A stretch of DNA of 64,000 nucleotides from an uncultured Desulfospira sp. Lineage in GTDB: Bacteria > Desulfobacterota > Desulfobacteria > Desulfobacterales > Desulfobacteraceae. The stretch is taken from the NCBI GenBank assembly GCA_963663165.1, contig OY760175.1:2080001-2144000 (forward strand), read 5' to 3'. This document shows, in pieces, positions 1 to 64,000 of this stretch. The position numbers were made by a program, and so were the translations under genes. The notes under the pieces are model-generated. The model was not told the DNA's origin. It ran no database searches and worked only from the letters and a program-made list of their open reading frames with translations. Numbering within the stretch: the stretch's first letter is position 1; each line of letters opens with the position of its first letter.

Positions 1-40
1 CAAATTTCAGGCCTTTTCTTAAATCACTGGCTAGATACAT
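1..40 (-). CDS. efp: Elongation factor P, 5' end only (runs off the window)
   Basis: Minus strand AGGAG RBS then ATG at 40 reading MYLASDLRKGLKF, matching the conserved EF-P N-terminus (SDLRKGLK). Not in the ORF track. Confidence 0.75.
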   Translation of the reverse strand, partial: MYLASDLRKGLKF

Positions 41-234
41 TCTGGCTCCTAAACTTTTTTTGCCGGCCGTTTTGGCAAAACATCCTATAACGACTGGCAT
101 TTATGGTTGGTTTGGCCCGGCTGGGCACAAGGGGTTCAATATTGACCCGTATAAAAGCATAATCGGGCTTTCTTGGCAAGGATCTTCAAAAAGCGCTTGC
201 ATTTTTATCCCAATTATAGGAAAAAATATGATTC

Positions 235-328
235 ACTAACGGCCACGGGCCGCCTTGGTTATCCAACCAAGAACCGCCCACAACAAATAATGAAAGTCTT
301 CTCAAAATGTTAGTGAGACTTTCATATA
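235..328. repeat. Family A two-hairpin repeat, copy 1
   Basis: ACTAACGGCCACGGGC...CTTTCATATA; near-identical reverse complement at 31572-31665, partial copy at 38777-38833, diverged copy at 57241-57332. Confidence 0.9.
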
Positions 329-375
329 AAACCGCACCATATTTGCCAAACATCAAAAAAGTGGAAAAAACCGGC

Positions 376-1905
376 ATGATCATAGTTATTGATTTTGGAT
401 CACAATTTAATCAGCTTATCGCCAGGAGAGTCAGGGAACATAAGGTTTACTGCCAGGTGGAACCCGCCCAGATCTCCATTGAAAAAATAAAATCCCTTAA
501 CCCGGAAGGGATCATTTTATCAGGCGGGCCGTCCAGCATCTATGAAGACAACAGCCCGACCATAGATAAGGCCCTGTTCGACTTAGGGGTCCCGGTACTC
601 GGCATCTGCTACGGGATGCATTACATGGTCCATGTTCTGGGCGGAAAGATTGAACGGGCCCGGAAAAGGGAATACGGGTTTGCCAACCTTGACATCAAGG
701 GGTCCTGCCCGTTGTTCAAAGATATGGAAAACAGCTTTCAGTGCTGGATGAGCCATGGCGACTCAGCCATTGAACTGCCCCCGGGGTTTGAGGTGACGGC
801 GTCCACGGAGAATACCGCCATTGCCGGCATTGCCGACCATAAACGAAAATTTTTCGGGCTTCAGCTTCATCCGGAAGTGGAGCATTCCGTTAACGGCTCG
901 CTGATGATCCGCCACTTTCTGTTTGACGTCTGCGGCTGTGAAGAAAGCTGGACCATGAAGTCCTTTGTGGATGGTGCAGTGGCCCAGATCAAAGACGCCG
1001 TCGGAGACGACAAGGTGATCATGGGCCTTTCCGGCGGCGTAGATTCCTCGGTGGCCGCCACCCTGATTCACAAGGCCATCGGCAAAAACCTTTACTGCAT
1101 CTTTGTGGACAACGGACTGCTCAGGAAAAACGAAAAAGAGCAGCTCCAACAGAGCCTGACATCCCACCTTGATTTAAACATCAAATTCGTGGATGCCGGA
1201 CAGCGCTTCTTAACGGCCTTAGAGGGCGTGACCGATCCGGAGATCAAGCGCAAAACCATCGGCAACCTGTTTATTGAGGTGTTTGACGAGGAGGCCGGAA
1301 AAATTGAAGGGGCGCGGTTTTTGGGACAGGGCACCCTTTACCCGGATATTATTGAGTCCAAATCCGCCTTTGGGGGCCCCACCTCCATTATCAAATCCCA
1401 CCACAACGTGGGCGGGCTGCCCGAAAAAATGAAGCTCAAACTCATTGAACCCCTGCAACTGCTGTTTAAAGACGAGGTCAGAAAACTTGGCCTGGAACTG
1501 GGCATCAGCGAAGACCTGGTCTGGCGGCAGCCCTTCCCCGGCCCCGGCCTTGCCATCAGGATCATGGGAGAGATTACCAAAGAACGGCTGGATATCTTAA
1601 GAACCGCCGACGGGATCCTTCTTGAAGAAATCAAGGCCGCCGGGCTGTACCGGAAACTGTGGCAGTCCTTTGCCGTCCTGCTGCCCGTCAAAAGCGTGGG
1701 GGTCATGGGGGACAAACGGACCTTTGCCAACTGCGTGGCCATCCGGGCTGTCACCAGCACCGACGCCATGACCGCAGACTGGGCCAAACTGCCTCACGAC
1801 CTTTTGGGGAAAATATCCAACCGGATCATCAACGAAGCCGAACAGATCAACCGGGTGGTGTTTGACATCACATCCAAACCCCCCGGAACCATTGAATGGG
1901 AGTAA
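376..1905 (+). CDS. guaA: GMP synthase (glutamine-hydrolysing)
   Basis: DFGSQ, GICYG, SHGD, HPEV glutaminase motifs; SGGVDSS PP-loop; C-terminal KPPGTIEWE. ATG 376 preferred over the ORF-track start 307, which lies inside a repeat. Confidence 0.97.
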   Translation: MIIVIDFGSQFNQLIARRVREHKVYCQVEPAQISIEKIKSLNPEGIILSGGPSSIYEDNSPTIDKALFDLGVPVLGICYGMHYMVHVLGGKIERARKREYGFANLDIKGSCPLFKDMENSFQCWMSHGDSAIELPPGFEVTASTENTAIAGIADHKRKFFGLQLHPEVEHSVNGSLMIRHFLFDVCGCEESWTMKSFVDGAVAQIKDAVGDDKVIMGLSGGVDSSVAATLIHKAIGKNLYCIFVDNGLLRKNEKEQLQQSLTSHLDLNIKFVDAGQRFLTALEGVTDPEIKRKTIGNLFIEVFDEEAGKIEGARFLGQGTLYPDIIESKSAFGGPTSIIKSHHNVGGLPEKMKLKLIEPLQLLFKDEVRKLGLELGISEDLVWRQPFPGPGLAIRIMGEITKERLDILRTADGILLEEIKAAGLYRKLWQSFAVLLPVKSVGVMGDKRTFANCVAIRAVTSTDAMTADWAKLPHDLLGKISNRIINEAEQINRVVFDITSKPPGTIEWE

Positions 1906-1913
1906 AACGTCCC

Positions 1914-2933
1914 ATGAGCCTGAAAGATTATAAAAGCGACGATCTGGACCTGCCCGAAGACCCGGGCGGTATCCCTTCCTCAGGATACCAGCAGGAAATC
2001 AATACCCTGAAAATTGAGAAATTATCCAACCGGGTTACCATCATCTCCGTTATTATTCCCGTTCTGATTACGGCTATCCTGGCCTTTGCCTATATGGATA
2101 TGAAAGAGCGGGTCATTGATGTGGATGAGACCAAAAAACACCAGATGGACCAGGTGGCCAAACAGCTGGAAGAAAAGGTCAATGCCCTGGATGTAAGGAT
2201 CGCCAAAAACCGGTTTGATTTTGACCAGAAAGTCCCGGAACTGGCCCAAAAGGGACAGGCCCTTGAAAACCAGGTGGCCAAAATGGAATCTGAAAAGGCC
2301 GGCGACAAAGAATTCAAAAAATTTATGCAGGAAACCGTAACAGCGGTCAAGGATCAAAAAGCCCTGCTGGACAAACTGGGAAAACGGATCCAAAACAACG
2401 CCGATCAGAACAAATCCGCCCTGGAAACCGTGGAACGGATCAATGCGGCCCTCCAAAAAACCATTAAGGAAAATGACACCCATTTCCAGACCGCGGCCAA
2501 AAAGATTCAGGAAGACATCAACCTGTTCAAAGAGGAGTTTGACGCAAGACTCCTGGAACTTGCCGATTATGATCAGGAAATCGCCAAACTGAAAAAAACC
2601 ACCGGCCTTCTGGAAACCCAGATCAAAGAACTGGACAGCCAGAAAATTTCAACCAAGGACGCCCAGACCCGCATGGCCGCGCTTAAGGCCTCCCTTGAAC
2701 AGCTGGTCAAAGAACGGACCAAACCCCAGGCGGCCGCCGTACAATCAAAGCCTTCTATGGCAAAGCCTTCTGAGACAAAGCCTTCGACAGGAACGGTTCA
2801 GGCCAAACCTTCGTCAACGCCCCCAAAACCTGCCCAGACGGTAAAGCAACCCCCTCAGACCATTGAGCCTGCCCTGAGCATTGATACGGACCCGTCAGCC
2901 AAGGGCATATCAGAAGAAACCCTGACTCAGTAA
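1914..2933 (+). CDS. Membrane-anchored coiled-coil hypothetical protein with Pro/Ser/Lys-rich tail
   Basis: One hydrophobic segment (VTIISVIIPVLITAILAFAY), long heptad-rich region, low-complexity C-terminus; ATG 8 nt after the guaA stop. Confidence 0.75.
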   Translation: MSLKDYKSDDLDLPEDPGGIPSSGYQQEINTLKIEKLSNRVTIISVIIPVLITAILAFAYMDMKERVIDVDETKKHQMDQVAKQLEEKVNALDVRIAKNRFDFDQKVPELAQKGQALENQVAKMESEKAGDKEFKKFMQETVTAVKDQKALLDKLGKRIQNNADQNKSALETVERINAALQKTIKENDTHFQTAAKKIQEDINLFKEEFDARLLELADYDQEIAKLKKTTGLLETQIKELDSQKISTKDAQTRMAALKASLEQLVKERTKPQAAAVQSKPSMAKPSETKPSTGTVQAKPSSTPPKPAQTVKQPPQTIEPALSIDTDPSAKGISEETLTQ

Positions 2934-4168
2934 CGGATCACCAGCCGGTCACCGGGGTGGATGACCTTTTTTTTGCCGAAGTGATTGAGCTTGAGCAAGG
3001 CGGAAAGGGACATGCCATATTTCCTGGCAATCCCGCCAAGGCTTTCCCCGGGTCTGACCACATGGATCCGGGATGTCTGCCGGGTGCTTTGTTTGGTCTC
3101 CCCGGCCTGGCATAATTTGGCAAATTCTTCCTTAAATCCCTTATCCGCCCCCTTGGGCACCAGAAGCTGGGTTTTGCCCGGCCCCAGGATGTACCCGCGG
3201 ATCTCAGGGTTCATATCCTTGATGGTTTTAAAGGACACCCCTGCGGCCTTGGCAATGTTAAGGATGGGAACATCCTTGCTGGTATTGACCTCTATTTCGG
3301 AAAAGGTCAGCGGCGGGTAAAGATCGGATTCAATATAATCAAACCCATAGGCGGCCGGATTGTCCAGGATCAGCTTAACCGCCACGGCCCGAAATACATA
3401 CCGCTGGGTTTCCCGGTAAAGGTAAAGGGAAAAATAATCCCGGGTATCCTGGGAATCGATTTCCCCCTGCAGTCCGCTTTCTCCCATGTTGTAGGCGGAC
3501 ATGGCCAGAAGATAGGAGCCGAACTGGGCATACAGTTTTTTAAGGTACTGACAGGCGGCCCGGGTGGATTTGAACAGGTTGCGCCGCTCGTCAACCCGGG
3601 AGTTGATGGTCAGGCCGTATCTTCTGCCCGTGCTTTTCATGAACTGCCACAACCCCACCGCGCCGGCCGATGACTGGGCATGGGGCCGCAAAGAGCTTTC
3701 AATTACCGTGATATATTTCAAATCCATGGGAAGTCCTTCCTGGGCCAGGATGGCTTCAACATGGGGAAAATACCGGCCACTGCGCTTAATCCAGAGGATG
3801 ACCTGGGCGCGGTCCCAGAGCATCAGGAGCATCTCCATTTCCAGCCGCTGTCTCACCTCTATGTCTTCAATGGGAATCCTTGTCCCGCAAAAGGTGATGG
3901 GGCCTTTAAACCGGATGCTCTCCATTAAGGAGGGGATCTTTTCCCGGCCCAGGGACATTTCTTCAGGTCCCGGGGAGCCCTGCTTTTCAGGGCTTGGGGA
4001 TATCTTTTCAGGCACTTTATGGGACGTCTTTTCCGGTACCGGATGGGATATGGTTCCGGAACTTACGGCCACGGGTTCGGTTTTTTCACAAAATCCCGGG
4101 GAAAGCATAAAACAGAAAACAAACAGTACAGCCCATCCGATCTTCAGGATGACAGGTGGTTGGCGCAT
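2927..4168 (-). CDS. Lytic murein transglycosylase (SLT domain + LysM), MltD-like
   Basis: IESS catalytic Glu, GAVGLWQFM, AYNMG motifs, C-terminal LysM (HVVRPGESLGGIARKYG). Start ATG 4168 (MRQPPVILK plus hydrophobic segment); the ORF-track extension to 4636 crosses promoter and repeat DNA. Confidence 0.9.
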   Translation of the reverse strand: MRQPPVILKIGWAVLFVFCFMLSPGFCEKTEPVAVSSGTISHPVPEKTSHKVPEKISPSPEKQGSPGPEEMSLGREKIPSLMESIRFKGPITFCGTRIPIEDIEVRQRLEMEMLLMLWDRAQVILWIKRSGRYFPHVEAILAQEGLPMDLKYITVIESSLRPHAQSSAGAVGLWQFMKSTGRRYGLTINSRVDERRNLFKSTRAACQYLKKLYAQFGSYLLAMSAYNMGESGLQGEIDSQDTRDYFSLYLYRETQRYVFRAVAVKLILDNPAAYGFDYIESDLYPPLTFSEIEVNTSKDVPILNIAKAAGVSFKTIKDMNPEIRGYILGPGKTQLLVPKGADKGFKEEFAKLCQAGETKQSTRQTSRIHVVRPGESLGGIARKYGMSLSALLKLNHFGKKKVIHPGDRLVIRY

Positions 4169-4198
4169 ATCGTCATTATCCTTATTGATTTTTTTAAA

Positions 4199-4310
4199 TT
4201 GAGAAAAAGCAAGCCATTCAACCGGAAACCGGCACATGACTGGTATCATGACAAAAATAAGACTTAAAGTCAATTTACCCATATCCGGGGCACGGGGTGA
4301 TCGCATGTAA
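4199..4310 (-). promoter_or_regulatory. Sigma70-type promoter region of the transglycosylase gene; copy 1 of a ~113 bp direct repeat
   Basis: Minus strand TTGACT (4273-4268) - 17 nt - CATGAT (4250-4245) with TG extension; the same block recurs at 5950-6063. Confidence 0.7.
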
Positions 4311-4420
4311 CTTGCATACTGGTGATGCCGATTTCGATGATAAGGATAATAATAAAAAGGAAACCGGAAGGAAGGGAGACGGGAGACCGAAACCGTCAAG
4401 TTCCCTGGTTTGAGCGGTAG

Positions 4421-4473
4421 GGTTGGAGCGGGCCATGCCCGCGATCGAATCGCGGGAATGGCCCGCTCCAACC
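4421..4473. repeat. REP-doublet (REPIN)-like palindrome
   Basis: GGTTGGAGCGGGCCATGCCCGCGAT-CGA-ATCGCGGGAATGGCCCGCTCCAACC: 25 bp arms with one mismatch, each arm itself palindromic. Confidence 0.75.
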
Positions 4474-4499
4474 TTGCATTGACCAAAAATGTAACGATC

Positions 4500-4647
4500 G
4501 TAATTCCGGGCGTAATTCCGTAATTCTCAAATTCTGTAATTCCGCCTAATTCCGGGGACACGATACAAAAATATTGGCAAGCGTATTTTAATTTTGTCTC
4601 GTGTCCACGGAATCCGCATGTGTTCCCAAAATCCACACCCGGAATCC
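4500..4647. repeat. Degenerate (G)TAATTCC tandem repeats around an AATTCCGGGGACACGA / TCGTGTCCACGGAAT inverted repeat
   Basis: Six AATTC(C/T) units at 4501-4553; inverted arms 4548-4563 and 4599-4613; GGAATCC/AAATCC units to 4647. Confidence 0.75.
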
Positions 4648-4663
4648 ACTGCTGAACAGTTAC
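4647..4663. repeat. Solo end of the family C MITE
   Basis: CACTGCTGAACAGTTAC is the exact reverse complement of 34862-34878. Confidence 0.75.
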
Positions 4664-4992
4664 TCTTTTTTTTGCATTCCAATCAGGTGCTGGGCGCGAA
4701 CCCTTCGGGTCGCCTGCACCAAATCACTCATTCGGCCCTGGCTGGACTTGGCTTGAACATGCTTGGTGATATCGTCAATGGTTTTCTGAATATCATCCGA
4801 TTCCATCCCGTACAAGGCAATGTATCTGGCCTGGCCATCCTCAGGATTGATGTTCTCGTAGCGGTCGACGCGGACAACGGCCGGCAGTTCAAGCATGTCG
4901 GGCAGGTGAATGTTATTGTACCACTCGTTAAACTCCGCCTCGCGATCAGGATCAATACAATTGCTTTCAACAATTAACAGCCATTTTTTCAT
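4660..4992 (-). CDS. Small EthD/DUF4286-like protein
   Basis: REAEFNEWYNNIHLPDML and RYIALY patterns typical of EthD-like alpha/beta proteins; GGAGG RBS; ATGA overlap with the upstream transporter stop. Confidence 0.7.
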   Translation of the reverse strand: MKKWLLIVESNCIDPDREAEFNEWYNNIHLPDMLELPAVVRVDRYENINPEDGQARYIALYGMESDDIQKTIDDITKHVQAKSSQGRMSDLVQATRRVRAQHLIGMQKKE

Positions 4993-5888
4993 GTTTTTAC
5001 CTCCATGGTCTTTGATCGGCCCGTGGCCGTTAGTACCAGTATATTGCCGATCAGGGTGATCAATACCCCTGTCACGGCCGTCAAGGACCAGTGATAGCCC
5101 TCAAACAGCGTAGACAAGGACAACGCAATGACCGGAAAGAGTACGGTGGCATAGGCCGCTTTTTCTGCGTCAATGCGCCCTAACAGTGCAAAGTAGGCGG
5201 CAAAGGCGACAAGAGAACCAATAATGGCCAGATACGCTAAAGAAAGCACATAGGGCAGCCTTGCATCAAACACAAAATGCTTGCCGCTGGCAAAAAGAAA
5301 TAAAGTGAGCAGAACGGTGCCATAAAACATGGCCCAGGCGGTGTTGCCGGTAACGGCAAGGCCGGCCTTCCGGTTGCGGGCGGAAACAATACTGCCCATT
5401 GAAAAACAAAGGGTACCGCCCAAACTGAGAATCAATCCCTGGCCGGCCCCGGACCCAAGCGAGACACCGGACAGTTCCGGCGAAAACACAATACAGATTC
5501 CGCAAATGCCCAGGCAGGCGCCCGATACGACGCTGCCGGCCGGTCTGCGGCGAAGAATGAGCCCATTGAACAACAGGGTCATGGCCGAAGCCGTTGAAAA
5601 GATCACGGCGATCAATCCCGTGGTCAGGAATGCCGCGGCATGGTAGAAAAGAAAAAAATTGGTTGAAAAAATCAATGCCCCCTGAAGCGCCATCCACAGA
5701 TGCTGCCGGAAGGTAAACCGCAATGGCCGGCGCCTGAGCACGGCCCATGTAAACATGCAGATGGCTGCGACACCAATCCGATAGGCAACGGAAGCCTCCG
5801 GCGGGACATCGCCCACCTGAAATCTAACCGCCAGCCAGGTAGACCCCCAGATGAACACTACCAGTGTATACAAAGACATTGTAACCAT
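4989..5888 (-). CDS. EamA/DMT family transporter
   Basis: About 10 TM segments, IWGSTW motif, two EamA repeats. Confidence 0.9.
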   Translation of the reverse strand: MVTMSLYTLVVFIWGSTWLAVRFQVGDVPPEASVAYRIGVAAICMFTWAVLRRRPLRFTFRQHLWMALQGALIFSTNFFLFYHAAAFLTTGLIAVIFSTASAMTLLFNGLILRRRPAGSVVSGACLGICGICIVFSPELSGVSLGSGAGQGLILSLGGTLCFSMGSIVSARNRKAGLAVTGNTAWAMFYGTVLLTLFLFASGKHFVFDARLPYVLSLAYLAIIGSLVAFAAYFALLGRIDAEKAAYATVLFPVIALSLSTLFEGYHWSLTAVTGVLITLIGNILVLTATGRSKTMEVKT

Positions 5889-5949
5889 GGGCTGCCCTCC
5901 AGATTATGGCGGCTCCCATGCGCCAATCAGGCATTGAATACTGAAACCA

Positions 5950-6063
5950 TTGAGAAAAAACAATAAATTCAACGGGGAACCGGCATCCGGCTGGTATCAT
6001 GACAAAAATAAGGATCAATGTCAATTTGCCCTGCGGGGCAGTCCCACGGGCCATTGCATGTAA
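5950..6063 (-). promoter_or_regulatory. Sigma70-type promoter region of the EamA gene; copy 2 of the ~113 bp direct repeat
   Basis: Minus strand TTGACA (6024-6019) - 17 nt - CATGAT (6001-5996); shares CTGGTATCATGACAAAAATAAG exactly with 4240-4261. Confidence 0.7.
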
Positions 6064-6189
6064 AAAAGCAATCCATTTCGGAATGGGGAATTAGGTTTGG
6101 CTTACACCAACCGACACAGAGGGCCGGACCTTGAAAACCTGTGTCCATGGCAATCGTCCAGAACTATTTTTTACATGAGACTGCCATGG

Positions 6190-6238
6190 TCTCTTGTCTC
6201 TTGTCTCTTGTCTCTTGTTTCTTGTTTCTTGTTTCTTG
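6190..6238 (+). repeat. Heptamer tandem repeat (TCTCTTG)4(TTTCTTG)3
   Basis: Read directly; bracketed by the TGCCATGGT direct repeat at 6182-6190 and 6237-6245. Confidence 0.95.
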
Positions 6239-6288
6239 CCATGGTATACGGAAAGCTGTTTTACAACCCTTCAGGCAACCTTATTTTT

Positions 6289-7080
6289 ATGGTGACATCA
6301 TTGGAACAGTTTTTACAAGACCTTCTTAAAGAGGCCGGGCAGATCTGCCTTTCAGAGCAGGAGAATTTAACGGCCGGGGACCTTGAGTTTAAAAATCAAA
6401 AAGATATTGTAACGGCCACGGACAAAAAAGTGGAAAATCTGGTCATTTCCAGGATCAAGGCCAGGTTTCCCGGCCATGATATCTTAGGAGAAGAAACCGG
6501 AAGGCATTGCAGCCCGGACAATCCGGACCGGTACCTGTGGGTCATTGACCCCATTGACGGCACCACCTCTTTTTATCACAACCAGCCCTTTTATTCGGTG
6601 AGTATTGCCCTTCAAAAACAGGGGCAGACCTTTCTGGGCGGGGTGTTTGCACCGGCCCTGGGCCAGATGTTTACCGCCCAAAAGGGGCATGGCGCCTTTT
6701 TAAACGGGCACCCCATCACCGTGTCCAGCCGGAGCACCCTTATAGAATCGGTAATGGCCACGGGTTTTGCCTGCCTGAGGGCCGGGCTTGAACCCAATAA
6801 CCTGGTCCATTTTAACCGGATTGTGCCACAGCTGCGGGACATCCGGCGGTATGGGTCGGCAGCCCTTGATCTGTGCTATACGGCCGCAGGAAAGCTGGAC
6901 GGGTTCTGGGAAATGGAACTTAACCTGTATGATATTGCGGCCGGCGCCCTGATTGCCGGGGAAGCCGGGGCGTCTGTAACGGATTTTAACGGCGGCACCG
7001 GGTTTCCTGAACAGGGGATTGTTGCTGCTAATCCGGTCCTGTCCCGATTATTGATTGACCTGCTGAACCCAAACTATTAA
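6289..7080 (+). CDS. suhB: Inositol monophosphatase family protein (SuhB-like)
   Basis: GEE, WVIDPIDGTT, RRYGSAALDL, YDIAAG motifs; start placed at ATG 6289. Confidence 0.88.
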   Translation: MVTSLEQFLQDLLKEAGQICLSEQENLTAGDLEFKNQKDIVTATDKKVENLVISRIKARFPGHDILGEETGRHCSPDNPDRYLWVIDPIDGTTSFYHNQPFYSVSIALQKQGQTFLGGVFAPALGQMFTAQKGHGAFLNGHPITVSSRSTLIESVMATGFACLRAGLEPNNLVHFNRIVPQLRDIRRYGSAALDLCYTAAGKLDGFWEMELNLYDIAAGALIAGEAGASVTDFNGGTGFPEQGIVAANPVLSRLLIDLLNPNY

Positions 7081-7090
7081 TCTGTATTTT

Positions 7091-7339
7091 ATGAAATACG
7101 TGTTTGCCATTATTTTTATTCTCAGCCTGGCCGCAGGGTATGGCGTGGCCTGCATCAAGGCCCTGTCCCTGACCGGGACCGTTATCAGCCTTGCCATTGC
7201 CGGGTTTGCAGGCTCCAGCATAATCGCCTTTATATTTGTGTTTCTCTATTTTTTTGAACAGGAAACCGACAAGGAAAAAATTGAACGGCTCCAGGACGAA
7301 ATCAACCAGCTAAAAGACATCAAAAGGCTTGAGCCATGA
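7091..7339 (+). CDS. Small membrane hypothetical protein
   Basis: Two hydrophobic segments plus short coiled coil; ATGA overlap with ylqF. Confidence 0.65.
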   Translation: MKYVFAIIFILSLAAGYGVACIKALSLTGTVISLAIAGFAGSSIIAFIFVFLYFFEQETDKEKIERLQDEINQLKDIKRLEP

Positions 7340-8193
7340 ATATTCAATGGTTTCCTGGCCATATGCTGGAAACAAAAAAAATCCTAAATGACTCCGTGTC
7401 CAAGGTGGATGCGGTTTTAGAGATACTGGATGCCCGGCTGCCAAGGGCCAGTGAAAATCCTTTTGTGGAAAAGCTGTGCCGGAACAAGGCATGGCTCAAA
7501 GTGCTGAATAAAAATGATCTGGCAGACCCATTGGTGACACAACAGTGGCTTTCATACTTTAATACCGGAGACCAGAACCGGGCCGTTGCCGTCACCGGTA
7601 CCAACCCCAAAGAAGCGGCCAAAGCCCTGAACGCCTGTGTGGCTTCCATTAACCGGAACCGGGCCAGAAAAATAAAGGTCATGGTCATGGGCATTCCCAA
7701 CACGGGCAAATCCAGCATTCTCAATGCCCTGGCCGGCAAAAAAATTGCCAAAACCGGAAACGTACCCGCCGTGACCCGCCACACCCAGCGGACCAGCCTG
7801 AAAAACAACGTGGACATTTATGATACCCCGGGGCTTTTGTGGCCCCTGATTGAACCCAAAGAACGAGCATTGGCTTTAGCCGCCAGCGGTGCCATTGCCG
7901 ATACGGCATTAGATTACAATGATGTCGCATTTTTTGCCGCCGATTTTCTCATATCCACCTATCCCCATCTCCTGCTTGCCCGGTACCCCTTTTTAGACCA
8001 GGTGCCCAGCCAGGCGGCCCAGCTTATGGAAAGCATCGGGGCGGCAAGGGGCTGCCTGAAAAGGGGGGGGGTGGTAAATATGCAAAAGGCATCCCAAATA
8101 CTGATACAGGATCTTCGATCCGGAAAATTAGGAAGAATCAGCTTTGAAACCCCTGACCTTGAACCCAATGGAATGGAAAATGACACCCCTTAA
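7336..8193 (+). CDS. ylqF: Ribosome biogenesis GTPase RbgA/YlqF
   Basis: IQWFPGHM N-terminus, DAR, NKND, GIPNTGKSS, DTPG (circularly permuted GTPase). Confidence 0.95.
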   Translation: MNIQWFPGHMLETKKILNDSVSKVDAVLEILDARLPRASENPFVEKLCRNKAWLKVLNKNDLADPLVTQQWLSYFNTGDQNRAVAVTGTNPKEAAKALNACVASINRNRARKIKVMVMGIPNTGKSSILNALAGKKIAKTGNVPAVTRHTQRTSLKNNVDIYDTPGLLWPLIEPKERALALAASGAIADTALDYNDVAFFAADFLISTYPHLLLARYPFLDQVPSQAAQLMESIGAARGCLKRGGVVNMQKASQILIQDLRSGKLGRISFETPDLEPNGMENDTP

Positions 8194-10255
8194 CCCAGAC
8201 CGGCCGGAAACGGCCAGAACCCGGACAGGCGCCCTCAGATTTCTGTTACCCTTTATCCTTGCCCTGCTGCTGTTGCCGGCCCCTTCCCCGGCCGAACCCC
8301 TGGCACCGGACAAGGACCAGGCAAAACAATGCATCCGGATTATCAACACTCTGGAAAAAAAGCATTACCTTAACAAACACCTGGACGATATCATGTCCTC
8401 GGAAATCCTGGATTTTTACATCAAAACCCTGGACCCGTCCCGCTCCCTTTTTACCCGAACGGATATGGACCAGATGGAAAAATACAGGACCCGGCTGGAC
8501 AACGATCTGGTCAGGGGGGATTTAAACGCCGGGTTTGAGATTTTCAATCTCTACGAGTCCAGGGCAGTGCTTCGCCTTGAAACCATCCTGGCGCTGATCA
8601 AAAACCACGAAACAGCCCTTGACTTAAATTCCAATGAGACCGTTATCATCGACAATGAAAAACGGATCCTTCAAAACAGCATAGACGACTTAAAAGAATT
8701 ATGGAAAAAGGATCTGATCAACCATATCATTTCCTTAAAAGTGGGCAGTAAAGAGGAAGAAGACATATTTGAAACCCTTGAAAAAATATATTCAAGCCGC
8801 CTGAACCGGCTGCGCCAGACCAATTCCGGCGATGTATTCCAATTGTACATGAACAGTGCCACCGCCTGTTTTGATCCCCATACCGAATATTTTCCCCCCC
8901 GGGCGTCCGAAGACTTTGATATCCATATGAGCCTTTCTTTAGAAGGCATCGGGGCGGTTCTGCAAAATGAGTACGAATATACCAAGGTGGTTCGCCTGAT
9001 CCCCAAAGGGCCGGCGGAAAAATCCAACCTGCTTATGCCAGGGGACAAGATCATCGGTGTGGGCCAGGGAAAGGACGGGGAGATCAAAGACACCATCGGC
9101 CAGCGAATCGACAAGGTGGTTAAACTGATCAGGGGGCCCAAAAACACCTATGTCCGGCTGAAAATCATCCCGGCCAAGAAAAGCGACGCCACCACCACCA
9201 TTGCCATTAAACGCGATAAGGTGGCCTTAGAGGAGCAATCGGCCAAAAAAGAAGTAAAGACCATTGAAAAGAACAACCGGGAATATAAAATCGGGATCAT
9301 TGAAATTCCCAACTTTTATATTGATTTTGAAGCTTACCACCGGGGGGATAAAAACTATAAAAGCACCACCACCGACGTTAAAAATTTGTTGGTTCAGCTT
9401 AAAGAAGAACAGATTGACGGGCTGATCATGGACTTAAGAAACAACGGCGGGGGCTCTCTTAAAGAGGCCAACGACCTGACCGGGCTGTTCCTCAAATCAG
9501 GTCCCACGGTCCAGATCAAAACCAAGTACAATATCTCAAGGCTGTATGACGAGGACCCGTCCATTGAGTATACGGGTCCGCTCATGGTGCTGATCAACCG
9601 GATGAGCGCATCGGCCACTGAAATTTTTGCCGGTGCCATCAAGGATTACAACCGGGGGCTCATCGTGGGCACCCGAAGTTTCGGCAAGGGCACGGTCCAG
9701 GAACTCAGGTCCCTCGGGGACGGGAAACTCAAACTCACCACAGCCAAATTTTACAGGGTCTCAGGCGAAAGCACCCAGAACAAAGGGGTGGCGCCGGATA
9801 TCCCATTTCCCAGAATTTATAAGGTTGAAAACACCGGGGAAAGCAGCCTTGAGGGCGCCCTGCCCTGGGATACCATCCTGAGGACACCCTACAGGGCCTA
9901 TACCAAGCTTTCCGGGCTGGTACAACCCCTGACCGAAAGTTATGAAACCCTTGCTGACCAGTCCCCGGGGATGATTTACCTTAAAAAGATGATTGAACTG
10001 ACCGATGAACGAAGCGAACGGACCGCACTTTCCCTGAACCTTGCCAAAAGACAGGAAAGGCGTGCCAAAGAAGATGCCCTGGAACTGGACATCGAGAACC
10101 GGTATCTTTCGGCCATGGGGCTTGAGCCCATTGAATCCCTGGACGATATTGACCCCAAAATCAACGAGTATAAAAACATCATCCTGGAACAGACCGAGCA
10201 GTTAATGGCGGATTTCATTACCATGGCCCAGAAAAAAGGTCTGACCTGGCAATAA
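8180..10255 (+). CDS. prc: Carboxy-terminal processing (tail-specific) protease, S41 family
   Basis: DPHTEY, EGIGAVL PDZ entry, DLRNNGGG, SASATE, FGKGTVQ; signal peptide. Start approximate. Confidence 0.92.
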   Translation: MTPLNPDRPETARTRTGALRFLLPFILALLLLPAPSPAEPLAPDKDQAKQCIRIINTLEKKHYLNKHLDDIMSSEILDFYIKTLDPSRSLFTRTDMDQMEKYRTRLDNDLVRGDLNAGFEIFNLYESRAVLRLETILALIKNHETALDLNSNETVIIDNEKRILQNSIDDLKELWKKDLINHIISLKVGSKEEEDIFETLEKIYSSRLNRLRQTNSGDVFQLYMNSATACFDPHTEYFPPRASEDFDIHMSLSLEGIGAVLQNEYEYTKVVRLIPKGPAEKSNLLMPGDKIIGVGQGKDGEIKDTIGQRIDKVVKLIRGPKNTYVRLKIIPAKKSDATTTIAIKRDKVALEEQSAKKEVKTIEKNNREYKIGIIEIPNFYIDFEAYHRGDKNYKSTTTDVKNLLVQLKEEQIDGLIMDLRNNGGGSLKEANDLTGLFLKSGPTVQIKTKYNISRLYDEDPSIEYTGPLMVLINRMSASATEIFAGAIKDYNRGLIVGTRSFGKGTVQELRSLGDGKLKLTTAKFYRVSGESTQNKGVAPDIPFPRIYKVENTGESSLEGALPWDTILRTPYRAYTKLSGLVQPLTESYETLADQSPGMIYLKKMIELTDERSERTALSLNLAKRQERRAKEDALELDIENRYLSAMGLEPIESLDDIDPKINEYKNIILEQTEQLMADFITMAQKKGLTWQ

Positions 10256-10267
10256 AGAGGCATTACC

Positions 10268-13200
10268 ATGCCTGTTTTTGGAAATAAGACAAAACGGGGC
10301 ATATTATACGGTGCCGCACTGGTTATCGCCGTGGTGCTGTTATTCCCGTTCATTACGGAATATGCCTTAAACACGGCCCGGGTCAGGCAGAAGGTCGCCC
10401 ATTTGGCCAAGGCCAGGGCCGGGATTGAAATCCAGCCTGAAAACATTGAATTCATGGTGGTGCCAGGCCCCAAAGGGCTGACGCTGGATGTGGGATTCAA
10501 GCACCTTCAATGCACCTTTGACCCATCGTTTAAAATCCGGGTCAAGGCCCTTTATGTTGAGCTGGATTCCTTGAAGCTGCTTTGGGGCAAAGTGTCTCCG
10601 ACAGGGATCAGCATAGACACGCCTGATATTTCGTTCACCCCGGCCAGGCCGCCCGGCCCTTCCGCCCCAAAGCCTTCCCGGACCCTTGATTTAAAACCCA
10701 ATCGCGAGAATCTTCAAAAATTCTTCAACCTGTTCCCGGACAGCCCGGATACCTTTGATCTGGCCCTCAACAATTTAAAGTCGGATTATTTTAAATCCCT
10801 GAGCGGGATGATGACCGTTTCCAAAACCCGCCGGACCATAGATCTTCATACAACCGTGCAAAACGTTCATATCCCCCGGCCAAAGATATCCCGGATCCCC
10901 TGTCTTAAGGATGTCCCCATTCAGGCCATTGAATCTGAAACCGTGGAACTTTTTGCAACCCTTTCAAAAGGAAAAGGCATAACAGGGCATTTCACCCTGG
11001 GCGGGGTTGGACTGATTCCGGATTCCGATTTGGGCAAACCGGTGACGGCAAACTCGATTCACGCTGAGTTTGGATTTTCAAGGCAGGCCTGGTCCTTTAA
11101 ACTCAGCCCCGCTGATGTGGCCTTTCCCCGGGCCGGCCAGGCCGGGATGGAATTTTACACCAACAAGGATACCGGACAAACCCGGCTGGCATTTATAGGA
11201 TCAAGCGTTGACATTAACCAGGCAAGACAGGTGAGCCTGGCCCTGGGCAGCCACATCTGGGTGGTGGGCCGGATATTTGACATTTTAAGGGGGGGAACTG
11301 CCACGGATGTAAAGGTCTCGTTTAACAGTGACACCTTAGCGGAATTAACCCATTTGGGCCATCTGGTGATCACCGGTTCAGCTCAGGATGCCTCGGTTAA
11401 GATCCCCCAAACGCCGCTGCTGGTCACGGCCATCAACGGCAGTGTGGTGATCCGGGACAAAATGCTCAATGTGGATGCCCGGGCCGGCAGGGTGGGCGGC
11501 TCGTCCATCACCAGGGGAACGCTTGAACTGGATCTGGAAAGCAGCCACCACCCCTTTATCGGTGAATTTGATATCCAGGCCGACCTTTCAGACCTGCCGG
11601 CCCAGTTGATCTCCCTGATGCCGGACACCGGCCTTGCCAGGGAACTTGAAAAAATTCATAACAGTTCCGGATCGGCCATGGCAAGGCTGCTTCTGGAAAT
11701 GAAGATGGAAGACCCCCAGCCCCTGGTCAAGGTTTTTGCAAAAAATGTTGTCGTCAAAGGGTCATATGAACGCCTGCCGCTGCCCATCAATATTTCAAAG
11801 ACAGACTTTGCCTATACCGGAGAAGCGGTTATCCTGGACCGCCTTTCGGGAAGCCTCCATAACAGTTTATTTGAAAGGGTTTCAGCCTCCATTGACTTAT
11901 CTGTGCCGGATTATGCGTTAACCATTGCCTCGGGAAATGCATCCATCCGGCTTGAAGATGCGGCAGCGGTTGTTGAGTCCATTCCGGCACATTTAGAGCC
12001 CGTGATCCCGGCAACCCCAGTCTCAGGAATAATCAATGTTAACCTGTCCCACCTGTCAGGCCCTTTTTTTAATCCCGGACAGTGGCGGTTCCAACTGGCC
12101 GGGTCAGGCAACGATATTAAATTGAAAACCCCGTCCTCGCCGGAGGCTGTCCAGAACCTGTCCGGCCGGTTTAGCCTTACGGAAAAGGCCATTCAGGTCA
12201 GCGATCTGGCAGCCGATATCCATGACTTGTCATGCCTGCCCGGCAAACTGCCCGAACCCGTCCTTAAGAGCATCTGCCTGCCCTTGAAATTGTCCCGGAT
12301 GCATATAGACATGGAAAAGGGAATTCATCAGGTGTCCGGGCAGGTTTTATTTCCTTCCGGGGCCTTGCTGGGATTTAACCTTAAAGGGGCTGACCCGGAC
12401 CATCTTCTGCCAACCCAGCTTTCCCTGACCGACCATGACCTGACCCGGGCGTTATTAAAATTCAACCGGGACCCGGATGCGGCGTTAATAGATTTTCAGG
12501 GGCACCTTTTCTCCCAGACCATTGAAAATCTTTTCATCAAAAAATCGCCGCTTTACACCGGGTTCAGGCATTTTACAGGGGACAGTCCGTTTATCATCTA
12601 TATGGACGAGTCGTCAGGGCTTCATGCCGATATTTCCCACATTAATATAGACAGCCTGTTAGACAACCTTCAACAGACTGACTTAGGCCCTCACCAGAAG
12701 CTGTGGGCAAAAAATGACGCCCACTTCAACGTTAAGAAACTTTCCTTTAAAGGGTTTCCCGTATCGGATCTTGATGCCGTCCTGAAATTGAATCGGGACA
12801 GTACCGATATTCAGGTCAAGCGCCTTAACCTGTGCGGCATGGATGCCTCAGGCCAGATTGCCCTGACCGGAGATCTGTCCTCACAGACCGCTTCACTGGA
12901 TGCCGGCATCAGGGCCGTGGACAAAGAAGATATTGAGCCCACACTGGCCTGTCTGTTTAATAAAAGCCACCTGATCCAGGGGCCTTTTTCCTTTTCCTGT
13001 GACCTAAAGGCCAAAGCCGGTTTAGACCAGCTGTCCAAAAACCTGAACGGCACCCTCTCCTTTCATTCAACCAAGGGACGGATATTCAAGCTCACCCTGC
13101 TGTCCCGGATCCTGTCGGTTATCAACGTCCTGACCGCCCCGGACCTTTCCCAGGAAGGATTTTCATACCACACCTTTGATGTTGAAGGGGATATCAAAGA

Positions 13201-13525
13201 CGGGGTCATTCATTTAAATAAGGCCGTTATCGACGGTGAAAATATGGCCATTACCTTTTCGGGCTGGATCTCCCCTTTTGAAAACGATATGGATTTGACC
13301 TTTCTGGTGGCCCCGTTTAAAACCATTGATGCCATTATTCAACATATCCCGGTCCTGAGCACAGCCCTTCAGGGACGCTTGATTTCTTTCCCGGCCAAGG
13401 CAAAGGGGCCTGTGGATGATCCGGTGGTTACCCCGCTTCACCCGTCGGCCGTGGGCAAAGGCCTGGTCAACATGATGACCGATATCATCAAAACCCCCAT
13501 CAGACTGTTTCAGGAAACCCCTTAA
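10268..13525 (+). CDS. AsmA-like bridge lipid-transfer family protein
   Basis: N-terminal TM anchor, long beta-rich body, AsmA-like C-terminus (LNGTLSF...GRIFK...G.I.DGV...G..DDPVV). Confidence 0.75.
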   Translation: MPVFGNKTKRGILYGAALVIAVVLLFPFITEYALNTARVRQKVAHLAKARAGIEIQPENIEFMVVPGPKGLTLDVGFKHLQCTFDPSFKIRVKALYVELDSLKLLWGKVSPTGISIDTPDISFTPARPPGPSAPKPSRTLDLKPNRENLQKFFNLFPDSPDTFDLALNNLKSDYFKSLSGMMTVSKTRRTIDLHTTVQNVHIPRPKISRIPCLKDVPIQAIESETVELFATLSKGKGITGHFTLGGVGLIPDSDLGKPVTANSIHAEFGFSRQAWSFKLSPADVAFPRAGQAGMEFYTNKDTGQTRLAFIGSSVDINQARQVSLALGSHIWVVGRIFDILRGGTATDVKVSFNSDTLAELTHLGHLVITGSAQDASVKIPQTPLLVTAINGSVVIRDKMLNVDARAGRVGGSSITRGTLELDLESSHHPFIGEFDIQADLSDLPAQLISLMPDTGLARELEKIHNSSGSAMARLLLEMKMEDPQPLVKVFAKNVVVKGSYERLPLPINISKTDFAYTGEAVILDRLSGSLHNSLFERVSASIDLSVPDYALTIASGNASIRLEDAAAVVESIPAHLEPVIPATPVSGIINVNLSHLSGPFFNPGQWRFQLAGSGNDIKLKTPSSPEAVQNLSGRFSLTEKAIQVSDLAADIHDLSCLPGKLPEPVLKSICLPLKLSRMHIDMEKGIHQVSGQVLFPSGALLGFNLKGADPDHLLPTQLSLTDHDLTRALLKFNRDPDAALIDFQGHLFSQTIENLFIKKSPLYTGFRHFTGDSPFIIYMDESSGLHADISHINIDSLLDNLQQTDLGPHQKLWAKNDAHFNVKKLSFKGFPVSDLDAVLKLNRDSTDIQVKRLNLCGMDASGQIALTGDLSSQTASLDAGIRAVDKEDIEPTLACLFNKSHLIQGPFSFSCDLKAKAGLDQLSKNLNGTLSFHSTKGRIFKLTLLSRILSVINVLTAPDLSQEGFSYHTFDVEGDIKDGVIHLNKAVIDGENMAITFSGWISPFENDMDLTFLVAPFKTIDAIIQHIPVLSTALQGRLISFPAKAKGPVDDPVVTPLHPSAVGKGLVNMMTDIIKTPIRLFQETP

Positions 13526-13526
13526 T

Positions 13527-14279
13527 ATGGATGGCAACACGATTTACAGCCAAGAGTCCCAGGTGCCCTATTCCGCCCTGGATACGTCCGGCCATATTAA
13601 AATTGATGCGATTTTGACCCTGTTTCAGGATGCGGCATCCCTCCAGTGCAAATCCCTGGGCATATCCGGATTTGACCTTGCCCCCAAAGGCTTGAAATGG
13701 GTGGTCTCAAGGTACCAGGTCACCATCCATCAAAGCCCTGAATGGGCGGATCCCTTTGTCCTTAACACATGGCGGGCCCCCTGGAAAAACCTGTATGAAC
13801 TAAGAAACTTTACCCTGTCCACGCCGGATGGCGCCCCCCTTGTATCGGCCTTAGGCATATGGATCATGATTAATGCCAGAAATTCCAAACCGGTCCGGCT
13901 TTCACCCCACTTGCCCAAGGCCTTGATGGAACCGGCTGCCGACCCTCCGGACCTGTGGGAAAGCGGCAACGCTTTAGAGACTTATGACCGTCAGGTCCGG
14001 TTTAAAACCAGGTACCAGGATCTGGATTTAAACGGGCATATCAATAATACCGTCTATGTAAAATGGGCGGTGGAGGCCCTGCCCGAGCCATACATCTCAC
14101 ACTTTGTGCCGCAGCGGGCCGTGATCTGTTATTTAAAAGAATCCTTTCACCCGGATATCGTGATTTCACAAGTAAACATAAAGGCCCAGGGAAGCCGGTT
14201 GACCAGCCATCATTCCATCCTCCGGGAAGAAAAGCATGAGGTGCTTTGTGAATTAACCCTTACCTGGAAAAAGGGGTGA
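13527..14279 (+). CDS. Acyl-ACP thioesterase
   Basis: Double hotdog fold; DLDLNGHINNTVY motif; FQDAA, WVVSR. Confidence 0.9.
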   Translation: MDGNTIYSQESQVPYSALDTSGHIKIDAILTLFQDAASLQCKSLGISGFDLAPKGLKWVVSRYQVTIHQSPEWADPFVLNTWRAPWKNLYELRNFTLSTPDGAPLVSALGIWIMINARNSKPVRLSPHLPKALMEPAADPPDLWESGNALETYDRQVRFKTRYQDLDLNGHINNTVYVKWAVEALPEPYISHFVPQRAVICYLKESFHPDIVISQVNIKAQGSRLTSHHSILREEKHEVLCELTLTWKKG

Positions 14280-14285
14280 CCCGCC

Positions 14286-14777
14286 ATGTCTTTTGAGGAC
14301 CCTTTAGACCCCATGACGGCCAAGGCCCTGAATACCGCTGTCCGGTATCTGGCCCCCCAGGCCCGAAGCGTGGATGAAATCAAACAATATCTAGCCCGGA
14401 AAAATTTTGACGAAACCTGCATAGCCCAAGCGGTTCAGGTATTAATAGAAAGGCATTACCTGGATGACCTGAACTTTGCCCGGCTGTTTGTTGACAGCCG
14501 AACCAGGCATAATCCCAAATCCACTTTTCTTTTAACCCGGGAACTTAAAAGCAAAGGGATCAGCCAGGATATCATTCATAAAGCCCTGGACGGCCTCGAT
14601 GATCAAGTACTTGCCATGGCTGCCGTTAATCGCAAAATTAAACTATGGCGAAACATACCGGACAGGGAATCCGTCAAGAAAAAATGTTTCAATTACCTTC
14701 GCTACCGTGGGTTTGAATATCATATTTGCATTGAAGTTTGGGATAGCATAAAGGATTTTGAAAACCAAAACGGATGA
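14286..14777 (+). CDS. recX: Regulatory protein RecX
   Basis: YL...RS..EI...L, YLDD..FA, ELKSKGI, YLRYRGF motifs. Confidence 0.9.
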   Translation: MSFEDPLDPMTAKALNTAVRYLAPQARSVDEIKQYLARKNFDETCIAQAVQVLIERHYLDDLNFARLFVDSRTRHNPKSTFLLTRELKSKGISQDIIHKALDGLDDQVLAMAAVNRKIKLWRNIPDRESVKKKCFNYLRYRGFEYHICIEVWDSIKDFENQNG

Positions 14778-15057
14778 TCTGTTGGTTTATTGACAATCGG
14801 GTTATGATATTTTGACACCCCCCGGGGTTGGGGCTTTCACGGTATGTTCAGAAAGTGAGTAAAAAATGTTTCTTTTTAAGAAAAAAATTACATAAAACTA
14901 TTACCTTCTTTTCCACTTTTTACCCAGGCGGCTGACTGCCACAAAAACGGATCTGAACACCACGACATAAAAAATATTTTCTAAGTAATTGAAATTAAAT
15001 ATGTTTTATCAAAATTAACCCCCGATATCCCAAAAACCCCTGCCTCTGCCTGAAAAA

Positions 15058-15073
15058 TGGCACGATACCTGCA
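15058..15073 (+). promoter_or_regulatory. Sigma54 -24/-12 promoter of the PilZ gene
   Basis: TGGCAC-GATAC-CTGCA vs consensus TGGCAC-N5-TTGCW, 45 nt before the ATG; IHF-like site TAAGTAATTGAAA at 14982-14994. Confidence 0.65.
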
Positions 15074-15118
15074 TTCCTGTAAAAGAAACATCACTTATTA
15101 ACTAAAGGAAATCTTTTC

Positions 15119-15535
15119 ATGGTTGGCAGAAAGCGGACTGTTGAGAGACGCAAACATAAAAGGTTTAAGGCTGTAGAAGGAGCCTATGCTGCCATAAGCC
15201 CAAACTCCCATAAATTAGGGCAAATCATTGATATCAGTATGGGGGGGCTTTCGTTCAAGTACATTGACACCAGAAGTGAGACACGGGTGGAACAAGAGCA
15301 GGAGGAAAAAGCCGTTTTTCTCTCCAGCATGGGGTATTATGTGGGTGATCTCCCTTTCCGGATCATTTCAGACTATGAAGTGACCAATGTACCGTCATTC
15401 AGCTCCATGAAGGTCCGGAAACGGCATATCCAGTTTACCGATCTAAGTTTCAAACAGCTTTTTGATCTTGACTATTACCTTAGAAACAATGTATCCGAAC
15501 CCCTTGAAAAACTGCCCAAGCAGTATAAATCTTAG
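15119..15535 (+). CDS. Stand-alone PilZ domain (c-di-GMP-binding) protein
   Basis: ERRKHKR (RxxxR) and DISMGG (DxSxxG) motifs. Confidence 0.88.
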   Translation: MVGRKRTVERRKHKRFKAVEGAYAAISPNSHKLGQIIDISMGGLSFKYIDTRSETRVEQEQEEKAVFLSSMGYYVGDLPFRIISDYEVTNVPSFSSMKVRKRHIQFTDLSFKQLFDLDYYLRNNVSEPLEKLPKQYKS

Positions 15536-15643
15536 CTTCGCCGATTATTCTGTCCGGCCTGCAGGCTGCAACCGTTCAAACAGCCGGGTTCAGCCGTTTT
15601 CCCTTTTATGCAGGATCATCTGACAGGCAAATTATTCTCTTTT

Positions 15644-18523
15644 TTATTCTTCTTTTCCGGATCTGATTAGAATCAGTGCCGCATCCGGTATATTCAGGTA
15701 TGTTTTGGCAAGATCCGTTAAATCCGTGTAATGAACGGCATTGTAATCCTCGACCATATGGGATGCCCATTCCATCTGTTCAGGGTGTCTCAAGGAGCCT
15801 GCCATGACCGTATTCAGCCAGTAGGCATTCTTTTTTCGGATATCCTTTATATGGGTCATGAGCGGTTTTTTAACCAGGTCAAGGGCCTGTTCCGTCACAC
15901 CGGACTGTTTTAAATCCCGGACAATGGATACCATGGCATCATGGACTGTTTCAAATTCGCCGGGGTCGGCCTGGGCCACCATGTGCATCACCCCGTACCC
16001 CGGATAAGTTGTGGACGGCTGGTTAAAGACGTAGGGCGAATAGGATGCCCCCAAATCTTCCCGGACCTTTTGCCTGAGCTTTTCAGAAACCACCCGGGCC
16101 AGCAGGGACAATCTCCGGGTCTGATGGATATCCCAAAAATCGTCTGTGGGAAAGGCCATCCGGACCATCCCCTTTTCAATCCTGGTATCCAGGGACAGCT
16201 CAAGGTGAGCGCCTTTGGGAAAGGTAACCTCCCTGTCCGGGATTTCGCCAGGCTCTTTCCGGGGATCAAGGCCGCCTAAATAATCGGCCGCATACCCGAT
16301 GACATCATCGGGATGGATGTCCCCGGCTATGGACAATTCCAAGGGCGAAGACTTAAAACAGGGGAGCAGGAAGTTTCGGATATCTCTTACCGTGATCCGC
16401 TCAACCTGATCGGGATGGGCAAGGCCGAAACGGGGATCATCATTTGCCAGAAAACGGTTCCCCTTTATCTCCATCATGCCGTCAGGGGTCCGCCCAAGGT
16501 TATCCACCATTTTCCGGTACAAGGTTTTGGCAAGGTCCAGTTCCGGTTCCCTGATCCCCGGGTCCTTTAAATAGGCGTAGATCAGCTCAAACACCAGCCT
16601 GGCCTCTTTGGGATCAGCCGCCCCGGACAGTGAAAAATACCCGTCTTCAACACTGAACCCGATGTCCACATCCCGGCCGGCCAGGGCCTGCTCAAGCTGG
16701 TCCATATCCAATGCCCCAAGCCCGCTCTGATTTACCGTCACCTGGCTAATCCAGTCAAGCCCGGGTTTATCCAGGGGCGTCCGGCTCTTTCCATATCCAA
16801 ACACCAGTTTGAAGATCATTTTGTGTTTCTGGAAATCTGTCTGCTTTAAGTTCAGCCGGACCTGGTTGTGAAAATCCACCGTGGTGATGCCAAGCCCCTT
16901 TATATCGTTTTTAACCTTTGAAATTCTGGCGGCCCGCTCTGTCTCATCTTTGGCTACCGGTGCGGACAGATATGGAAATACCTTTGCCTGAAAACTTTGG
17001 TAGGCGGTTACAGGCTCAAGGGTCCCTTTAAGATAGATGGCCTGAATTTCTTCTTCCGGCAGCCTGCCGTCTTCACCGGCAATGGCGGCATTTCCGGAAA
17101 CCAGGATCAGCCGGTGGTCATCGGCCCATAATGTCTTAAACGACCGGTTGATCTGATCCAGGGTAAGATTTTCTAAAAACGGCTTTAATATGGCCTGTTC
17201 CTGCAAAGGGGATAAAAACAATCGTTTCTGGTTGACAGAATTGAGGATTTCTTGGGAAAGATCCTTGGTCTGCCGGGTATCGGCCTGCCTGACAGCAGAG
17301 TCAAGAGAAGATATGGCATTCGCCTTGACCTGGGAAAATTCTGAATCTTCAAACCCGTACAAAAGGGCCTGCCGGAGCAGTTTCTCCAATTGCGACAGCG
17401 CGGGCTGCCAGTTTTCAGGTTCACAATCCGCCTGAACCGATGTAAAGGATACATGGTTGAGAAACCGGCCGGTGTGGGCCGAAGCCAGCGTAAATGCCGC
17501 CTCCTGATTCCGGATCAACCGGGAGAACCGGTTTTCAAGAATCTGACTGGCCAACAGGTTGACCACTTCCTCTTTAATGTCTGAAATTTGCTGGGTATTA
17601 AATTCTTTGTATGAAACCCGTTCAATGGTGATCTTTGTTTCTGCGGCCTCGGGATCGTAAAGGTAAAACGTCTTGATCCCCTTGTGAGGGGTCCACGACA
17701 GATCAGGCGGCTGCCGGGTCCCGGCCTTTCCCGGCCCGGGCGAAAGACTTGAAAACCGGTCACGGATCAAGGCGGTCAGTTCCTGGGAATCAAAATCCCC
17801 CACCGCCACCAGGACCATGTTATCCGGCCGGTACCACTTGTCGTAAAATCCCTTTAACAGGTCTTGATCGGCCTTCTCAATAACCGGCGTCACCCCGATG
17901 GGATGGCGGCGGGTAATCAGGGATCCGGGCAGTTCAAAGGCAAGCTCTTTTTTAAAACGCTGGTAAGCCACTGAATCCCGTTCTCTTTTTTCGGCCAGAA
18001 TAACCCCCCGCTCCCGGTCGATTTCATCGGGCAGAAGCAGCGCCCCCCGGGCATAATCACCCATGACCAGAAGCCCGTCCGACAAATGCGCCTTACCTGC
18101 CTGGGGCAGGTTCAGGTCATAGATGGTGTTAAAGTATGAGGTATGGGCATTGGCATCTCTTCCAAACGCCATGCCAATGGATTGAAAATAGGTAATCAGC
18201 TCTCCGGGCTTGAAATGCTCGGACCCGTTAAAGAGCATGTGTTCAAGATAGTGGGCAAGCCCCTGTTCCTCTTCGGTTTCATGGATAGAACCGGCAAAGA
18301 CGTTCAGGTGCATGCTGACCCGGTTGGGAGGGGTCTGATTTTTTAACAGGACATATTGGAACCCATTGTCCAGGGTGCCGTGGATAAGGGCCGGGTCTTT
18401 TTGAACTTCCGTCCCTTTGGTTTCATTCAAAAAACAGAGGGGATGCCGGGCCGTCGTACCACACCCGGCACACACAAAAACAATCAGTAAAAAAACAATC
18501 AGCCTGAATTTCATTTTACCCAT
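15644..18523 (-). CDS. M16 family zinc metallopeptidase (PqqL-like), probable lipoprotein
   Basis: AHYLEHMLF (HxxEH), NAHTS, RERGVILAE, WYRPDNM; signal peptide with AGC lipobox. Confidence 0.92.
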   Translation of the reverse strand: MGKMKFRLIVFLLIVFVCAGCGTTARHPLCFLNETKGTEVQKDPALIHGTLDNGFQYVLLKNQTPPNRVSMHLNVFAGSIHETEEEQGLAHYLEHMLFNGSEHFKPGELITYFQSIGMAFGRDANAHTSYFNTIYDLNLPQAGKAHLSDGLLVMGDYARGALLLPDEIDRERGVILAEKRERDSVAYQRFKKELAFELPGSLITRRHPIGVTPVIEKADQDLLKGFYDKWYRPDNMVLVAVGDFDSQELTALIRDRFSSLSPGPGKAGTRQPPDLSWTPHKGIKTFYLYDPEAAETKITIERVSYKEFNTQQISDIKEEVVNLLASQILENRFSRLIRNQEAAFTLASAHTGRFLNHVSFTSVQADCEPENWQPALSQLEKLLRQALLYGFEDSEFSQVKANAISSLDSAVRQADTRQTKDLSQEILNSVNQKRLFLSPLQEQAILKPFLENLTLDQINRSFKTLWADDHRLILVSGNAAIAGEDGRLPEEEIQAIYLKGTLEPVTAYQSFQAKVFPYLSAPVAKDETERAARISKVKNDIKGLGITTVDFHNQVRLNLKQTDFQKHKMIFKLVFGYGKSRTPLDKPGLDWISQVTVNQSGLGALDMDQLEQALAGRDVDIGFSVEDGYFSLSGAADPKEARLVFELIYAYLKDPGIREPELDLAKTLYRKMVDNLGRTPDGMMEIKGNRFLANDDPRFGLAHPDQVERITVRDIRNFLLPCFKSSPLELSIAGDIHPDDVIGYAADYLGGLDPRKEPGEIPDREVTFPKGAHLELSLDTRIEKGMVRMAFPTDDFWDIHQTRRLSLLARVVSEKLRQKVREDLGASYSPYVFNQPSTTYPGYGVMHMVAQADPGEFETVHDAMVSIVRDLKQSGVTEQALDLVKKPLMTHIKDIRKKNAYWLNTVMAGSLRHPEQMEWASHMVEDYNAVHYTDLTDLAKTYLNIPDAALILIRSGKEE

Positions 18524-18601
18524 ACCACTAAGGCGAATGCAACCGATTCTCCGGCAATTGAATTAACCGCACCGCCGTAATTTGTGCCTGAACGAAAACC
18601 C

Positions 18602-18744
18602 GTATTTGGACGAAAAGTTGCCCAGATGCAAGGCGTAACCAAAGGTCAGAAACCAGAAAAAATGGCAACCGGAGCAACCTGGCGGTTGTGAGGATTGCCA
18701 TTTTTTCTGCAACGTAGCAGATGGGTGACTTTTCGTTCAAACAC
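18602..18744. mobile_element. Family B MITE-like element, copy 1
   Basis: Imperfect ~28 bp terminal inverted repeats GTATTTGGACGAAAAGTTGCCCAGATGC / GCAGATGGGTGACTTTTCGTTCAAACAC; internal hairpin; second copy inverted at 31422-31562. Confidence 0.85.
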
Positions 18745-20636
18745 TAATTTAGAAACCGTTCTTCTATTTCTATTTCATTATTAGCCCTTAAGTCGTCAAC
18801 CCAAGTCTGAAAATACTGGCTTTGCTTCATCCAGGCCAGTTGATTTCTGGTCTCCTCAAGGTGGGAGGCCATATCCTCTTTGGCCGGTGCCTGCTTTTCC
18901 TTGAACGCCATCACAAGGGCGCCCTTGCTGGTTTCCAGCACACTGGGATAAATGGGATTTTCCTTGGTCAGACTGAATGCGGCCTCGGTAAATTCAGCCA
19001 AGGTGCCGACTTCTGAAACCTGATCTTCCCGCTTGAAAAGCTTGGAAGATTTTACACTAAGGCCGGCGGTTTGGGCGGCCTGCTCCAAGGAGCCGTCAGC
19101 CTTGGCCTTTTCAAGCACTTCCCCGGCCTGTTTGCCTGCCGCCTCTTTTTGAAGTTTTGTTTTAAGGGTTTTGGCAATCCGGTCCTTGACCGCGTCAAAG
19201 GCAAGCCGTTCAGGGGCAATCTTTTCAACGACCTTGATAATGTAATAATCATCGCCTAACTGCTGGACATCACTGGCTTCGGCTTCAGAAAGTTCAAAGG
19301 CCGCTTTGGCAAACTCGGCCTTTCTCATCATATCAAGTCCCTTTCCGGACCGGGTAAACGCTTCGGTTTTAATAATTTCCTTTTGAGCCGTCAGGGCCAC
19401 CTGTTCAAAATCATCCCCGTCAATAATGGCATCAAAGGCCTCGCCTGCCTGATAATACGCCATATTAACCATTTCCTGATGGGCCAGCGCTTTTTTAATC
19501 TCCTCGGTTGCCTGGGCCAGGGACCTCACCGATGCCTCATGTTTGGCTTCAACCTTAATGATGTGCCAGCCGAAACGGGTTTTCACAGGCTTGCTGATGT
19601 CTCCGGCCTTCATGGCAAAAGCGGCTTCCTCAAAGGGTTTGACCATCTGCCCCCGCTGGAACGACCCTAAATACCCGCCACTGGTTTTGGACGGCCCCTG
19701 GGAAAATTCCTTGGCCAGCTTTGCAAAATCCTCCCCTTTAGCAGCCTTTTCATAGATTTCCATGGCCTGGGACTTTGCCTTTTCCACCGTTTCGGTGTCG
19801 GCATCTTCAGCCACTTTGATCAGAATATGGCGGGCTTCCACTTTTTCAGGGGTTTTGTACTGGTCCTGATTCTGATTGTAATACTCTTCAATCTGGTTTT
19901 CAGGAACCTGAACCTTTCCCTTATTATCTTCAGGTGAAAATTTAATATAAACCGCTTTTAAGGCCGGTTCTGACTGATAGTCACCGGGATTGTCCTCGTA
20001 CACTTTTTTCATTTCATCTTCACTGGGGGCAACGTCGGCAAAGGCGTCGGGGGTGATTAACACATAATCCACGGCCATCTTTGTCTCATAAAACTCATAC
20101 CATTTTTCCGTCTCCATATCGGAAACAGTGATGCTGCTGAGAACCAGATTCCTGACTTTCTGTTGTTTTAAAGAGCTTTTCTGAAGGGCTTCAAAACTTT
20201 CCGGTGTCATGGAATTCAGGCCTAAAACCTTTTTATACAATTCCATATCAAAGGTGCCGTTCTGCTGAAACGCCTTGATGGAAAAAAGGGCTTGTGCCAG
20301 CTCTTTGTCCGTTACCTGAATATTGAGTTTATCGGCCTGGGCCAGCACCAATTTTTGTTCAATCAATGAGTCAAGGGTCTGCTGTTTGACGTTCAGCTGC
20401 TTTAAAAGGTCATCATTGAGGTTGTCGCCGAAACGCTGCCTCATCTGCTCCACGGTATTCCTGTAGGCATTCTGGAATTCATTGATGGTTATGGGCTCAT
20501 CATTCACCATGGCCACAATATTGTTCCGTTTTGAATTCATGGAACCAACACCTAGGAACACAAAAACGATCACAATGATTCCAAGAAAAATTTTAATAAT
20601 CCAGTTGCCTGTATTTGCACGCAGAACCCTTAGCAT
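18744..20636 (-). CDS. ppiD: PpiD-like membrane-anchored chaperone/parvulin PPIase
   Basis: N-terminal TM, SurA-N domain, ARHILI, FAKLAKEFS, GGYLG, PVKTRFGWHII rotamase motifs; GGAG RBS before ATG 20636. Confidence 0.88.
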   Translation of the reverse strand: MLRVLRANTGNWIIKIFLGIIVIVFVFLGVGSMNSKRNNIVAMVNDEPITINEFQNAYRNTVEQMRQRFGDNLNDDLLKQLNVKQQTLDSLIEQKLVLAQADKLNIQVTDKELAQALFSIKAFQQNGTFDMELYKKVLGLNSMTPESFEALQKSSLKQQKVRNLVLSSITVSDMETEKWYEFYETKMAVDYVLITPDAFADVAPSEDEMKKVYEDNPGDYQSEPALKAVYIKFSPEDNKGKVQVPENQIEEYYNQNQDQYKTPEKVEARHILIKVAEDADTETVEKAKSQAMEIYEKAAKGEDFAKLAKEFSQGPSKTSGGYLGSFQRGQMVKPFEEAAFAMKAGDISKPVKTRFGWHIIKVEAKHEASVRSLAQATEEIKKALAHQEMVNMAYYQAGEAFDAIIDGDDFEQVALTAQKEIIKTEAFTRSGKGLDMMRKAEFAKAAFELSEAEASDVQQLGDDYYIIKVVEKIAPERLAFDAVKDRIAKTLKTKLQKEAAGKQAGEVLEKAKADGSLEQAAQTAGLSVKSSKLFKREDQVSEVGTLAEFTEAAFSLTKENPIYPSVLETSKGALVMAFKEKQAPAKEDMASHLEETRNQLAWMKQSQYFQTWVDDLRANNEIEIEERFLN

Positions 20637-20821
20637 ATTATGCTCTCCTTCAAATATCCGAAATAAACTTAACCTATGGACTTCAAAAAACAAACCATAC
20701 TATATCTTCATAAAATCCCGTGTCAATGAATTATTGGCCTTTGCAACCAATTCTAAAAAAATCCAAACTTTTTTATTGACATAAAACCGGGTTTTGATTA
20801 TACATCAGCATCTTCTTTTGT

Positions 20822-20897
20822 GGGGCTGTAGCTCAGCTGGGAGAGCGCATGGCTGGCAGCCATGAGGTCAGGGGTTCGAGCCCCCTCAGCTCCACCA
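20822..20897 (+). tRNA. tRNA-Ala(GGC)
   Basis: GGGGCTG acceptor with G3:U70, anticodon loop CTGGCAG, GTTCGA T loop, encoded CCA; TTGACA-17-TATACA promoter at 20776-20804. Confidence 0.97.
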
Positions 20898-20907
20898 ACA
20901 TGAAATT

Positions 20908-20937
20908 AAGCTGCCGTTATTACGGTGGCTTTTTTTA
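20908..20937 (+). terminator. Intrinsic terminator after tRNA-Ala
   Basis: AAGCTGCCGT-TATT-ACGGTGGCTT hairpin followed by a T run. Confidence 0.75.
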
Positions 20938-21090
20938 TGTAAAAAACAAGCTTTGCCGCGTCTCTTCCTTGTTCCTTCCTGATCTTGAAAGCTTTAAGTA
21001 TTGTTTACCCCCTATTGAACACCCCGCCGGGAATATGGTAGAGTTCCCCTACATAGATCACTGATATTAACGGCGATTCAGGAACATTTT

Positions 21091-21963
21091 ATGCCTATGC
21101 TTTTTAAATCATTCAACTCTGGCGTTTTGACGTGTTGCATAATTTTCATGGCCGCTTCAAATTTTATTCCCCGTTCCTGCCCGGCCCGGGAGAGTTTCAC
21201 CAACAAAATCGGCATGAATTTTATAAAAATTCCGGCCGGCAGTTTTATCATGGGAAGCCCGGAATCGGAAATGGGCCGGAACTGGAATGAGCGCCAGCAC
21301 CGGGTAGTCATTTCCAAAAGCTTTTATATGGGGGAAACCGAAGTGACCCAGGGCCAGTGGAACCGGCTGGCCTCTCCCAATCCGTCCACATTTAAGGTCA
21401 CAGATGAGTACCCGGTGGATTCAGTGAACTGGAATGAGGCGGTCCTGTTTATTGCGTTTCTCAATAAGCTGGAAAAAACCACCAAATACCGGCTGCCCAC
21501 TGAGGCGGAATGGGAATATGCCTGCCGGGCCGGTTCCAGTGCGGCCTTTGCACGGGGGGGCATCACCACGACCTCCTGTGATGAGCCTGAGCCGGCACTG
21601 GAGAAGATGGCCTGGTATTGTTTTAATTCCGGCCGGCAAAATCCGGCCAGCGACTTCAGGCCCCATCCGGTAAAAACCATGAAACCCAATAAATGGGGCC
21701 TTTACGACATGCACGGGAATGTCCAGGAATGGGTCCAGGATGCCTGCCGGTGGCGTACTTTTCTCCATTCCAAAGTAGGGGTTATCACCGATACCTATGA
21801 AAACGATATTGTGGACCCATTGAACACCACCGGAGACCACAAGATTATTCGGGGCGGGGGATGGCACCAGAACGGCAAGTACCAGCGGTGCGCCTACAGA
21901 AGCTACTACAAACCCACCGCCGTTCGGAACAGCTTAGGGTTCAGGATTGTCCGGGATCAGTAG
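21091..21963 (+). CDS. Formylglycine-generating enzyme (FGE/SUMF1) domain protein, probably exported
   Basis: IPAGSFIMGS, TEVTQGQW, RLPTEAEWEYACRAG, PNKWGLYDMHGNVQEW, RGGGW, LGFR motifs. Confidence 0.92.
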   Translation: MPMLFKSFNSGVLTCCIIFMAASNFIPRSCPARESFTNKIGMNFIKIPAGSFIMGSPESEMGRNWNERQHRVVISKSFYMGETEVTQGQWNRLASPNPSTFKVTDEYPVDSVNWNEAVLFIAFLNKLEKTTKYRLPTEAEWEYACRAGSSAAFARGGITTTSCDEPEPALEKMAWYCFNSGRQNPASDFRPHPVKTMKPNKWGLYDMHGNVQEWVQDACRWRTFLHSKVGVITDTYENDIVDPLNTTGDHKIIRGGGWHQNGKYQRCAYRSYYKPTAVRNSLGFRIVRDQ

Positions 21964-22426
21964 TTTCATATCCCCGGATAATCCCCTTTAATCCGGGAAG
22001 GCCGGGAAGGTGCTTGTATAAAAAGGCGCCTGCGCCCAGTAAAACAGCGTCCCGGACAAGCAGCCAGAAGGCCGATGACGGATGGGACTGGTCTGCCAGG
22101 GAAAAACAGCCGCAGTCAAACTGGTGGCCCCGGATCAGGTTATACCCGATAATCAGAATAAACCCGGAAAGCAGCCCGTTAAGGATCAGCAGGGCCGAAG
22201 ACGGGAAAAAACCGGCCACCAGGCAAAGCCCTGCCACACATTCTATATAGGGAACCCAGATGGCCAGAAGGTTGATGGCCGTTTCAGGAAATACATCGTA
22301 TCCATAAATAATTTTGGCAAACTCCGCCGGGTGGATGATTTTGTGAAGGCTGGCATAGATAAAGCATCCCCCCATGACCACCCGGATGCCCCAGAGCAGC
22401 AGGGCCTTTTTATCCCGGTTATTCAA
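21941..22426 (-). CDS. MauE/DoxX family membrane protein
   Basis: FIYASLHKI..P..F, DCGCF, RD motifs; start TTG 22426 approximate. Confidence 0.85.
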   Translation of the reverse strand: MNNRDKKALLLWGIRVVMGGCFIYASLHKIIHPAEFAKIIYGYDVFPETAINLLAIWVPYIECVAGLCLVAGFFPSSALLILNGLLSGFILIIGYNLIRGHQFDCGCFSLADQSHPSSAFWLLVRDAVLLGAGAFLYKHLPGLPGLKGIIRGYETTDPGQS

Positions 22427-22913
22427 CTTCAAACCCCATTTCCTGCCACTGTTCAAATCCGCCCCCATATACCAGGACCTTTGAAAAGCCCATGGCCATT
22501 AACTGATCGGCAAAGGTGTGGCTGTCCGTGCAGTGGAACCCGGAACAGTACACCAGGACAGGGGATTCTTTTGTGACAAGAGCCAAAAGCCTGTCTATGC
22601 GTTGGTCAAATTCATCCAGGGGGAATGACAGGGCGCCGGGAAGGTGGCCTTCTTCATAGGAGAATCCAGGCCTTACATCCAGAACAACCATGGCATTGCC
22701 GGTCACAATCTCATAGACTTTCATGGGGTCGTTTATTTCAATGCCCGAGTGAACCGTATCGTTTTTGGCCTTTGCCGTGACAACCCCTTCGCTGGTGTTC
22801 CACTGGCCCACCAGGGCAATCCCCGAAGGAGAAAACCAGTTCACCCCAAGCCCTAAGCCCAAGGAAAAAAACAGAATCAGGACTACCCCGTTAACATCAG
22901 TTTTACGCAACAT
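22419..22913 (-). CDS. Rhodanese-like domain protein
   Basis: LDVR, YEEGHLPGA, VYCSGFHC, YGGGFEQW; N-terminal TM. Confidence 0.88.
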   Translation of the reverse strand: MLRKTDVNGVVLILFFSLGLGLGVNWFSPSGIALVGQWNTSEGVVTAKAKNDTVHSGIEINDPMKVYEIVTGNAMVVLDVRPGFSYEEGHLPGALSFPLDEFDQRIDRLLALVTKESPVLVYCSGFHCTDSHTFADQLMAMGFSKVLVYGGGFEQWQEMGFEVE

Positions 22914-22944
22914 ACCAAAATCTTCTTAACTGTCATGGGCTTTC

Positions 22945-23241
22945 TTAGAATCTCGCCCTGATTTTCTCAAACATTTCCAGACGTTTTTCCAAAATCAGCA
23001 GTTTAACCCATTGTTCCAGAAGGTCCTCCATCCGGTTTTCCGGGACACCGGCTTCCGGGTTCCCGGCCGGGCCGGCCTCTAAAGCAGCTTTTATTCTCAG
23101 ACAGGCTTGGGCCATATCGGACTTTAAGGTTGTGTCCTCGGCTTCGGCTTCAAGATATTGATAGATGTCAAGGGCCTCTTTGTGCCAGCCCTGGTTTTCA
23201 TAAACCCTGGCAAGTTCCACGGTCTTAAATTCATCTGTCAT
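22945..23241 (-). CDS. Hypothetical protein with a single TPR-like motif
   Basis: TVELARVYENQG..KEALDIY; ATGA overlap with the upstream gene. Confidence 0.7.
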   Translation of the reverse strand: MTDEFKTVELARVYENQGWHKEALDIYQYLEAEAEDTTLKSDMAQACLRIKAALEAGPAGNPEAGVPENRMEDLLEQWVKLLILEKRLEMFEKIRARF

Positions 23242-23543
23242 TGAAGATCCCCTTCCGGCTCTTTGGGCGTTGTCTTGAATATCATCTCGCCCTGCTCTGC
23301 CATTTCATGCTCATGTTTTGCCAGGTGTTTGATATAGTTAATGTCATTTTTCAGGCTTCTGATTTCTTCTTCAAGCCGCTTGTTTTCCTCTTCAACGGCA
23401 TGGATTCTTGACACAACCTCAGCCTCTTTGGCCTTAAGCCGCCTGAAATCCATTACCCCGTTTTTTGAAAAAAAAATCATAAACAGCATAACGGCAATCA
23501 AAGCCATGGCCAGGTAAAATCCAATTTTCTCAAATACGGTCAT
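23238..23543 (-). CDS. ftsB: FtsB/DivIC septum formation initiator family protein
   Basis: TM, G, coiled coil (ENKRLEEEIRSLK), YIKHLAK...M...GE pattern; ATG 23543 overlaps the murJ stop. Confidence 0.8.
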   Translation of the reverse strand: MTVFEKIGFYLAMALIAVMLFMIFFSKNGVMDFRRLKAKEAEVVSRIHAVEEENKRLEEEIRSLKNDINYIKHLAKHEHEMAEQGEMIFKTTPKEPEGDLQ

Positions 23544-25090
23544 TGACGGTTCCGTTTTATCAGTTGCTTGACCATGTCCATTTCCCTGGCTGCCCCAACC
23601 AGACCAAGCCCTCCATAGATACAAACCCCTAGCGCGATGCAGGCAAACACGGCCATCCCGGACATCAGGCGGCTGCCGGTCTCAAGAATGCTGATCTGCC
23701 CGGCAGCCCAATGAACAGGAAAAAACATTATACCAGACAGAATTATTGCCCGGCAAGCGGAAACCATAATCCTTGCCCTGGAAAAATCCACCCCTTTAGG
23801 GACCCTTGCAAAAAGGCAGGCAAACCCTACCGCACTGGATAAAGAGACGGCCAGGGCAAGCCCCTGATACCCCATGGACCGTCCCAGAAAAAAACAGATT
23901 ACCCCATTAATCCCCATGGTCAACACCCCCACGGCAAACGGATAGGCCACACTGGAACAGGCAAAATGAAGGGTGACAAACAACCGGGTCCCGGCATAGG
24001 CCCACAACCCGGTCACCAGATAAAAAAGGCAGGCAGCCGTATGATTCGCCGCTTGGCCATCAAACTGGCCCTGTTCAAAAAAAAGACGGACAACCGGTTC
24101 ATGAATCGCCAGAAGTCCCATCATGGCCGGGATGGTCACAAAAAAAACCAGCCGCCCGCCCCGTTCAAAAATGCGGGATGCCTGGGAAAGGTTCCCGGCA
24201 ACAAAGCTCCGGGATAAGTCCGGCAGGAGGACCGCACAAAAAGCCCCGCCAAAAAGGGCTAAAGGGAACTGAACCAGCCGGTCTGAATAATACAGAAAAG
24301 AGACACTGCCCTCCATATTGGAGGAGGCAAAAAAAGACGCAATCAGCACATTCAGCTGGTAGGAAGCCGCCCCGATAATGGACGGCAGCATTTTTTTGGC
24401 GGCCTGTACAATTCCGGGATGAAAGAGCTTAAATACATAGGGGACGGTTCCAATATATGTGAACAAAAATGGGATCTGAAGAATCACCTGTATCAATCCG
24501 CCCAGGCCCACCCCGACAGCCAGCCAGGTGATATCCAGATTAAAGGTTTTGGAAACCGCCACCGTGGCCAGAATCACCACCAGATTGAACAGTACCGGGG
24601 TGAGGGCCGGCACCCTGAAATGGCCATAGGAGTTCAACACCCCCATGCTCAGGGAAACCAGCATGACAAACCCGAGATACGGCATCATGATTTTCAACAG
24701 CAGAACCGTTAATCTGAACTGCTCCGGGTTGGCTTCAAATCCGGGGGCCATCCCCCTTACCATCAGGGGGGCCAGAACAATCCCTGAAAGCACCAGCAGC
24801 GTCCCCGAAAAGGAAAGCAGCACCAGGGCGGACATAAACATGGCCCGGGCCTGATCCGGCCGGTCCAGTTCAAGATAGGACGAAAAAACCGGCACAAAGG
24901 CAATGGTCATAATGCCGTCAGAAAAGGTTTTTCTTAACAGGTCAAAAGGGCGGAAGGCCATAAAGAAGGCATCACTTACCCATCCGGCCCCCAGAACCCC
25001 TGCGATCAGCATATCCCTGACCAGTCCAAGAACCCTTGAAACCAGGGTAAGCCCGCTGACTTCCGATGCTTTCCTGAAGATACTTCTCAT
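23540..25090 (-). CDS. murJ: Lipid II flippase MurJ (MviN)
   Basis: TLVSRVLGLVRD, DAF..AF, AFVPVF, YYSDRLVQFP motifs; many TM segments. Confidence 0.92.
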   Translation of the reverse strand: MRSIFRKASEVSGLTLVSRVLGLVRDMLIAGVLGAGWVSDAFFMAFRPFDLLRKTFSDGIMTIAFVPVFSSYLELDRPDQARAMFMSALVLLSFSGTLLVLSGIVLAPLMVRGMAPGFEANPEQFRLTVLLLKIMMPYLGFVMLVSLSMGVLNSYGHFRVPALTPVLFNLVVILATVAVSKTFNLDITWLAVGVGLGGLIQVILQIPFLFTYIGTVPYVFKLFHPGIVQAAKKMLPSIIGAASYQLNVLIASFFASSNMEGSVSFLYYSDRLVQFPLALFGGAFCAVLLPDLSRSFVAGNLSQASRIFERGGRLVFFVTIPAMMGLLAIHEPVVRLFFEQGQFDGQAANHTAACLFYLVTGLWAYAGTRLFVTLHFACSSVAYPFAVGVLTMGINGVICFFLGRSMGYQGLALAVSLSSAVGFACLFARVPKGVDFSRARIMVSACRAIILSGIMFFPVHWAAGQISILETGSRLMSGMAVFACIALGVCIYGGLGLVGAAREMDMVKQLIKRNRQ

Positions 25091-25098
25091 TGTTTTTC

Positions 25099-25127
25099 TT
25101 GACAAAAATAAAAACTACCCTTATGCT
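25099..25127 (+). promoter_or_regulatory. Sigma70 promoter of rpsT
   Basis: TTGACA-17 nt-TATGCT, 60 nt before the TTG start. Confidence 0.65.
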
Positions 25128-25187
25128 GTTGAATTTGAAATATGATTACCAGTATCCATACACAACAGAATAAGGAGTGAAACCAAG

Positions 25188-25442
25188 TTGGCGAATCATA
25201 AGTCCGCAAAAAAACGCGCAAAACAAAGTCAGGTCCGGCGCCTTAGAAACAAATCCGTAAAAACCTCTTTAAAAACCCTTGAAAAAAAGCTTCGAGCCGC
25301 CCAGGAAGAAGGCGCGGACACCAAGGACGCGCTGATGCGTAAAACCCAGTCCGCACTCCACAAAGCTGCCAAAAAAGGCATTATTCACAAAAAAACGGCG
25401 TCCAGAAAAATTTCAAGGTTATCGAAACTTGTAAGCGCTTAA
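25188..25442 (+). CDS. rpsT: 30S ribosomal protein S20
   Basis: ANHKSAKKR, KGIIHK..ASRKISRL; AAGGAG RBS, TTG start. Confidence 0.97.
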   Translation: MANHKSAKKRAKQSQVRRLRNKSVKTSLKTLEKKLRAAQEEGADTKDALMRKTQSALHKAAKKGIIHKKTASRKISRLSKLVSA

Positions 25443-25505
25443 AACAGGACCCCTTCAGGGCCTGTGGCAAAAGCTTACTTTTTTTTGCCGGAACACAACA
25501 AAGAA

Positions 25506-25553
25506 ATCAACAGGATTTGTAAGGTTATCTAACCCTGTACAAATCCTGTTGAT
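25506..25553. terminator. Long hairpin between convergent rpsT and lptE, probable terminator
   Basis: ATCAACAGGATTTGT ... ACAAATCCTGTTGAT perfect 15 bp arms. Confidence 0.6.
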
Positions 25554-25683
25554 GGTCTTATTCTGACCGGTTTGCCAACAATCACCGTTCTTTTTTTTAT
25601 TCTTCGGCACTCACCGCTGTTATCTATCCCGCCAAGACGGCCACCCAGGCCAAGATTGGGCGTTCTTTTCACACATCTTTAAG

Positions 25684-26190
25684 CTAAAAATTGAGCATCA
25701 TTTGGCTGACAACCTTTTCAGCGCTTCGTTCGGCAATTTTTTCCACCGCCTCACGGATACTGGCTTCGTTATCCACATTGCTTTCTGAAACCGTGTAATC
25801 TTCTTTGGAAATCAGGTTGCTTACAGACCAAAGCACCTTCTTGTCAGGACCTATCAGCTGAACATCCACCGTTGCGGTGATGCGGCGCTCCACAACCGTT
25901 TCCGTTGAAGACCGGGACAATGTGCCAAAGCTGATGGACTTAACAATCCCAACAATTTTCCGGGTGGCCACTGATGAATCAACCACCCGGGTATCGGTTT
26001 TCTCCAGGATCTTTCGGATCAGCTCATTGGCAAAGGTAACCCCGGCCCGGGTCTGTGAACTGCGGTTGTCAAACATATCAACCGCCACCCGGGTGACGTT
26101 TTCATTAATATACCCCCCGCCTTCCAGACGGTAGCCGCACGAAGAAAAGAAACACAGGACGGCCAATGAAACCCCCAACAGTTTTTTCAT
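25684..26190 (-). CDS. lptE: LPS assembly lipoprotein LptE
   Basis: Lipobox SSCGY; directly downstream of leuS as in the conserved gene order. Confidence 0.85.
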   Translation of the reverse strand: MKKLLGVSLAVLCFFSSCGYRLEGGGYINENVTRVAVDMFDNRSSQTRAGVTFANELIRKILEKTDTRVVDSSVATRKIVGIVKSISFGTLSRSSTETVVERRITATVDVQLIGPDKKVLWSVSNLISKEDYTVSESNVDNEASIREAVEKIAERSAEKVVSQMMLNF

Positions 26191-26192
26191 AG

Positions 26193-28790
26193 TTACACCA
26201 CGATGTTTACAAGGGTTTGTTTTTTTCTGATCACAATGATCTTTTTCACGGGTTTATCCTGAATATGTTTCCCCACATTTGAGTCTGCCAGGGCGGTTTC
26301 TTTGACAAGCGTTTCTTCGGCCTGGGCGCTGATGTTAAACTTTGACCTGACTTTCCCGTTCACCTGAACCACCACCAGCATTTCATCGGTTTCCAGGCTG
26401 TCTTCCCGGAACTTGGGCCAGGGCTGCTCCAGAATCGAGCCTTTTCCCCCCATTTTCTCAAAGAGTTCTTCACAAAAATGAGGCATAATGGGACTTAACA
26501 ACAGCAGGCTGTTTTCCAGGGCAAACATCAAAACCGGCTTCATTTCAGGGTCGTCCATATCGGCATTGTACATGGCGTTGACAAGCTCCATGACCGCAGA
26601 AATGGCCGTGTTAAAATGAAAGCTTTTATCAATATCGTCCCCGACCTTTTTGATGGTCTGGTTTGCCTTGATATACAATTCCTTGGCATCCGAGGACTTG
26701 ATCCCTGCCGCAGGCCCCCGATAAGCCTCAACCGGACCCATGGTGTCCATGCAGGTTAAGGCCAGGCGCCAGACCCGGTTCACAAACCGGTTGGACCCTT
26801 CCACGCCATCCTCACTCCATTCAAGGTCCCGCTCGGGCGGTGCGGCAAACAGGCAGAACAGCCGGGTAACATCGGCCCCGTACTTTTCAAGAAGCTCATT
26901 GGGGTCCACCACATTTTTCTTGGATTTGGACATTTTGATCACCCGGCCCACATCCACGGATTTCCCGCACATCACACAGGAAAAGGACCCGTCAGGCTGT
27001 TTTTGGGCCTGTTCGGGAAACAGGTAGCCGTGTTCAGGACAGGTCATGGTCTCCTTACAGACCATCCCCTGGGTCAAAAGCCGCGTAAAGGGTTCTTTGA
27101 ATTCAACCAGTCCCAGGGTATTTAAAACCCGCATAAAATACCGGGAATACAAAAGATGGAGGACCGCATGTTCCACCCCGCCGATGTACTGATCCACCGG
27201 GGCCCAGTATTTAACCGCGTCAAGGTCAAACATGCCTTGATCATACCGGGGGGAGCAATACCGTAAATAATACCAGGAGGATTCCACAAAGGTATCCATG
27301 GTATCGGTATCCCTTCGGGCATCTTTCCGGCCGCATTTGGGACAGACTGCCTTGGCAAAATAATCCAGAGTGGGAAGCGGAGAGCCGCCCTTTTCAAGAA
27401 GGTTGGCATCTTCAGGCAAACGAATGGGCAGGTCCTGCTCGGGAACCGGGACAACGCCACAGTCCGGACAGTGGATCACAGGGATGGGCGCCCCCCAATA
27501 CCGCTGGCGGGAAATACCCCAGTCCCGGAGCCGGTAGGAAACCGCTTTTTTACCGACCCCTTCCCGGGCCAGCCAGTCCACCATTTTTTCTAAAGCATCC
27601 TGGCTGTCCATCCCGTCAAACTGACCGGAATTCACCATGACGCCCCGGCCGGCATAGGCCTCGGTCATGGTTTCAGAATCCAGGTTTTCCCCATCGGGCT
27701 GAACCACCACCCGAATTTCAAGGCCGTATTTCTTTGCAAAATCAAAGTCTCTCTGGTCCCCGGCCGGTACCGACATGATGGCACCGGTGCCGTATCCCAT
27801 CAGCACAAAGTTGGCGGTATAAACAGGGATCTTTTCGTTGGTGGCCGGGTTGATACAGTAGGCCCCGGTAAACACCCCTTCTTTCTCATATTTTTCAATC
27901 CCGTCGGCAGAACGCTCCTGCTTGGATACCTTGTCAACGAATGCCGCCACCGTTTCCTGCTGGTCTGTACCCTGGGACAGGGTCTCCACCAGGGGATGCT
28001 CCGGGGCCAGACACATGAAAGTTGCCCCGAAAATGGTGTCCGGCCTTGTGGTGAACACCACCAGTTCTTCATCTTTTCCGTCTATTTTAAACTTAAGCTC
28101 CGCCCCCACGCTCTTGCCAATCCAGTTTTTCTGCATGACCGTGACCTTGTCGGGCCATCCGGGGAGTTTGTCGCAGTAGACCAGCAGGTCTTCGGCATAA
28201 TCCGTGATCCTGAAAAACCACTGCCAGAGCTTTTTTTGCTGAACCACTTTGCCGCAGCGCCAGCAGCAGTCCTGTTCCACCTGCTCGTTGGCCAGCACGG
28301 TCTGACATTTTTCACACCAGTTAACATAGGACTCTTTGCGGTAGGCCATGTCCTTTTCAAGCATTTTCAAGAACAGCCACTGCTCCCACCGGTAATATTC
28401 CGGCCGGCACGTGGCAATTTCCCTGTCCCAGTCATAGGAAAATCCCATTTTCTTTAACTGGGCCCTCATGGCCCGGATATTGTCATAGGTCCAGGCCGCC
28501 GGATGGGTATTGTTATCAATGGCCGCGTTTTCAGCCGGCATGCCAAAGGCATCCCAGCCCATGGGATGAATCACGTTAAATCCCTTCATCCGCTTATACC
28601 GGACCACCACATCACCGATGGTGTAATTCCTGACGTGGCCTATATGAATTTTTCCCGACGGATAGGGGAACATCTCCAGCAGATAGTACTTTTCTTTTGA
28701 CGGATCTTCTGAAACCCTAAAAAGCCCCCTCTCATTCCAGTATGCCTGCCACTTGGGCTCAACCGCCTCAGGGCTGTACTTCTCCTCCAT
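26193..28790 (-). CDS. leuS: Leucine--tRNA ligase
   Basis: MFPYPSG, HIGH, GWDAFG, FTTRPDT, KMSKS, VVQVNGK. Confidence 0.98.
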
Positions 28791-29108
28791 TACACCATTC
28801 CTTTCAAAAGCGTCTTTTGTAACTGTCTAAATGAATTTTTTAAAATGCCATAACCCGGGTCAAATGGCAAGGTCATTTATATATAAGCCTCACTAACATT
28901 CTGGAAAGACTTTTATTTTTTGTTGCGGACCGATATGTGACCGGACAATCGGAACCGTTCCGCCTTCTGGATTTTAAGGGCGTGATCGGTATTTAAGTTT
29001 CAACAGGCTGGAATCCCAGGAAAATCAATTTTAATATTGACCACAAACAACCTTGAGTGATATATATAATGGTTTTTTAATCGCCTGGCTGTCGGGTGAT
29101 ATAACTTA

Positions 29109-29152
29109 ACCCTTGCTCCGGACCGGTTCCGGGGCTTTATATCCGTGAGGAG
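29109..29152 (+). promoter_or_regulatory. S6:S18 ribosomal protein leader (autoregulatory RNA motif)
   Basis: CCTTGCTCCGGA...TCCGGGGC hairpin, unpaired CCG, then GAGGAG SD able to pair with the 5' pyrimidines; immediately upstream of rpsF. Confidence 0.6.
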
Positions 29153-29157
29153 TAAAA

Positions 29158-29676
29158 ATGAGGAAGTATGAAACTGTTTTTATTTCTGACCCTGATCTTC
29201 AGGACCAGCAGCGTTCTGAACTGTTTGAGAGAGTCAGAAATATCATTGCCAGAGAAAACGGTATTCTTTTAGACTTTGATGAATGGGGCAACAAAAAGCT
29301 TGCCTATGAAATCAAGAAAAAGCTCAGGGGACATTACGTCTGCATGACCTATGGCGGCACCGGCGAACTGGTGACCGAGCTTGAAAGAAATCTTCGTCTC
29401 AGTGACAACATCATGAAATTCATGACCGTTCTTCTGACCGCCGACATAACGGTAGAAGAATTGGAACAAGAAGCAAAAGAAGCGGCCAAAAATCAGCAGG
29501 CCCGCAAAGAAGCGGCTGAACAAGCCAAGGAAGAAGAGGAAGAAGAAACCCAGCCGGAAGGTGATGATGAAGCGCCTGCTGAACCCAAAGCCCAGGCCCC
29601 CCCTGCTGACGAGACCCCCGCGGCCGTAGAAGAAGGGGATGAGGCTTCTGAACCAGTTGAGAAGACAGAAGAATAA
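29158..29676 (+). CDS. rpsF: 30S ribosomal protein S6 with long acidic tail
   Basis: MRKYET, EWG.KKLAYEIKK...GHY. Confidence 0.96.
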   Translation: MRKYETVFISDPDLQDQQRSELFERVRNIIARENGILLDFDEWGNKKLAYEIKKKLRGHYVCMTYGGTGELVTELERNLRLSDNIMKFMTVLLTADITVEELEQEAKEAAKNQQARKEAAEQAKEEEEEETQPEGDDEAPAEPKAQAPPADETPAAVEEGDEASEPVEKTEE

Positions 29677-29700
29677 ACTGAAGACATAAGGAAAATCACT

Positions 29701-29958
29701 ATGTATAAAGGGCAACGAAACAGTGGCAAGACCAAATTTTTCCAGCGCCGCAAAATCTGCCGGTTCTGTGTAGACAGCAGTCTGGAAATCGACTACAAAA
29801 ACCCCAAAGCATTGAAGCAGTTCATCACCGAACGGGGAAAGATCATCCCAAGAAGGATCACAGGGACCTGTGCCAAACATCAGCGCCAGCTGTCTTTGGC
29901 TATCAAGCAGTCCCGGCAGATCGCCCTGCTTCCGTTTGTGGGCAAGCCCCTTTACTAA
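29701..29958 (+). CDS. rpsR: 30S ribosomal protein S18 (Zn-binding form)
   Basis: [27 protein letters not shown]. Confidence 0.98.
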
Positions 29959-29982
29959 ACTTTAATAAAGGGAAGACATCAG

Positions 29983-30909
29983 GTGGACGGGAGCATAAAA
30001 CCAAAATTAATGCGGGATCTTATTATGGGGATCGGCTTTTGCATGGTGATCACTGCCATTGCCTTTTCCTTTCCCCTTTTAGGGGTCTTTGCATTGGTTT
30101 TTCTGCCGTTGCCCGTCCTGTTTTACAGGCTCAAGTTAGGGCGAAACAGTGCCGGCATTATGGTGGCGGTTTGTTTTGCCGTTTTGGTGATGGTGACCCG
30201 GGGCATGGGATTTGACATGCTGTATTTCGGGGCTCTTTTGATGACCGGTCTGATTTCTGGTGAGTGCATTGAACGGCAGATGGGGATTCAGCAAACCATC
30301 ATCCTTACGGCTGCAGGTATCATCTGTATTGGCCTGGCCGGCATTACAGCCATTGCCGCGACCCGGGGATTGAGCTTAGGAGAACTTTTCTCAGATTACA
30401 CCGTCCGGTATATTACCATGAGCGGACAGCTTTATTCGGACATGGGCATTGAAAAGGAACAGGTGGACGCACTCAATGCGTTTATTCTGTATATCATGCC
30501 CGGTATGTTTGCCGTCTCGTTCATTTCAACGGTGTGGCTCAATATCCTGATCATCATACGGATGCTCAAAAAAAGGGGCCTTTATCTTAAAAACCTGGCC
30601 AACCTGAACCACTACCGGGCCCCGGAATACCTGGTCTGGGCGGTGATTGTTCTGGGTGCCCTTTTGTTTTTGCCGACGGACACCCTTAAATATGTCAGCG
30701 TCAACTGCCTGATTGTCTTAATGCTTGTCTATTTTTTTCAAGGAATTGCTATTGTATCATTTTTCTTCCAGAAAAAAGGATCCCCAACCCATTTAAGGGT
30801 GTTTTGTTACAGCCTTATTGCCGTACAGCTCTATGTCCTGCTGGTTGTCATCGGCTTAGGGTTCTTTGACAACTGGATAAACTTCAGGAAACTTGGTACA
30901 CAAAAATGA
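29983..30909 (+). CDS. YybS/DUF2232 family membrane protein
   Basis: Multi-TM, YFFQG and GFFD.W.NFR ending; conserved position between rpsR and rplI. Confidence 0.85.
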   Translation: MDGSIKPKLMRDLIMGIGFCMVITAIAFSFPLLGVFALVFLPLPVLFYRLKLGRNSAGIMVAVCFAVLVMVTRGMGFDMLYFGALLMTGLISGECIERQMGIQQTIILTAAGIICIGLAGITAIAATRGLSLGELFSDYTVRYITMSGQLYSDMGIEKEQVDALNAFILYIMPGMFAVSFISTVWLNILIIIRMLKKRGLYLKNLANLNHYRAPEYLVWAVIVLGALLFLPTDTLKYVSVNCLIVLMLVYFFQGIAIVSFFFQKKGSPTHLRVFCYSLIAVQLYVLLVVIGLGFFDNWINFRKLGTQK

Positions 30910-30961
30910 TATCGAATCTAAAAGCCGGTCCTTTCCGGGCCGGACCTTTTTTGGAGGTTAT

Positions 30962-31420
30962 ATGAAAGTTATACTAAAAGAAACCATTGACACTCTCGGC
31001 ATTGCCGGTACAGAAGTCAATGTGGCGGCCGGTTACGGACGAAACTATCTTCTGCCCCAGGGAAAGGCAGTGATTGCCACCCCCCAGAACCGGAGGGTCA
31101 TGGAGCAGGCCAAGGCCAAGCTCGAACTCCAGATCGCAAAAGAACGCAAACTTGCCGAAGAAATGGCGGACAGCATCAAAGATGTGGTCTGTGTCATCAA
31201 GGCCAAGGTCCATGAAGAAACCCGCCTTTACGGCTCGGTGACCACCCATGACATCAAAGATGCTTTAGAAGCCCAGAATGTTACCCTTGAACGGCGGATC
31301 ATCCTCCTTGCCGAACCCATCAAGGAAATCGGCGAATACAAAGTCCCCATCCGCCTTTACAAGGATGTGGAGCCCAAGATCACTGTACAGGTGGTCCCTG
31401 AAGAAAAAGAAGATCATTAA
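30962..31420 (+). CDS. rplI: 50S ribosomal protein L9
   Basis: MKVIL, GYGRNYLLPQG, LYGSVT, PIKEIGEY; GGAGG RBS before ATG 30962. Confidence 0.97.
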   Translation: MKVILKETIDTLGIAGTEVNVAAGYGRNYLLPQGKAVIATPQNRRVMEQAKAKLELQIAKERKLAEEMADSIKDVVCVIKAKVHEETRLYGSVTTHDIKDALEAQNVTLERRIILLAEPIKEIGEYKVPIRLYKDVEPKITVQVVPEEKEDH

Positions 31421-31421
31421 A

Positions 31422-31562
31422 TGTTTGAACGGAAAGCCGCCCGTCTGCTGTGTTGCAGGGGAATTTGCAATCCTCACAACCCCATGGTTGCTCCGGTTGC
31501 AAGTTTTCCTGGTTTCTGACCTTTAGGTTACGCATTGCATCTGGGCAACTTTTCATCCAAAC
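31422..31562. mobile_element. Family B MITE-like element, copy 2
   Basis: Collinear with the reverse complement of 18602-18744; starts 1 nt after the rplI stop. Confidence 0.85.
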
Positions 31563-31571
31563 TTAAAATTT

Positions 31572-31665
31572 TATATGAAAGTCTCACTAACCTCTTGAAA
31601 AGACTTTCATTATTTGTTGTGGGCGGTTCTTGGTTGGATAACCAAGACGGCCCGTGGCCGTTAGT
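31572..31665. repeat. Family A two-hairpin repeat, copy 2
   Basis: TATATGAAAGTCT...AGACTTTCAT-TATTTGTTGT-GGGC...GCCC-GTGGCCGTTAGT; reverse complement of 235-328 with few substitutions. Confidence 0.9.
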
Positions 31666-31692
31666 TCAGACAAAATACAATCTGTTTTTTAA

Positions 31693-31731
31693 AAGGTCCC
31701 GGCATCCCTTTCGATAGATGCCGGGGCCTTT
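31693..31731 (+). terminator. GC-rich hairpin downstream of rplI, possible terminator
   Basis: AAAGGTCCCGGCATC ... GATGCCGGGGCCTTT. Confidence 0.5.
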
Positions 31732-31796
31732 ACCCAAACCGTTCACATAGCAGCACCCGCGTCATTTTTAAAAAAGTTTTCGGAGGTACCATGTTT

Positions 31797-31824
31797 TTCA
31801 TCCTTCATCCTTCATCCTTCATCC
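31797..31824 (+). repeat. Heptamer tandem repeat (TTCATCC)4
   Basis: Read directly; ends 16 nt upstream of the dnaB start. Confidence 0.95.
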
Positions 31825-31840
31825 TTTCATAAGAGGCGCC

Positions 31841-33220
31841 GTGGCCCAGGACAACCCCAAAAAAACCGATCCCCTCCTTAACCGGACCCCTCCCCATGAT
31901 ATTGATGCGGAAGAATCTGTCTTAAGCGCCATTTTTATCAACAACCAGAATCTGTTTGATATCATGGAGGTTCTGACGCCGGATGACTTTTACAAGGGCG
32001 CCCATAAAAAAATATTCCGGGTAATTCTGGAACTTGCCGCAAGAGAGGAACCCGCTGACCTGGTCACCGTGGCCAATGCCCTCAAGGAAAAAGGAGAACT
32101 GGAAAGTATTGGCGGGGCAGCCTTTCTGTCATCCATATCCGACTCCGCCCCGGTGGCGGTCAATGCGGTCCACTATGCCAAAATCATCCGGGGAAAGGCC
32201 ACCCTGCGCCAACTTATAGATGCCTCCAGTAAAATCATTGAACGGTGCATTGAAGACTCAGGGGACACAGCAGACATTATTGAATTTGCCGAATCCACGG
32301 TTTTTAAGATTGCCGAAAAAAAAGCCGGGTCCTCTTTTGAAAGCCTTGGAAAGCTCATTAACCTGAACATTGACAAGTTGGAAGAACAGCAGGGAAAAGA
32401 CGGCGGATTATCCGGACTGTCCACCGGGTATCCGAGGCTGGACACCATCACTTCAGGGCTCCAGGGCTCAGACCTGATCATCCTCGCGGCCCGGCCCAGT
32501 ATGGGAAAAACAGCCTTTGCCCTGAACATTGCCCGGAATGTGGCGTTAGAAGAACGAAAGCCCGTGGGCGTTTTCTCCCTTGAAATGTCCAATGAGCAAC
32601 TGTCCATGCGGCTGCTCACGTCAGAGGCCCGGATTGACTCCAACCGGCTTCGCACCGGGTTTATCAGCCGGGATGACTGGACCAATGCCACCCAGGCGGC
32701 CGGCCTGCTCAACGATATTCCCATTTTTATCGACGACACCCCCAACATATCGGCCATGGATGTCAGGGCAAAGGCCAGAAAACTGGTCCAGAAGCAGGGA
32801 GACTTAGGCCTTATTGTGATTGACTACCTTCAGCTGATGAAAGCCCCGTTTAAGTCGGAAAGAAGGGACCTGGAAATTGCAGAGATCTCCCGTTCCCTCA
32901 AAGCCTTGGCCAAAGAGTTGAACGTTCCGGTCATGGCCCTTTCCCAGCTGAACCGGATGCTCGAACAACGGTCGGACAAACGGCCCATGATGTCTGACCT
33001 TCGTGAGTCCGGGGCCCTTGAACAGGATGCCGATATTATAGCGTTTATCTACCGGGATGAAGTTTATAACAAGGAACCGGACAACCCTAAAAAAGGGACG
33101 GCTGAAATCATTGTGGCCAAAAACCGGAACGGTGCCACGGGCACTGCGCTGATGCACTTTCACGGCCCATACACCCGGTTCGAAGAGCTGGCCCCGGACA
33201 GGTACCAGGAATTTCAATGA
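31841..33220 (+). CDS. dnaB: Replicative DNA helicase
   Basis: PPH.IDAEESVL, AARPSMGKT, FSLEM, IDYLQL, LSQLNR, DLRESGALEQDAD, KNRNG; no intein. Confidence 0.98.
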   Translation: MAQDNPKKTDPLLNRTPPHDIDAEESVLSAIFINNQNLFDIMEVLTPDDFYKGAHKKIFRVILELAAREEPADLVTVANALKEKGELESIGGAAFLSSISDSAPVAVNAVHYAKIIRGKATLRQLIDASSKIIERCIEDSGDTADIIEFAESTVFKIAEKKAGSSFESLGKLINLNIDKLEEQQGKDGGLSGLSTGYPRLDTITSGLQGSDLIILAARPSMGKTAFALNIARNVALEERKPVGVFSLEMSNEQLSMRLLTSEARIDSNRLRTGFISRDDWTNATQAAGLLNDIPIFIDDTPNISAMDVRAKARKLVQKQGDLGLIVIDYLQLMKAPFKSERRDLEIAEISRSLKALAKELNVPVMALSQLNRMLEQRSDKRPMMSDLRESGALEQDADIIAFIYRDEVYNKEPDNPKKGTAEIIVAKNRNGATGTALMHFHGPYTRFEELAPDRYQEFQ

Positions 33221-34854
33221 AAAAAAATGTTTACGGTTCCACAACCGGGCTGAAAAATACCCAGATCAAACGGATCGAAAACCTTTACACCTTCAGCTCC
33301 ACGCCCGACGCTATTCTTTTGCCGGAACTTGCCCGGGAAATGGTGGCCATCAGCTACGAAATCAAGCGCCAGATCGGCATACTTATCGACCGGAACGGAA
33401 AAACCATCTGCGTCATTGCGGGGGATCCCCATAAAATTGTTATTCCAGTCACACCGGACCATATGGCCATTCCAGGCCGCCTTAAAGGGCTTCGGTGTGT
33501 TCATACCCATTTAAAAGACGAACCCCTGACCCGGGATGACCTCACCGATCTTGCCCTGTTGCGCCTGGATTTCATGACCGCCGTCTGCATTACCCCTGAA
33601 GGAACAGCCGGTACCGTATATTCAGCCCACGTCCTTCCCGATGAGACCGGTGAGCCCTACCGGATTCTTAAGCCCGCCTCCATCCTCGAGCTTGACGTCA
33701 ACTGCCATCGCCAGATTAAAGAACTGGAATCCGAACTCAGCCGTAAGAATGCCCTTCACCGGCCTGAATCAGACCTGGAAAATGCCTTTTTGATGAATGC
33801 CGTAACCGACAATCCTGCAGAGGCCAGGGCCTCCATGGAGGAGTTAAAAGAACTGTGCAAAACCAGCCGCATCAATGTGGTGGGAACGGCTGTCCAGCGA
33901 AGGAAGCAGATTGACCCCAAATTTGTTATGGGCAAAGGCAAACTCTCGGACATGATCATCAAGGCCATCCAGCAGTACGCCACCATGCTGGTTTTTGACC
34001 GGGAACTGTCCCCTTCCCAGATCCGTTCCATCACTGATTTTGTTGAGATGAAAGTCATTGACCGGACCCAGCTGATTTTGGATATTTTTGCCAAGCAGGC
34101 AAAATCACGGGAAGGAAAGTTCCAGGTTGAGTTAGCGCAATTAGAATACCTGCTGCCCAGGCTCATCACTAAAAATACAGCCATGTCCCGGCTTACCGGG
34201 GGTATCGGCGGCAGGGGCCCTGGGGAAACCAAGCTTGAAATCAACCGGCGCAGGGTCAGGGACAGAATTGCCGGCCTGAAAAAAGAAATCCTTAAAATCA
34301 GAAAACAGCGCACCCAGCAAAAGGCCAGAAGAAAACGGAAAAACCTGCCGGTCATATCCATTGTCGGGTATACCAATGCGGGCAAATCCACCCTGTTAAA
34401 CACCTTAACCCAAAGCGACATCATTGCGGCGGACAGGCTGTTTGCCACCTTGGACCCCTCTTCAAGGCGGCTTCGGTTTCCCAAAGATGTGGAAGTCATT
34501 ATCACCGATACCGTAGGGTTTATCCACAACTTGCCAAAAGAACTGATGGAGGCGTTCAATGCCACATTAGAAGAACTTGAAGACGCAGATCTTCTCCTTC
34601 ATGTGATTGACATCTCCAATCCCAGGTACATGCAGCAAAAGGACTCTGTAGAAAAAATCTTAAAGGATCTGGAACTTGACAAAACGCCAAGCCTTTATGT
34701 GTTTAATAAAATTGATCGGGTCAACATGGACGAATTTGATAACAAATGGCTGTTAAACCAGGGGGTTCCCGTATCTGCAACCGACCGGAAAAGCCTTGCC
34801 CCCCTCATTGAAAAACTTGAATCCATGATCAGCCTTTCCCCTTCTTTTCTCTAA
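33217..34854 (+). CDS. hflX: GTPase HflX (long form)
   Basis: GGIGGRGPGETKLE, GYTNAGKST, LFATLD, DTVGF, NKID. Confidence 0.96.
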   Translation: MKKNVYGSTTGLKNTQIKRIENLYTFSSTPDAILLPELAREMVAISYEIKRQIGILIDRNGKTICVIAGDPHKIVIPVTPDHMAIPGRLKGLRCVHTHLKDEPLTRDDLTDLALLRLDFMTAVCITPEGTAGTVYSAHVLPDETGEPYRILKPASILELDVNCHRQIKELESELSRKNALHRPESDLENAFLMNAVTDNPAEARASMEELKELCKTSRINVVGTAVQRRKQIDPKFVMGKGKLSDMIIKAIQQYATMLVFDRELSPSQIRSITDFVEMKVIDRTQLILDIFAKQAKSREGKFQVELAQLEYLLPRLITKNTAMSRLTGGIGGRGPGETKLEINRRRVRDRIAGLKKEILKIRKQRTQQKARRKRKNLPVISIVGYTNAGKSTLLNTLTQSDIIAADRLFATLDPSSRRLRFPKDVEVIITDTVGFIHNLPKELMEAFNATLEELEDADLLLHVIDISNPRYMQQKDSVEKILKDLELDKTPSLYVFNKIDRVNMDEFDNKWLLNQGVPVSATDRKSLAPLIEKLESMISLSPSFL

Positions 34855-34861
34855 ATCCTTT

Positions 34862-34969
34862 GTAACTGTTCAGCAGTGCCCCATCTTCGCTCATTCAGGT
34901 CTTCTCACATAGCAAAAGTATGCTACGAAGACCTGACTAAACAAATATGAAGCACTGATGAACAGTTAC
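34862..34969. mobile_element. Family C MITE-like element with IS66-like GTAACT termini
   Basis: GTAACTGTTCAGCAGTG / CACTGATGAACAGTTAC terminal inverted repeats (16/17); internal stem TCAGGTCTT / AAGACCTGA. Confidence 0.8.
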
Positions 34970-35149
34970 GGACCTGATTTTTGCTTATTTTTAGCATTAG
35001 CTGAATATAGTCCTTTTTACTGTTTTAATGCCGATGTTTAAATTCAAATCGGCGGCCATTGGAGAATTGGAAATTTTTAACGATTTTACTGTTGACCATT
35101 TATTTGTTTTCAATTACATATGACAAAATTCTTATGAGGCGGACTGACT

Positions 35150-35371
35150 ATGGAACTAAACTTAACCGATGACTTTTTCACCGATCCTTACGTTAAAAGG
35201 GATTCTCTGGATATCCCTGAATGCTTTGGAGATTATGATAAACACAAGAAATTATGTTCAACCTATTGTGCCCTTTCCATTCAATGCTGTGTTCTGCATG
35301 CCAGGAACCCGGGCATTGATATACTTGAAAAACTTTTAATCAACAATCAGTACGCCATCAAAATAAACTAG
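35150..35371 (+). CDS. Small Cys-rich hypothetical protein
   Basis: 73 aa ORF with PECFG...C...C.....CC; upstream TTGACC-17-TACATA (35092-35120) and GAGG/GGA RBS. Confidence 0.65.
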   Translation: MELNLTDDFFTDPYVKRDSLDIPECFGDYDKHKKLCSTYCALSIQCCVLHARNPGIDILEKLLINNQYAIKIN

Positions 35372-35485
35372 CCCGGACAGCTCCCCCCCCTATCTGTTCG
35401 TCTGCTTTCGGGCAATCCGTTCCTCTAAAATCTTAAGCTTCCCATAAAAAGACCGTTAAGGTGTAACATATACCGGACAACCATT

Positions 35486-36853
35486 TTACAAAAAAATCTT
35501 TCCGGGATTAAGAATATGATGAGGATCAAACACCTTTTTGATTTCTTTCATCAGTGCCAGTTCCGTTGAACCGATTTCCCTGGGAAGGTATTTCTTTTTC
35601 GTCAGTCCCACCCCATGCTCACCGGTAATGGTCCCACCAAGTCCAAGAGCCGCACCAAACAAATCATCAACCGCCTGGTTTGCCCTTTTAAACTGATTTT
35701 CATCCCCAGGGTCATACATGACATTGCAGTGAAGATTTCCGTCCCCGGCGTGGCCAAAACAGACCAGGGGCAAGTCATATTGTTTCTGGATCTCACCGGC
35801 GGCCCGAACCATGGCCGGTATCTTTGAAATCGGGACCACAATATCTTCGTTCAGTTTGCTGCCGCGAATTTTATAAAGGAGTGGAGAAAGCGCCTTTCTG
35901 GCCTTCCAAAGACTTTGTGCCTGCAAGCTGTCCTTTGCATGGATCATGTCCAATGCGCCGGACTGTCTGCAAAAGGTTTCTATTTGCCGGGACTGCCTGT
36001 CAACGGCCTCGCCATTCCCGTCCACTTCAAGAATGAGCATGGCCCGGGCCCCGGGGGTAATGTCAAAGTCCAAGCTGTTTTGAACCAGCTTAAGGCAGGC
36101 ATGATCCAGGTATTCAACACACCGCGGCACAATGGCCTGTTTCATAATCCCGGAAACGGCTTTGGCGGCCTGGTCTGCATTCTTAAAAAACACAGCCATT
36201 GTTTTAACCTGTTCGGGTTTGGCCAGCAACCGAAGGGTCACCTGGGTCACAAAAGCCAGGGTCCCTTCAGATCCCACGATGAGCCGGGTTAAATCATACC
36301 CGGCAACCCCCTTGGCTGTGCATACGCCGGTCTGAATTGTTTCGCCTGAAGCCAGCAAGGCTTTAAGCCCCAAAACATAATCCCGGGTAACGCCGTATTT
36401 AACCGCCCTTGGACCGCCGGCGCACTCCCCAATATTTCCGCCAATGGTGCAGACCGATGAACTGGCCGGGTCCGGCGGATAGAACAGCCCCTGTTTTTCC
36501 ACTGCGTTATGGAATTTTTCTAAAATGACACCAGGCTCAACCCTGGCCGTGAAGTTATCCTTATCAATTTCAAGAATCCGGTTCATGCGGCTGGTCACCA
36601 TGACAATCCCGCCCTGAACCGGCACGCCCCCCCCCGTCATTCCCGATCCGCTTCCCCTGGGGATCACTGGGATACGGTGTTTTGAAGCAAAATGTAATAC
36701 CCGGGCTGCCTGATCGTGGGTTTGAGGAAAGACAACGGCAGAAGGCAGAAAAGACCTGCCGGAGGCATCGTAGGCGTAACAGACAAGTTCTTCGGTTTCA
36801 GTGGTGACCCCGTCCGGTCCGGTTATGGGCTTAAGGTCCTCATAAAGTCCCAT
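35486..36853 (-). CDS. glcD: FAD-linked oxidase, glycolate oxidase GlcD / D-lactate dehydrogenase family
   Basis: PRGSGSG, PPDPAS, GGP.AVKYG.T, GSEGTL, GHAGDGNLH, GEHGVG, LNPGK. Confidence 0.88.
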   Translation of the reverse strand: MGLYEDLKPITGPDGVTTETEELVCYAYDASGRSFLPSAVVFPQTHDQAARVLHFASKHRIPVIPRGSGSGMTGGGVPVQGGIVMVTSRMNRILEIDKDNFTARVEPGVILEKFHNAVEKQGLFYPPDPASSSVCTIGGNIGECAGGPRAVKYGVTRDYVLGLKALLASGETIQTGVCTAKGVAGYDLTRLIVGSEGTLAFVTQVTLRLLAKPEQVKTMAVFFKNADQAAKAVSGIMKQAIVPRCVEYLDHACLKLVQNSLDFDITPGARAMLILEVDGNGEAVDRQSRQIETFCRQSGALDMIHAKDSLQAQSLWKARKALSPLLYKIRGSKLNEDIVVPISKIPAMVRAAGEIQKQYDLPLVCFGHAGDGNLHCNVMYDPGDENQFKRANQAVDDLFGAALGLGGTITGEHGVGLTKKKYLPREIGSTELALMKEIKKVFDPHHILNPGKIFL

Positions 36854-38236
36854 TTAATACTTGCCGGATTCAAGTTTTTCAGAAAGATAGTTGATCTGTT
36901 CAAAAAGAACGCCTTTATGTTTCATTTCCTTTTCAACGGCATTCACAGAATAAATGGCCGTGGCATGGTACCGCTTAAAACTGGAACCGATTTTTTTGAT
37001 GGGCAGGTCCGTGTATTTTTTGGCCAGGAACATGGCCACCTGCCGGGGCCTGACAATTTTTTTCTTCCTGGACTTGGAGATAATCTCTTTGGGGGTAACG
37101 GCAAACTCACGGCAGACCAGCTCTTTGATCAGTTCAATGGTAATCCGTTTTCTTTGCTGGGTAAGGTTGGCCAGAACACTTTTGGCAAGATGGATATCAA
37201 TGTTCTGCTTCATGATCTCACCTTTTGCCGCCACACCGAACAACCCGCTTTCCAATTGTCTTACATCATCGCAAAGTTCCTGGGCAATATACTCAATAAC
37301 ATCGGTTGGAATTATGCAACAAAGGGGTTCGGCCTTTTTCTTGAGAATCTTTACCCGGGTATTGAAATCCGGTGTGCTGATTTCAGTAATCAGTCCCATG
37401 CTCAGCCTGGACTTGAGCTGCTCGTTGAGTTTGGGAATATCATCGGGCCGTTCGCAGCCGGAAAAAATAATTTTTTTATCGGCGTCCAGAAGGTAATCCA
37501 GGGTAATGGCCAGTTCATTTTGAATCGCCATTTTGCCGGCAAGGAAATGAATGTCTTCAAGGATCAGGACATCACACTGGGTTCTGTACTTTTCCTTGAA
37601 TTTTTCAATCCGGCTGGTTTTGAGGGCCGAAATCATTTCATTGGTAAAATCTTCAGCTGTCACATAGTAAACCCTGGAGCTTAACCCGCTGGAGATAATA
37701 TGGTGGCCGGCGGCCTGGGACAGATGACTTTTTCCAAGCCCGGTTTTTCCGAGAAGATAAAGAATTCCGGCTCCGTTAATGGTGCCTTTGGCAAGAGAAA
37801 GAGAGGCTGAATAGGCAAAACTTGAATTGTCCCCGACCACAAAATCATCAAAGGTATACCCTTTTTTCATCATCCGTCCGTTCATAAAGCACGAATCAAA
37901 TCCCGGCAGCGCCGTCTGGAAGGCTTTAGGGGTTTTGATAGGGATGGCCGGATGCCCGCCGTTCACCGGGGCCTGATTTTTTTTGGGGTTCCTTTCCTGT
38001 GTCTTAAATTCGATTTTAACATCCTGGCCCAATTTAACGAATTCATTCTGAAAAACCTCAAGGTAATTTTCCTTTAACCGCCTGGTAAAGAATTCGTTGG
38101 GAGCAGACAAACACACCAGATTCTCATCAAACGTTAACAATTCTACAGGATCAATCCACATCCGATAGCTGTGGTCCGGAATCGTTTGCCTGATTTGAGA
38201 TTTAATTTTCGTCCAGAAAGATTCAATATTTTCCAA
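36854..38236 (-). CDS. dnaA: DnaA replication initiator family protein (probable second paralogue)
   Basis: YTFDDFV.G..., GKTGLGKSHL Walker A, EDIHFL, LKSRL..GL, VRQLE, domain IV PRQVAM; TTG start. Confidence 0.9.
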   Translation of the reverse strand: MENIESFWTKIKSQIRQTIPDHSYRMWIDPVELLTFDENLVCLSAPNEFFTRRLKENYLEVFQNEFVKLGQDVKIEFKTQERNPKKNQAPVNGGHPAIPIKTPKAFQTALPGFDSCFMNGRMMKKGYTFDDFVVGDNSSFAYSASLSLAKGTINGAGILYLLGKTGLGKSHLSQAAGHHIISSGLSSRVYYVTAEDFTNEMISALKTSRIEKFKEKYRTQCDVLILEDIHFLAGKMAIQNELAITLDYLLDADKKIIFSGCERPDDIPKLNEQLKSRLSMGLITEISTPDFNTRVKILKKKAEPLCCIIPTDVIEYIAQELCDDVRQLESGLFGVAAKGEIMKQNIDIHLAKSVLANLTQQRKRITIELIKELVCREFAVTPKEIISKSRKKKIVRPRQVAMFLAKKYTDLPIKKIGSSFKRYHATAIYSVNAVEKEMKHKGVLFEQINYLSEKLESGKY

Positions 38237-38776
38237 AAATACCCTTCCCTTTCTTTAAACAGAATTCTAGTGAATAGCTCAATTGTTCCGAATTATAAAT
38301 ACGGTATTGAAAAAACTTCAGATCGAATAAATTGTAACTGATTTTCTATTCGAATATTTTTTCCGGGTCAAATCTGATCTCAAGTGTTAGACCATCATTA
38401 GATTTTTATTTGGCATGTTTTTTCAACTTATTATTTTCATTATTTTTTTTTGTGAAACACTTTATTTTCCAAAAAATTACAGCCATTTCCCCAACCCCCT
38501 ATTTTTTCAAGATTTTTATATCAAGTTACATTTTTATTCCACTTACGATAAAAATAAATACTCCGATTTCCGTTAATTACCTTCGATTTTCTTGAAATTA
38601 TGCATTTTTAAATTCTTTTTCCCAAACTTTTTATGGACAAGGGTTTCACAATTTTCTTGACGATATCGGCCACCCCGGCCAACTCCCCTAATGGTGCGGG
38701 TATGCATCATCGGGACTGATATCAGGGCATTAAAGGATTCGAAAATGTAAATTTTTCCTCACTTTTCAACTCAATA

Positions 38777-38833
38777 TAACGGCCACGGGCCGCCTTGGTT
38801 ATCCAACCAGGAACCGCCCACAACGAATAATGA
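38777..38833. repeat. Family A repeat, truncated copy 3
   Basis: TAACGGCCACGGGCCGCCTTGGTTATCCAACCAGGAACCGCCCACAACGAATAATGA matches 237-293 with 2 substitutions; second hairpin absent. Confidence 0.9.
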
Positions 38834-38888
38834 GACTGAAGATACCAGCAACGGTAGACTATAAACTGGGCACCGCAGGTGCTTCGCC

Positions 38889-38921
38889 CTCTTGTCTCTT
38901 GTTTCTTGTTTCCAGTTTCTT
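38889..38921 (+). repeat. Degenerate heptamer repeat (TCTCTTG/TTTCTTG type)
   Basis: CTCTTG TCTCTTG TTTCTTG TTTCCAG TTTCTT; same unit as 6190-6238. Confidence 0.8.
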
Positions 38922-39020
38922 ATAAAAGGGGCATGGGTATTGAAGCGAAGGATGCTTGCAGGGTTCGGCCCACCTATAGTATATAATTATCTTTACCAAC
39001 ACCATAAATTCAGGAAACAT

Positions 39021-40043
39021 ATGACTTCAACTGCTGCTCGGCCTGTCATCGGCATTACCATGGGAGACCCGTTTGGCGTCGGCCCGGAAATTCTTGTAAA
39101 AGCGCTGGCTGACCCTGATCTGTATACCATCTGCAGGCCTTTCATCATCGGGGACTGCTCAATCATGGAAAAAGCCTTAACCTTCTCACCTGTCTCAATG
39201 GCTATCCATTCTGTGAAAACGCCGGATCAGGGCCTTTACAAATTTCAAAATCTTGATATCCTCAACCTGTCCGCATTGGACCCGGATATTCCGGAAGGCC
39301 CCACCGTTGAATCCGGGAAAGCGGTTGAGACCTATATCCTTCATGCTACGGACCTGGCCATTAAAAAAAAAATGGCCGCCCTGGTCACCTGCCCTATTAC
39401 CAAAACAGGCCTTAAGCTTGCCGGATCAAAATTTCACGGCCATACCGAGCTGATTGCCGACCGGACCGGGACCCGGACATTCTCCATGATGCTGGCCGGC
39501 AAAACCCTTAAAGTGGTTTTGGTTACCATTCACATACCGCTTCTTAAAGTTCCCGGGGCACTGACTGTTGAAGCTGTCCTTGAAACCATACGGCTGACCT
39601 GGACGTCATTGAAAGACCGGTTTGGGATTCAGAAACCAAAGCTTGCTGTGGCCGGCCTCAATCCCCATGCCGGTGAAGATTCCATGTTCGGAAGCGAAGA
39701 TGAAAAAATTATTCTGCCTGCGGTTGAAACTGCAGCCAAAGGCGGCATGGACATCAAGGGGCCGATGCCACCGGATACCGTTTTTTACCATGCCGCACAG
39801 GGGCGGTTTGATGCGGTTGTCTGCATGTACCATGACCAGGGCCTGATCCCGTTTAAGCTGCTGCACTTTAAGGACGGCGTCAATACCACGCTCGGGCTTC
39901 CCATTATCCGGACATCCGTAGATCACGGCACCGCCTATGATATTGCATGGAAAGGCTTGGCAGATCCGACATCCCTGAAAGAGGCCATCAAAATGGCCGT
40001 TCATCAGGCCAATGTGCAAGCCGCCATGAATCCTTCCAGGTAA
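39021..40043 (+). CDS. pdxA: 4-hydroxythreonine-4-phosphate dehydrogenase family protein
   Basis: [45 protein letters not shown]. Confidence 0.95.
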
Positions 40044-40061
40044 CGAAGCCGGAACATTGCC

Positions 40062-42920
40062 ATGACGCCTGAAAATATCACCATCCAGGGGGCACGACAG
40101 CACAACCTTAAAAACATCAGTGTCGATATTCCCAGAAACAGCCTCACGGTTCTTACCGGGCTTTCAGGGTCTGGAAAGTCCACCCTGGCATTTGACACCC
40201 TTTATGCCGAAGGGCAGCGCCGGTATGTGGAATCCCTTTCAAGTTACGCCCGGCAGTTCTTGGGCCAGATGGATAAACCCGATGTGGATTCGGTCATCGG
40301 CCTGTCCCCGGCCATCGCCATTGAGCAAAAGGCTGGCAGCCACAACCCGAGATCCACGGTTGGAACCATAACGGAAATATATGATTTTTTAAGGCTTTTA
40401 TTTGCCAGGGCCGGCACCCCCTTTTGCCATCAATGCGGCAAGCCCATTGCGTCCATGTCCATCGACCAGATCTGTGACCAGATCTTGGAGATGGAAGAAA
40501 AAACCAGAATCATTCTTCTTTCCCCCATGGTCAGGCAGCAGAAAGGAACCCACCAGAAACTGCTGGCAAGGATCAAAAAGGATGGATTTGCACGGGTAAG
40601 GGTAGACCATGAGATTCTTTTAATGGAAGATATTAAGCCCCTTGAAAAAAACAAACCCCATTCCATTGATATTGTTGTTGACCGGCTGGTCATTAAACCG
40701 GGAATTGAAAAACGGCTGACCGATTCTCTTGAGTTGGCCCTGTCCATGTCTCAGGGAACCGTATCCGTTCTTGACCTTAACCTTAAAAAAGAAAGCCTCT
40801 TCAGTGAAGCAGCGGCCTGCCCGACCTGCCATATCAGCTACCCCGAATTTACACCGGCAAATTTCTCTTTTAACTCTCCTCACGGGGCCTGTGAAGCCTG
40901 TGACGGTTTAGGAACAGTTCTCGAATTTGACCCGGATCTGATTGTTCCGGACCCTGACATATCCTTGCGGCAAGGTGCCGTACTGGTCTGGCAGAATAGG
41001 GATTCTGTCCAGTTCATGGAATTTCTGGATGCCCTGACCGCCCATTTTCAGGAAGATATTTACAAACCATTCAAAGACCTATCCCTTGAGTTTAGACAGG
41101 TCATTTTTTACGGGTCAGGAAATAAGAAAATTCCCTTTTATGTAGAGCGGGCCGGAAAAAAAATCACCTATAAAAAAGAATTCGAAGGGGTGATCCCGGG
41201 CCTTAAGCGCCGGTATAAGGAAACCCGCTCAAGCCTGGTCAGGGATGATCTTCAACGGTATATCAGTTTTACCCCATGCCCAAGCTGCAAGGGAACCCGT
41301 CTGAATGCTGCCGCCCGTTCCGTAAAGGTAGAAGAAAAGACCATTGGGGAGATTTCAAACTTGTCCATCCTGGAGGCAGCCCGTTTTTTTTCCTCTCTTA
41401 ATTTACCCATGAAAGACCGTCCTATTGCGCTTCCCATTTTACAGGAAATAAAGAAACGGCTTGAATTCTTAGAAAACGTCGGGCTTGAATACCTGACCAT
41501 AGACCGGGCTGCCGCCACCCTCTCCGGCGGTGAAAGCCAGAGAATCCGGCTGGCAACTCAGATTGGCTCCATGCTCACAGGGGTTCTTTATGTGTTGGAC
41601 GAACCCAGCATCGGCCTGCATCAAAGGGATAATGCCAGACTGTTAAAAACGCTTCTGGATCTAAAAAATTTTGGCAATACCGTTCTGGTAGTAGAACATG
41701 ATGAGGATACCATAAGGGCAGCCGATCATATCATTGATATTGGACCGGGAGCAGGGATCAACGGTGGAGAAATTATGTTTTCCGGCCCCCCTGAGGACCT
41801 GATCCGGAACGGGGAACAGTCATTGACCGGCCAGTATTTATCCGGAAAAAAACAAATCCTGTATGGAAAAACCCGTAGATCCGGGACCGGTAATTCAGTC
41901 ACCATTTTTAAAGCCTGCGCCCATAACCTGAAACATATTGATGTCTCATTTCCCATAGGGTGTTTGACCTGTGTTACGGGGGTATCGGGTTCAGGCAAAT
42001 CCACACTGATTTTATCTACGCTTTACCCGGCCCTGTCCAATAAATTCAACCGTACCCGCAAAAGGGTTGGAAAACATGAAAAAATAGCCGGACTTGAGGC
42101 CCTTGAAAAAGTAATCCACATTGACCAGTCTCCCATAGGAAGAACCCCGAGATCAAATCCAGCCACCTATACCCAGGTTTTTAATTTGGTGCGTGAGTTA
42201 TTTGCCAAAACCCCTGAAGCCAGGGAAAGGGGCTACAAATCAGGACGGTTCAGCTTTAATATCAAAGGGGGAAGGTGTGAGGCCTGTTCCGGAGACGGAA
42301 TAAAAAAAATTGAAATGCATTTTCTTCCGGATGTATACGTCATATGCGATGTCTGTAAAGGAAAGCGGTATAACCGGGAGACCCTTGAAATAAAATACAA
42401 GGGGTTAAATATTGCCCAGGTCATGGACATGACCATTAATCAGGCCCTTTCCTTTTTTGATAAAATAGGGACCATCAAAAGCAAACTGGAAACCTTAAAC
42501 CGGGTAGGACTAGGGTATATCAAGCTTGGGCAGCCGGCCACAACCCTTTCAGGGGGGGAGGCCCAAAGAATTAAACTTGCCCGGGAATTGTCTTATAGAA
42601 ACAGTGGAAAAACCATCTATGTTTTAGATGAGCCGACCACCGGCCTGCATCCCGATGATATCAATAAATTGATGGCTGTTCTCAATGAACTGGTTGATTC
42701 AGGCAACACGCTAATTGTGATTGAACACAACCTGGATGTAATTAAATGTGCTGACCATATCATCGATTTAGGCCCTGAAGGCGGGGATAAAGGCGGGTAT
42801 ATAGTAGCAACCGGAACCCCTGAGGAAATTGCACAAAATAAAAAATCCTATACTGGATGTTATCTTGAGAAAGTGCTTAACCGTGAAAAAAATAAAAATG
42901 GCACAAAACCGGAAATTTAA
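40062..42920 (+). CDS. uvrA: Excinuclease ABC subunit A
   Basis: GARQHNLK, two GxSGSGKST Walker A motifs, LSGGE.QR twice, zinc fingers. Confidence 0.98.
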
Positions 42921-42939
42921 TACATAACATGGGGGATAT

Positions 42940-43497
42940 TCACACAATACAGCGATCCGTGTCACAGGGGCAGGCCCCATCAATCTCACATGCAAATGCA
43001 ATCTTGGACGCCTTTTCATATACGCCGGGCAGAACCGGTTGAAAAAACCTGGCGGCATCCATATTCAAAAGTTTTCCTTTCCCGGGAATATGATCCAGTC
43101 CCTGGGCAGACACTTTTCCCGTTATGCCATTTATAATCTCAGCATCCTCCCCGTTAGTAGTGACAACAAACGGAATCTGATAAGGGGCAATAACCCTGGA
43201 CAATGCCAAATTAGAAAGCCGGCGGGTTACAAGAGAACCTGGCGCAAATTTGAGAATCATCCAGACTTTATCCTGAAATTTGACCACAAAATTAACTATT
43301 AGCACTGCATTACGCCCCCCCGTAGTAATATTCAGCTTCTGGTCTTTAATAAGGTCTGCCTTGCTGTACCCCAAATTATTGACAAGATGTTTTGAAAGCT
43401 TTTGCAGGTAACGTTCATCATGGGTATCCGGAATAATCTTTCCGGTAAGGAAATCTGTTAATTCCCCCATTATTAAATGATGCGGATTGGTTTCCAT
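42940..43497 (-). CDS. Stand-alone protein resembling the type I restriction HsdR N-terminal domain
   Basis: DFLTG...DT.DER..Q...L....GY and VVTTNG patterns; GGAGG RBS; C-terminal C.....C.C....C. Confidence 0.65.
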   Translation of the reverse strand: METNPHHLIMGELTDFLTGKIIPDTHDERYLQKLSKHLVNNLGYSKADLIKDQKLNITTGGRNAVLIVNFVVKFQDKVWMILKFAPGSLVTRRLSNLALSRVIAPYQIPFVVTTNGEDAEIINGITGKVSAQGLDHIPGKGKLLNMDAARFFQPVLPGVYEKASKIAFACEIDGACPCDTDRCIV

Positions 43498-43640
43498 TTG
43501 GCAGCCTCCATTTTCAGGAAGATTAAAATCTTGCCATTAAAGTAAGCAGTTTATGAACATGATCAAATGAAAAAGAAAACCAGTCTCTGGATCAATAAAA
43601 AAAGGCTTTTGGGAAAATTCCAAAAGCCTCTTATTTTCGG

Positions 43641-43718
<78 letters not shown>

Positions 43719-43807
43719 TAGTTGAACAGAGGATTTTTATCATCCTTTATACGCAGTGTCAAGAAAGAATCAAAACAAGAACAATATTTTTTTAAATAAC
43801 GCTAAAT

Positions 43808-43845
43808 AAAAAAGCCCTGACCAAAATAATTTGATCAGGGCTTTT
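43808..43845 (-). terminator. rRNA operon intrinsic terminator
   Basis: AAAAGCCCTGA...TCAGGGCTTTT hairpin with a minus-strand T run just after 5S. Confidence 0.8.
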
Positions 43846-43855
43846 AGAAAAATAA

Positions 43856-43971
43856 CCCGGCAGCGTTCTACTCTCCCACACAGTCTCCCATGCAGTACCA
43901 TCGACGCTAAGGCGCTTAACTACCGTGTTCGAGATGGGTACGGGTGTGGCCGCCTCGCCATTGCCACCGGG
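43856..43971 (-). rRNA. rrf: 5S rRNA
   Basis: Conserved CCCATCTCGAACAC, GATGGTACTG, GGGAGAGTAG; terminal stem CCCGG/CCGGG. Confidence 0.96.
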
Positions 43972-44092
43972 TTAAACCGGCCAGGACCTGGAACTTCTGA
44001 TTAATGTACTGTTACCGCGTTCCCGGAATCCTGTAAATTTGTTGTAGTAAATTTTTGCCATCAAAGAATTTAAGTTTATCTGTGGAAAAAAG

Positions 44093-47066
<2,974 letters not shown>

Positions 47067-47095
47067 CTATTCCACAAATAAACTTAAACGCTTTG

Positions 47096-47220
47096 ATGTT
47101 TTTGAAAATTTTGTGAATTTTAAGCGTTGCTTCACACAGATTTTAAAACGGCGTAGCACACTACGCCTTATTCAAAATCTGTGCTTGCGCCTTGAACTTC
47201 ACTAAAATTTTCTTCAACAT
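47096..47220. mobile_element. Family D MITE-like palindromic element in the 16S-23S spacer, followed by an internally deleted copy (about 47225-47281)
   Basis: Imperfect termini ATGTTTTTGAAAATTTTGTGAA / TTCACTAAAATTTTCTTCAACAT; inner stems CACAGATTTT/AAAATCTGTG and GGCGTAG/CTACGCC. Confidence 0.65.
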
Positions 47221-47376
47221 GATTATGCTGTAAAAACTTTGGTAAACTTCAAGCGCTAATTCACAAATTTTTCTTCAACATAGCTCGCAAAAGCCTGATC
47301 AACATCAAACTCTCACGATTTATGATTAATTCAGTTGCCTTTACGGCAACTGCGCAATTGATATTTACTACAACAA

Positions 47377-47390
47377 ATTTTCAAAGAACA
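47377..47390 (-). promoter_or_regulatory. Spacer boxA antitermination element
   Basis: TGTTCTTTGAAAAT; leader copy TGATCTTTGAAAAT at 49120-49133. Confidence 0.7.
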
Positions 47391-47476
47391 TGACAGATCC
47401 GGCTACTCTTGTTCACCGTTTTGATCTCTCAAAATTGGCCAGTGATAGCCTTAAAGCTTTTTTTATCTTTCCTTTG

Positions 47477-49033
<1,557 letters not shown>

Positions 49034-49159
49034 TTATAATCCTTTTTCCTAAAAACTCTTGGTCTTGACTTGCTAATTAAAACAAATCAACTTGACCCGC
49101 TTCAAAACTTCACTGACCAATTTTCAAAGATCAAAATCCTCAATCAAGAGAACTCAAAG

Positions 49160-49188
49160 AGAATACATTAAACCCCGCTTAATGTCAA
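49160..49188 (-). promoter_or_regulatory. rRNA operon sigma70 promoter
   Basis: TTGACA (49188-49183) - 17 nt - TATTCT (49165-49160), upstream of leader boxA. Confidence 0.75.
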
Positions 49189-49203
49189 ATCTTTTTTATT
49201 TTT

Positions 49204-51978
49204 TTATTTCAATACCAACCCTGCGGGAAGATTTTCCCCGAATTGGGCAGTCTTTTCTTTTAAATCCATCCTGATTTTTTCTCTGACCTTGTTAATCAGC
49301 TGTTCAGGGGCACCTTGCCCAATTAACCAGGTCATTACTTTTTCATGGATTTCGGCATCAATATCCCGGGTTCGATCACCGGTTTTCCTTGCCATGGCAG
49401 CAATCAGCTGATGAATGGGGTCTTTCCTATCCCAATTTTTCTTCATTAAATACAGGATCCATTTTCCAACCTCAGACGGCGGGACGACTCTGTCTATGGA
49501 GCCGTATAACAGCTGCCTGTCTCCGAACCTTCCTATAGTCCAAAACAAGGTGTCCTGCTTTTTCCCCGGTTTGATCTGCGGCAAAAGGGCTTTGGCAAGA
49601 ACGACTTTATCTTTGACCAACAGCCGCTCCATGTTACCGGCTGCCATCCACAGCTCTGTCTTTTCCTGAGGGGGCAGTTTGCTTTTATTTTTTGTCAGTA
49701 CACCGGATACTTCCTGAAAAAATTGTCTTTGCTGCCCGGCCTTCAGACCGGCCGCTATCCTTCTGATAAAAATCCACCACTCCAGTCGATTCTGAGTATC
49801 CTTTTCAAACTTAAGCCCGGATAGATAAACCTTCCACAATTTCCTGACACGGTTTTCGTCAAAGGCGTCTCCAAATCCAGGCCTCATACAAAACCCCGTC
49901 AGGTTTAACCACCGGGCCTCATGTTCCGGAGACGTACTTCTGAAACTTTCAAGGTCTATGAGCCGATCTGAAAGCTTTCTTAAAAACGAAAGGGGCCAGT
50001 TCGACTTTTTTTGCTCTACAATTGTTTCAATTTTCCTGACAACGTGTTGGGGTCCCTCAATATCATTGGCGGAAAAAGCATGCACGACTTCAGAACAGGC
50101 ATGTTCTATGAGAGAATCTTCATAAACCTGGGTTTCTGTTGTTTCAATATCCGTCTGCATTCCTCGAAGCTGAAACTGAAGCTTCCAACGATGTTCACTG
50201 GCAACAGACCGGCAATACATGGCAAGGGTTCCCATCTCGGTATATTCAGCGCCAATATTCACTGGGATTTCTTTTTTCTCCCCAGTTTTACCGAATTTAA
50301 TGATGGTCTGAATCGGGGCCATGGGGGTCAGGGTGTTGTCAATGGAGAGAATATCTCCAGCTGAATCGCCGGACCGGAAACTTGAACTATACACCGGGAA
50401 ACTTACCGGCTGGTTGGTCCTGACCTTGTATTCCATTTTGGGCAGGCTGATTTCAGATCCCTCATCCAGGCCCCTTTCCACAAGGCATACCGCCTTCTGA
50501 CCCGCCTGGGAAAATACTGAAACCCCCAGATAATAGCTTCTTGGGCTTCCGCTGCCGACTTTAACCCCGATCCCCTGCTTGACAAGCCCGTAATAAGATG
50601 CCCCTAAACCCACCGCCAATTCAGGACTGTTATTTTCAAGAATCTTTGGTTTAGAGGAATCTGTGGTTTTAAACCAGCGCCGGATGGATTCTCTGATTCT
50701 TGATTGGACAAGAACCGGTTTCAGGGTTCCGCCGTTAAATAAAATAAAATCGGGCAAAGGCTCTTTTTTGTTCAAAGCAGCCTGAATATTCTCCCGATGT
50801 TTCTCAAGAAAAGCAATAATATGTTTCGTAACAGACCGTTCCTTTTCAAAAGGAAGGCCAAAATCAGCAATTTCCTTACCCGGTTCGATCTGACTTAAAT
50901 TTTCTGAATCCACATCGGCAAAGAACTGGCCCCTTAGAACTGATTCCACATCCTGCTTTGTCAGATCAGCCGAAAGCGTCCCCGCAATCAACGAGCGCCC
51001 CTCGCCTTTTATGGTGATGCGAACGCTTTTTTCGTCATTGCCCAGGATCACTTCCTTTGCCTCCCGGCATCTGTGGCAAAGGGTTTTCCATTTATCCGAA
51101 GTCATGGAAGTGCTTGACTTGAATTTGGATTCGACTATTTTGGCAAGTTCCAGATCAATATTGTCCCCGCCCAGAATCAGGTGATCCCCAACCGCTATCC
51201 GCTCGAATCTTGGCGTGCCCTGTGTGGCTTTCAAAGAAATCAGGCTGAAGTCCGTTGTCCCGCCGCCCACATCACAGACCAGGACAAGGTCGTCTTCCCG
51301 GATATGCTGCTCCCAGTCCGATTCATGACGGATCAACCATGAATAAAAGGCAGAAAGCGGCTCCTCAAGAAGGGTAACCGATTCGCCAAGCCCGGCCTTA
51401 CCAACCGCTTCCATGGTTAAATCTCTGGCCTCTTCATTAAAAGACGCCGGCACGGTAATGACCACAAACTGATTCTCGATAAACTTATCCTCATCCTTGA
51501 CGAAGTAGTTCCAGGCGCTCCGGATATGGGTCAGATATTCAGCGGTTGCATCCACCGGTGAGATTTTTTCGACCCCTTGGGACCCCCATGGCAGAATCCT
51601 GGCCTGGCGATCGGCATTGGCATTACACAACCAGCTTTTTGCTGAAGACACAAGCCTTGACGGAATTTTTGAACCATGATCCCGGGCAAACGTCCCGGCA
51701 AACATATCCTCCCGCTTTTTCCAGGGATGTTTGAGGGTTTCCTTTGAAATATCATAATCGCCGGGGATATATAAAAATGAGGGCAAAACGGAAATCTTTG
51801 AAAACTCACCATGACCGGTAAGCTGAGGGATATTAAAAACCTTGATCACTTTCTTTTTATCGGGCAGTTGCTTGATAACGCCCTGTTCTCGAAGCTGGGC
51901 CACATCCACATAAGAAACCGCACAATTGGTGGTGCCCAAATCAATCCCGATGACATATTGTCTTTCCTGAAAATCCAC
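49204..51978 (-). CDS. Atypical Hsp70-family protein with C-terminal DUF3731-like domain
   Basis: GIDLGTTN, TVPASF, EEP, DVGGGTTD, LGGDNID, FNGG actin/Hsp70 ATPase motifs; C-terminal HEARWLNL.GFC.RPGFG, EWW...RR.A.GL, R.TGDR.RD. Confidence 0.85.
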   Translation of the reverse strand: MDFQERQYVIGIDLGTTNCAVSYVDVAQLREQGVIKQLPDKKKVIKVFNIPQLTGHGEFSKISVLPSFLYIPGDYDISKETLKHPWKKREDMFAGTFARDHGSKIPSRLVSSAKSWLCNANADRQARILPWGSQGVEKISPVDATAEYLTHIRSAWNYFVKDEDKFIENQFVVITVPASFNEEARDLTMEAVGKAGLGESVTLLEEPLSAFYSWLIRHESDWEQHIREDDLVLVCDVGGGTTDFSLISLKATQGTPRFERIAVGDHLILGGDNIDLELAKIVESKFKSSTSMTSDKWKTLCHRCREAKEVILGNDEKSVRITIKGEGRSLIAGTLSADLTKQDVESVLRGQFFADVDSENLSQIEPGKEIADFGLPFEKERSVTKHIIAFLEKHRENIQAALNKKEPLPDFILFNGGTLKPVLVQSRIRESIRRWFKTTDSSKPKILENNSPELAVGLGASYYGLVKQGIGVKVGSGSPRSYYLGVSVFSQAGQKAVCLVERGLDEGSEISLPKMEYKVRTNQPVSFPVYSSSFRSGDSAGDILSIDNTLTPMAPIQTIIKFGKTGEKKEIPVNIGAEYTEMGTLAMYCRSVASEHRWKLQFQLRGMQTDIETTETQVYEDSLIEHACSEVVHAFSANDIEGPQHVVRKIETIVEQKKSNWPLSFLRKLSDRLIDLESFRSTSPEHEARWLNLTGFCMRPGFGDAFDENRVRKLWKVYLSGLKFEKDTQNRLEWWIFIRRIAAGLKAGQQRQFFQEVSGVLTKNKSKLPPQEKTELWMAAGNMERLLVKDKVVLAKALLPQIKPGKKQDTLFWTIGRFGDRQLLYGSIDRVVPPSEVGKWILYLMKKNWDRKDPIHQLIAAMARKTGDRTRDIDAEIHEKVMTWLIGQGAPEQLINKVREKIRMDLKEKTAQFGENLPAGLVLK

Positions 51979-51997
51979 TATTTCCCCTGGTAATTTA

Positions 51998-52759
51998 TTA
52001 GATTTCGACCTCGGCCGGCGTCATAATGCTTGAATCCTGAATATCCAAAAGACTGGGAATCTCTTTTTTACCGGCTCTCCAGCCCCGGTGTCTTAAAATG
52101 CCTTCAAAAGGCGGTTCACCGGTGACATTTCCCACCAGGCTGACGGAGTCCATGTCAAAACCCGGCTCAATGGTTACAGTCTCTCCTTCTTTTGAATCAA
52201 TCACGGGTTTTGGATCAATATACTTTTTAACCGCCCGTTTACAATCTTCTTGTATGCTTCTGACCGCAGCCCCGATCTGTTCGTCCTCGTAGAGACTTAA
52301 GTCTTCTTCAAAAAAATCCAGGAGGCGGCCTTCTCTTTGGAGAATGGAAAGGGTATGAAGGAAAAGCCGCCTTTTTCTTTCCTGCTCTATCCAGTGATCT
52401 ATGAAATCTTTTTGTGTTGCCTTTTTCTCCGGTTTTACTGCCGGCTGAACATTCATCTGGTTAAATGCAGAAGACATAAAAATTTTCAACAGCAGCCATC
52501 CCACTCCCCCTAAAAATAAGCAGCCCCCCATAATTCCAGGAACTACCCATACATAAAAATTCTGAGAAATAAGGTCCAGCTGCCCGGCCCAGACCGGTAT
52601 ATTCTCAAGCAAGAGTTCCTTGCCGGAATCCATAGAAAAAACAGATAAAAACCAATTTATAAGATAATAAGTTCCACCACAAAGCACAGCGCTCAAAAAC
52701 AACATATACACCGCAATAACGAAGAAAGACCGCCTTTCATATATCTTTGAAATCTGCAA
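51998..52759 (-). CDS. DUF2760 domain membrane protein
   Basis: LQREGRLLDF..ED...Y.DEQIGAAVR, GNV.GEPPF.G.L.HRGW, PAEVE; two N-terminal TM segments. Confidence 0.82.
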   Translation of the reverse strand: MQISKIYERRSFFVIAVYMLFLSAVLCGGTYYLINWFLSVFSMDSGKELLLENIPVWAGQLDLISQNFYVWVVPGIMGGCLFLGGVGWLLLKIFMSSAFNQMNVQPAVKPEKKATQKDFIDHWIEQERKRRLFLHTLSILQREGRLLDFFEEDLSLYEDEQIGAAVRSIQEDCKRAVKKYIDPKPVIDSKEGETVTIEPGFDMDSVSLVGNVTGEPPFEGILRHRGWRAGKKEIPSLLDIQDSSIMTPAEVEI

Positions 52760-52913
52760 TTATTTTTCCTTTCTTAAATTTACGGTTCACCCCTTTGAAA
52801 ATGAAAAACCATGTTGAAATAATCAACATGGTCTTCAATTATAATGCAAATTTTTTCTATATCAAGGGATGTTTGAGTCCTGGAATCAGGGGGCTCTAAA
52901 CGGGTCAACGGAC

Positions 52914-53189
52914 TTATGTTACCGTAATTCTATCTTTATTGTTTTCAAATACCTTCTGCCCGACACCTTTCACATTCATGATATCTTCAGGCGCCTTAAA
53001 AGGGGTCTTTTCCCGATATTCTATGATTCTATCCGCGAGGGCCTCACCAACACCTTTGAGTGTCATCAATACCTCTTTGCTTGCGGTATTAATATTCACC
53101 TTTTCGGCCTGGGCCACAGCAGTAGAAAGGCAAAGACAAATGAATAAGCCAATGAAAATGACCGAAAGTGATCTTTTTGAGTTTCTCAT
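52914..53189 (-). CDS. comEA: ComEA-family helix-hairpin-helix DNA-binding protein
   Basis: Signal peptide, VNINTAS, L.GVG..LA.RIIEYR, VKGVG. Confidence 0.85.
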   Translation of the reverse strand: MRNSKRSLSVIFIGLFICLCLSTAVAQAEKVNINTASKEVLMTLKGVGEALADRIIEYREKTPFKAPEDIMNVKGVGQKVFENNKDRITVT

Positions 53190-53515
53190 AGCGTTCTCCT
53201 TTTTGTGAAAAGTCTAAAATATTGGGTACAAAACTCCCCCTGATTCCAAAACCGAATTCAGAAAGAAGCGAACAAGCGACTCATTTACAAAAAAAGAAAA
53301 GCCTCTGCTGCCATTTTCAAGCACTGTTGATCATATCAACTTCAAATGAATATTTTGTATATAAAATAAATACATTGTCATTTCAATAAAAAATAGTTTC
53401 TTACATCAATTCCAAATTTAGCAAGGCACTCAAAAAAAAATGATCGGAATATGATATTAAAAGATAAAGGGGGTGAGACCGGGCATGTTGATTCCCACGG
53501 TTTTTTTCTAATAAA

Positions 53516-55411
53516 TTATCCGGTCGGCCTGTATTCTGGTATCATTTCCTTCATAAGGGACCGGATTCCTGCCCCATCCCGGTCCTTTGCTTTCTCCTTG
53601 AGGAGGGAAAGCTTCCCGTTCAGCACCTCCGGATTCAAGCAGCTGGTGTTCAGCACCATAATTTTTTTATGGCCGGTGGGAACCACATCTTCTATATCCG
53701 TCATCAACTCTTCATACAATTTTTCCCCTGGCCGAAGGCCGGTATATTCAATTTTAATATCACCATCAGGTTCAAATCCGGAGAATCGAATCAAATCCCT
53801 AGCCATATTATCAATATTAATAGGCTCTCCCATTTCCAGAAGAAAAATCTCGCCGCCATTTCCCATGGCACCGGCCTGAAGTATCAGCTGACAGGCTTCA
53901 GGAATAAGCATAAAGAACCTTACAATATCCGGATGAGTAACCGTTACCGGCCCCCCTTCTGCAATCTGCTTTTTAAATAAGGGAATCACACTGCCCACAC
54001 TTCCAATCACATTCCCGAACCTCACCGTCATAAAAGAGGTGCCGCTATTGCCGTCGGCACAGCCAATCTCCTGAACCAGCAATTCTGCAATCCGCTTACT
54101 TGTTCCCATGACATTGGTGGGATTGACCGCTTTATCCGTAGAAACAAAAACAAATTTGTCGCATTTAAATGCCTTGGAGACTTCAATAAGATTTTTTGTG
54201 CCGAAAACATTATTTTCCACAGCTTTCCAAGGGTGTTCCTCCAGCATGGGCACATGTTTATAGGCCGCAGCATGAAAAACGATCTCCGGCTGAAGCTGAT
54301 GAAACACCTTGTCGAGTTCTTCTCTGTTCTGAATATCACCCAGGACAGGAACCACCTCAATATTTTGAAAATTCTTCTTTAGCTCAAGGTCAATTTCATA
54401 CAACGGGCTTTCCGCCCTTTCAAAAAGAATGATTTTCTCAGGAGAATACCTGCAGATCTGCCGGCACAGCCCAGTTCCGATGGACCCGCCTGCCCCTGTT
54501 ACAAGCACCCGCTTGCCGCCAAGATATTTTCCTATCTGCTCCTGATCCAGTTTTACCGGTTCTCTTCCCAAAAGGTCCCTGTATTCAACCTTTCTGATGG
54601 AGGTAACATCAATCTTTCCATTGATCAATTCCCCTAAATTGGGAATGGTCTTAAAATCCACATCAGCCTTTTTACACAACCCGACAATCTGCCTCATCCG
54701 GTCTGCACCCAGGCTTGGGATCGCAATAATAACATCTTCAGCTCCGGACAATTTGACGGTCTGTCCCAGATTTTCAATCGTATTCAAAACTGACACGCCA
54801 TGTATCTTTCTGCCAATCTTTGAAGGGTCGTCATCCAGAAACCCTAAAACACGGGATTTCACAGAAGGGTTCTCTTTAAACTCTCTGCACACTTTTTGCC
54901 CGTAATCTCCTGCCCCAATGATCAAAGTTCCTTTGAGGTCTCCAACATTCTTCTTTCTGAACACCTTGAATAAGGCATATTTTACATCCTGAAGTGTAAT
55001 TTTTTCTGTAAATTCTTCAAAACATAAACGTACAGACAACCGCAGGCTTGAAATAAAAAATACAGTAAGATAAAAGTCGATAACAAATACCGACCTGGAA
55101 ATGTCTTCAAACCTGGTCAGATATAAAACCAAGGCAATTATAATGAACATTGCAACAATTGAAGCCTTTGCAATGCTAATCAAATCATTGAGGCTTGTAT
55201 ATCGCCACATCCCCCTATACAAATCAAAAAAATAAAAGCACAAAATCTTGCACAGGATAATATATGGAAGGAAGTGTAAAAAACTTTTATAAACCCATTG
55301 ACTTTGGACAAAATCATATCGAATCAAATGAGCCAGATAAAATGAACTCCCCCATAAAATAATATCAAGCAGCAAAACAATGAATAAATTTCTTGATATC
55401 CTAATTCTCAT
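53516..55411 (-). CDS. Membrane-bound UDP-GlcNAc 4,6-dehydratase (PglF/CapD/WbpM family)
   Basis: Four TM, IIGAG, LLGR, GAGGSIG, HAAAYKHVP, STDKAVNP, RFGNV.GS, GLRPGEKLYEEL. Confidence 0.93.
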   Translation of the reverse strand: MRIRISRNLFIVLLLDIILWGSSFYLAHLIRYDFVQSQWVYKSFLHFLPYIILCKILCFYFFDLYRGMWRYTSLNDLISIAKASIVAMFIIIALVLYLTRFEDISRSVFVIDFYLTVFFISSLRLSVRLCFEEFTEKITLQDVKYALFKVFRKKNVGDLKGTLIIGAGDYGQKVCREFKENPSVKSRVLGFLDDDPSKIGRKIHGVSVLNTIENLGQTVKLSGAEDVIIAIPSLGADRMRQIVGLCKKADVDFKTIPNLGELINGKIDVTSIRKVEYRDLLGREPVKLDQEQIGKYLGGKRVLVTGAGGSIGTGLCRQICRYSPEKIILFERAESPLYEIDLELKKNFQNIEVVPVLGDIQNREELDKVFHQLQPEIVFHAAAYKHVPMLEEHPWKAVENNVFGTKNLIEVSKAFKCDKFVFVSTDKAVNPTNVMGTSKRIAELLVQEIGCADGNSGTSFMTVRFGNVIGSVGSVIPLFKKQIAEGGPVTVTHPDIVRFFMLIPEACQLILQAGAMGNGGEIFLLEMGEPINIDNMARDLIRFSGFEPDGDIKIEYTGLRPGEKLYEELMTDIEDVVPTGHKKIMVLNTSCLNPEVLNGKLSLLKEKAKDRDGAGIRSLMKEMIPEYRPTG

Positions 55412-55478
55412 TACTTAACCCTAAAAAACATTTCGAATCCACTTCGTATATAAACTACTATGTTGTAAAATATACGGA

Positions 55479-57023
55479 TCACTTTTTCACCCGATCTCCG
55501 GCCCCTTTGCCAGAAACTGTCATAAGAATATAATGAAAATACTTTTTAACAGAAAAATCCTTCAGCATTTTCTGATCAGTTTCAGCCAGTAACATTGGTG
55601 TTGACATATCTATTTTATTTACTTGAGCCAAGCCAGTGATCCCGGGACGGACGTTAAAAACCCCCCTTGCAGACCGCGTCTGAATCAATTCAAACTGATT
55701 TAACAAACACGGTCGGGGGCCTACGAGGCTCATCTCACCTTTAAGAACGTTCCAAAGCTGAGGCAGCTCATCCAATTTGGTACAGCGCAGGAAATGTCCG
55801 AACTTCGTTATTGAAGAAACACTGGCCAAATGGCTTGCGACCGAAGCAGTATCTAACTTCATAGTACGAAATTTAATCAAGACAAAAGGCTTCTTTCCCT
55901 TACCGACTCGTTTCTGACGAAAAATTGGATATCCAGTGTCCAAAAGTCCAATAATAAGCAACAAAAGAAGGAGAGGAGAGCTTAAAATGATACCAACTGC
56001 GGAAAATCCAATATCAAGAAAACGAATAATTTTAATCTCTTCATACGCCTTACTTGCCAACATATCAGCAACACAACACCTAAGTCCATCATTAACGGAA
56101 ATAGGCGGCTCCCAGCCCAGAAGATCCCGGGCCTTGCTGATATCAATTTGTAATGAGCCCAGCAAACGTTGGGCAACAGCCTGCTTCCCCATTAACAATG
56201 CCCCAAGATCCAATAATTTAGCAGGCACCGGGATCAAACGGGCCTGTTTGTTTATGGCTTTGCCAATACGGTATAGCAGATCAGTAGTCGACAAGTCTTT
56301 GCCATCAGAAACGAGGAACACCTGGTTGGCGGCAGCAGGATGATCAATGCAGGTGATAATAAAATCGATAAGATTCCTCAGCGCTATCAGACTACGTTTA
56401 TTATGAACAGCCCCCAAAGGCAATGGGATGCCTTTATCAAGCCACTGGATTATGCTTTGGAAATTCCCCTTAACATTCGGGCCGTAAACCAATGGTGGCC
56501 GTATAACAGTAATCTCCATATCCCAATCATCTGCCATTTTAAACAATTCATTTTCTGCCTCTAATTTCGATATTCCATAAGGACCTTGGGGCTCAGGAGA
56601 CATATCCTCTGTAAAGGGGGTGCCTGGTTGTGAGAATTCACCATTTACTTTAATTGTACTTATGAAAATAAACCGTTGAACCCCCATCTTGGCAGCTTGA
56701 CGGGCCAATGAAATTGTTCCGGCGGCATTGACTCTGCGAAATTCCGATAAAGGGTCTTTTGAAGGATCTTTCATAACGTGAACCCTTGCTGCAGTATGGA
56801 TAATCACATCAATATTTTCCAAGACCTGCTTCCAATCTGTTTCCTCACTTAACTCACGCGTGTTGTGAATGCTGACGCCTTCAATATTTATCTGCCCCGC
56901 GCCTCTGCTCGTACCACGGACATTATAGTCTCCGCTTTGCGATAATACTTTGGCAAGAGCGCTTCCTATGAACCCCGTTGTTCCGGTTATCAAAATATCC
57001 AGTTTTTCTTTCCCGTTTTGCAT
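55479..57023 (-). CDS. Fusion of NAD-dependent epimerase/4-reductase (WbpV/WbpK-like) and small phosphoglycosyltransferase (PglC-like)
   Basis: N-terminal GTTGFIG, AARVH, YGISK, RPPLVYG; C-terminal FRQKRVG, KFRTM, KLDELPQL.NVL.GEMSLVGPRP, RPGITGLAQV in one frame. Start approximate. Confidence 0.85.
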   Translation of the reverse strand: MQNGKEKLDILITGTTGFIGSALAKVLSQSGDYNVRGTSRGAGQINIEGVSIHNTRELSEETDWKQVLENIDVIIHTAARVHVMKDPSKDPLSEFRRVNAAGTISLARQAAKMGVQRFIFISTIKVNGEFSQPGTPFTEDMSPEPQGPYGISKLEAENELFKMADDWDMEITVIRPPLVYGPNVKGNFQSIIQWLDKGIPLPLGAVHNKRSLIALRNLIDFIITCIDHPAAANQVFLVSDGKDLSTTDLLYRIGKAINKQARLIPVPAKLLDLGALLMGKQAVAQRLLGSLQIDISKARDLLGWEPPISVNDGLRCCVADMLASKAYEEIKIIRFLDIGFSAVGIILSSPLLLLLLIIGLLDTGYPIFRQKRVGKGKKPFVLIKFRTMKLDTASVASHLASVSSITKFGHFLRCTKLDELPQLWNVLKGEMSLVGPRPCLLNQFELIQTRSARGVFNVRPGITGLAQVNKIDMSTPMLLAETDQKMLKDFSVKKYFHYILMTVSGKGAGDRVKK

Positions 57024-57039
57024 AGATTCCAAAGTCTTC

Positions 57040-57530
57040 TTATCGAAATATATATTTAACATCATCCGGTTGTTCCGTTGGATTCATACCCTTTGGTGCC
57101 TGAGTAGAACCACAAAGCCGCTGTAAAATATTACAGTAGTAAACTAACCCCGCATAGCCAAATAGTCCACCATGAAAAATTTGCGAAATAAAAAATCCAG
57201 ATGATAGAGAAACATAGGTAGAGATGATAACTTGATCATTTATATGAAAGAATCTGCAGCCTGCTGTAATTCTTTCATGATTTGTTGTGGGCCGAATGGG
57301 ATTAATAATCCACGCGGCCCATGGCCGTTAGTTACCATCAGTCTCCTTGCCTTAATCATTTGAACAACCAAATAAAGCATGACCAAAGGTATGCAGCCGC
57401 ATAAAAGATACCACTCTCAATTGCCATCTGCAGAAAACCGTTGTGAAATTTTCCAGGAAGATCCGGGAAGGTCATGATAAGCAAGATTGTACTTTTTCTG
57501 GTATGAATCTGGTTGTCTCATTTTCCAGTG
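57040..57530 (-). pseudogene. Decayed 3' fragment of an O-antigen ligase/Wzy_C family gene
   Basis: HNGFLQMAIESG encoded at 57445-57410, followed by hydrophobic segments across frameshifts; interrupted by the family A repeat. Confidence 0.65.
57241..57332. repeat. Family A two-hairpin repeat, diverged copy 4
   Basis: Same termini and linker (TATATGAAAG, CTTTCAT, ATTTGTTGTGGGC, CGGCCC.TGGCCGTTAGT) with different stem interiors. Confidence 0.85.
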
Positions 57531-57579
57531 CGCTTATGGACCAGAACCATTGGTCAAGCGGTGTTTTTCTTAATGGTAA

Positions 57580-59037
57580 CTACTCACCCCGGTCAAAATC
57601 GACACCGGGGATTTCACCTGCCAAAGCAAGCTGAATGGCAACAAGAGGATTCACGCCTTTGTTTGCCATGGTTTGCAGGTAGCTTGAAATTCGACAATAA
57701 GCATGAGCATATTGCTGACATCGAAAACAACCTGATATTTTCTGTTTTACCTTTGCCATCCGAAGATCGCGTTCTGCCCGATTATTAGTGAATGGAACAT
57801 ATGGGTCCTTGGCAAACAGCAAAACGGCCGCTTCATTATTTTTAAGCCTTTCCCACAAATTATGGGCATCTGATTTGGCCATTTTACCGCGTTTGCCTTT
57901 TGGTTTTGGCGGGATTTCCGGCAGCTCTTTATCACCTCGTGTAAGAATGTTACGGAATCGTTTTTGCAAATTAGCGTATTCTTTATCTGCCAAACACTTT
58001 TCTTCCCGCTTTGCTACTTTATGACAAGTTTCCTGTAAAAGCTTTTTCATATTAGCAGCCCACCTGTACTGATTGGATTCAACAATAAATGTCAGTTCCC
58101 TCAATAGATGGGAACCACAAAGTCCATGTCCACAATGATCGTACGACAGGTATGATGCCCAGCAATCGTGGATTATTACCCCGCCATAGCGGGGAATAAT
58201 ATTCAAATCGACTATCGCCTCCTTGCCTCGCTTTCGGTGAAGTAGCTTCAAGGTGGTGCCTCCGGAGGAATACACATGTATCCAGTGATTTTTTCGATCC
58301 ACCCGAAAGGATGTCTCGTCAACATGAATTGATGGGGCCTGAAGAATGTCTTCTATCGATTTGACCTCCCACCTTTCAAGTGCTTGATAAAGTCGCCAGA
58401 CAAACTTTAGAAGGGTTGCTTCTGAAATTACCACACCGATCATTGCAGAAATCTGCTTTTGAACTCGGTTGAGTGCAACCATTTGGCTGATGATCAAGTG
58501 AATGACAAATGCTTTGAGTCCATTCCCATATTGCAGAGGGCCTGGCATATCCTCTGGAAATTGTCCTTTGACCGTCGTGTTACAGTTGGGGCACTCTTTG
58601 ATTTCGGCATCAACATGATCCACGACTTTTTCAAAAATGATATCTATTTTGGTACGCCGCTCATATCCCTGGCAGGGTGCTTGATCAAGCGGCTGACCAC
58701 ATACATTACATGTTACAGCTTGCGCAACGGTGACGGTTGATTTTGTGCGGGCATTGCTAAGCTTACCGCTGACCTCTTTGCCCTTTCCTTTATTTCCAGG
58801 ATCTGATTTGGAGGTCTCATCCTTAGATGTTTGTGAAGACGGTAGACTTGAGTTTTTGTTATCTTTGCGGGTCTTTTTCTCAAGGAAGATAGATAGTATC
58901 AATTCCACAATAAGGAGCATGCTGTTCATCAGAGCCCGCATCTCAGGAGATACTTTGCCCTCAGCACAAAGATTTTCAAAATCCTTTTTTAGACGGGCTA
59001 TTTCTTCCCGAACACTATTTTTATCTACCGTTGCCAT
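57580..59037 (-). CDS. IS66 family transposase
   Basis: NSSLPSS, CxxC...CxxC zinc finger, VDET, IHD, C.SHLLRE, FTNN.AERDLR..KV.QKISG. Confidence 0.95.
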   Translation of the reverse strand: MATVDKNSVREEIARLKKDFENLCAEGKVSPEMRALMNSMLLIVELILSIFLEKKTRKDNKNSSLPSSQTSKDETSKSDPGNKGKGKEVSGKLSNARTKSTVTVAQAVTCNVCGQPLDQAPCQGYERRTKIDIIFEKVVDHVDAEIKECPNCNTTVKGQFPEDMPGPLQYGNGLKAFVIHLIISQMVALNRVQKQISAMIGVVISEATLLKFVWRLYQALERWEVKSIEDILQAPSIHVDETSFRVDRKNHWIHVYSSGGTTLKLLHRKRGKEAIVDLNIIPRYGGVIIHDCWASYLSYDHCGHGLCGSHLLRELTFIVESNQYRWAANMKKLLQETCHKVAKREEKCLADKEYANLQKRFRNILTRGDKELPEIPPKPKGKRGKMAKSDAHNLWERLKNNEAAVLLFAKDPYVPFTNNRAERDLRMAKVKQKISGCFRCQQYAHAYCRISSYLQTMANKGVNPLVAIQLALAGEIPGVDFDRGE

Positions 59038-59266
59038 GTCAGCATTATAACACGGGTTTTTGGCGGCTCGAGATTTGCTCTATAGCGGATTTTCTATGTA
59101 TTCGGCATCATCTGTCATGATTTTACGGTAAATTTCTGGATAAATAAGCGCCAGCATGCTTTAACAAAGGATTTGGTGACCATTTAAAAAATTTTAAAAT
59201 TGACCTCAAAAAACCTGTCAAGTCTTTTTTTTAAATTTTTACATTTTTTTATGGGGTGAGTAGTTA

Positions 59267-61144
59267 GTGCCTGACCGGAAACCCCGATTTTGAAATTTTC
59301 AGGGGGTCGATGTTTGACAAAACCTTAAATCTTTGTTGTTCCTGTCATCACAAACCGGGAGAAATGCTTCCATCTCTGCCGGTTTTCGGCAACTTTCTCC
59401 TTTTCCGGACGCAACTGTAGTGTTTGCCGTGTTTTTTTTAAGCAATGGCCTGTTTTAAGCTGCTTTGCGCTGTTCAGACCCTTGCAGCTTTTTTAATCCC
59501 TTTTGTTGTATGTGATGCCCGATGATCTGGAGATTTCTTGCCAAAACCGACAGGCTCACATACCTCTTAAACCCTTGAATGCCATGATCCGGGCATCTGT
59601 CAAGACCATGATTTTCCAGTCCGTTTATGGCAGATTCCACCGCTGAATGTTTTCTTTTAAAACGAATGAAATCTTCCGCTGTTTCTTCTTCATATTCCGC
59701 CTTGTTGCATCTGCCTTTTTTCGGAAGCACCAAAATATCCAATCTGCCCTTCAGGTCCTTTTTGTTGCCTGGAGAGTAAAACCCTTTATCAAAACTGCAT
59801 CCTTTGAGATCAGAAAATTTGCTTTGTGCCAATGTTACCATCGCAACGGCGACTTTATCATCGGTTTCTTTCTCCATCACCCGGTGGTGCAGGATAAAGC
59901 CATATTGGTCCTCCAGGATACATACCCGCAAGCCCAATTCCTGGGGAACACCGGCCTTGCCTTTTGAAATCCACTCCGTGTGGGGTTCGAAAATCGAAAA
60001 AATCTTGTCTTCATGGGGGATCTTTTCATCCTGTAACACCCGGCGTTTGATCAAATCAATTTGCCAAAGTGCGTAGTTGATATATGTTTGTAATTCTTCA
60101 GCTCGGGCTGCACATATAATATCGGATGCCGGTATCATTTCCACGGTCAATCGCGCCTTTTGAATATATTTTTCAGCAAGCTTGATATATGCTGTATGGG
60201 CATCCATAATTTGCTGGACTCTTTTGGCCTTTTTCTTTTCATCCTTTGATGTGGAATGTTTCAAACGCTGGACTATTCGATAAAGCTTTTTAAATGCTTT
60301 AATATTATACGCTGATTGCCGCCACATACTCGTTCCAATGTCCTGGCTGATAATAGCGGCAATTTGAATCATTTTTCGGACTGCATCAAAAAGCAGGTTG
60401 ATATCTGTGGGATAATGAACATTGGTTTCTACAACGAATGAATCACACCGCCCAATCAAGGCTCCATCGTCCGAAGTTTTTTTTTCATCAGAAGTTTATG
60501 GCCTTCTTGCACAACCAGAGTGTTGATTTTGTCAAGAATATCTGGGGTCATAAGCCTGACATTATCTTTCAGGGTCTGAAGGGGGTAGGCGATATCATTG
60601 TCCATCATGCCATGCCCCAGCATCTGCCTTATTGTTTTGTGGTTGTTCACCATTTCCTGGAGTTTATCATAATCCCAATTGCAATTGAGCCGAATGACGC
60701 CCATTACAAGGATCTTCCACAGGTCCATACCGGGACGTCCATTTTTAGAATCGGTACTTTCTGGGATCATGTCCGTGAGGATATCAAAAACTTTTTGTCG
60801 AAGACTCTGGTCGCAATAGATATGTTGGAGTCCCAAAAGAAGTTTGGGGATTTCATCCCTGGCTCTCATATCAATTTTAATTTGATCGATAGGGGTCTGC
60901 CCGAATGTCATCTGTAGTTCAAAAATTTTACGCAAAACGACCTCGAAGTTCTGATGGAATGTTGAAGTTTGAATTACTATTGGCTTGTCTCACAAAACAT
61001 AAATCCTATATAATTTTATAGGGTTAGATTAACATAGTAATTAGTAAAAAGCAACAAGTAATTCATATCACAACAGAAACTTCAAACGAATTTCAGCCCA
61101 GATACCCCTGGAAAATATGATGGTTCCAATTTCCGGTCAGGCAC
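59267..61144 (-). mobile_element. Insertion sequence with DDE transposase (IS5-like/ISNCY type)
   Basis: Perfect 15 bp TIR GTGCCTGACCGGAAA / TTTCCGGTCAGGCAC; TAGTTA duplicated at 59261-59266 and 61145-61150. Confidence 0.92.
59455..60935 (-). CDS. DDE transposase split into two ORFs (60935-60456 and 60459-59455) joined by a -1 shift at an A9 run
   Basis: ORF1 has GRPGM.LW..LV; ORF2 has DSFVVETNVHYPTD, KGK, DKGF, R.HSAVESAI; ATG AAA AAA AAA C with the A9 at 60485-60477. Confidence 0.85.
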
Positions 61145-62367
61145 TAGTTACTCTTAATGATCGATTTCATCCACCCTTCCAGACGATCAATTAATTTCTT
61201 TCGATCAAACTCATTCACTGCAAATTGCTTTCCATTCGTCCCCATCTGGCATCTTTTTTCGTCAGGCAGCTCAGACATTTCCGTAACCGCAACAGCAAGC
61301 CCTGTCCCATCTCCTGCCCGGCATACAATCCCTGCGCCGGTTTCTTTTAAAATCGAGGCACCCTCGCCGTCCAACATACCAATGATCGGGAGTCCAAACA
61401 TCAAATATGATTGAAGTTTTCCAGGAATCGTCAATGACATAAACGGATCCGGTTTAAGTGATACCAGCAGCGCCTGGGCATGTTTATAAAAAGAAGGCAT
61501 CCGATCAACGGGGAATCGGCCTGCCAAAAGAAACGATTTATCGACTTTTCTTTTTTTAACCTCATCCTTTAACCATTCACTCTTGCGACCGGATCCAACA
61601 ATCAGCCATCGAATTTTTTCATTATCCTTTAAACTCTCCGCCGCATCCAAGATGGCACCAAAATCCTGGGCCTCCCCAATATTTCCTGCGAACATCAGGT
61701 TAAATCGGTCCGGCTCAAAGGGTATTTCGGGTGCAGGGCTGGTGCCTGGTTCTTGAAAAACAGACTCTGCCCAACTTGGGAAATATTTTATCTTTGTCTC
61801 ATCAGGGCAGTACCTTGCGATTTGCTTTAGAAATCCCTTTGATTGTCCAAGAATCAAATCACAATTTTTATAAATAAATCCCACCATCTTCCCGACTACA
61901 CCCAACAAAAATGGTGCTTTCACAGCATTGACGGCAGACAATGTTTCAGGCCACAAATCCAAAACCCAAAATACAATCGGGACTTTTTTAATCTTTTTTA
62001 AAACAACTGCAGGCAATCCAACCGTTACTGGCGATGGTTCAAAAACAAAAATAACATCAAACTTTTGTCTTCTTAATTTCCATGTACCGAAAACCGCCGC
62101 AAAAATAACGAAACTCAAATAATTCAATAATAGGCGGATTCCCCCTTTTCCTCGTGGAAACAAAGGCACCCTTATAACTTCGACGGATTGATATGTTGTG
62201 AATGCTTTCGGATTTTTGCGAAACTCAGGATAAACTTTTCCTACCGGGTAGTTAGGAATACCTGTAAGAACGGTTATTTCATGCCCCCTCTTAACAAACT
62301 CCTGAACTAAATCATTGACACGAAAGTTTTCCGGCCAGAAATATTGGGAGACAACTAAAATGCGCAT
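61144..62367 (-). CDS. GT4 glycosyltransferase (WbuB/CapL-like), last residues replaced by IS sequence
   Basis: MRILVVSQYFWPE, PNYP.G, DLWPE, FAGNIG.AQ, P.KLQSY..G.PI. Confidence 0.9.
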   Translation of the reverse strand: MRILVVSQYFWPENFRVNDLVQEFVKRGHEITVLTGIPNYPVGKVYPEFRKNPKAFTTYQSVEVIRVPLFPRGKGGIRLLLNYLSFVIFAAVFGTWKLRRQKFDVIFVFEPSPVTVGLPAVVLKKIKKVPIVFWVLDLWPETLSAVNAVKAPFLLGVVGKMVGFIYKNCDLILGQSKGFLKQIARYCPDETKIKYFPSWAESVFQEPGTSPAPEIPFEPDRFNLMFAGNIGEAQDFGAILDAAESLKDNEKIRWLIVGSGRKSEWLKDEVKKRKVDKSFLLAGRFPVDRMPSFYKHAQALLVSLKPDPFMSLTIPGKLQSYLMFGLPIIGMLDGEGASILKETGAGIVCRAGDGTGLAVAVTEMSELPDEKRCQMGTNGKQFAVNEFDRKKLIDRLEGWMKSIIKSN

Positions 62368-62371
62368 TAAA

Positions 62372-63499
62372 CTATGCCCGCCAGACAACTCGTTTGATAT
62401 AATCCGTATAACTTAGAATGATTCTAAGGACCTTGTCAGAAACATTTGGCATTGCGTAGTCTGAAACTTTGCGCAATAACCGTTCCTTCCCCCGCGGCTG
62501 ATCAGCCAAAATTTCAAGCCCTTGCATAACCCTTGCTACAGACAAACCTGTCATCATTACAGCAGCCTCCTCCATTCCCTCGGGACGCTCATGGGCCTCA
62601 CGGATATTTAACGCCGGGAAATTCAGTATGGAAGATTCCTCCGTTATTGTACCGCTATCAGACAAGACAGCTTTTGCATTTACCTGGAGGTTCACATAAT
62701 CTAAAAACCCAAGGGGCTTAAGAATTCGTACGTGGTCATGAACTCTGATATTCTTTTGTTCAAAACGGGCTCTTGTTCTTGGATGAGCCGACATAACAAC
62801 CGGCATGTCGTGTTGCCCCGCAACTTCATTGATAATATCAGCTAGTTTCTCCAGGTGATCATCTGAATCCACGTTTTCTTCCCTATGAGCGCTCACCACA
62901 AAATACTTTTCTTCCTTGAGCCCTAATTTTTGGATCACACCAGATTTGCTTATATCGTCCTGATAGTAGCTAATCACCTCATTCATAGGACTTCCCGTTT
63001 TAATGACCCGATCAGCAGGAAGCCCTTCCCTTAAAAGGTATTCCCTGGCAATATCACTATAGGTCATATTAAGATCTGCTATGTGATCAACAATCTTTCT
63101 ATTTGTTTCTTCCGGGACTCTCTGATCAAAACAGCGATTGCCGGCTTCCATATGGAATATTGGTATCTTTCTTCGCTTTGCAGGAATACAGGCAAGGCAG
63201 CTGTTTGTATCCCCAAGCACTAACAAGGCTTCAGGACGCACTTTTTCCATTATCCCATCGGCATCAATAATTATATTTCCTATCGTTAATACGGGACTGC
63301 CCTTTGCTGAATTTAAGTAAAAATCCGGTTTCCGGATGCCAAGATCTTTAAAAAAGATTTCATTAAGCTCATAATCATAATTTTGCCCTGTGTGGACCAG
63401 AATATGGTCGCAGTATTGATCCAATTTTGCCAACACCCGGGACAGTCTTATGATCTCAGGACGGGTACCAACAACCGTCATGATCTTTATTTTTTTCAT
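62372..63499 (-). CDS. Non-hydrolysing UDP-N-acetylhexosamine 2-epimerase (FnlC/WbjD/CapG type)
   Basis: GTRPEIIRL, HTGQNYD, LGDTNS, HMEAGNRCFD, HREEN, SDSGT, ERPE. Confidence 0.92.
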   Translation of the reverse strand: MKKIKIMTVVGTRPEIIRLSRVLAKLDQYCDHILVHTGQNYDYELNEIFFKDLGIRKPDFYLNSAKGSPVLTIGNIIIDADGIMEKVRPEALLVLGDTNSCLACIPAKRRKIPIFHMEAGNRCFDQRVPEETNRKIVDHIADLNMTYSDIAREYLLREGLPADRVIKTGSPMNEVISYYQDDISKSGVIQKLGLKEEKYFVVSAHREENVDSDDHLEKLADIINEVAGQHDMPVVMSAHPRTRARFEQKNIRVHDHVRILKPLGFLDYVNLQVNAKAVLSDSGTITEESSILNFPALNIREAHERPEGMEEAAVMMTGLSVARVMQGLEILADQPRGKERLLRKVSDYAMPNVSDKVLRIILSYTDYIKRVVWRA

Positions 63500-64000
63500 T
63501 CACCCATCCTAAAAGAGTATGTATCAGGATTTCCTTGATCAAAAATTTCATTGGCCCAGAGCAATACGACCATTAGTGTATCCCCTGTATTGGTAATATC
63601 ATGGGCCCATCCCGGTATTGTTTCAATAACTTCAGGATGCTGTTGGGTCACATTCACGGTTTTCTTTTCACCCGTTTCGATATTTTCAAACCTGAACATG
63701 GCCTGACCTTTTACCACGAGAAATTTTTCATTTTTGGTATGATGATAGTGCCCCCCCCGTGTTACGCCCGGGTGGGCCGTAAAATATGAAAACTGGCCGG
63801 AGTCTTGAGTTTTAAGCACTTCAACAAAATCTCCCCGGTCATCACCATGCTTTTCTAGAGGATATCGAAATGTGTCCGGCTTTAAATAAGACAAATAAGT
63901 GGCATAAAGGGCCCTTACAAACCCCTTTCCTACCGCTTGAGTCGTCAGGTTTTTTCTGCTGTCGGCAAATCGGCGAACCTGGTCTGCCAATTGCCCTAAG
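63496..64000 (-). CDS. FnlB/WbjC/CapF-type reductase, C-terminal cupin domain (5' part outside window)
   Basis: LYATYLSY, D.RG.F.E..KT...GQ.S, RG.HYHHTKNEKF.VV.G, PGW.H.I.N, WANE.FD...PDT. Confidence 0.9.
   Translation of the reverse strand, partial: LGQLADQVRRFADSRKNLTTQAVGKGFVRALYATYLSYLKPDTFRYPLEKHGDDRGDFVEVLKTQDSGQFSYFTAHPGVTRGGHYHHTKNEKFLVVKGQAMFRFENIETGEKKTVNVTQQHPEVIETIPGWAHDITNTGDTLMVVLLWANEIFDQGNPDTYSFRMGE

What the first reader, a model, noticed from the sequence alone, without database searches (positions are those of the whole stretch)
235..57332. Family A: ~93 bp two-hairpin repeat with no terminal inverted repeats, covarying stems and evidence of mobility
Seen: copies at 235-328 (guaA 5' region), 31572-31665, 38777-38833 (truncated) and 57241-57332. 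Layout is TATATGAAAG-[stem 1]-CTTTCAT-(T/G)ATTTGTTGT-GGGC-[stem 2]-GCCC-(G/A)TGGCCGTTAGT. Between copies 2 and 4 the termini and linker are kept while the stem interiors are rewritten but still pair (GAAAGTCT/AGACTTTC becomes GAAAGAAT/ATTCTTTC; CTTGGTT/AACCAAG becomes GGATT/AATCC). The two ends are unrelated, there is no consistent target duplication, and all three full copies follow TT. Removing copy 4 exactly rejoins a reading frame (ATG GTA | AAT GAT CAA on the minus strand). Inference: a non-autonomous element recognised as folded ssDNA or RNA. Asymmetric hairpin ends without TSD are the established signature of HUH/Y1 (IS200/IS605, IS91) substrates rather than DDE ones. I cannot assign it to a named family and no cognate enzyme is in the window.
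Basis: partly seen in the sequence, partly recalled or inferred. Interest (0 to 1): 0.8.

Follow-up and report, generated by a model that had tools for sequence, protein, structure and literature searches.

The report
RNA-guided mini-transposon that targets itself
The repeat is a gene-less 90-150-base element, present at about 280 places in this genome, that shares both end motifs with an IS110-family insertion sequence elsewhere in the genome; it is likely moved by that element's RNA-guided recombinase, whose predicted guide of only three letters matches the insertion sites and would explain why copies also pile up head-to-tail.

Summary
The repeat is real and mobile, but it is not an HUH/Y1 substrate. 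It has 281 loci genome-wide, many in head-to-tail arrays, and empty paralogous sites exist. Its partner lies outside the window: a 1.74-kb IS110-family element (419-aa DEDD recombinase, three copies) with the same end motifs. 'Hairpin 1' is the pair of subterminal inverted repeats left after loss of the gene and RNA; 'hairpin 2' is the IS's own left-end hairpin. Downstream of the recombinase lies a bridge-RNA-like sequence. Three letters in it equal the three bases beside the insertion site at 75 of 79 IS sites, across about 21 guide changes on the tree. The commonest mini-element target class matched the resident guide in 15 of 17 genomes. Guides TAT or ATA match the element's own right end, and the array junction register follows the guide. 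An IS110 MITE (MITEPpu9) and bridge RNAs are known. A one-sided three-letter guide, a 29-nt hairpin end and self-targeted arrays were not found in my searches. Circles and activity are untested. My three look-ups showed no earlier scan finding of this.

The parts
238..330 (+).
235..237 (+).
28877..28957 (-).
31570..31662 (-). Copy 2, core to core, between rplI and dnaB
31663..31665 (-). Target triplet ACT of copy 2
38778..38926 (+). Copy 3, full-length 149-bp long-loop variant, between dnaA and pdxA
38775..38777 (+). Target triplet TAT of copy 3, equal to the guide of the resident IS
57239..57329 (-). Copy 4, core to core; belongs to the subtype that is followed by the ACT-class target in 16 of 16 cases
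57330..57332 (-). Target triplet ACT of copy 4

Best explanation
The repeat is a gene-less miniature element that shares both end motifs with an IS110-family insertion sequence in the same genome, and it is likely mobilised in trans by that element's DEDD recombinase and a predicted bridge-type RNA whose three-letter target guide would pick the insertion site. Shown: shared ends; a 419-aa recombinase gene followed by a conserved, covarying non-coding block; a duplicated AA core; identity of three RNA letters with the three bases left of the core; a second segment that matches the element's own right end. Inferred from IS621-type systems: the ends are joined into a circle, the RNA segments pair with the bottom strands of target and donor, and recombination occurs at the AA core. 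Inferred: when the guide is TAT or ATA the element's right end is itself a target, so arrays grow. Inferred: the ACT-class copies (three of the window's four) date from an earlier resident IS with guide ACT that is now lost.
For: Partner found as a neighbour of units in another genome and then in G000. NCBIfam NF033542 238 bits over cut-off 140; Pfam PF01548 + PF02371; alignment to IS621 and ISCro4 recombinases. Of 143 loci with a recombinase hit, 120 showed the left-end motif, 115 the RNA block and 115 the right-end motif (some loci are cut contigs or repeats of one element). Guide = flank triplet at 75 of 79 distinct sites; positions -1/-2/-3 match 78, 77, 75 of 79 against shuffle maxima 59, 52, 55. 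72 of 75 distinct recombinases have all flanks matching, with 16 guide classes and 21 changes on a quick ML tree. The donor segment changes with the right end in two lineages. The commonest of three target classes equals the resident guide in 15 of 17 genomes. Array junctions 3T:2T are 261:20 where the guide is ATA, 18:50 and 130:260 where it is TAT, 1:9 (AAT) and 0:0 (ACT). Empty sites. A 22-bp donor works with RNA in trans for IS621 (PMC11208160, passages).
Against: No circle junction was seen (contigs only) and expression of the RNA is not shown. No right-hand target or donor guide was found, unlike known bridge RNAs. G069 and G087 have guide TAT but more ATT-class copies; six of the 15 agreeing genomes have under 10 matches, partly the IS itself. 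G001, G013 and G019 hold over 150 matches each, but the recombinase query found nothing in them. Family-level co-occurrence is weak (4 of 5 against 5 of 19, p 0.047, kin not independent). G000 holds no remnant of an ACT or AAT guide. Extra T at the junction was 0, 1, 2 or 3 in 2, 4, 4 and 1 of 11 loci, where exact recombination predicts 1 (four of these paralogues are other copies of the element). The single RNA region folds no better than shuffles (z -1.2). The resident IS differs from the minis in hairpin and spacer sequence.
Confidence: 0.86

Rival explanations
1. Same IS110 parent, but the donor is recognised as a folded single strand or cruciform: the paired inverted repeats and the left-end hairpin would replace the missing right-hand guides. 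This is a refinement of the best explanation, not an exclusive alternative.
For: Inverted-repeat positions 7-9 pair in 42, 42 and 39 of 42 distinct arm pairs of full IS elements, shuffle maxima 32, 32, 28 (only two or three independent types). The left-end hairpin keeps pairing with a free loop in IS and minis. Natural 3T junctions fold with the repeat stem closed around the core on both strands. Top-strand ssDNA circles integrate for CazIS110-1 (10.1101/2025.10.25.684509, passages).
Against: Symmetric protein binding to double-stranded repeats, or gene conversion between arms, could also give matching arms. The predicted junction fold does not keep hairpin 2 intact. No experiment.
Confidence: 0.35
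2. An HUH enzyme (IS200/IS605 TnpA, RAYT or IS91 Y2) peels and pastes the two-hairpin unit.
For: Asymmetric hairpin ends; 14 Y1 and 8 Y2 matches in the genome; variable T count at one end.
Against: None of those genes is bracketed by the ends; nearest distances of 0.7-1.8 kb in 4 of 19 listed Y1/Y2 places are about what 281 loci give by chance. Both ends belong to an IS110 element, and targets follow its RNA letters.
Confidence: 0.04
3. Arrays arise mainly from tandem by-products of copy-out or from recombination between copies, not from insertion into the element's own end.
For: Tandem cargo repeats formed in 3 of 96 colonies for CazIS110-1 (passages). 3T junctions equal the predicted circle junction and occur in TAT-guide genomes.
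Against: Neighbouring units differ: all 74 junction pairs were distinct subtype combinations. Junction register follows the guide. 65 of 115 ATA-class right flanks were the element's own end or end-like, although such ends are at most 326 of 11,769 matching five-mers.
Confidence: 0.15
4. A tyrosine recombinase (integron integrase or XerD) or a reverse transcriptase spreads the units.
For: An array lies directly behind xerD, and a weak partial copy near an IntI-like gene; 11 RT matches.
Against: Single adjacencies among 281 loci; no paired AAC/GTT box as in attC; RT genes are 2.5 kb or more from the nearest copy; no account of guide-target covariation.
Confidence: 0.02

Closest known systems
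MITEPpu9 with ISPpu9 (Pseudomonas putida; PMC12288879, passages read)
   Same: MITE-like unit flanked by the ends of an IS110-family element, recombining at a core dinucleotide, sometimes in tandem.
   Different: Eight copies in KT2440, carries the ssr9 RNA gene, AG core, REP targets, IS110 group without subterminal repeats. Here about 280 loci, no gene or RNA block, AA core, subterminal repeats, a 3-nt guide match and mixed arrays.
IS1111-group elements and seekRNA (PMC11187229, section 6 and passages read)
   Same: Subterminal inverted repeats, 3-nt right extension, long non-coding region downstream of the gene, RNA-encoded target choice.
   Different: Left extension 28-32 nt with a hairpin instead of 7 nt; repeats 8-11 bp perfect; recombinase 419 aa instead of 330-350 aa; only one target-matching segment found.
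IS621 and ISCro4/IS622 bridge recombinases (PMC11208160, PMC13626964, 10.1101/2025.05.14.653916; passages read)
   Same: DEDD plus Tnp domain protein, core dinucleotide at both boundaries, RNA with target- and donor-matching segments.
   Different: Known systems pair 8-14 nt on both sides of a CT core and IS621 encodes the RNA upstream. Here 3 variable nt plus AA on one side, RNA downstream, and the guide can equal the element's own end.
PATEs, REPINs and other HUH-mobilised palindromic elements (recalled; REPIN papers seen as search listings only)
   Same: Small, gene-less, hairpin-rich, intergenic, hundreds of copies, arrays.
   Different: Partner is a DEDD recombinase, not a Y1 transposase; hairpin 1 is a collapsed inverted-repeat pair.

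Membership tests
IS110 family, broad (parent element) | DEDD_Tnp_IS110 plus Transposase_20 domains above curated cut-offs | tested here: met
   PF01548 82.7 bits, PF02371 58.9 bits, NF033542 237.9 bits (cut-off 140)
IS110 family, broad (parent element) | Catalytic D, E, D, D and serine motifs intact | tested here: met
   one search aligns GLD, MES, KTDxxD and ES motifs to IS621; that these are the catalytic residues is recalled
IS110 family, broad (parent element) | Core dinucleotide at both boundaries, no tip inverted repeats | tested here: met
   AA core from empty sites and IS flanks; junction A count varies by 1-2
IS110 family, broad (parent element) | Non-coding RNA with target and donor guides on both sides of the core | tested here: inconclusive
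   left target and left donor matches found; no right-side guide found; RNA not observed
IS110 family, broad (parent element) | Circular intermediate | tested here: inconclusive
   no junction in four contig sets; contigs drop rare forms
IS1111 group | Subterminal inverted repeats (11-13 bp in PMC11187229; 7-17 bp in PMC11208160) | tested here: inconclusive
   8-11 bp perfect in 82 of 94 loci: inside the wide range, mostly below the narrow one
IS1111 group | Extensions of 7 bp left and 3 bp right | tested here: not met
   right 3 nt; left 28-32 nt in 94 of 94 loci
IS1111 group | Long non-coding region downstream of the gene | tested here: met
   about 370 bp downstream against about 110 bp upstream
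IS1111 group | Transposase of 330-350 aa related to IS1111 over its length | tested here: not met
   419 aa, within the 395-455 aa range given for the IS110 subgroup; no tree against ISfinder members was possible
IS200/IS605 PATE, IS91 or REPIN (HUH) | Ends shared with, or bracketing, a Y1/Y2 transposase gene | tested here: not met
IS200/IS605 PATE, IS91 or REPIN (HUH) | Target set by a guide inside the element | tested here: not met
   no element position predicts the target across subtypes and genera; the IS110 RNA letters do
Integron attC | Paired AAC/GTT R box and cassette array at an integrase | tested here: not met
   no conserved AAC partner; the IntI-like gene has only one weak partial copy beside it
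Catalogued ISfinder element or MITE | Identity to a named entry | not testable with these tools
   ISfinder not available; best plasmid homologues are about 40% identical and unnamed

The most novel reading that the evidence does not exclude
A distinct bridge-recombinase clade with only three programmable target letters and no right-hand guides, which reads its donor as a folded junction (paired subterminal repeats plus a hairpin). Its natural reprogramming to TAT or ATA turns the element's own end into the preferred target, building arrays of hundreds of RNA-less parasites whose flanks record the guides that passed through a genome.
Probability: 0.4. Interest if true: 0.82.

Novelty: new variant of a known kind. 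Interest (0 to 1): 0.68.

Why it matters
Bridge recombinases are being developed as programmable tools, and the described ones pair 8-14 bases on both sides of a core. This clade appears to use a far shorter, one-sided guide and an unusual structured left end. The minis define natural minimal donors of about 60-150 bp, and hundreds of insertion sites per genome give a ready-made specificity map. About 21 natural guide changes make the guide rule directly testable. The case also shows that hairpin repeats which look like REP or IS200 derivatives can be IS110 parasites, and suggests why some genomes accumulate arrays.

Tried and rejected
Rfam at gathering and E-value thresholds gave nothing for the unit or the RNA region. 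Plasmid and phage DNA searches gave only weak 37-base hits; viral contigs gave none for pattern or protein. Pairing left and right motifs within 6 kb, and an HMM of the minis, missed the partner because its ends are diverged; my first conclusion that no IS110 gene was bracketed was wrong (corrected in 42). An in-element guide in the linker or loops fitted some subtypes but failed across genera; the first mutual-information run had a length bug and returned nothing. xerD, IntI and RT adjacency were treated as chance. An orthologous empty site for copy 4 was not found in five genomes. Laying runs on the IS showed no circle junction, and an RNA run held only diverged relatives, which does not show transcription. 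RNA segments resembling the left-end motifs did not covary with them, so they are not claimed as guides. The careful tree did not finish; the quick tree was used. Literature searches found no description of this family; supplements were not read and bioRxiv supplements are closed, so this clade may be listed in tables of 10.64898/2026.10.21.760802, 10.1101/2025.05.14.653916 or PMC11208160.
Full report
OBSERVATION. The four copies are in the window and fold far better than shuffles. The family is large: 281 loci covering 34.7 kb of the 6.74-Mb genome. A parser resolved 274 full units at 198 loci, 62 of them with two or more head-to-tail units. Only 5 of 281 loci lie inside ORFs of 200 aa or more, which cover 76% of the genome (partly circular, since an insertion breaks an ORF). 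Copy 3 is a complete long-loop variant and a fifth decayed copy exists. Most carry Desulfobacterota-type labels; a few are labelled Nitrospirae, Synergistia, Vulcanimicrobiota or Pseudomonadota. Stems pair across these with many compensatory types.

BOUNDARIES. Searching left and right flanks separately found paralogous empty sites (output partly cut, eight clear loci seen, 11 loci under a stricter rule). Empty sites read TT followed by the same bases that follow the filled copy. The best case has flanks 99-100% identical and one extra T. The extra-T count varied from 0 to 3, so this junction is imprecise or the paralogues differ. Right flanks fall into classes: ATA 115, AGT 49, ATT 42, TAT 32 of 274 units. 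One subtype, which includes copy 4, is followed by AGT in 16 of 16 cases against 33 of 258 for the rest. Contigs of a related organism skip two of the loci in a 10-kb test stretch, though not base-precisely.

PARTNER. HUH genes, integrases and RTs were examined and rejected. Clustering genes next to the units in other genomes showed an IS110-type transposase whose upstream end was itself one of the element's ends. Its homologue has three identical copies in G000, one cut at its 3' end. The intact copy L025 (G000:C1:4366465-4368204) is 1,740 bp core to core, by my count. Read in gene orientation it starts with the AA core and a 29-nt extension holding the hairpin, followed by a 10-bp repeat. 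The 419-aa gene and about 370 bp of non-coding DNA come next, then the inverted copy of the repeat, three bases and the core. The mini-element has this layout without the middle, so 'hairpin 1' is the collapsed repeat pair. The protein is NF033542 above cut-off with intact motifs, and 6,322 relatives pass 1e-80 among 8,000 scored. In several genomes the full IS sits inside arrays of minis.

GUIDE. The downstream region holds a conserved block with covarying stems among 80 distinct sequences, although the single sequence is not unusually stable. Three letters before an AA in this block equal the three bases left of the insertion core at 75 of 79 distinct sites. Position -4 matches only 40 of 79, within the shuffle maximum of 42. 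On a quick tree of 75 recombinases the guide changes 21 times, and flanks follow in 72. A second segment equals the element's right end and changes with it in two lineages. No column covaried with the right flank. By analogy with IS621, where left guides pair with bottom strands (PMC11208160, passages), I read these as left target and left donor guides; this is inference.

MINIS FOLLOW THE GUIDE. Counts of ATA, AGT and ATT classes in 26 genomes include the IS's own end. The commonest class matched the resident guide in 15 of 17 genomes where it could be scored. G069 and G087 did not match. G004, G005 and G122 were left out because their guides fall outside the three classes, and six genomes had no recombinase hit. 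Eight genomes with AAT, ACT or ACC guides had 0-1 ATA-class copies, except G096 (71 against 151 ATT). AGT-class copies are 42 in G000 but 0-2 in the other large families. G000 holds no ACT-guide remnant, so an earlier resident is inferred. ATT copies form 8-21% of the large TAT-type families and may be tolerated mismatches.

ARRAYS. The right end reads CATAT then an A-run, so guide TAT predicts a 2T junction and guide ATA a 3T junction. Observed 3T:2T were 18:50 and 130:260 with TAT, and 261:20 with ATA; genomes with AAT or ACT guides had 10 and 0 junctions. The prediction was made before these two calls. The 3T junctions in TAT genomes need an earlier ATA guide or tandem by-products, as reported for CazIS110-1 (passages). 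A weak preference for end-like bases beyond the triplet and neutrality of intergenic sites may add to the clustering.

MECHANISM. Shown: anatomy, mobility, shared ends, guide-flank identity, genome-level agreement. Inferred: circle formation, RNA expression, trans action, and folded-donor recognition. The last rests on repeat arms that covary across about 1.7 kb and a hairpin with a free loop. No circle junction was seen.

COMPARISON. The parent meets the broad IS110 definition on protein and core, but fails two IS1111-group features: left extension and protein length (PMC11187229, section 6 and passages). An IS110-associated MITE is known (PMC12288879, passages). I read part 1 of PMC13626964, part 1 and passages of 10.1101/2025.10.25.684509, and passages of 10.1101/2025.05.14.653916 and 10.64898/2026.10.21.760802. 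The last two had no hit for 'Desulfo', and the last none for 'MITE'. Seven literature searches found no account of this family; supplements and ISfinder were not seen. Three look-ups of earlier scan findings returned one unrelated note.

VERDICT. A new variant of a known kind: an RNA-less MITE of an atypical IS110-family clade with a very short predicted guide and self-targeted arrays. Interest 0.68.

Noticed in passing
window 57580-59037 (-): IS66 transposase just upstream of the frame interrupted by copy 4; that frame looks like the end of a membrane protein and its downstream part has no Pfam hit.
   Followed up: partly
window near 34940; G000:C1:3600041, 3651130, 3683610: A second repeat family with about 50 copies carries an ACT-class target and has been hit by the mini-element at three or more independent loci.
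   Followed up: partly
G000:C1:4178000-4195900 (L039): IntI-like integrase (464 aa) beside small toxin-antitoxin-like genes, an IS91-like remnant and two frameshifted group II intron RT copies; looks like an integron.
   Followed up: no
G000:C1:683705-684821: A two-unit array sits directly downstream of an xerD-like gene; treated as a chance insertion.
   Followed up: partly
L295: An IS copy whose non-coding block is fused to a mini-element at their shared CACAAC motif. The motif occurs in both the left end and the RNA block; its role is unexplained.
   Followed up: partly
long-loop variant, e.g. window 38778-38926; G000:C1:2776427: The long loop contains heptamer repeats shared with another dispersed repeat (22 partial HMM hits without the element's other end): probably captured cargo.
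   Followed up: no
G000:C1:1731372-1732936, 2956188-2956356, 3693244, 4169331: Copies inserted in inverted orientation into the loop of another copy, which contains an ACT-class target.
   Followed up: partly
G000, several loci such as C1:2834634-2837024: Multi-copy elements with three tyrosine recombinase genes in a row (RIT-like, label recalled).
   Followed up: no
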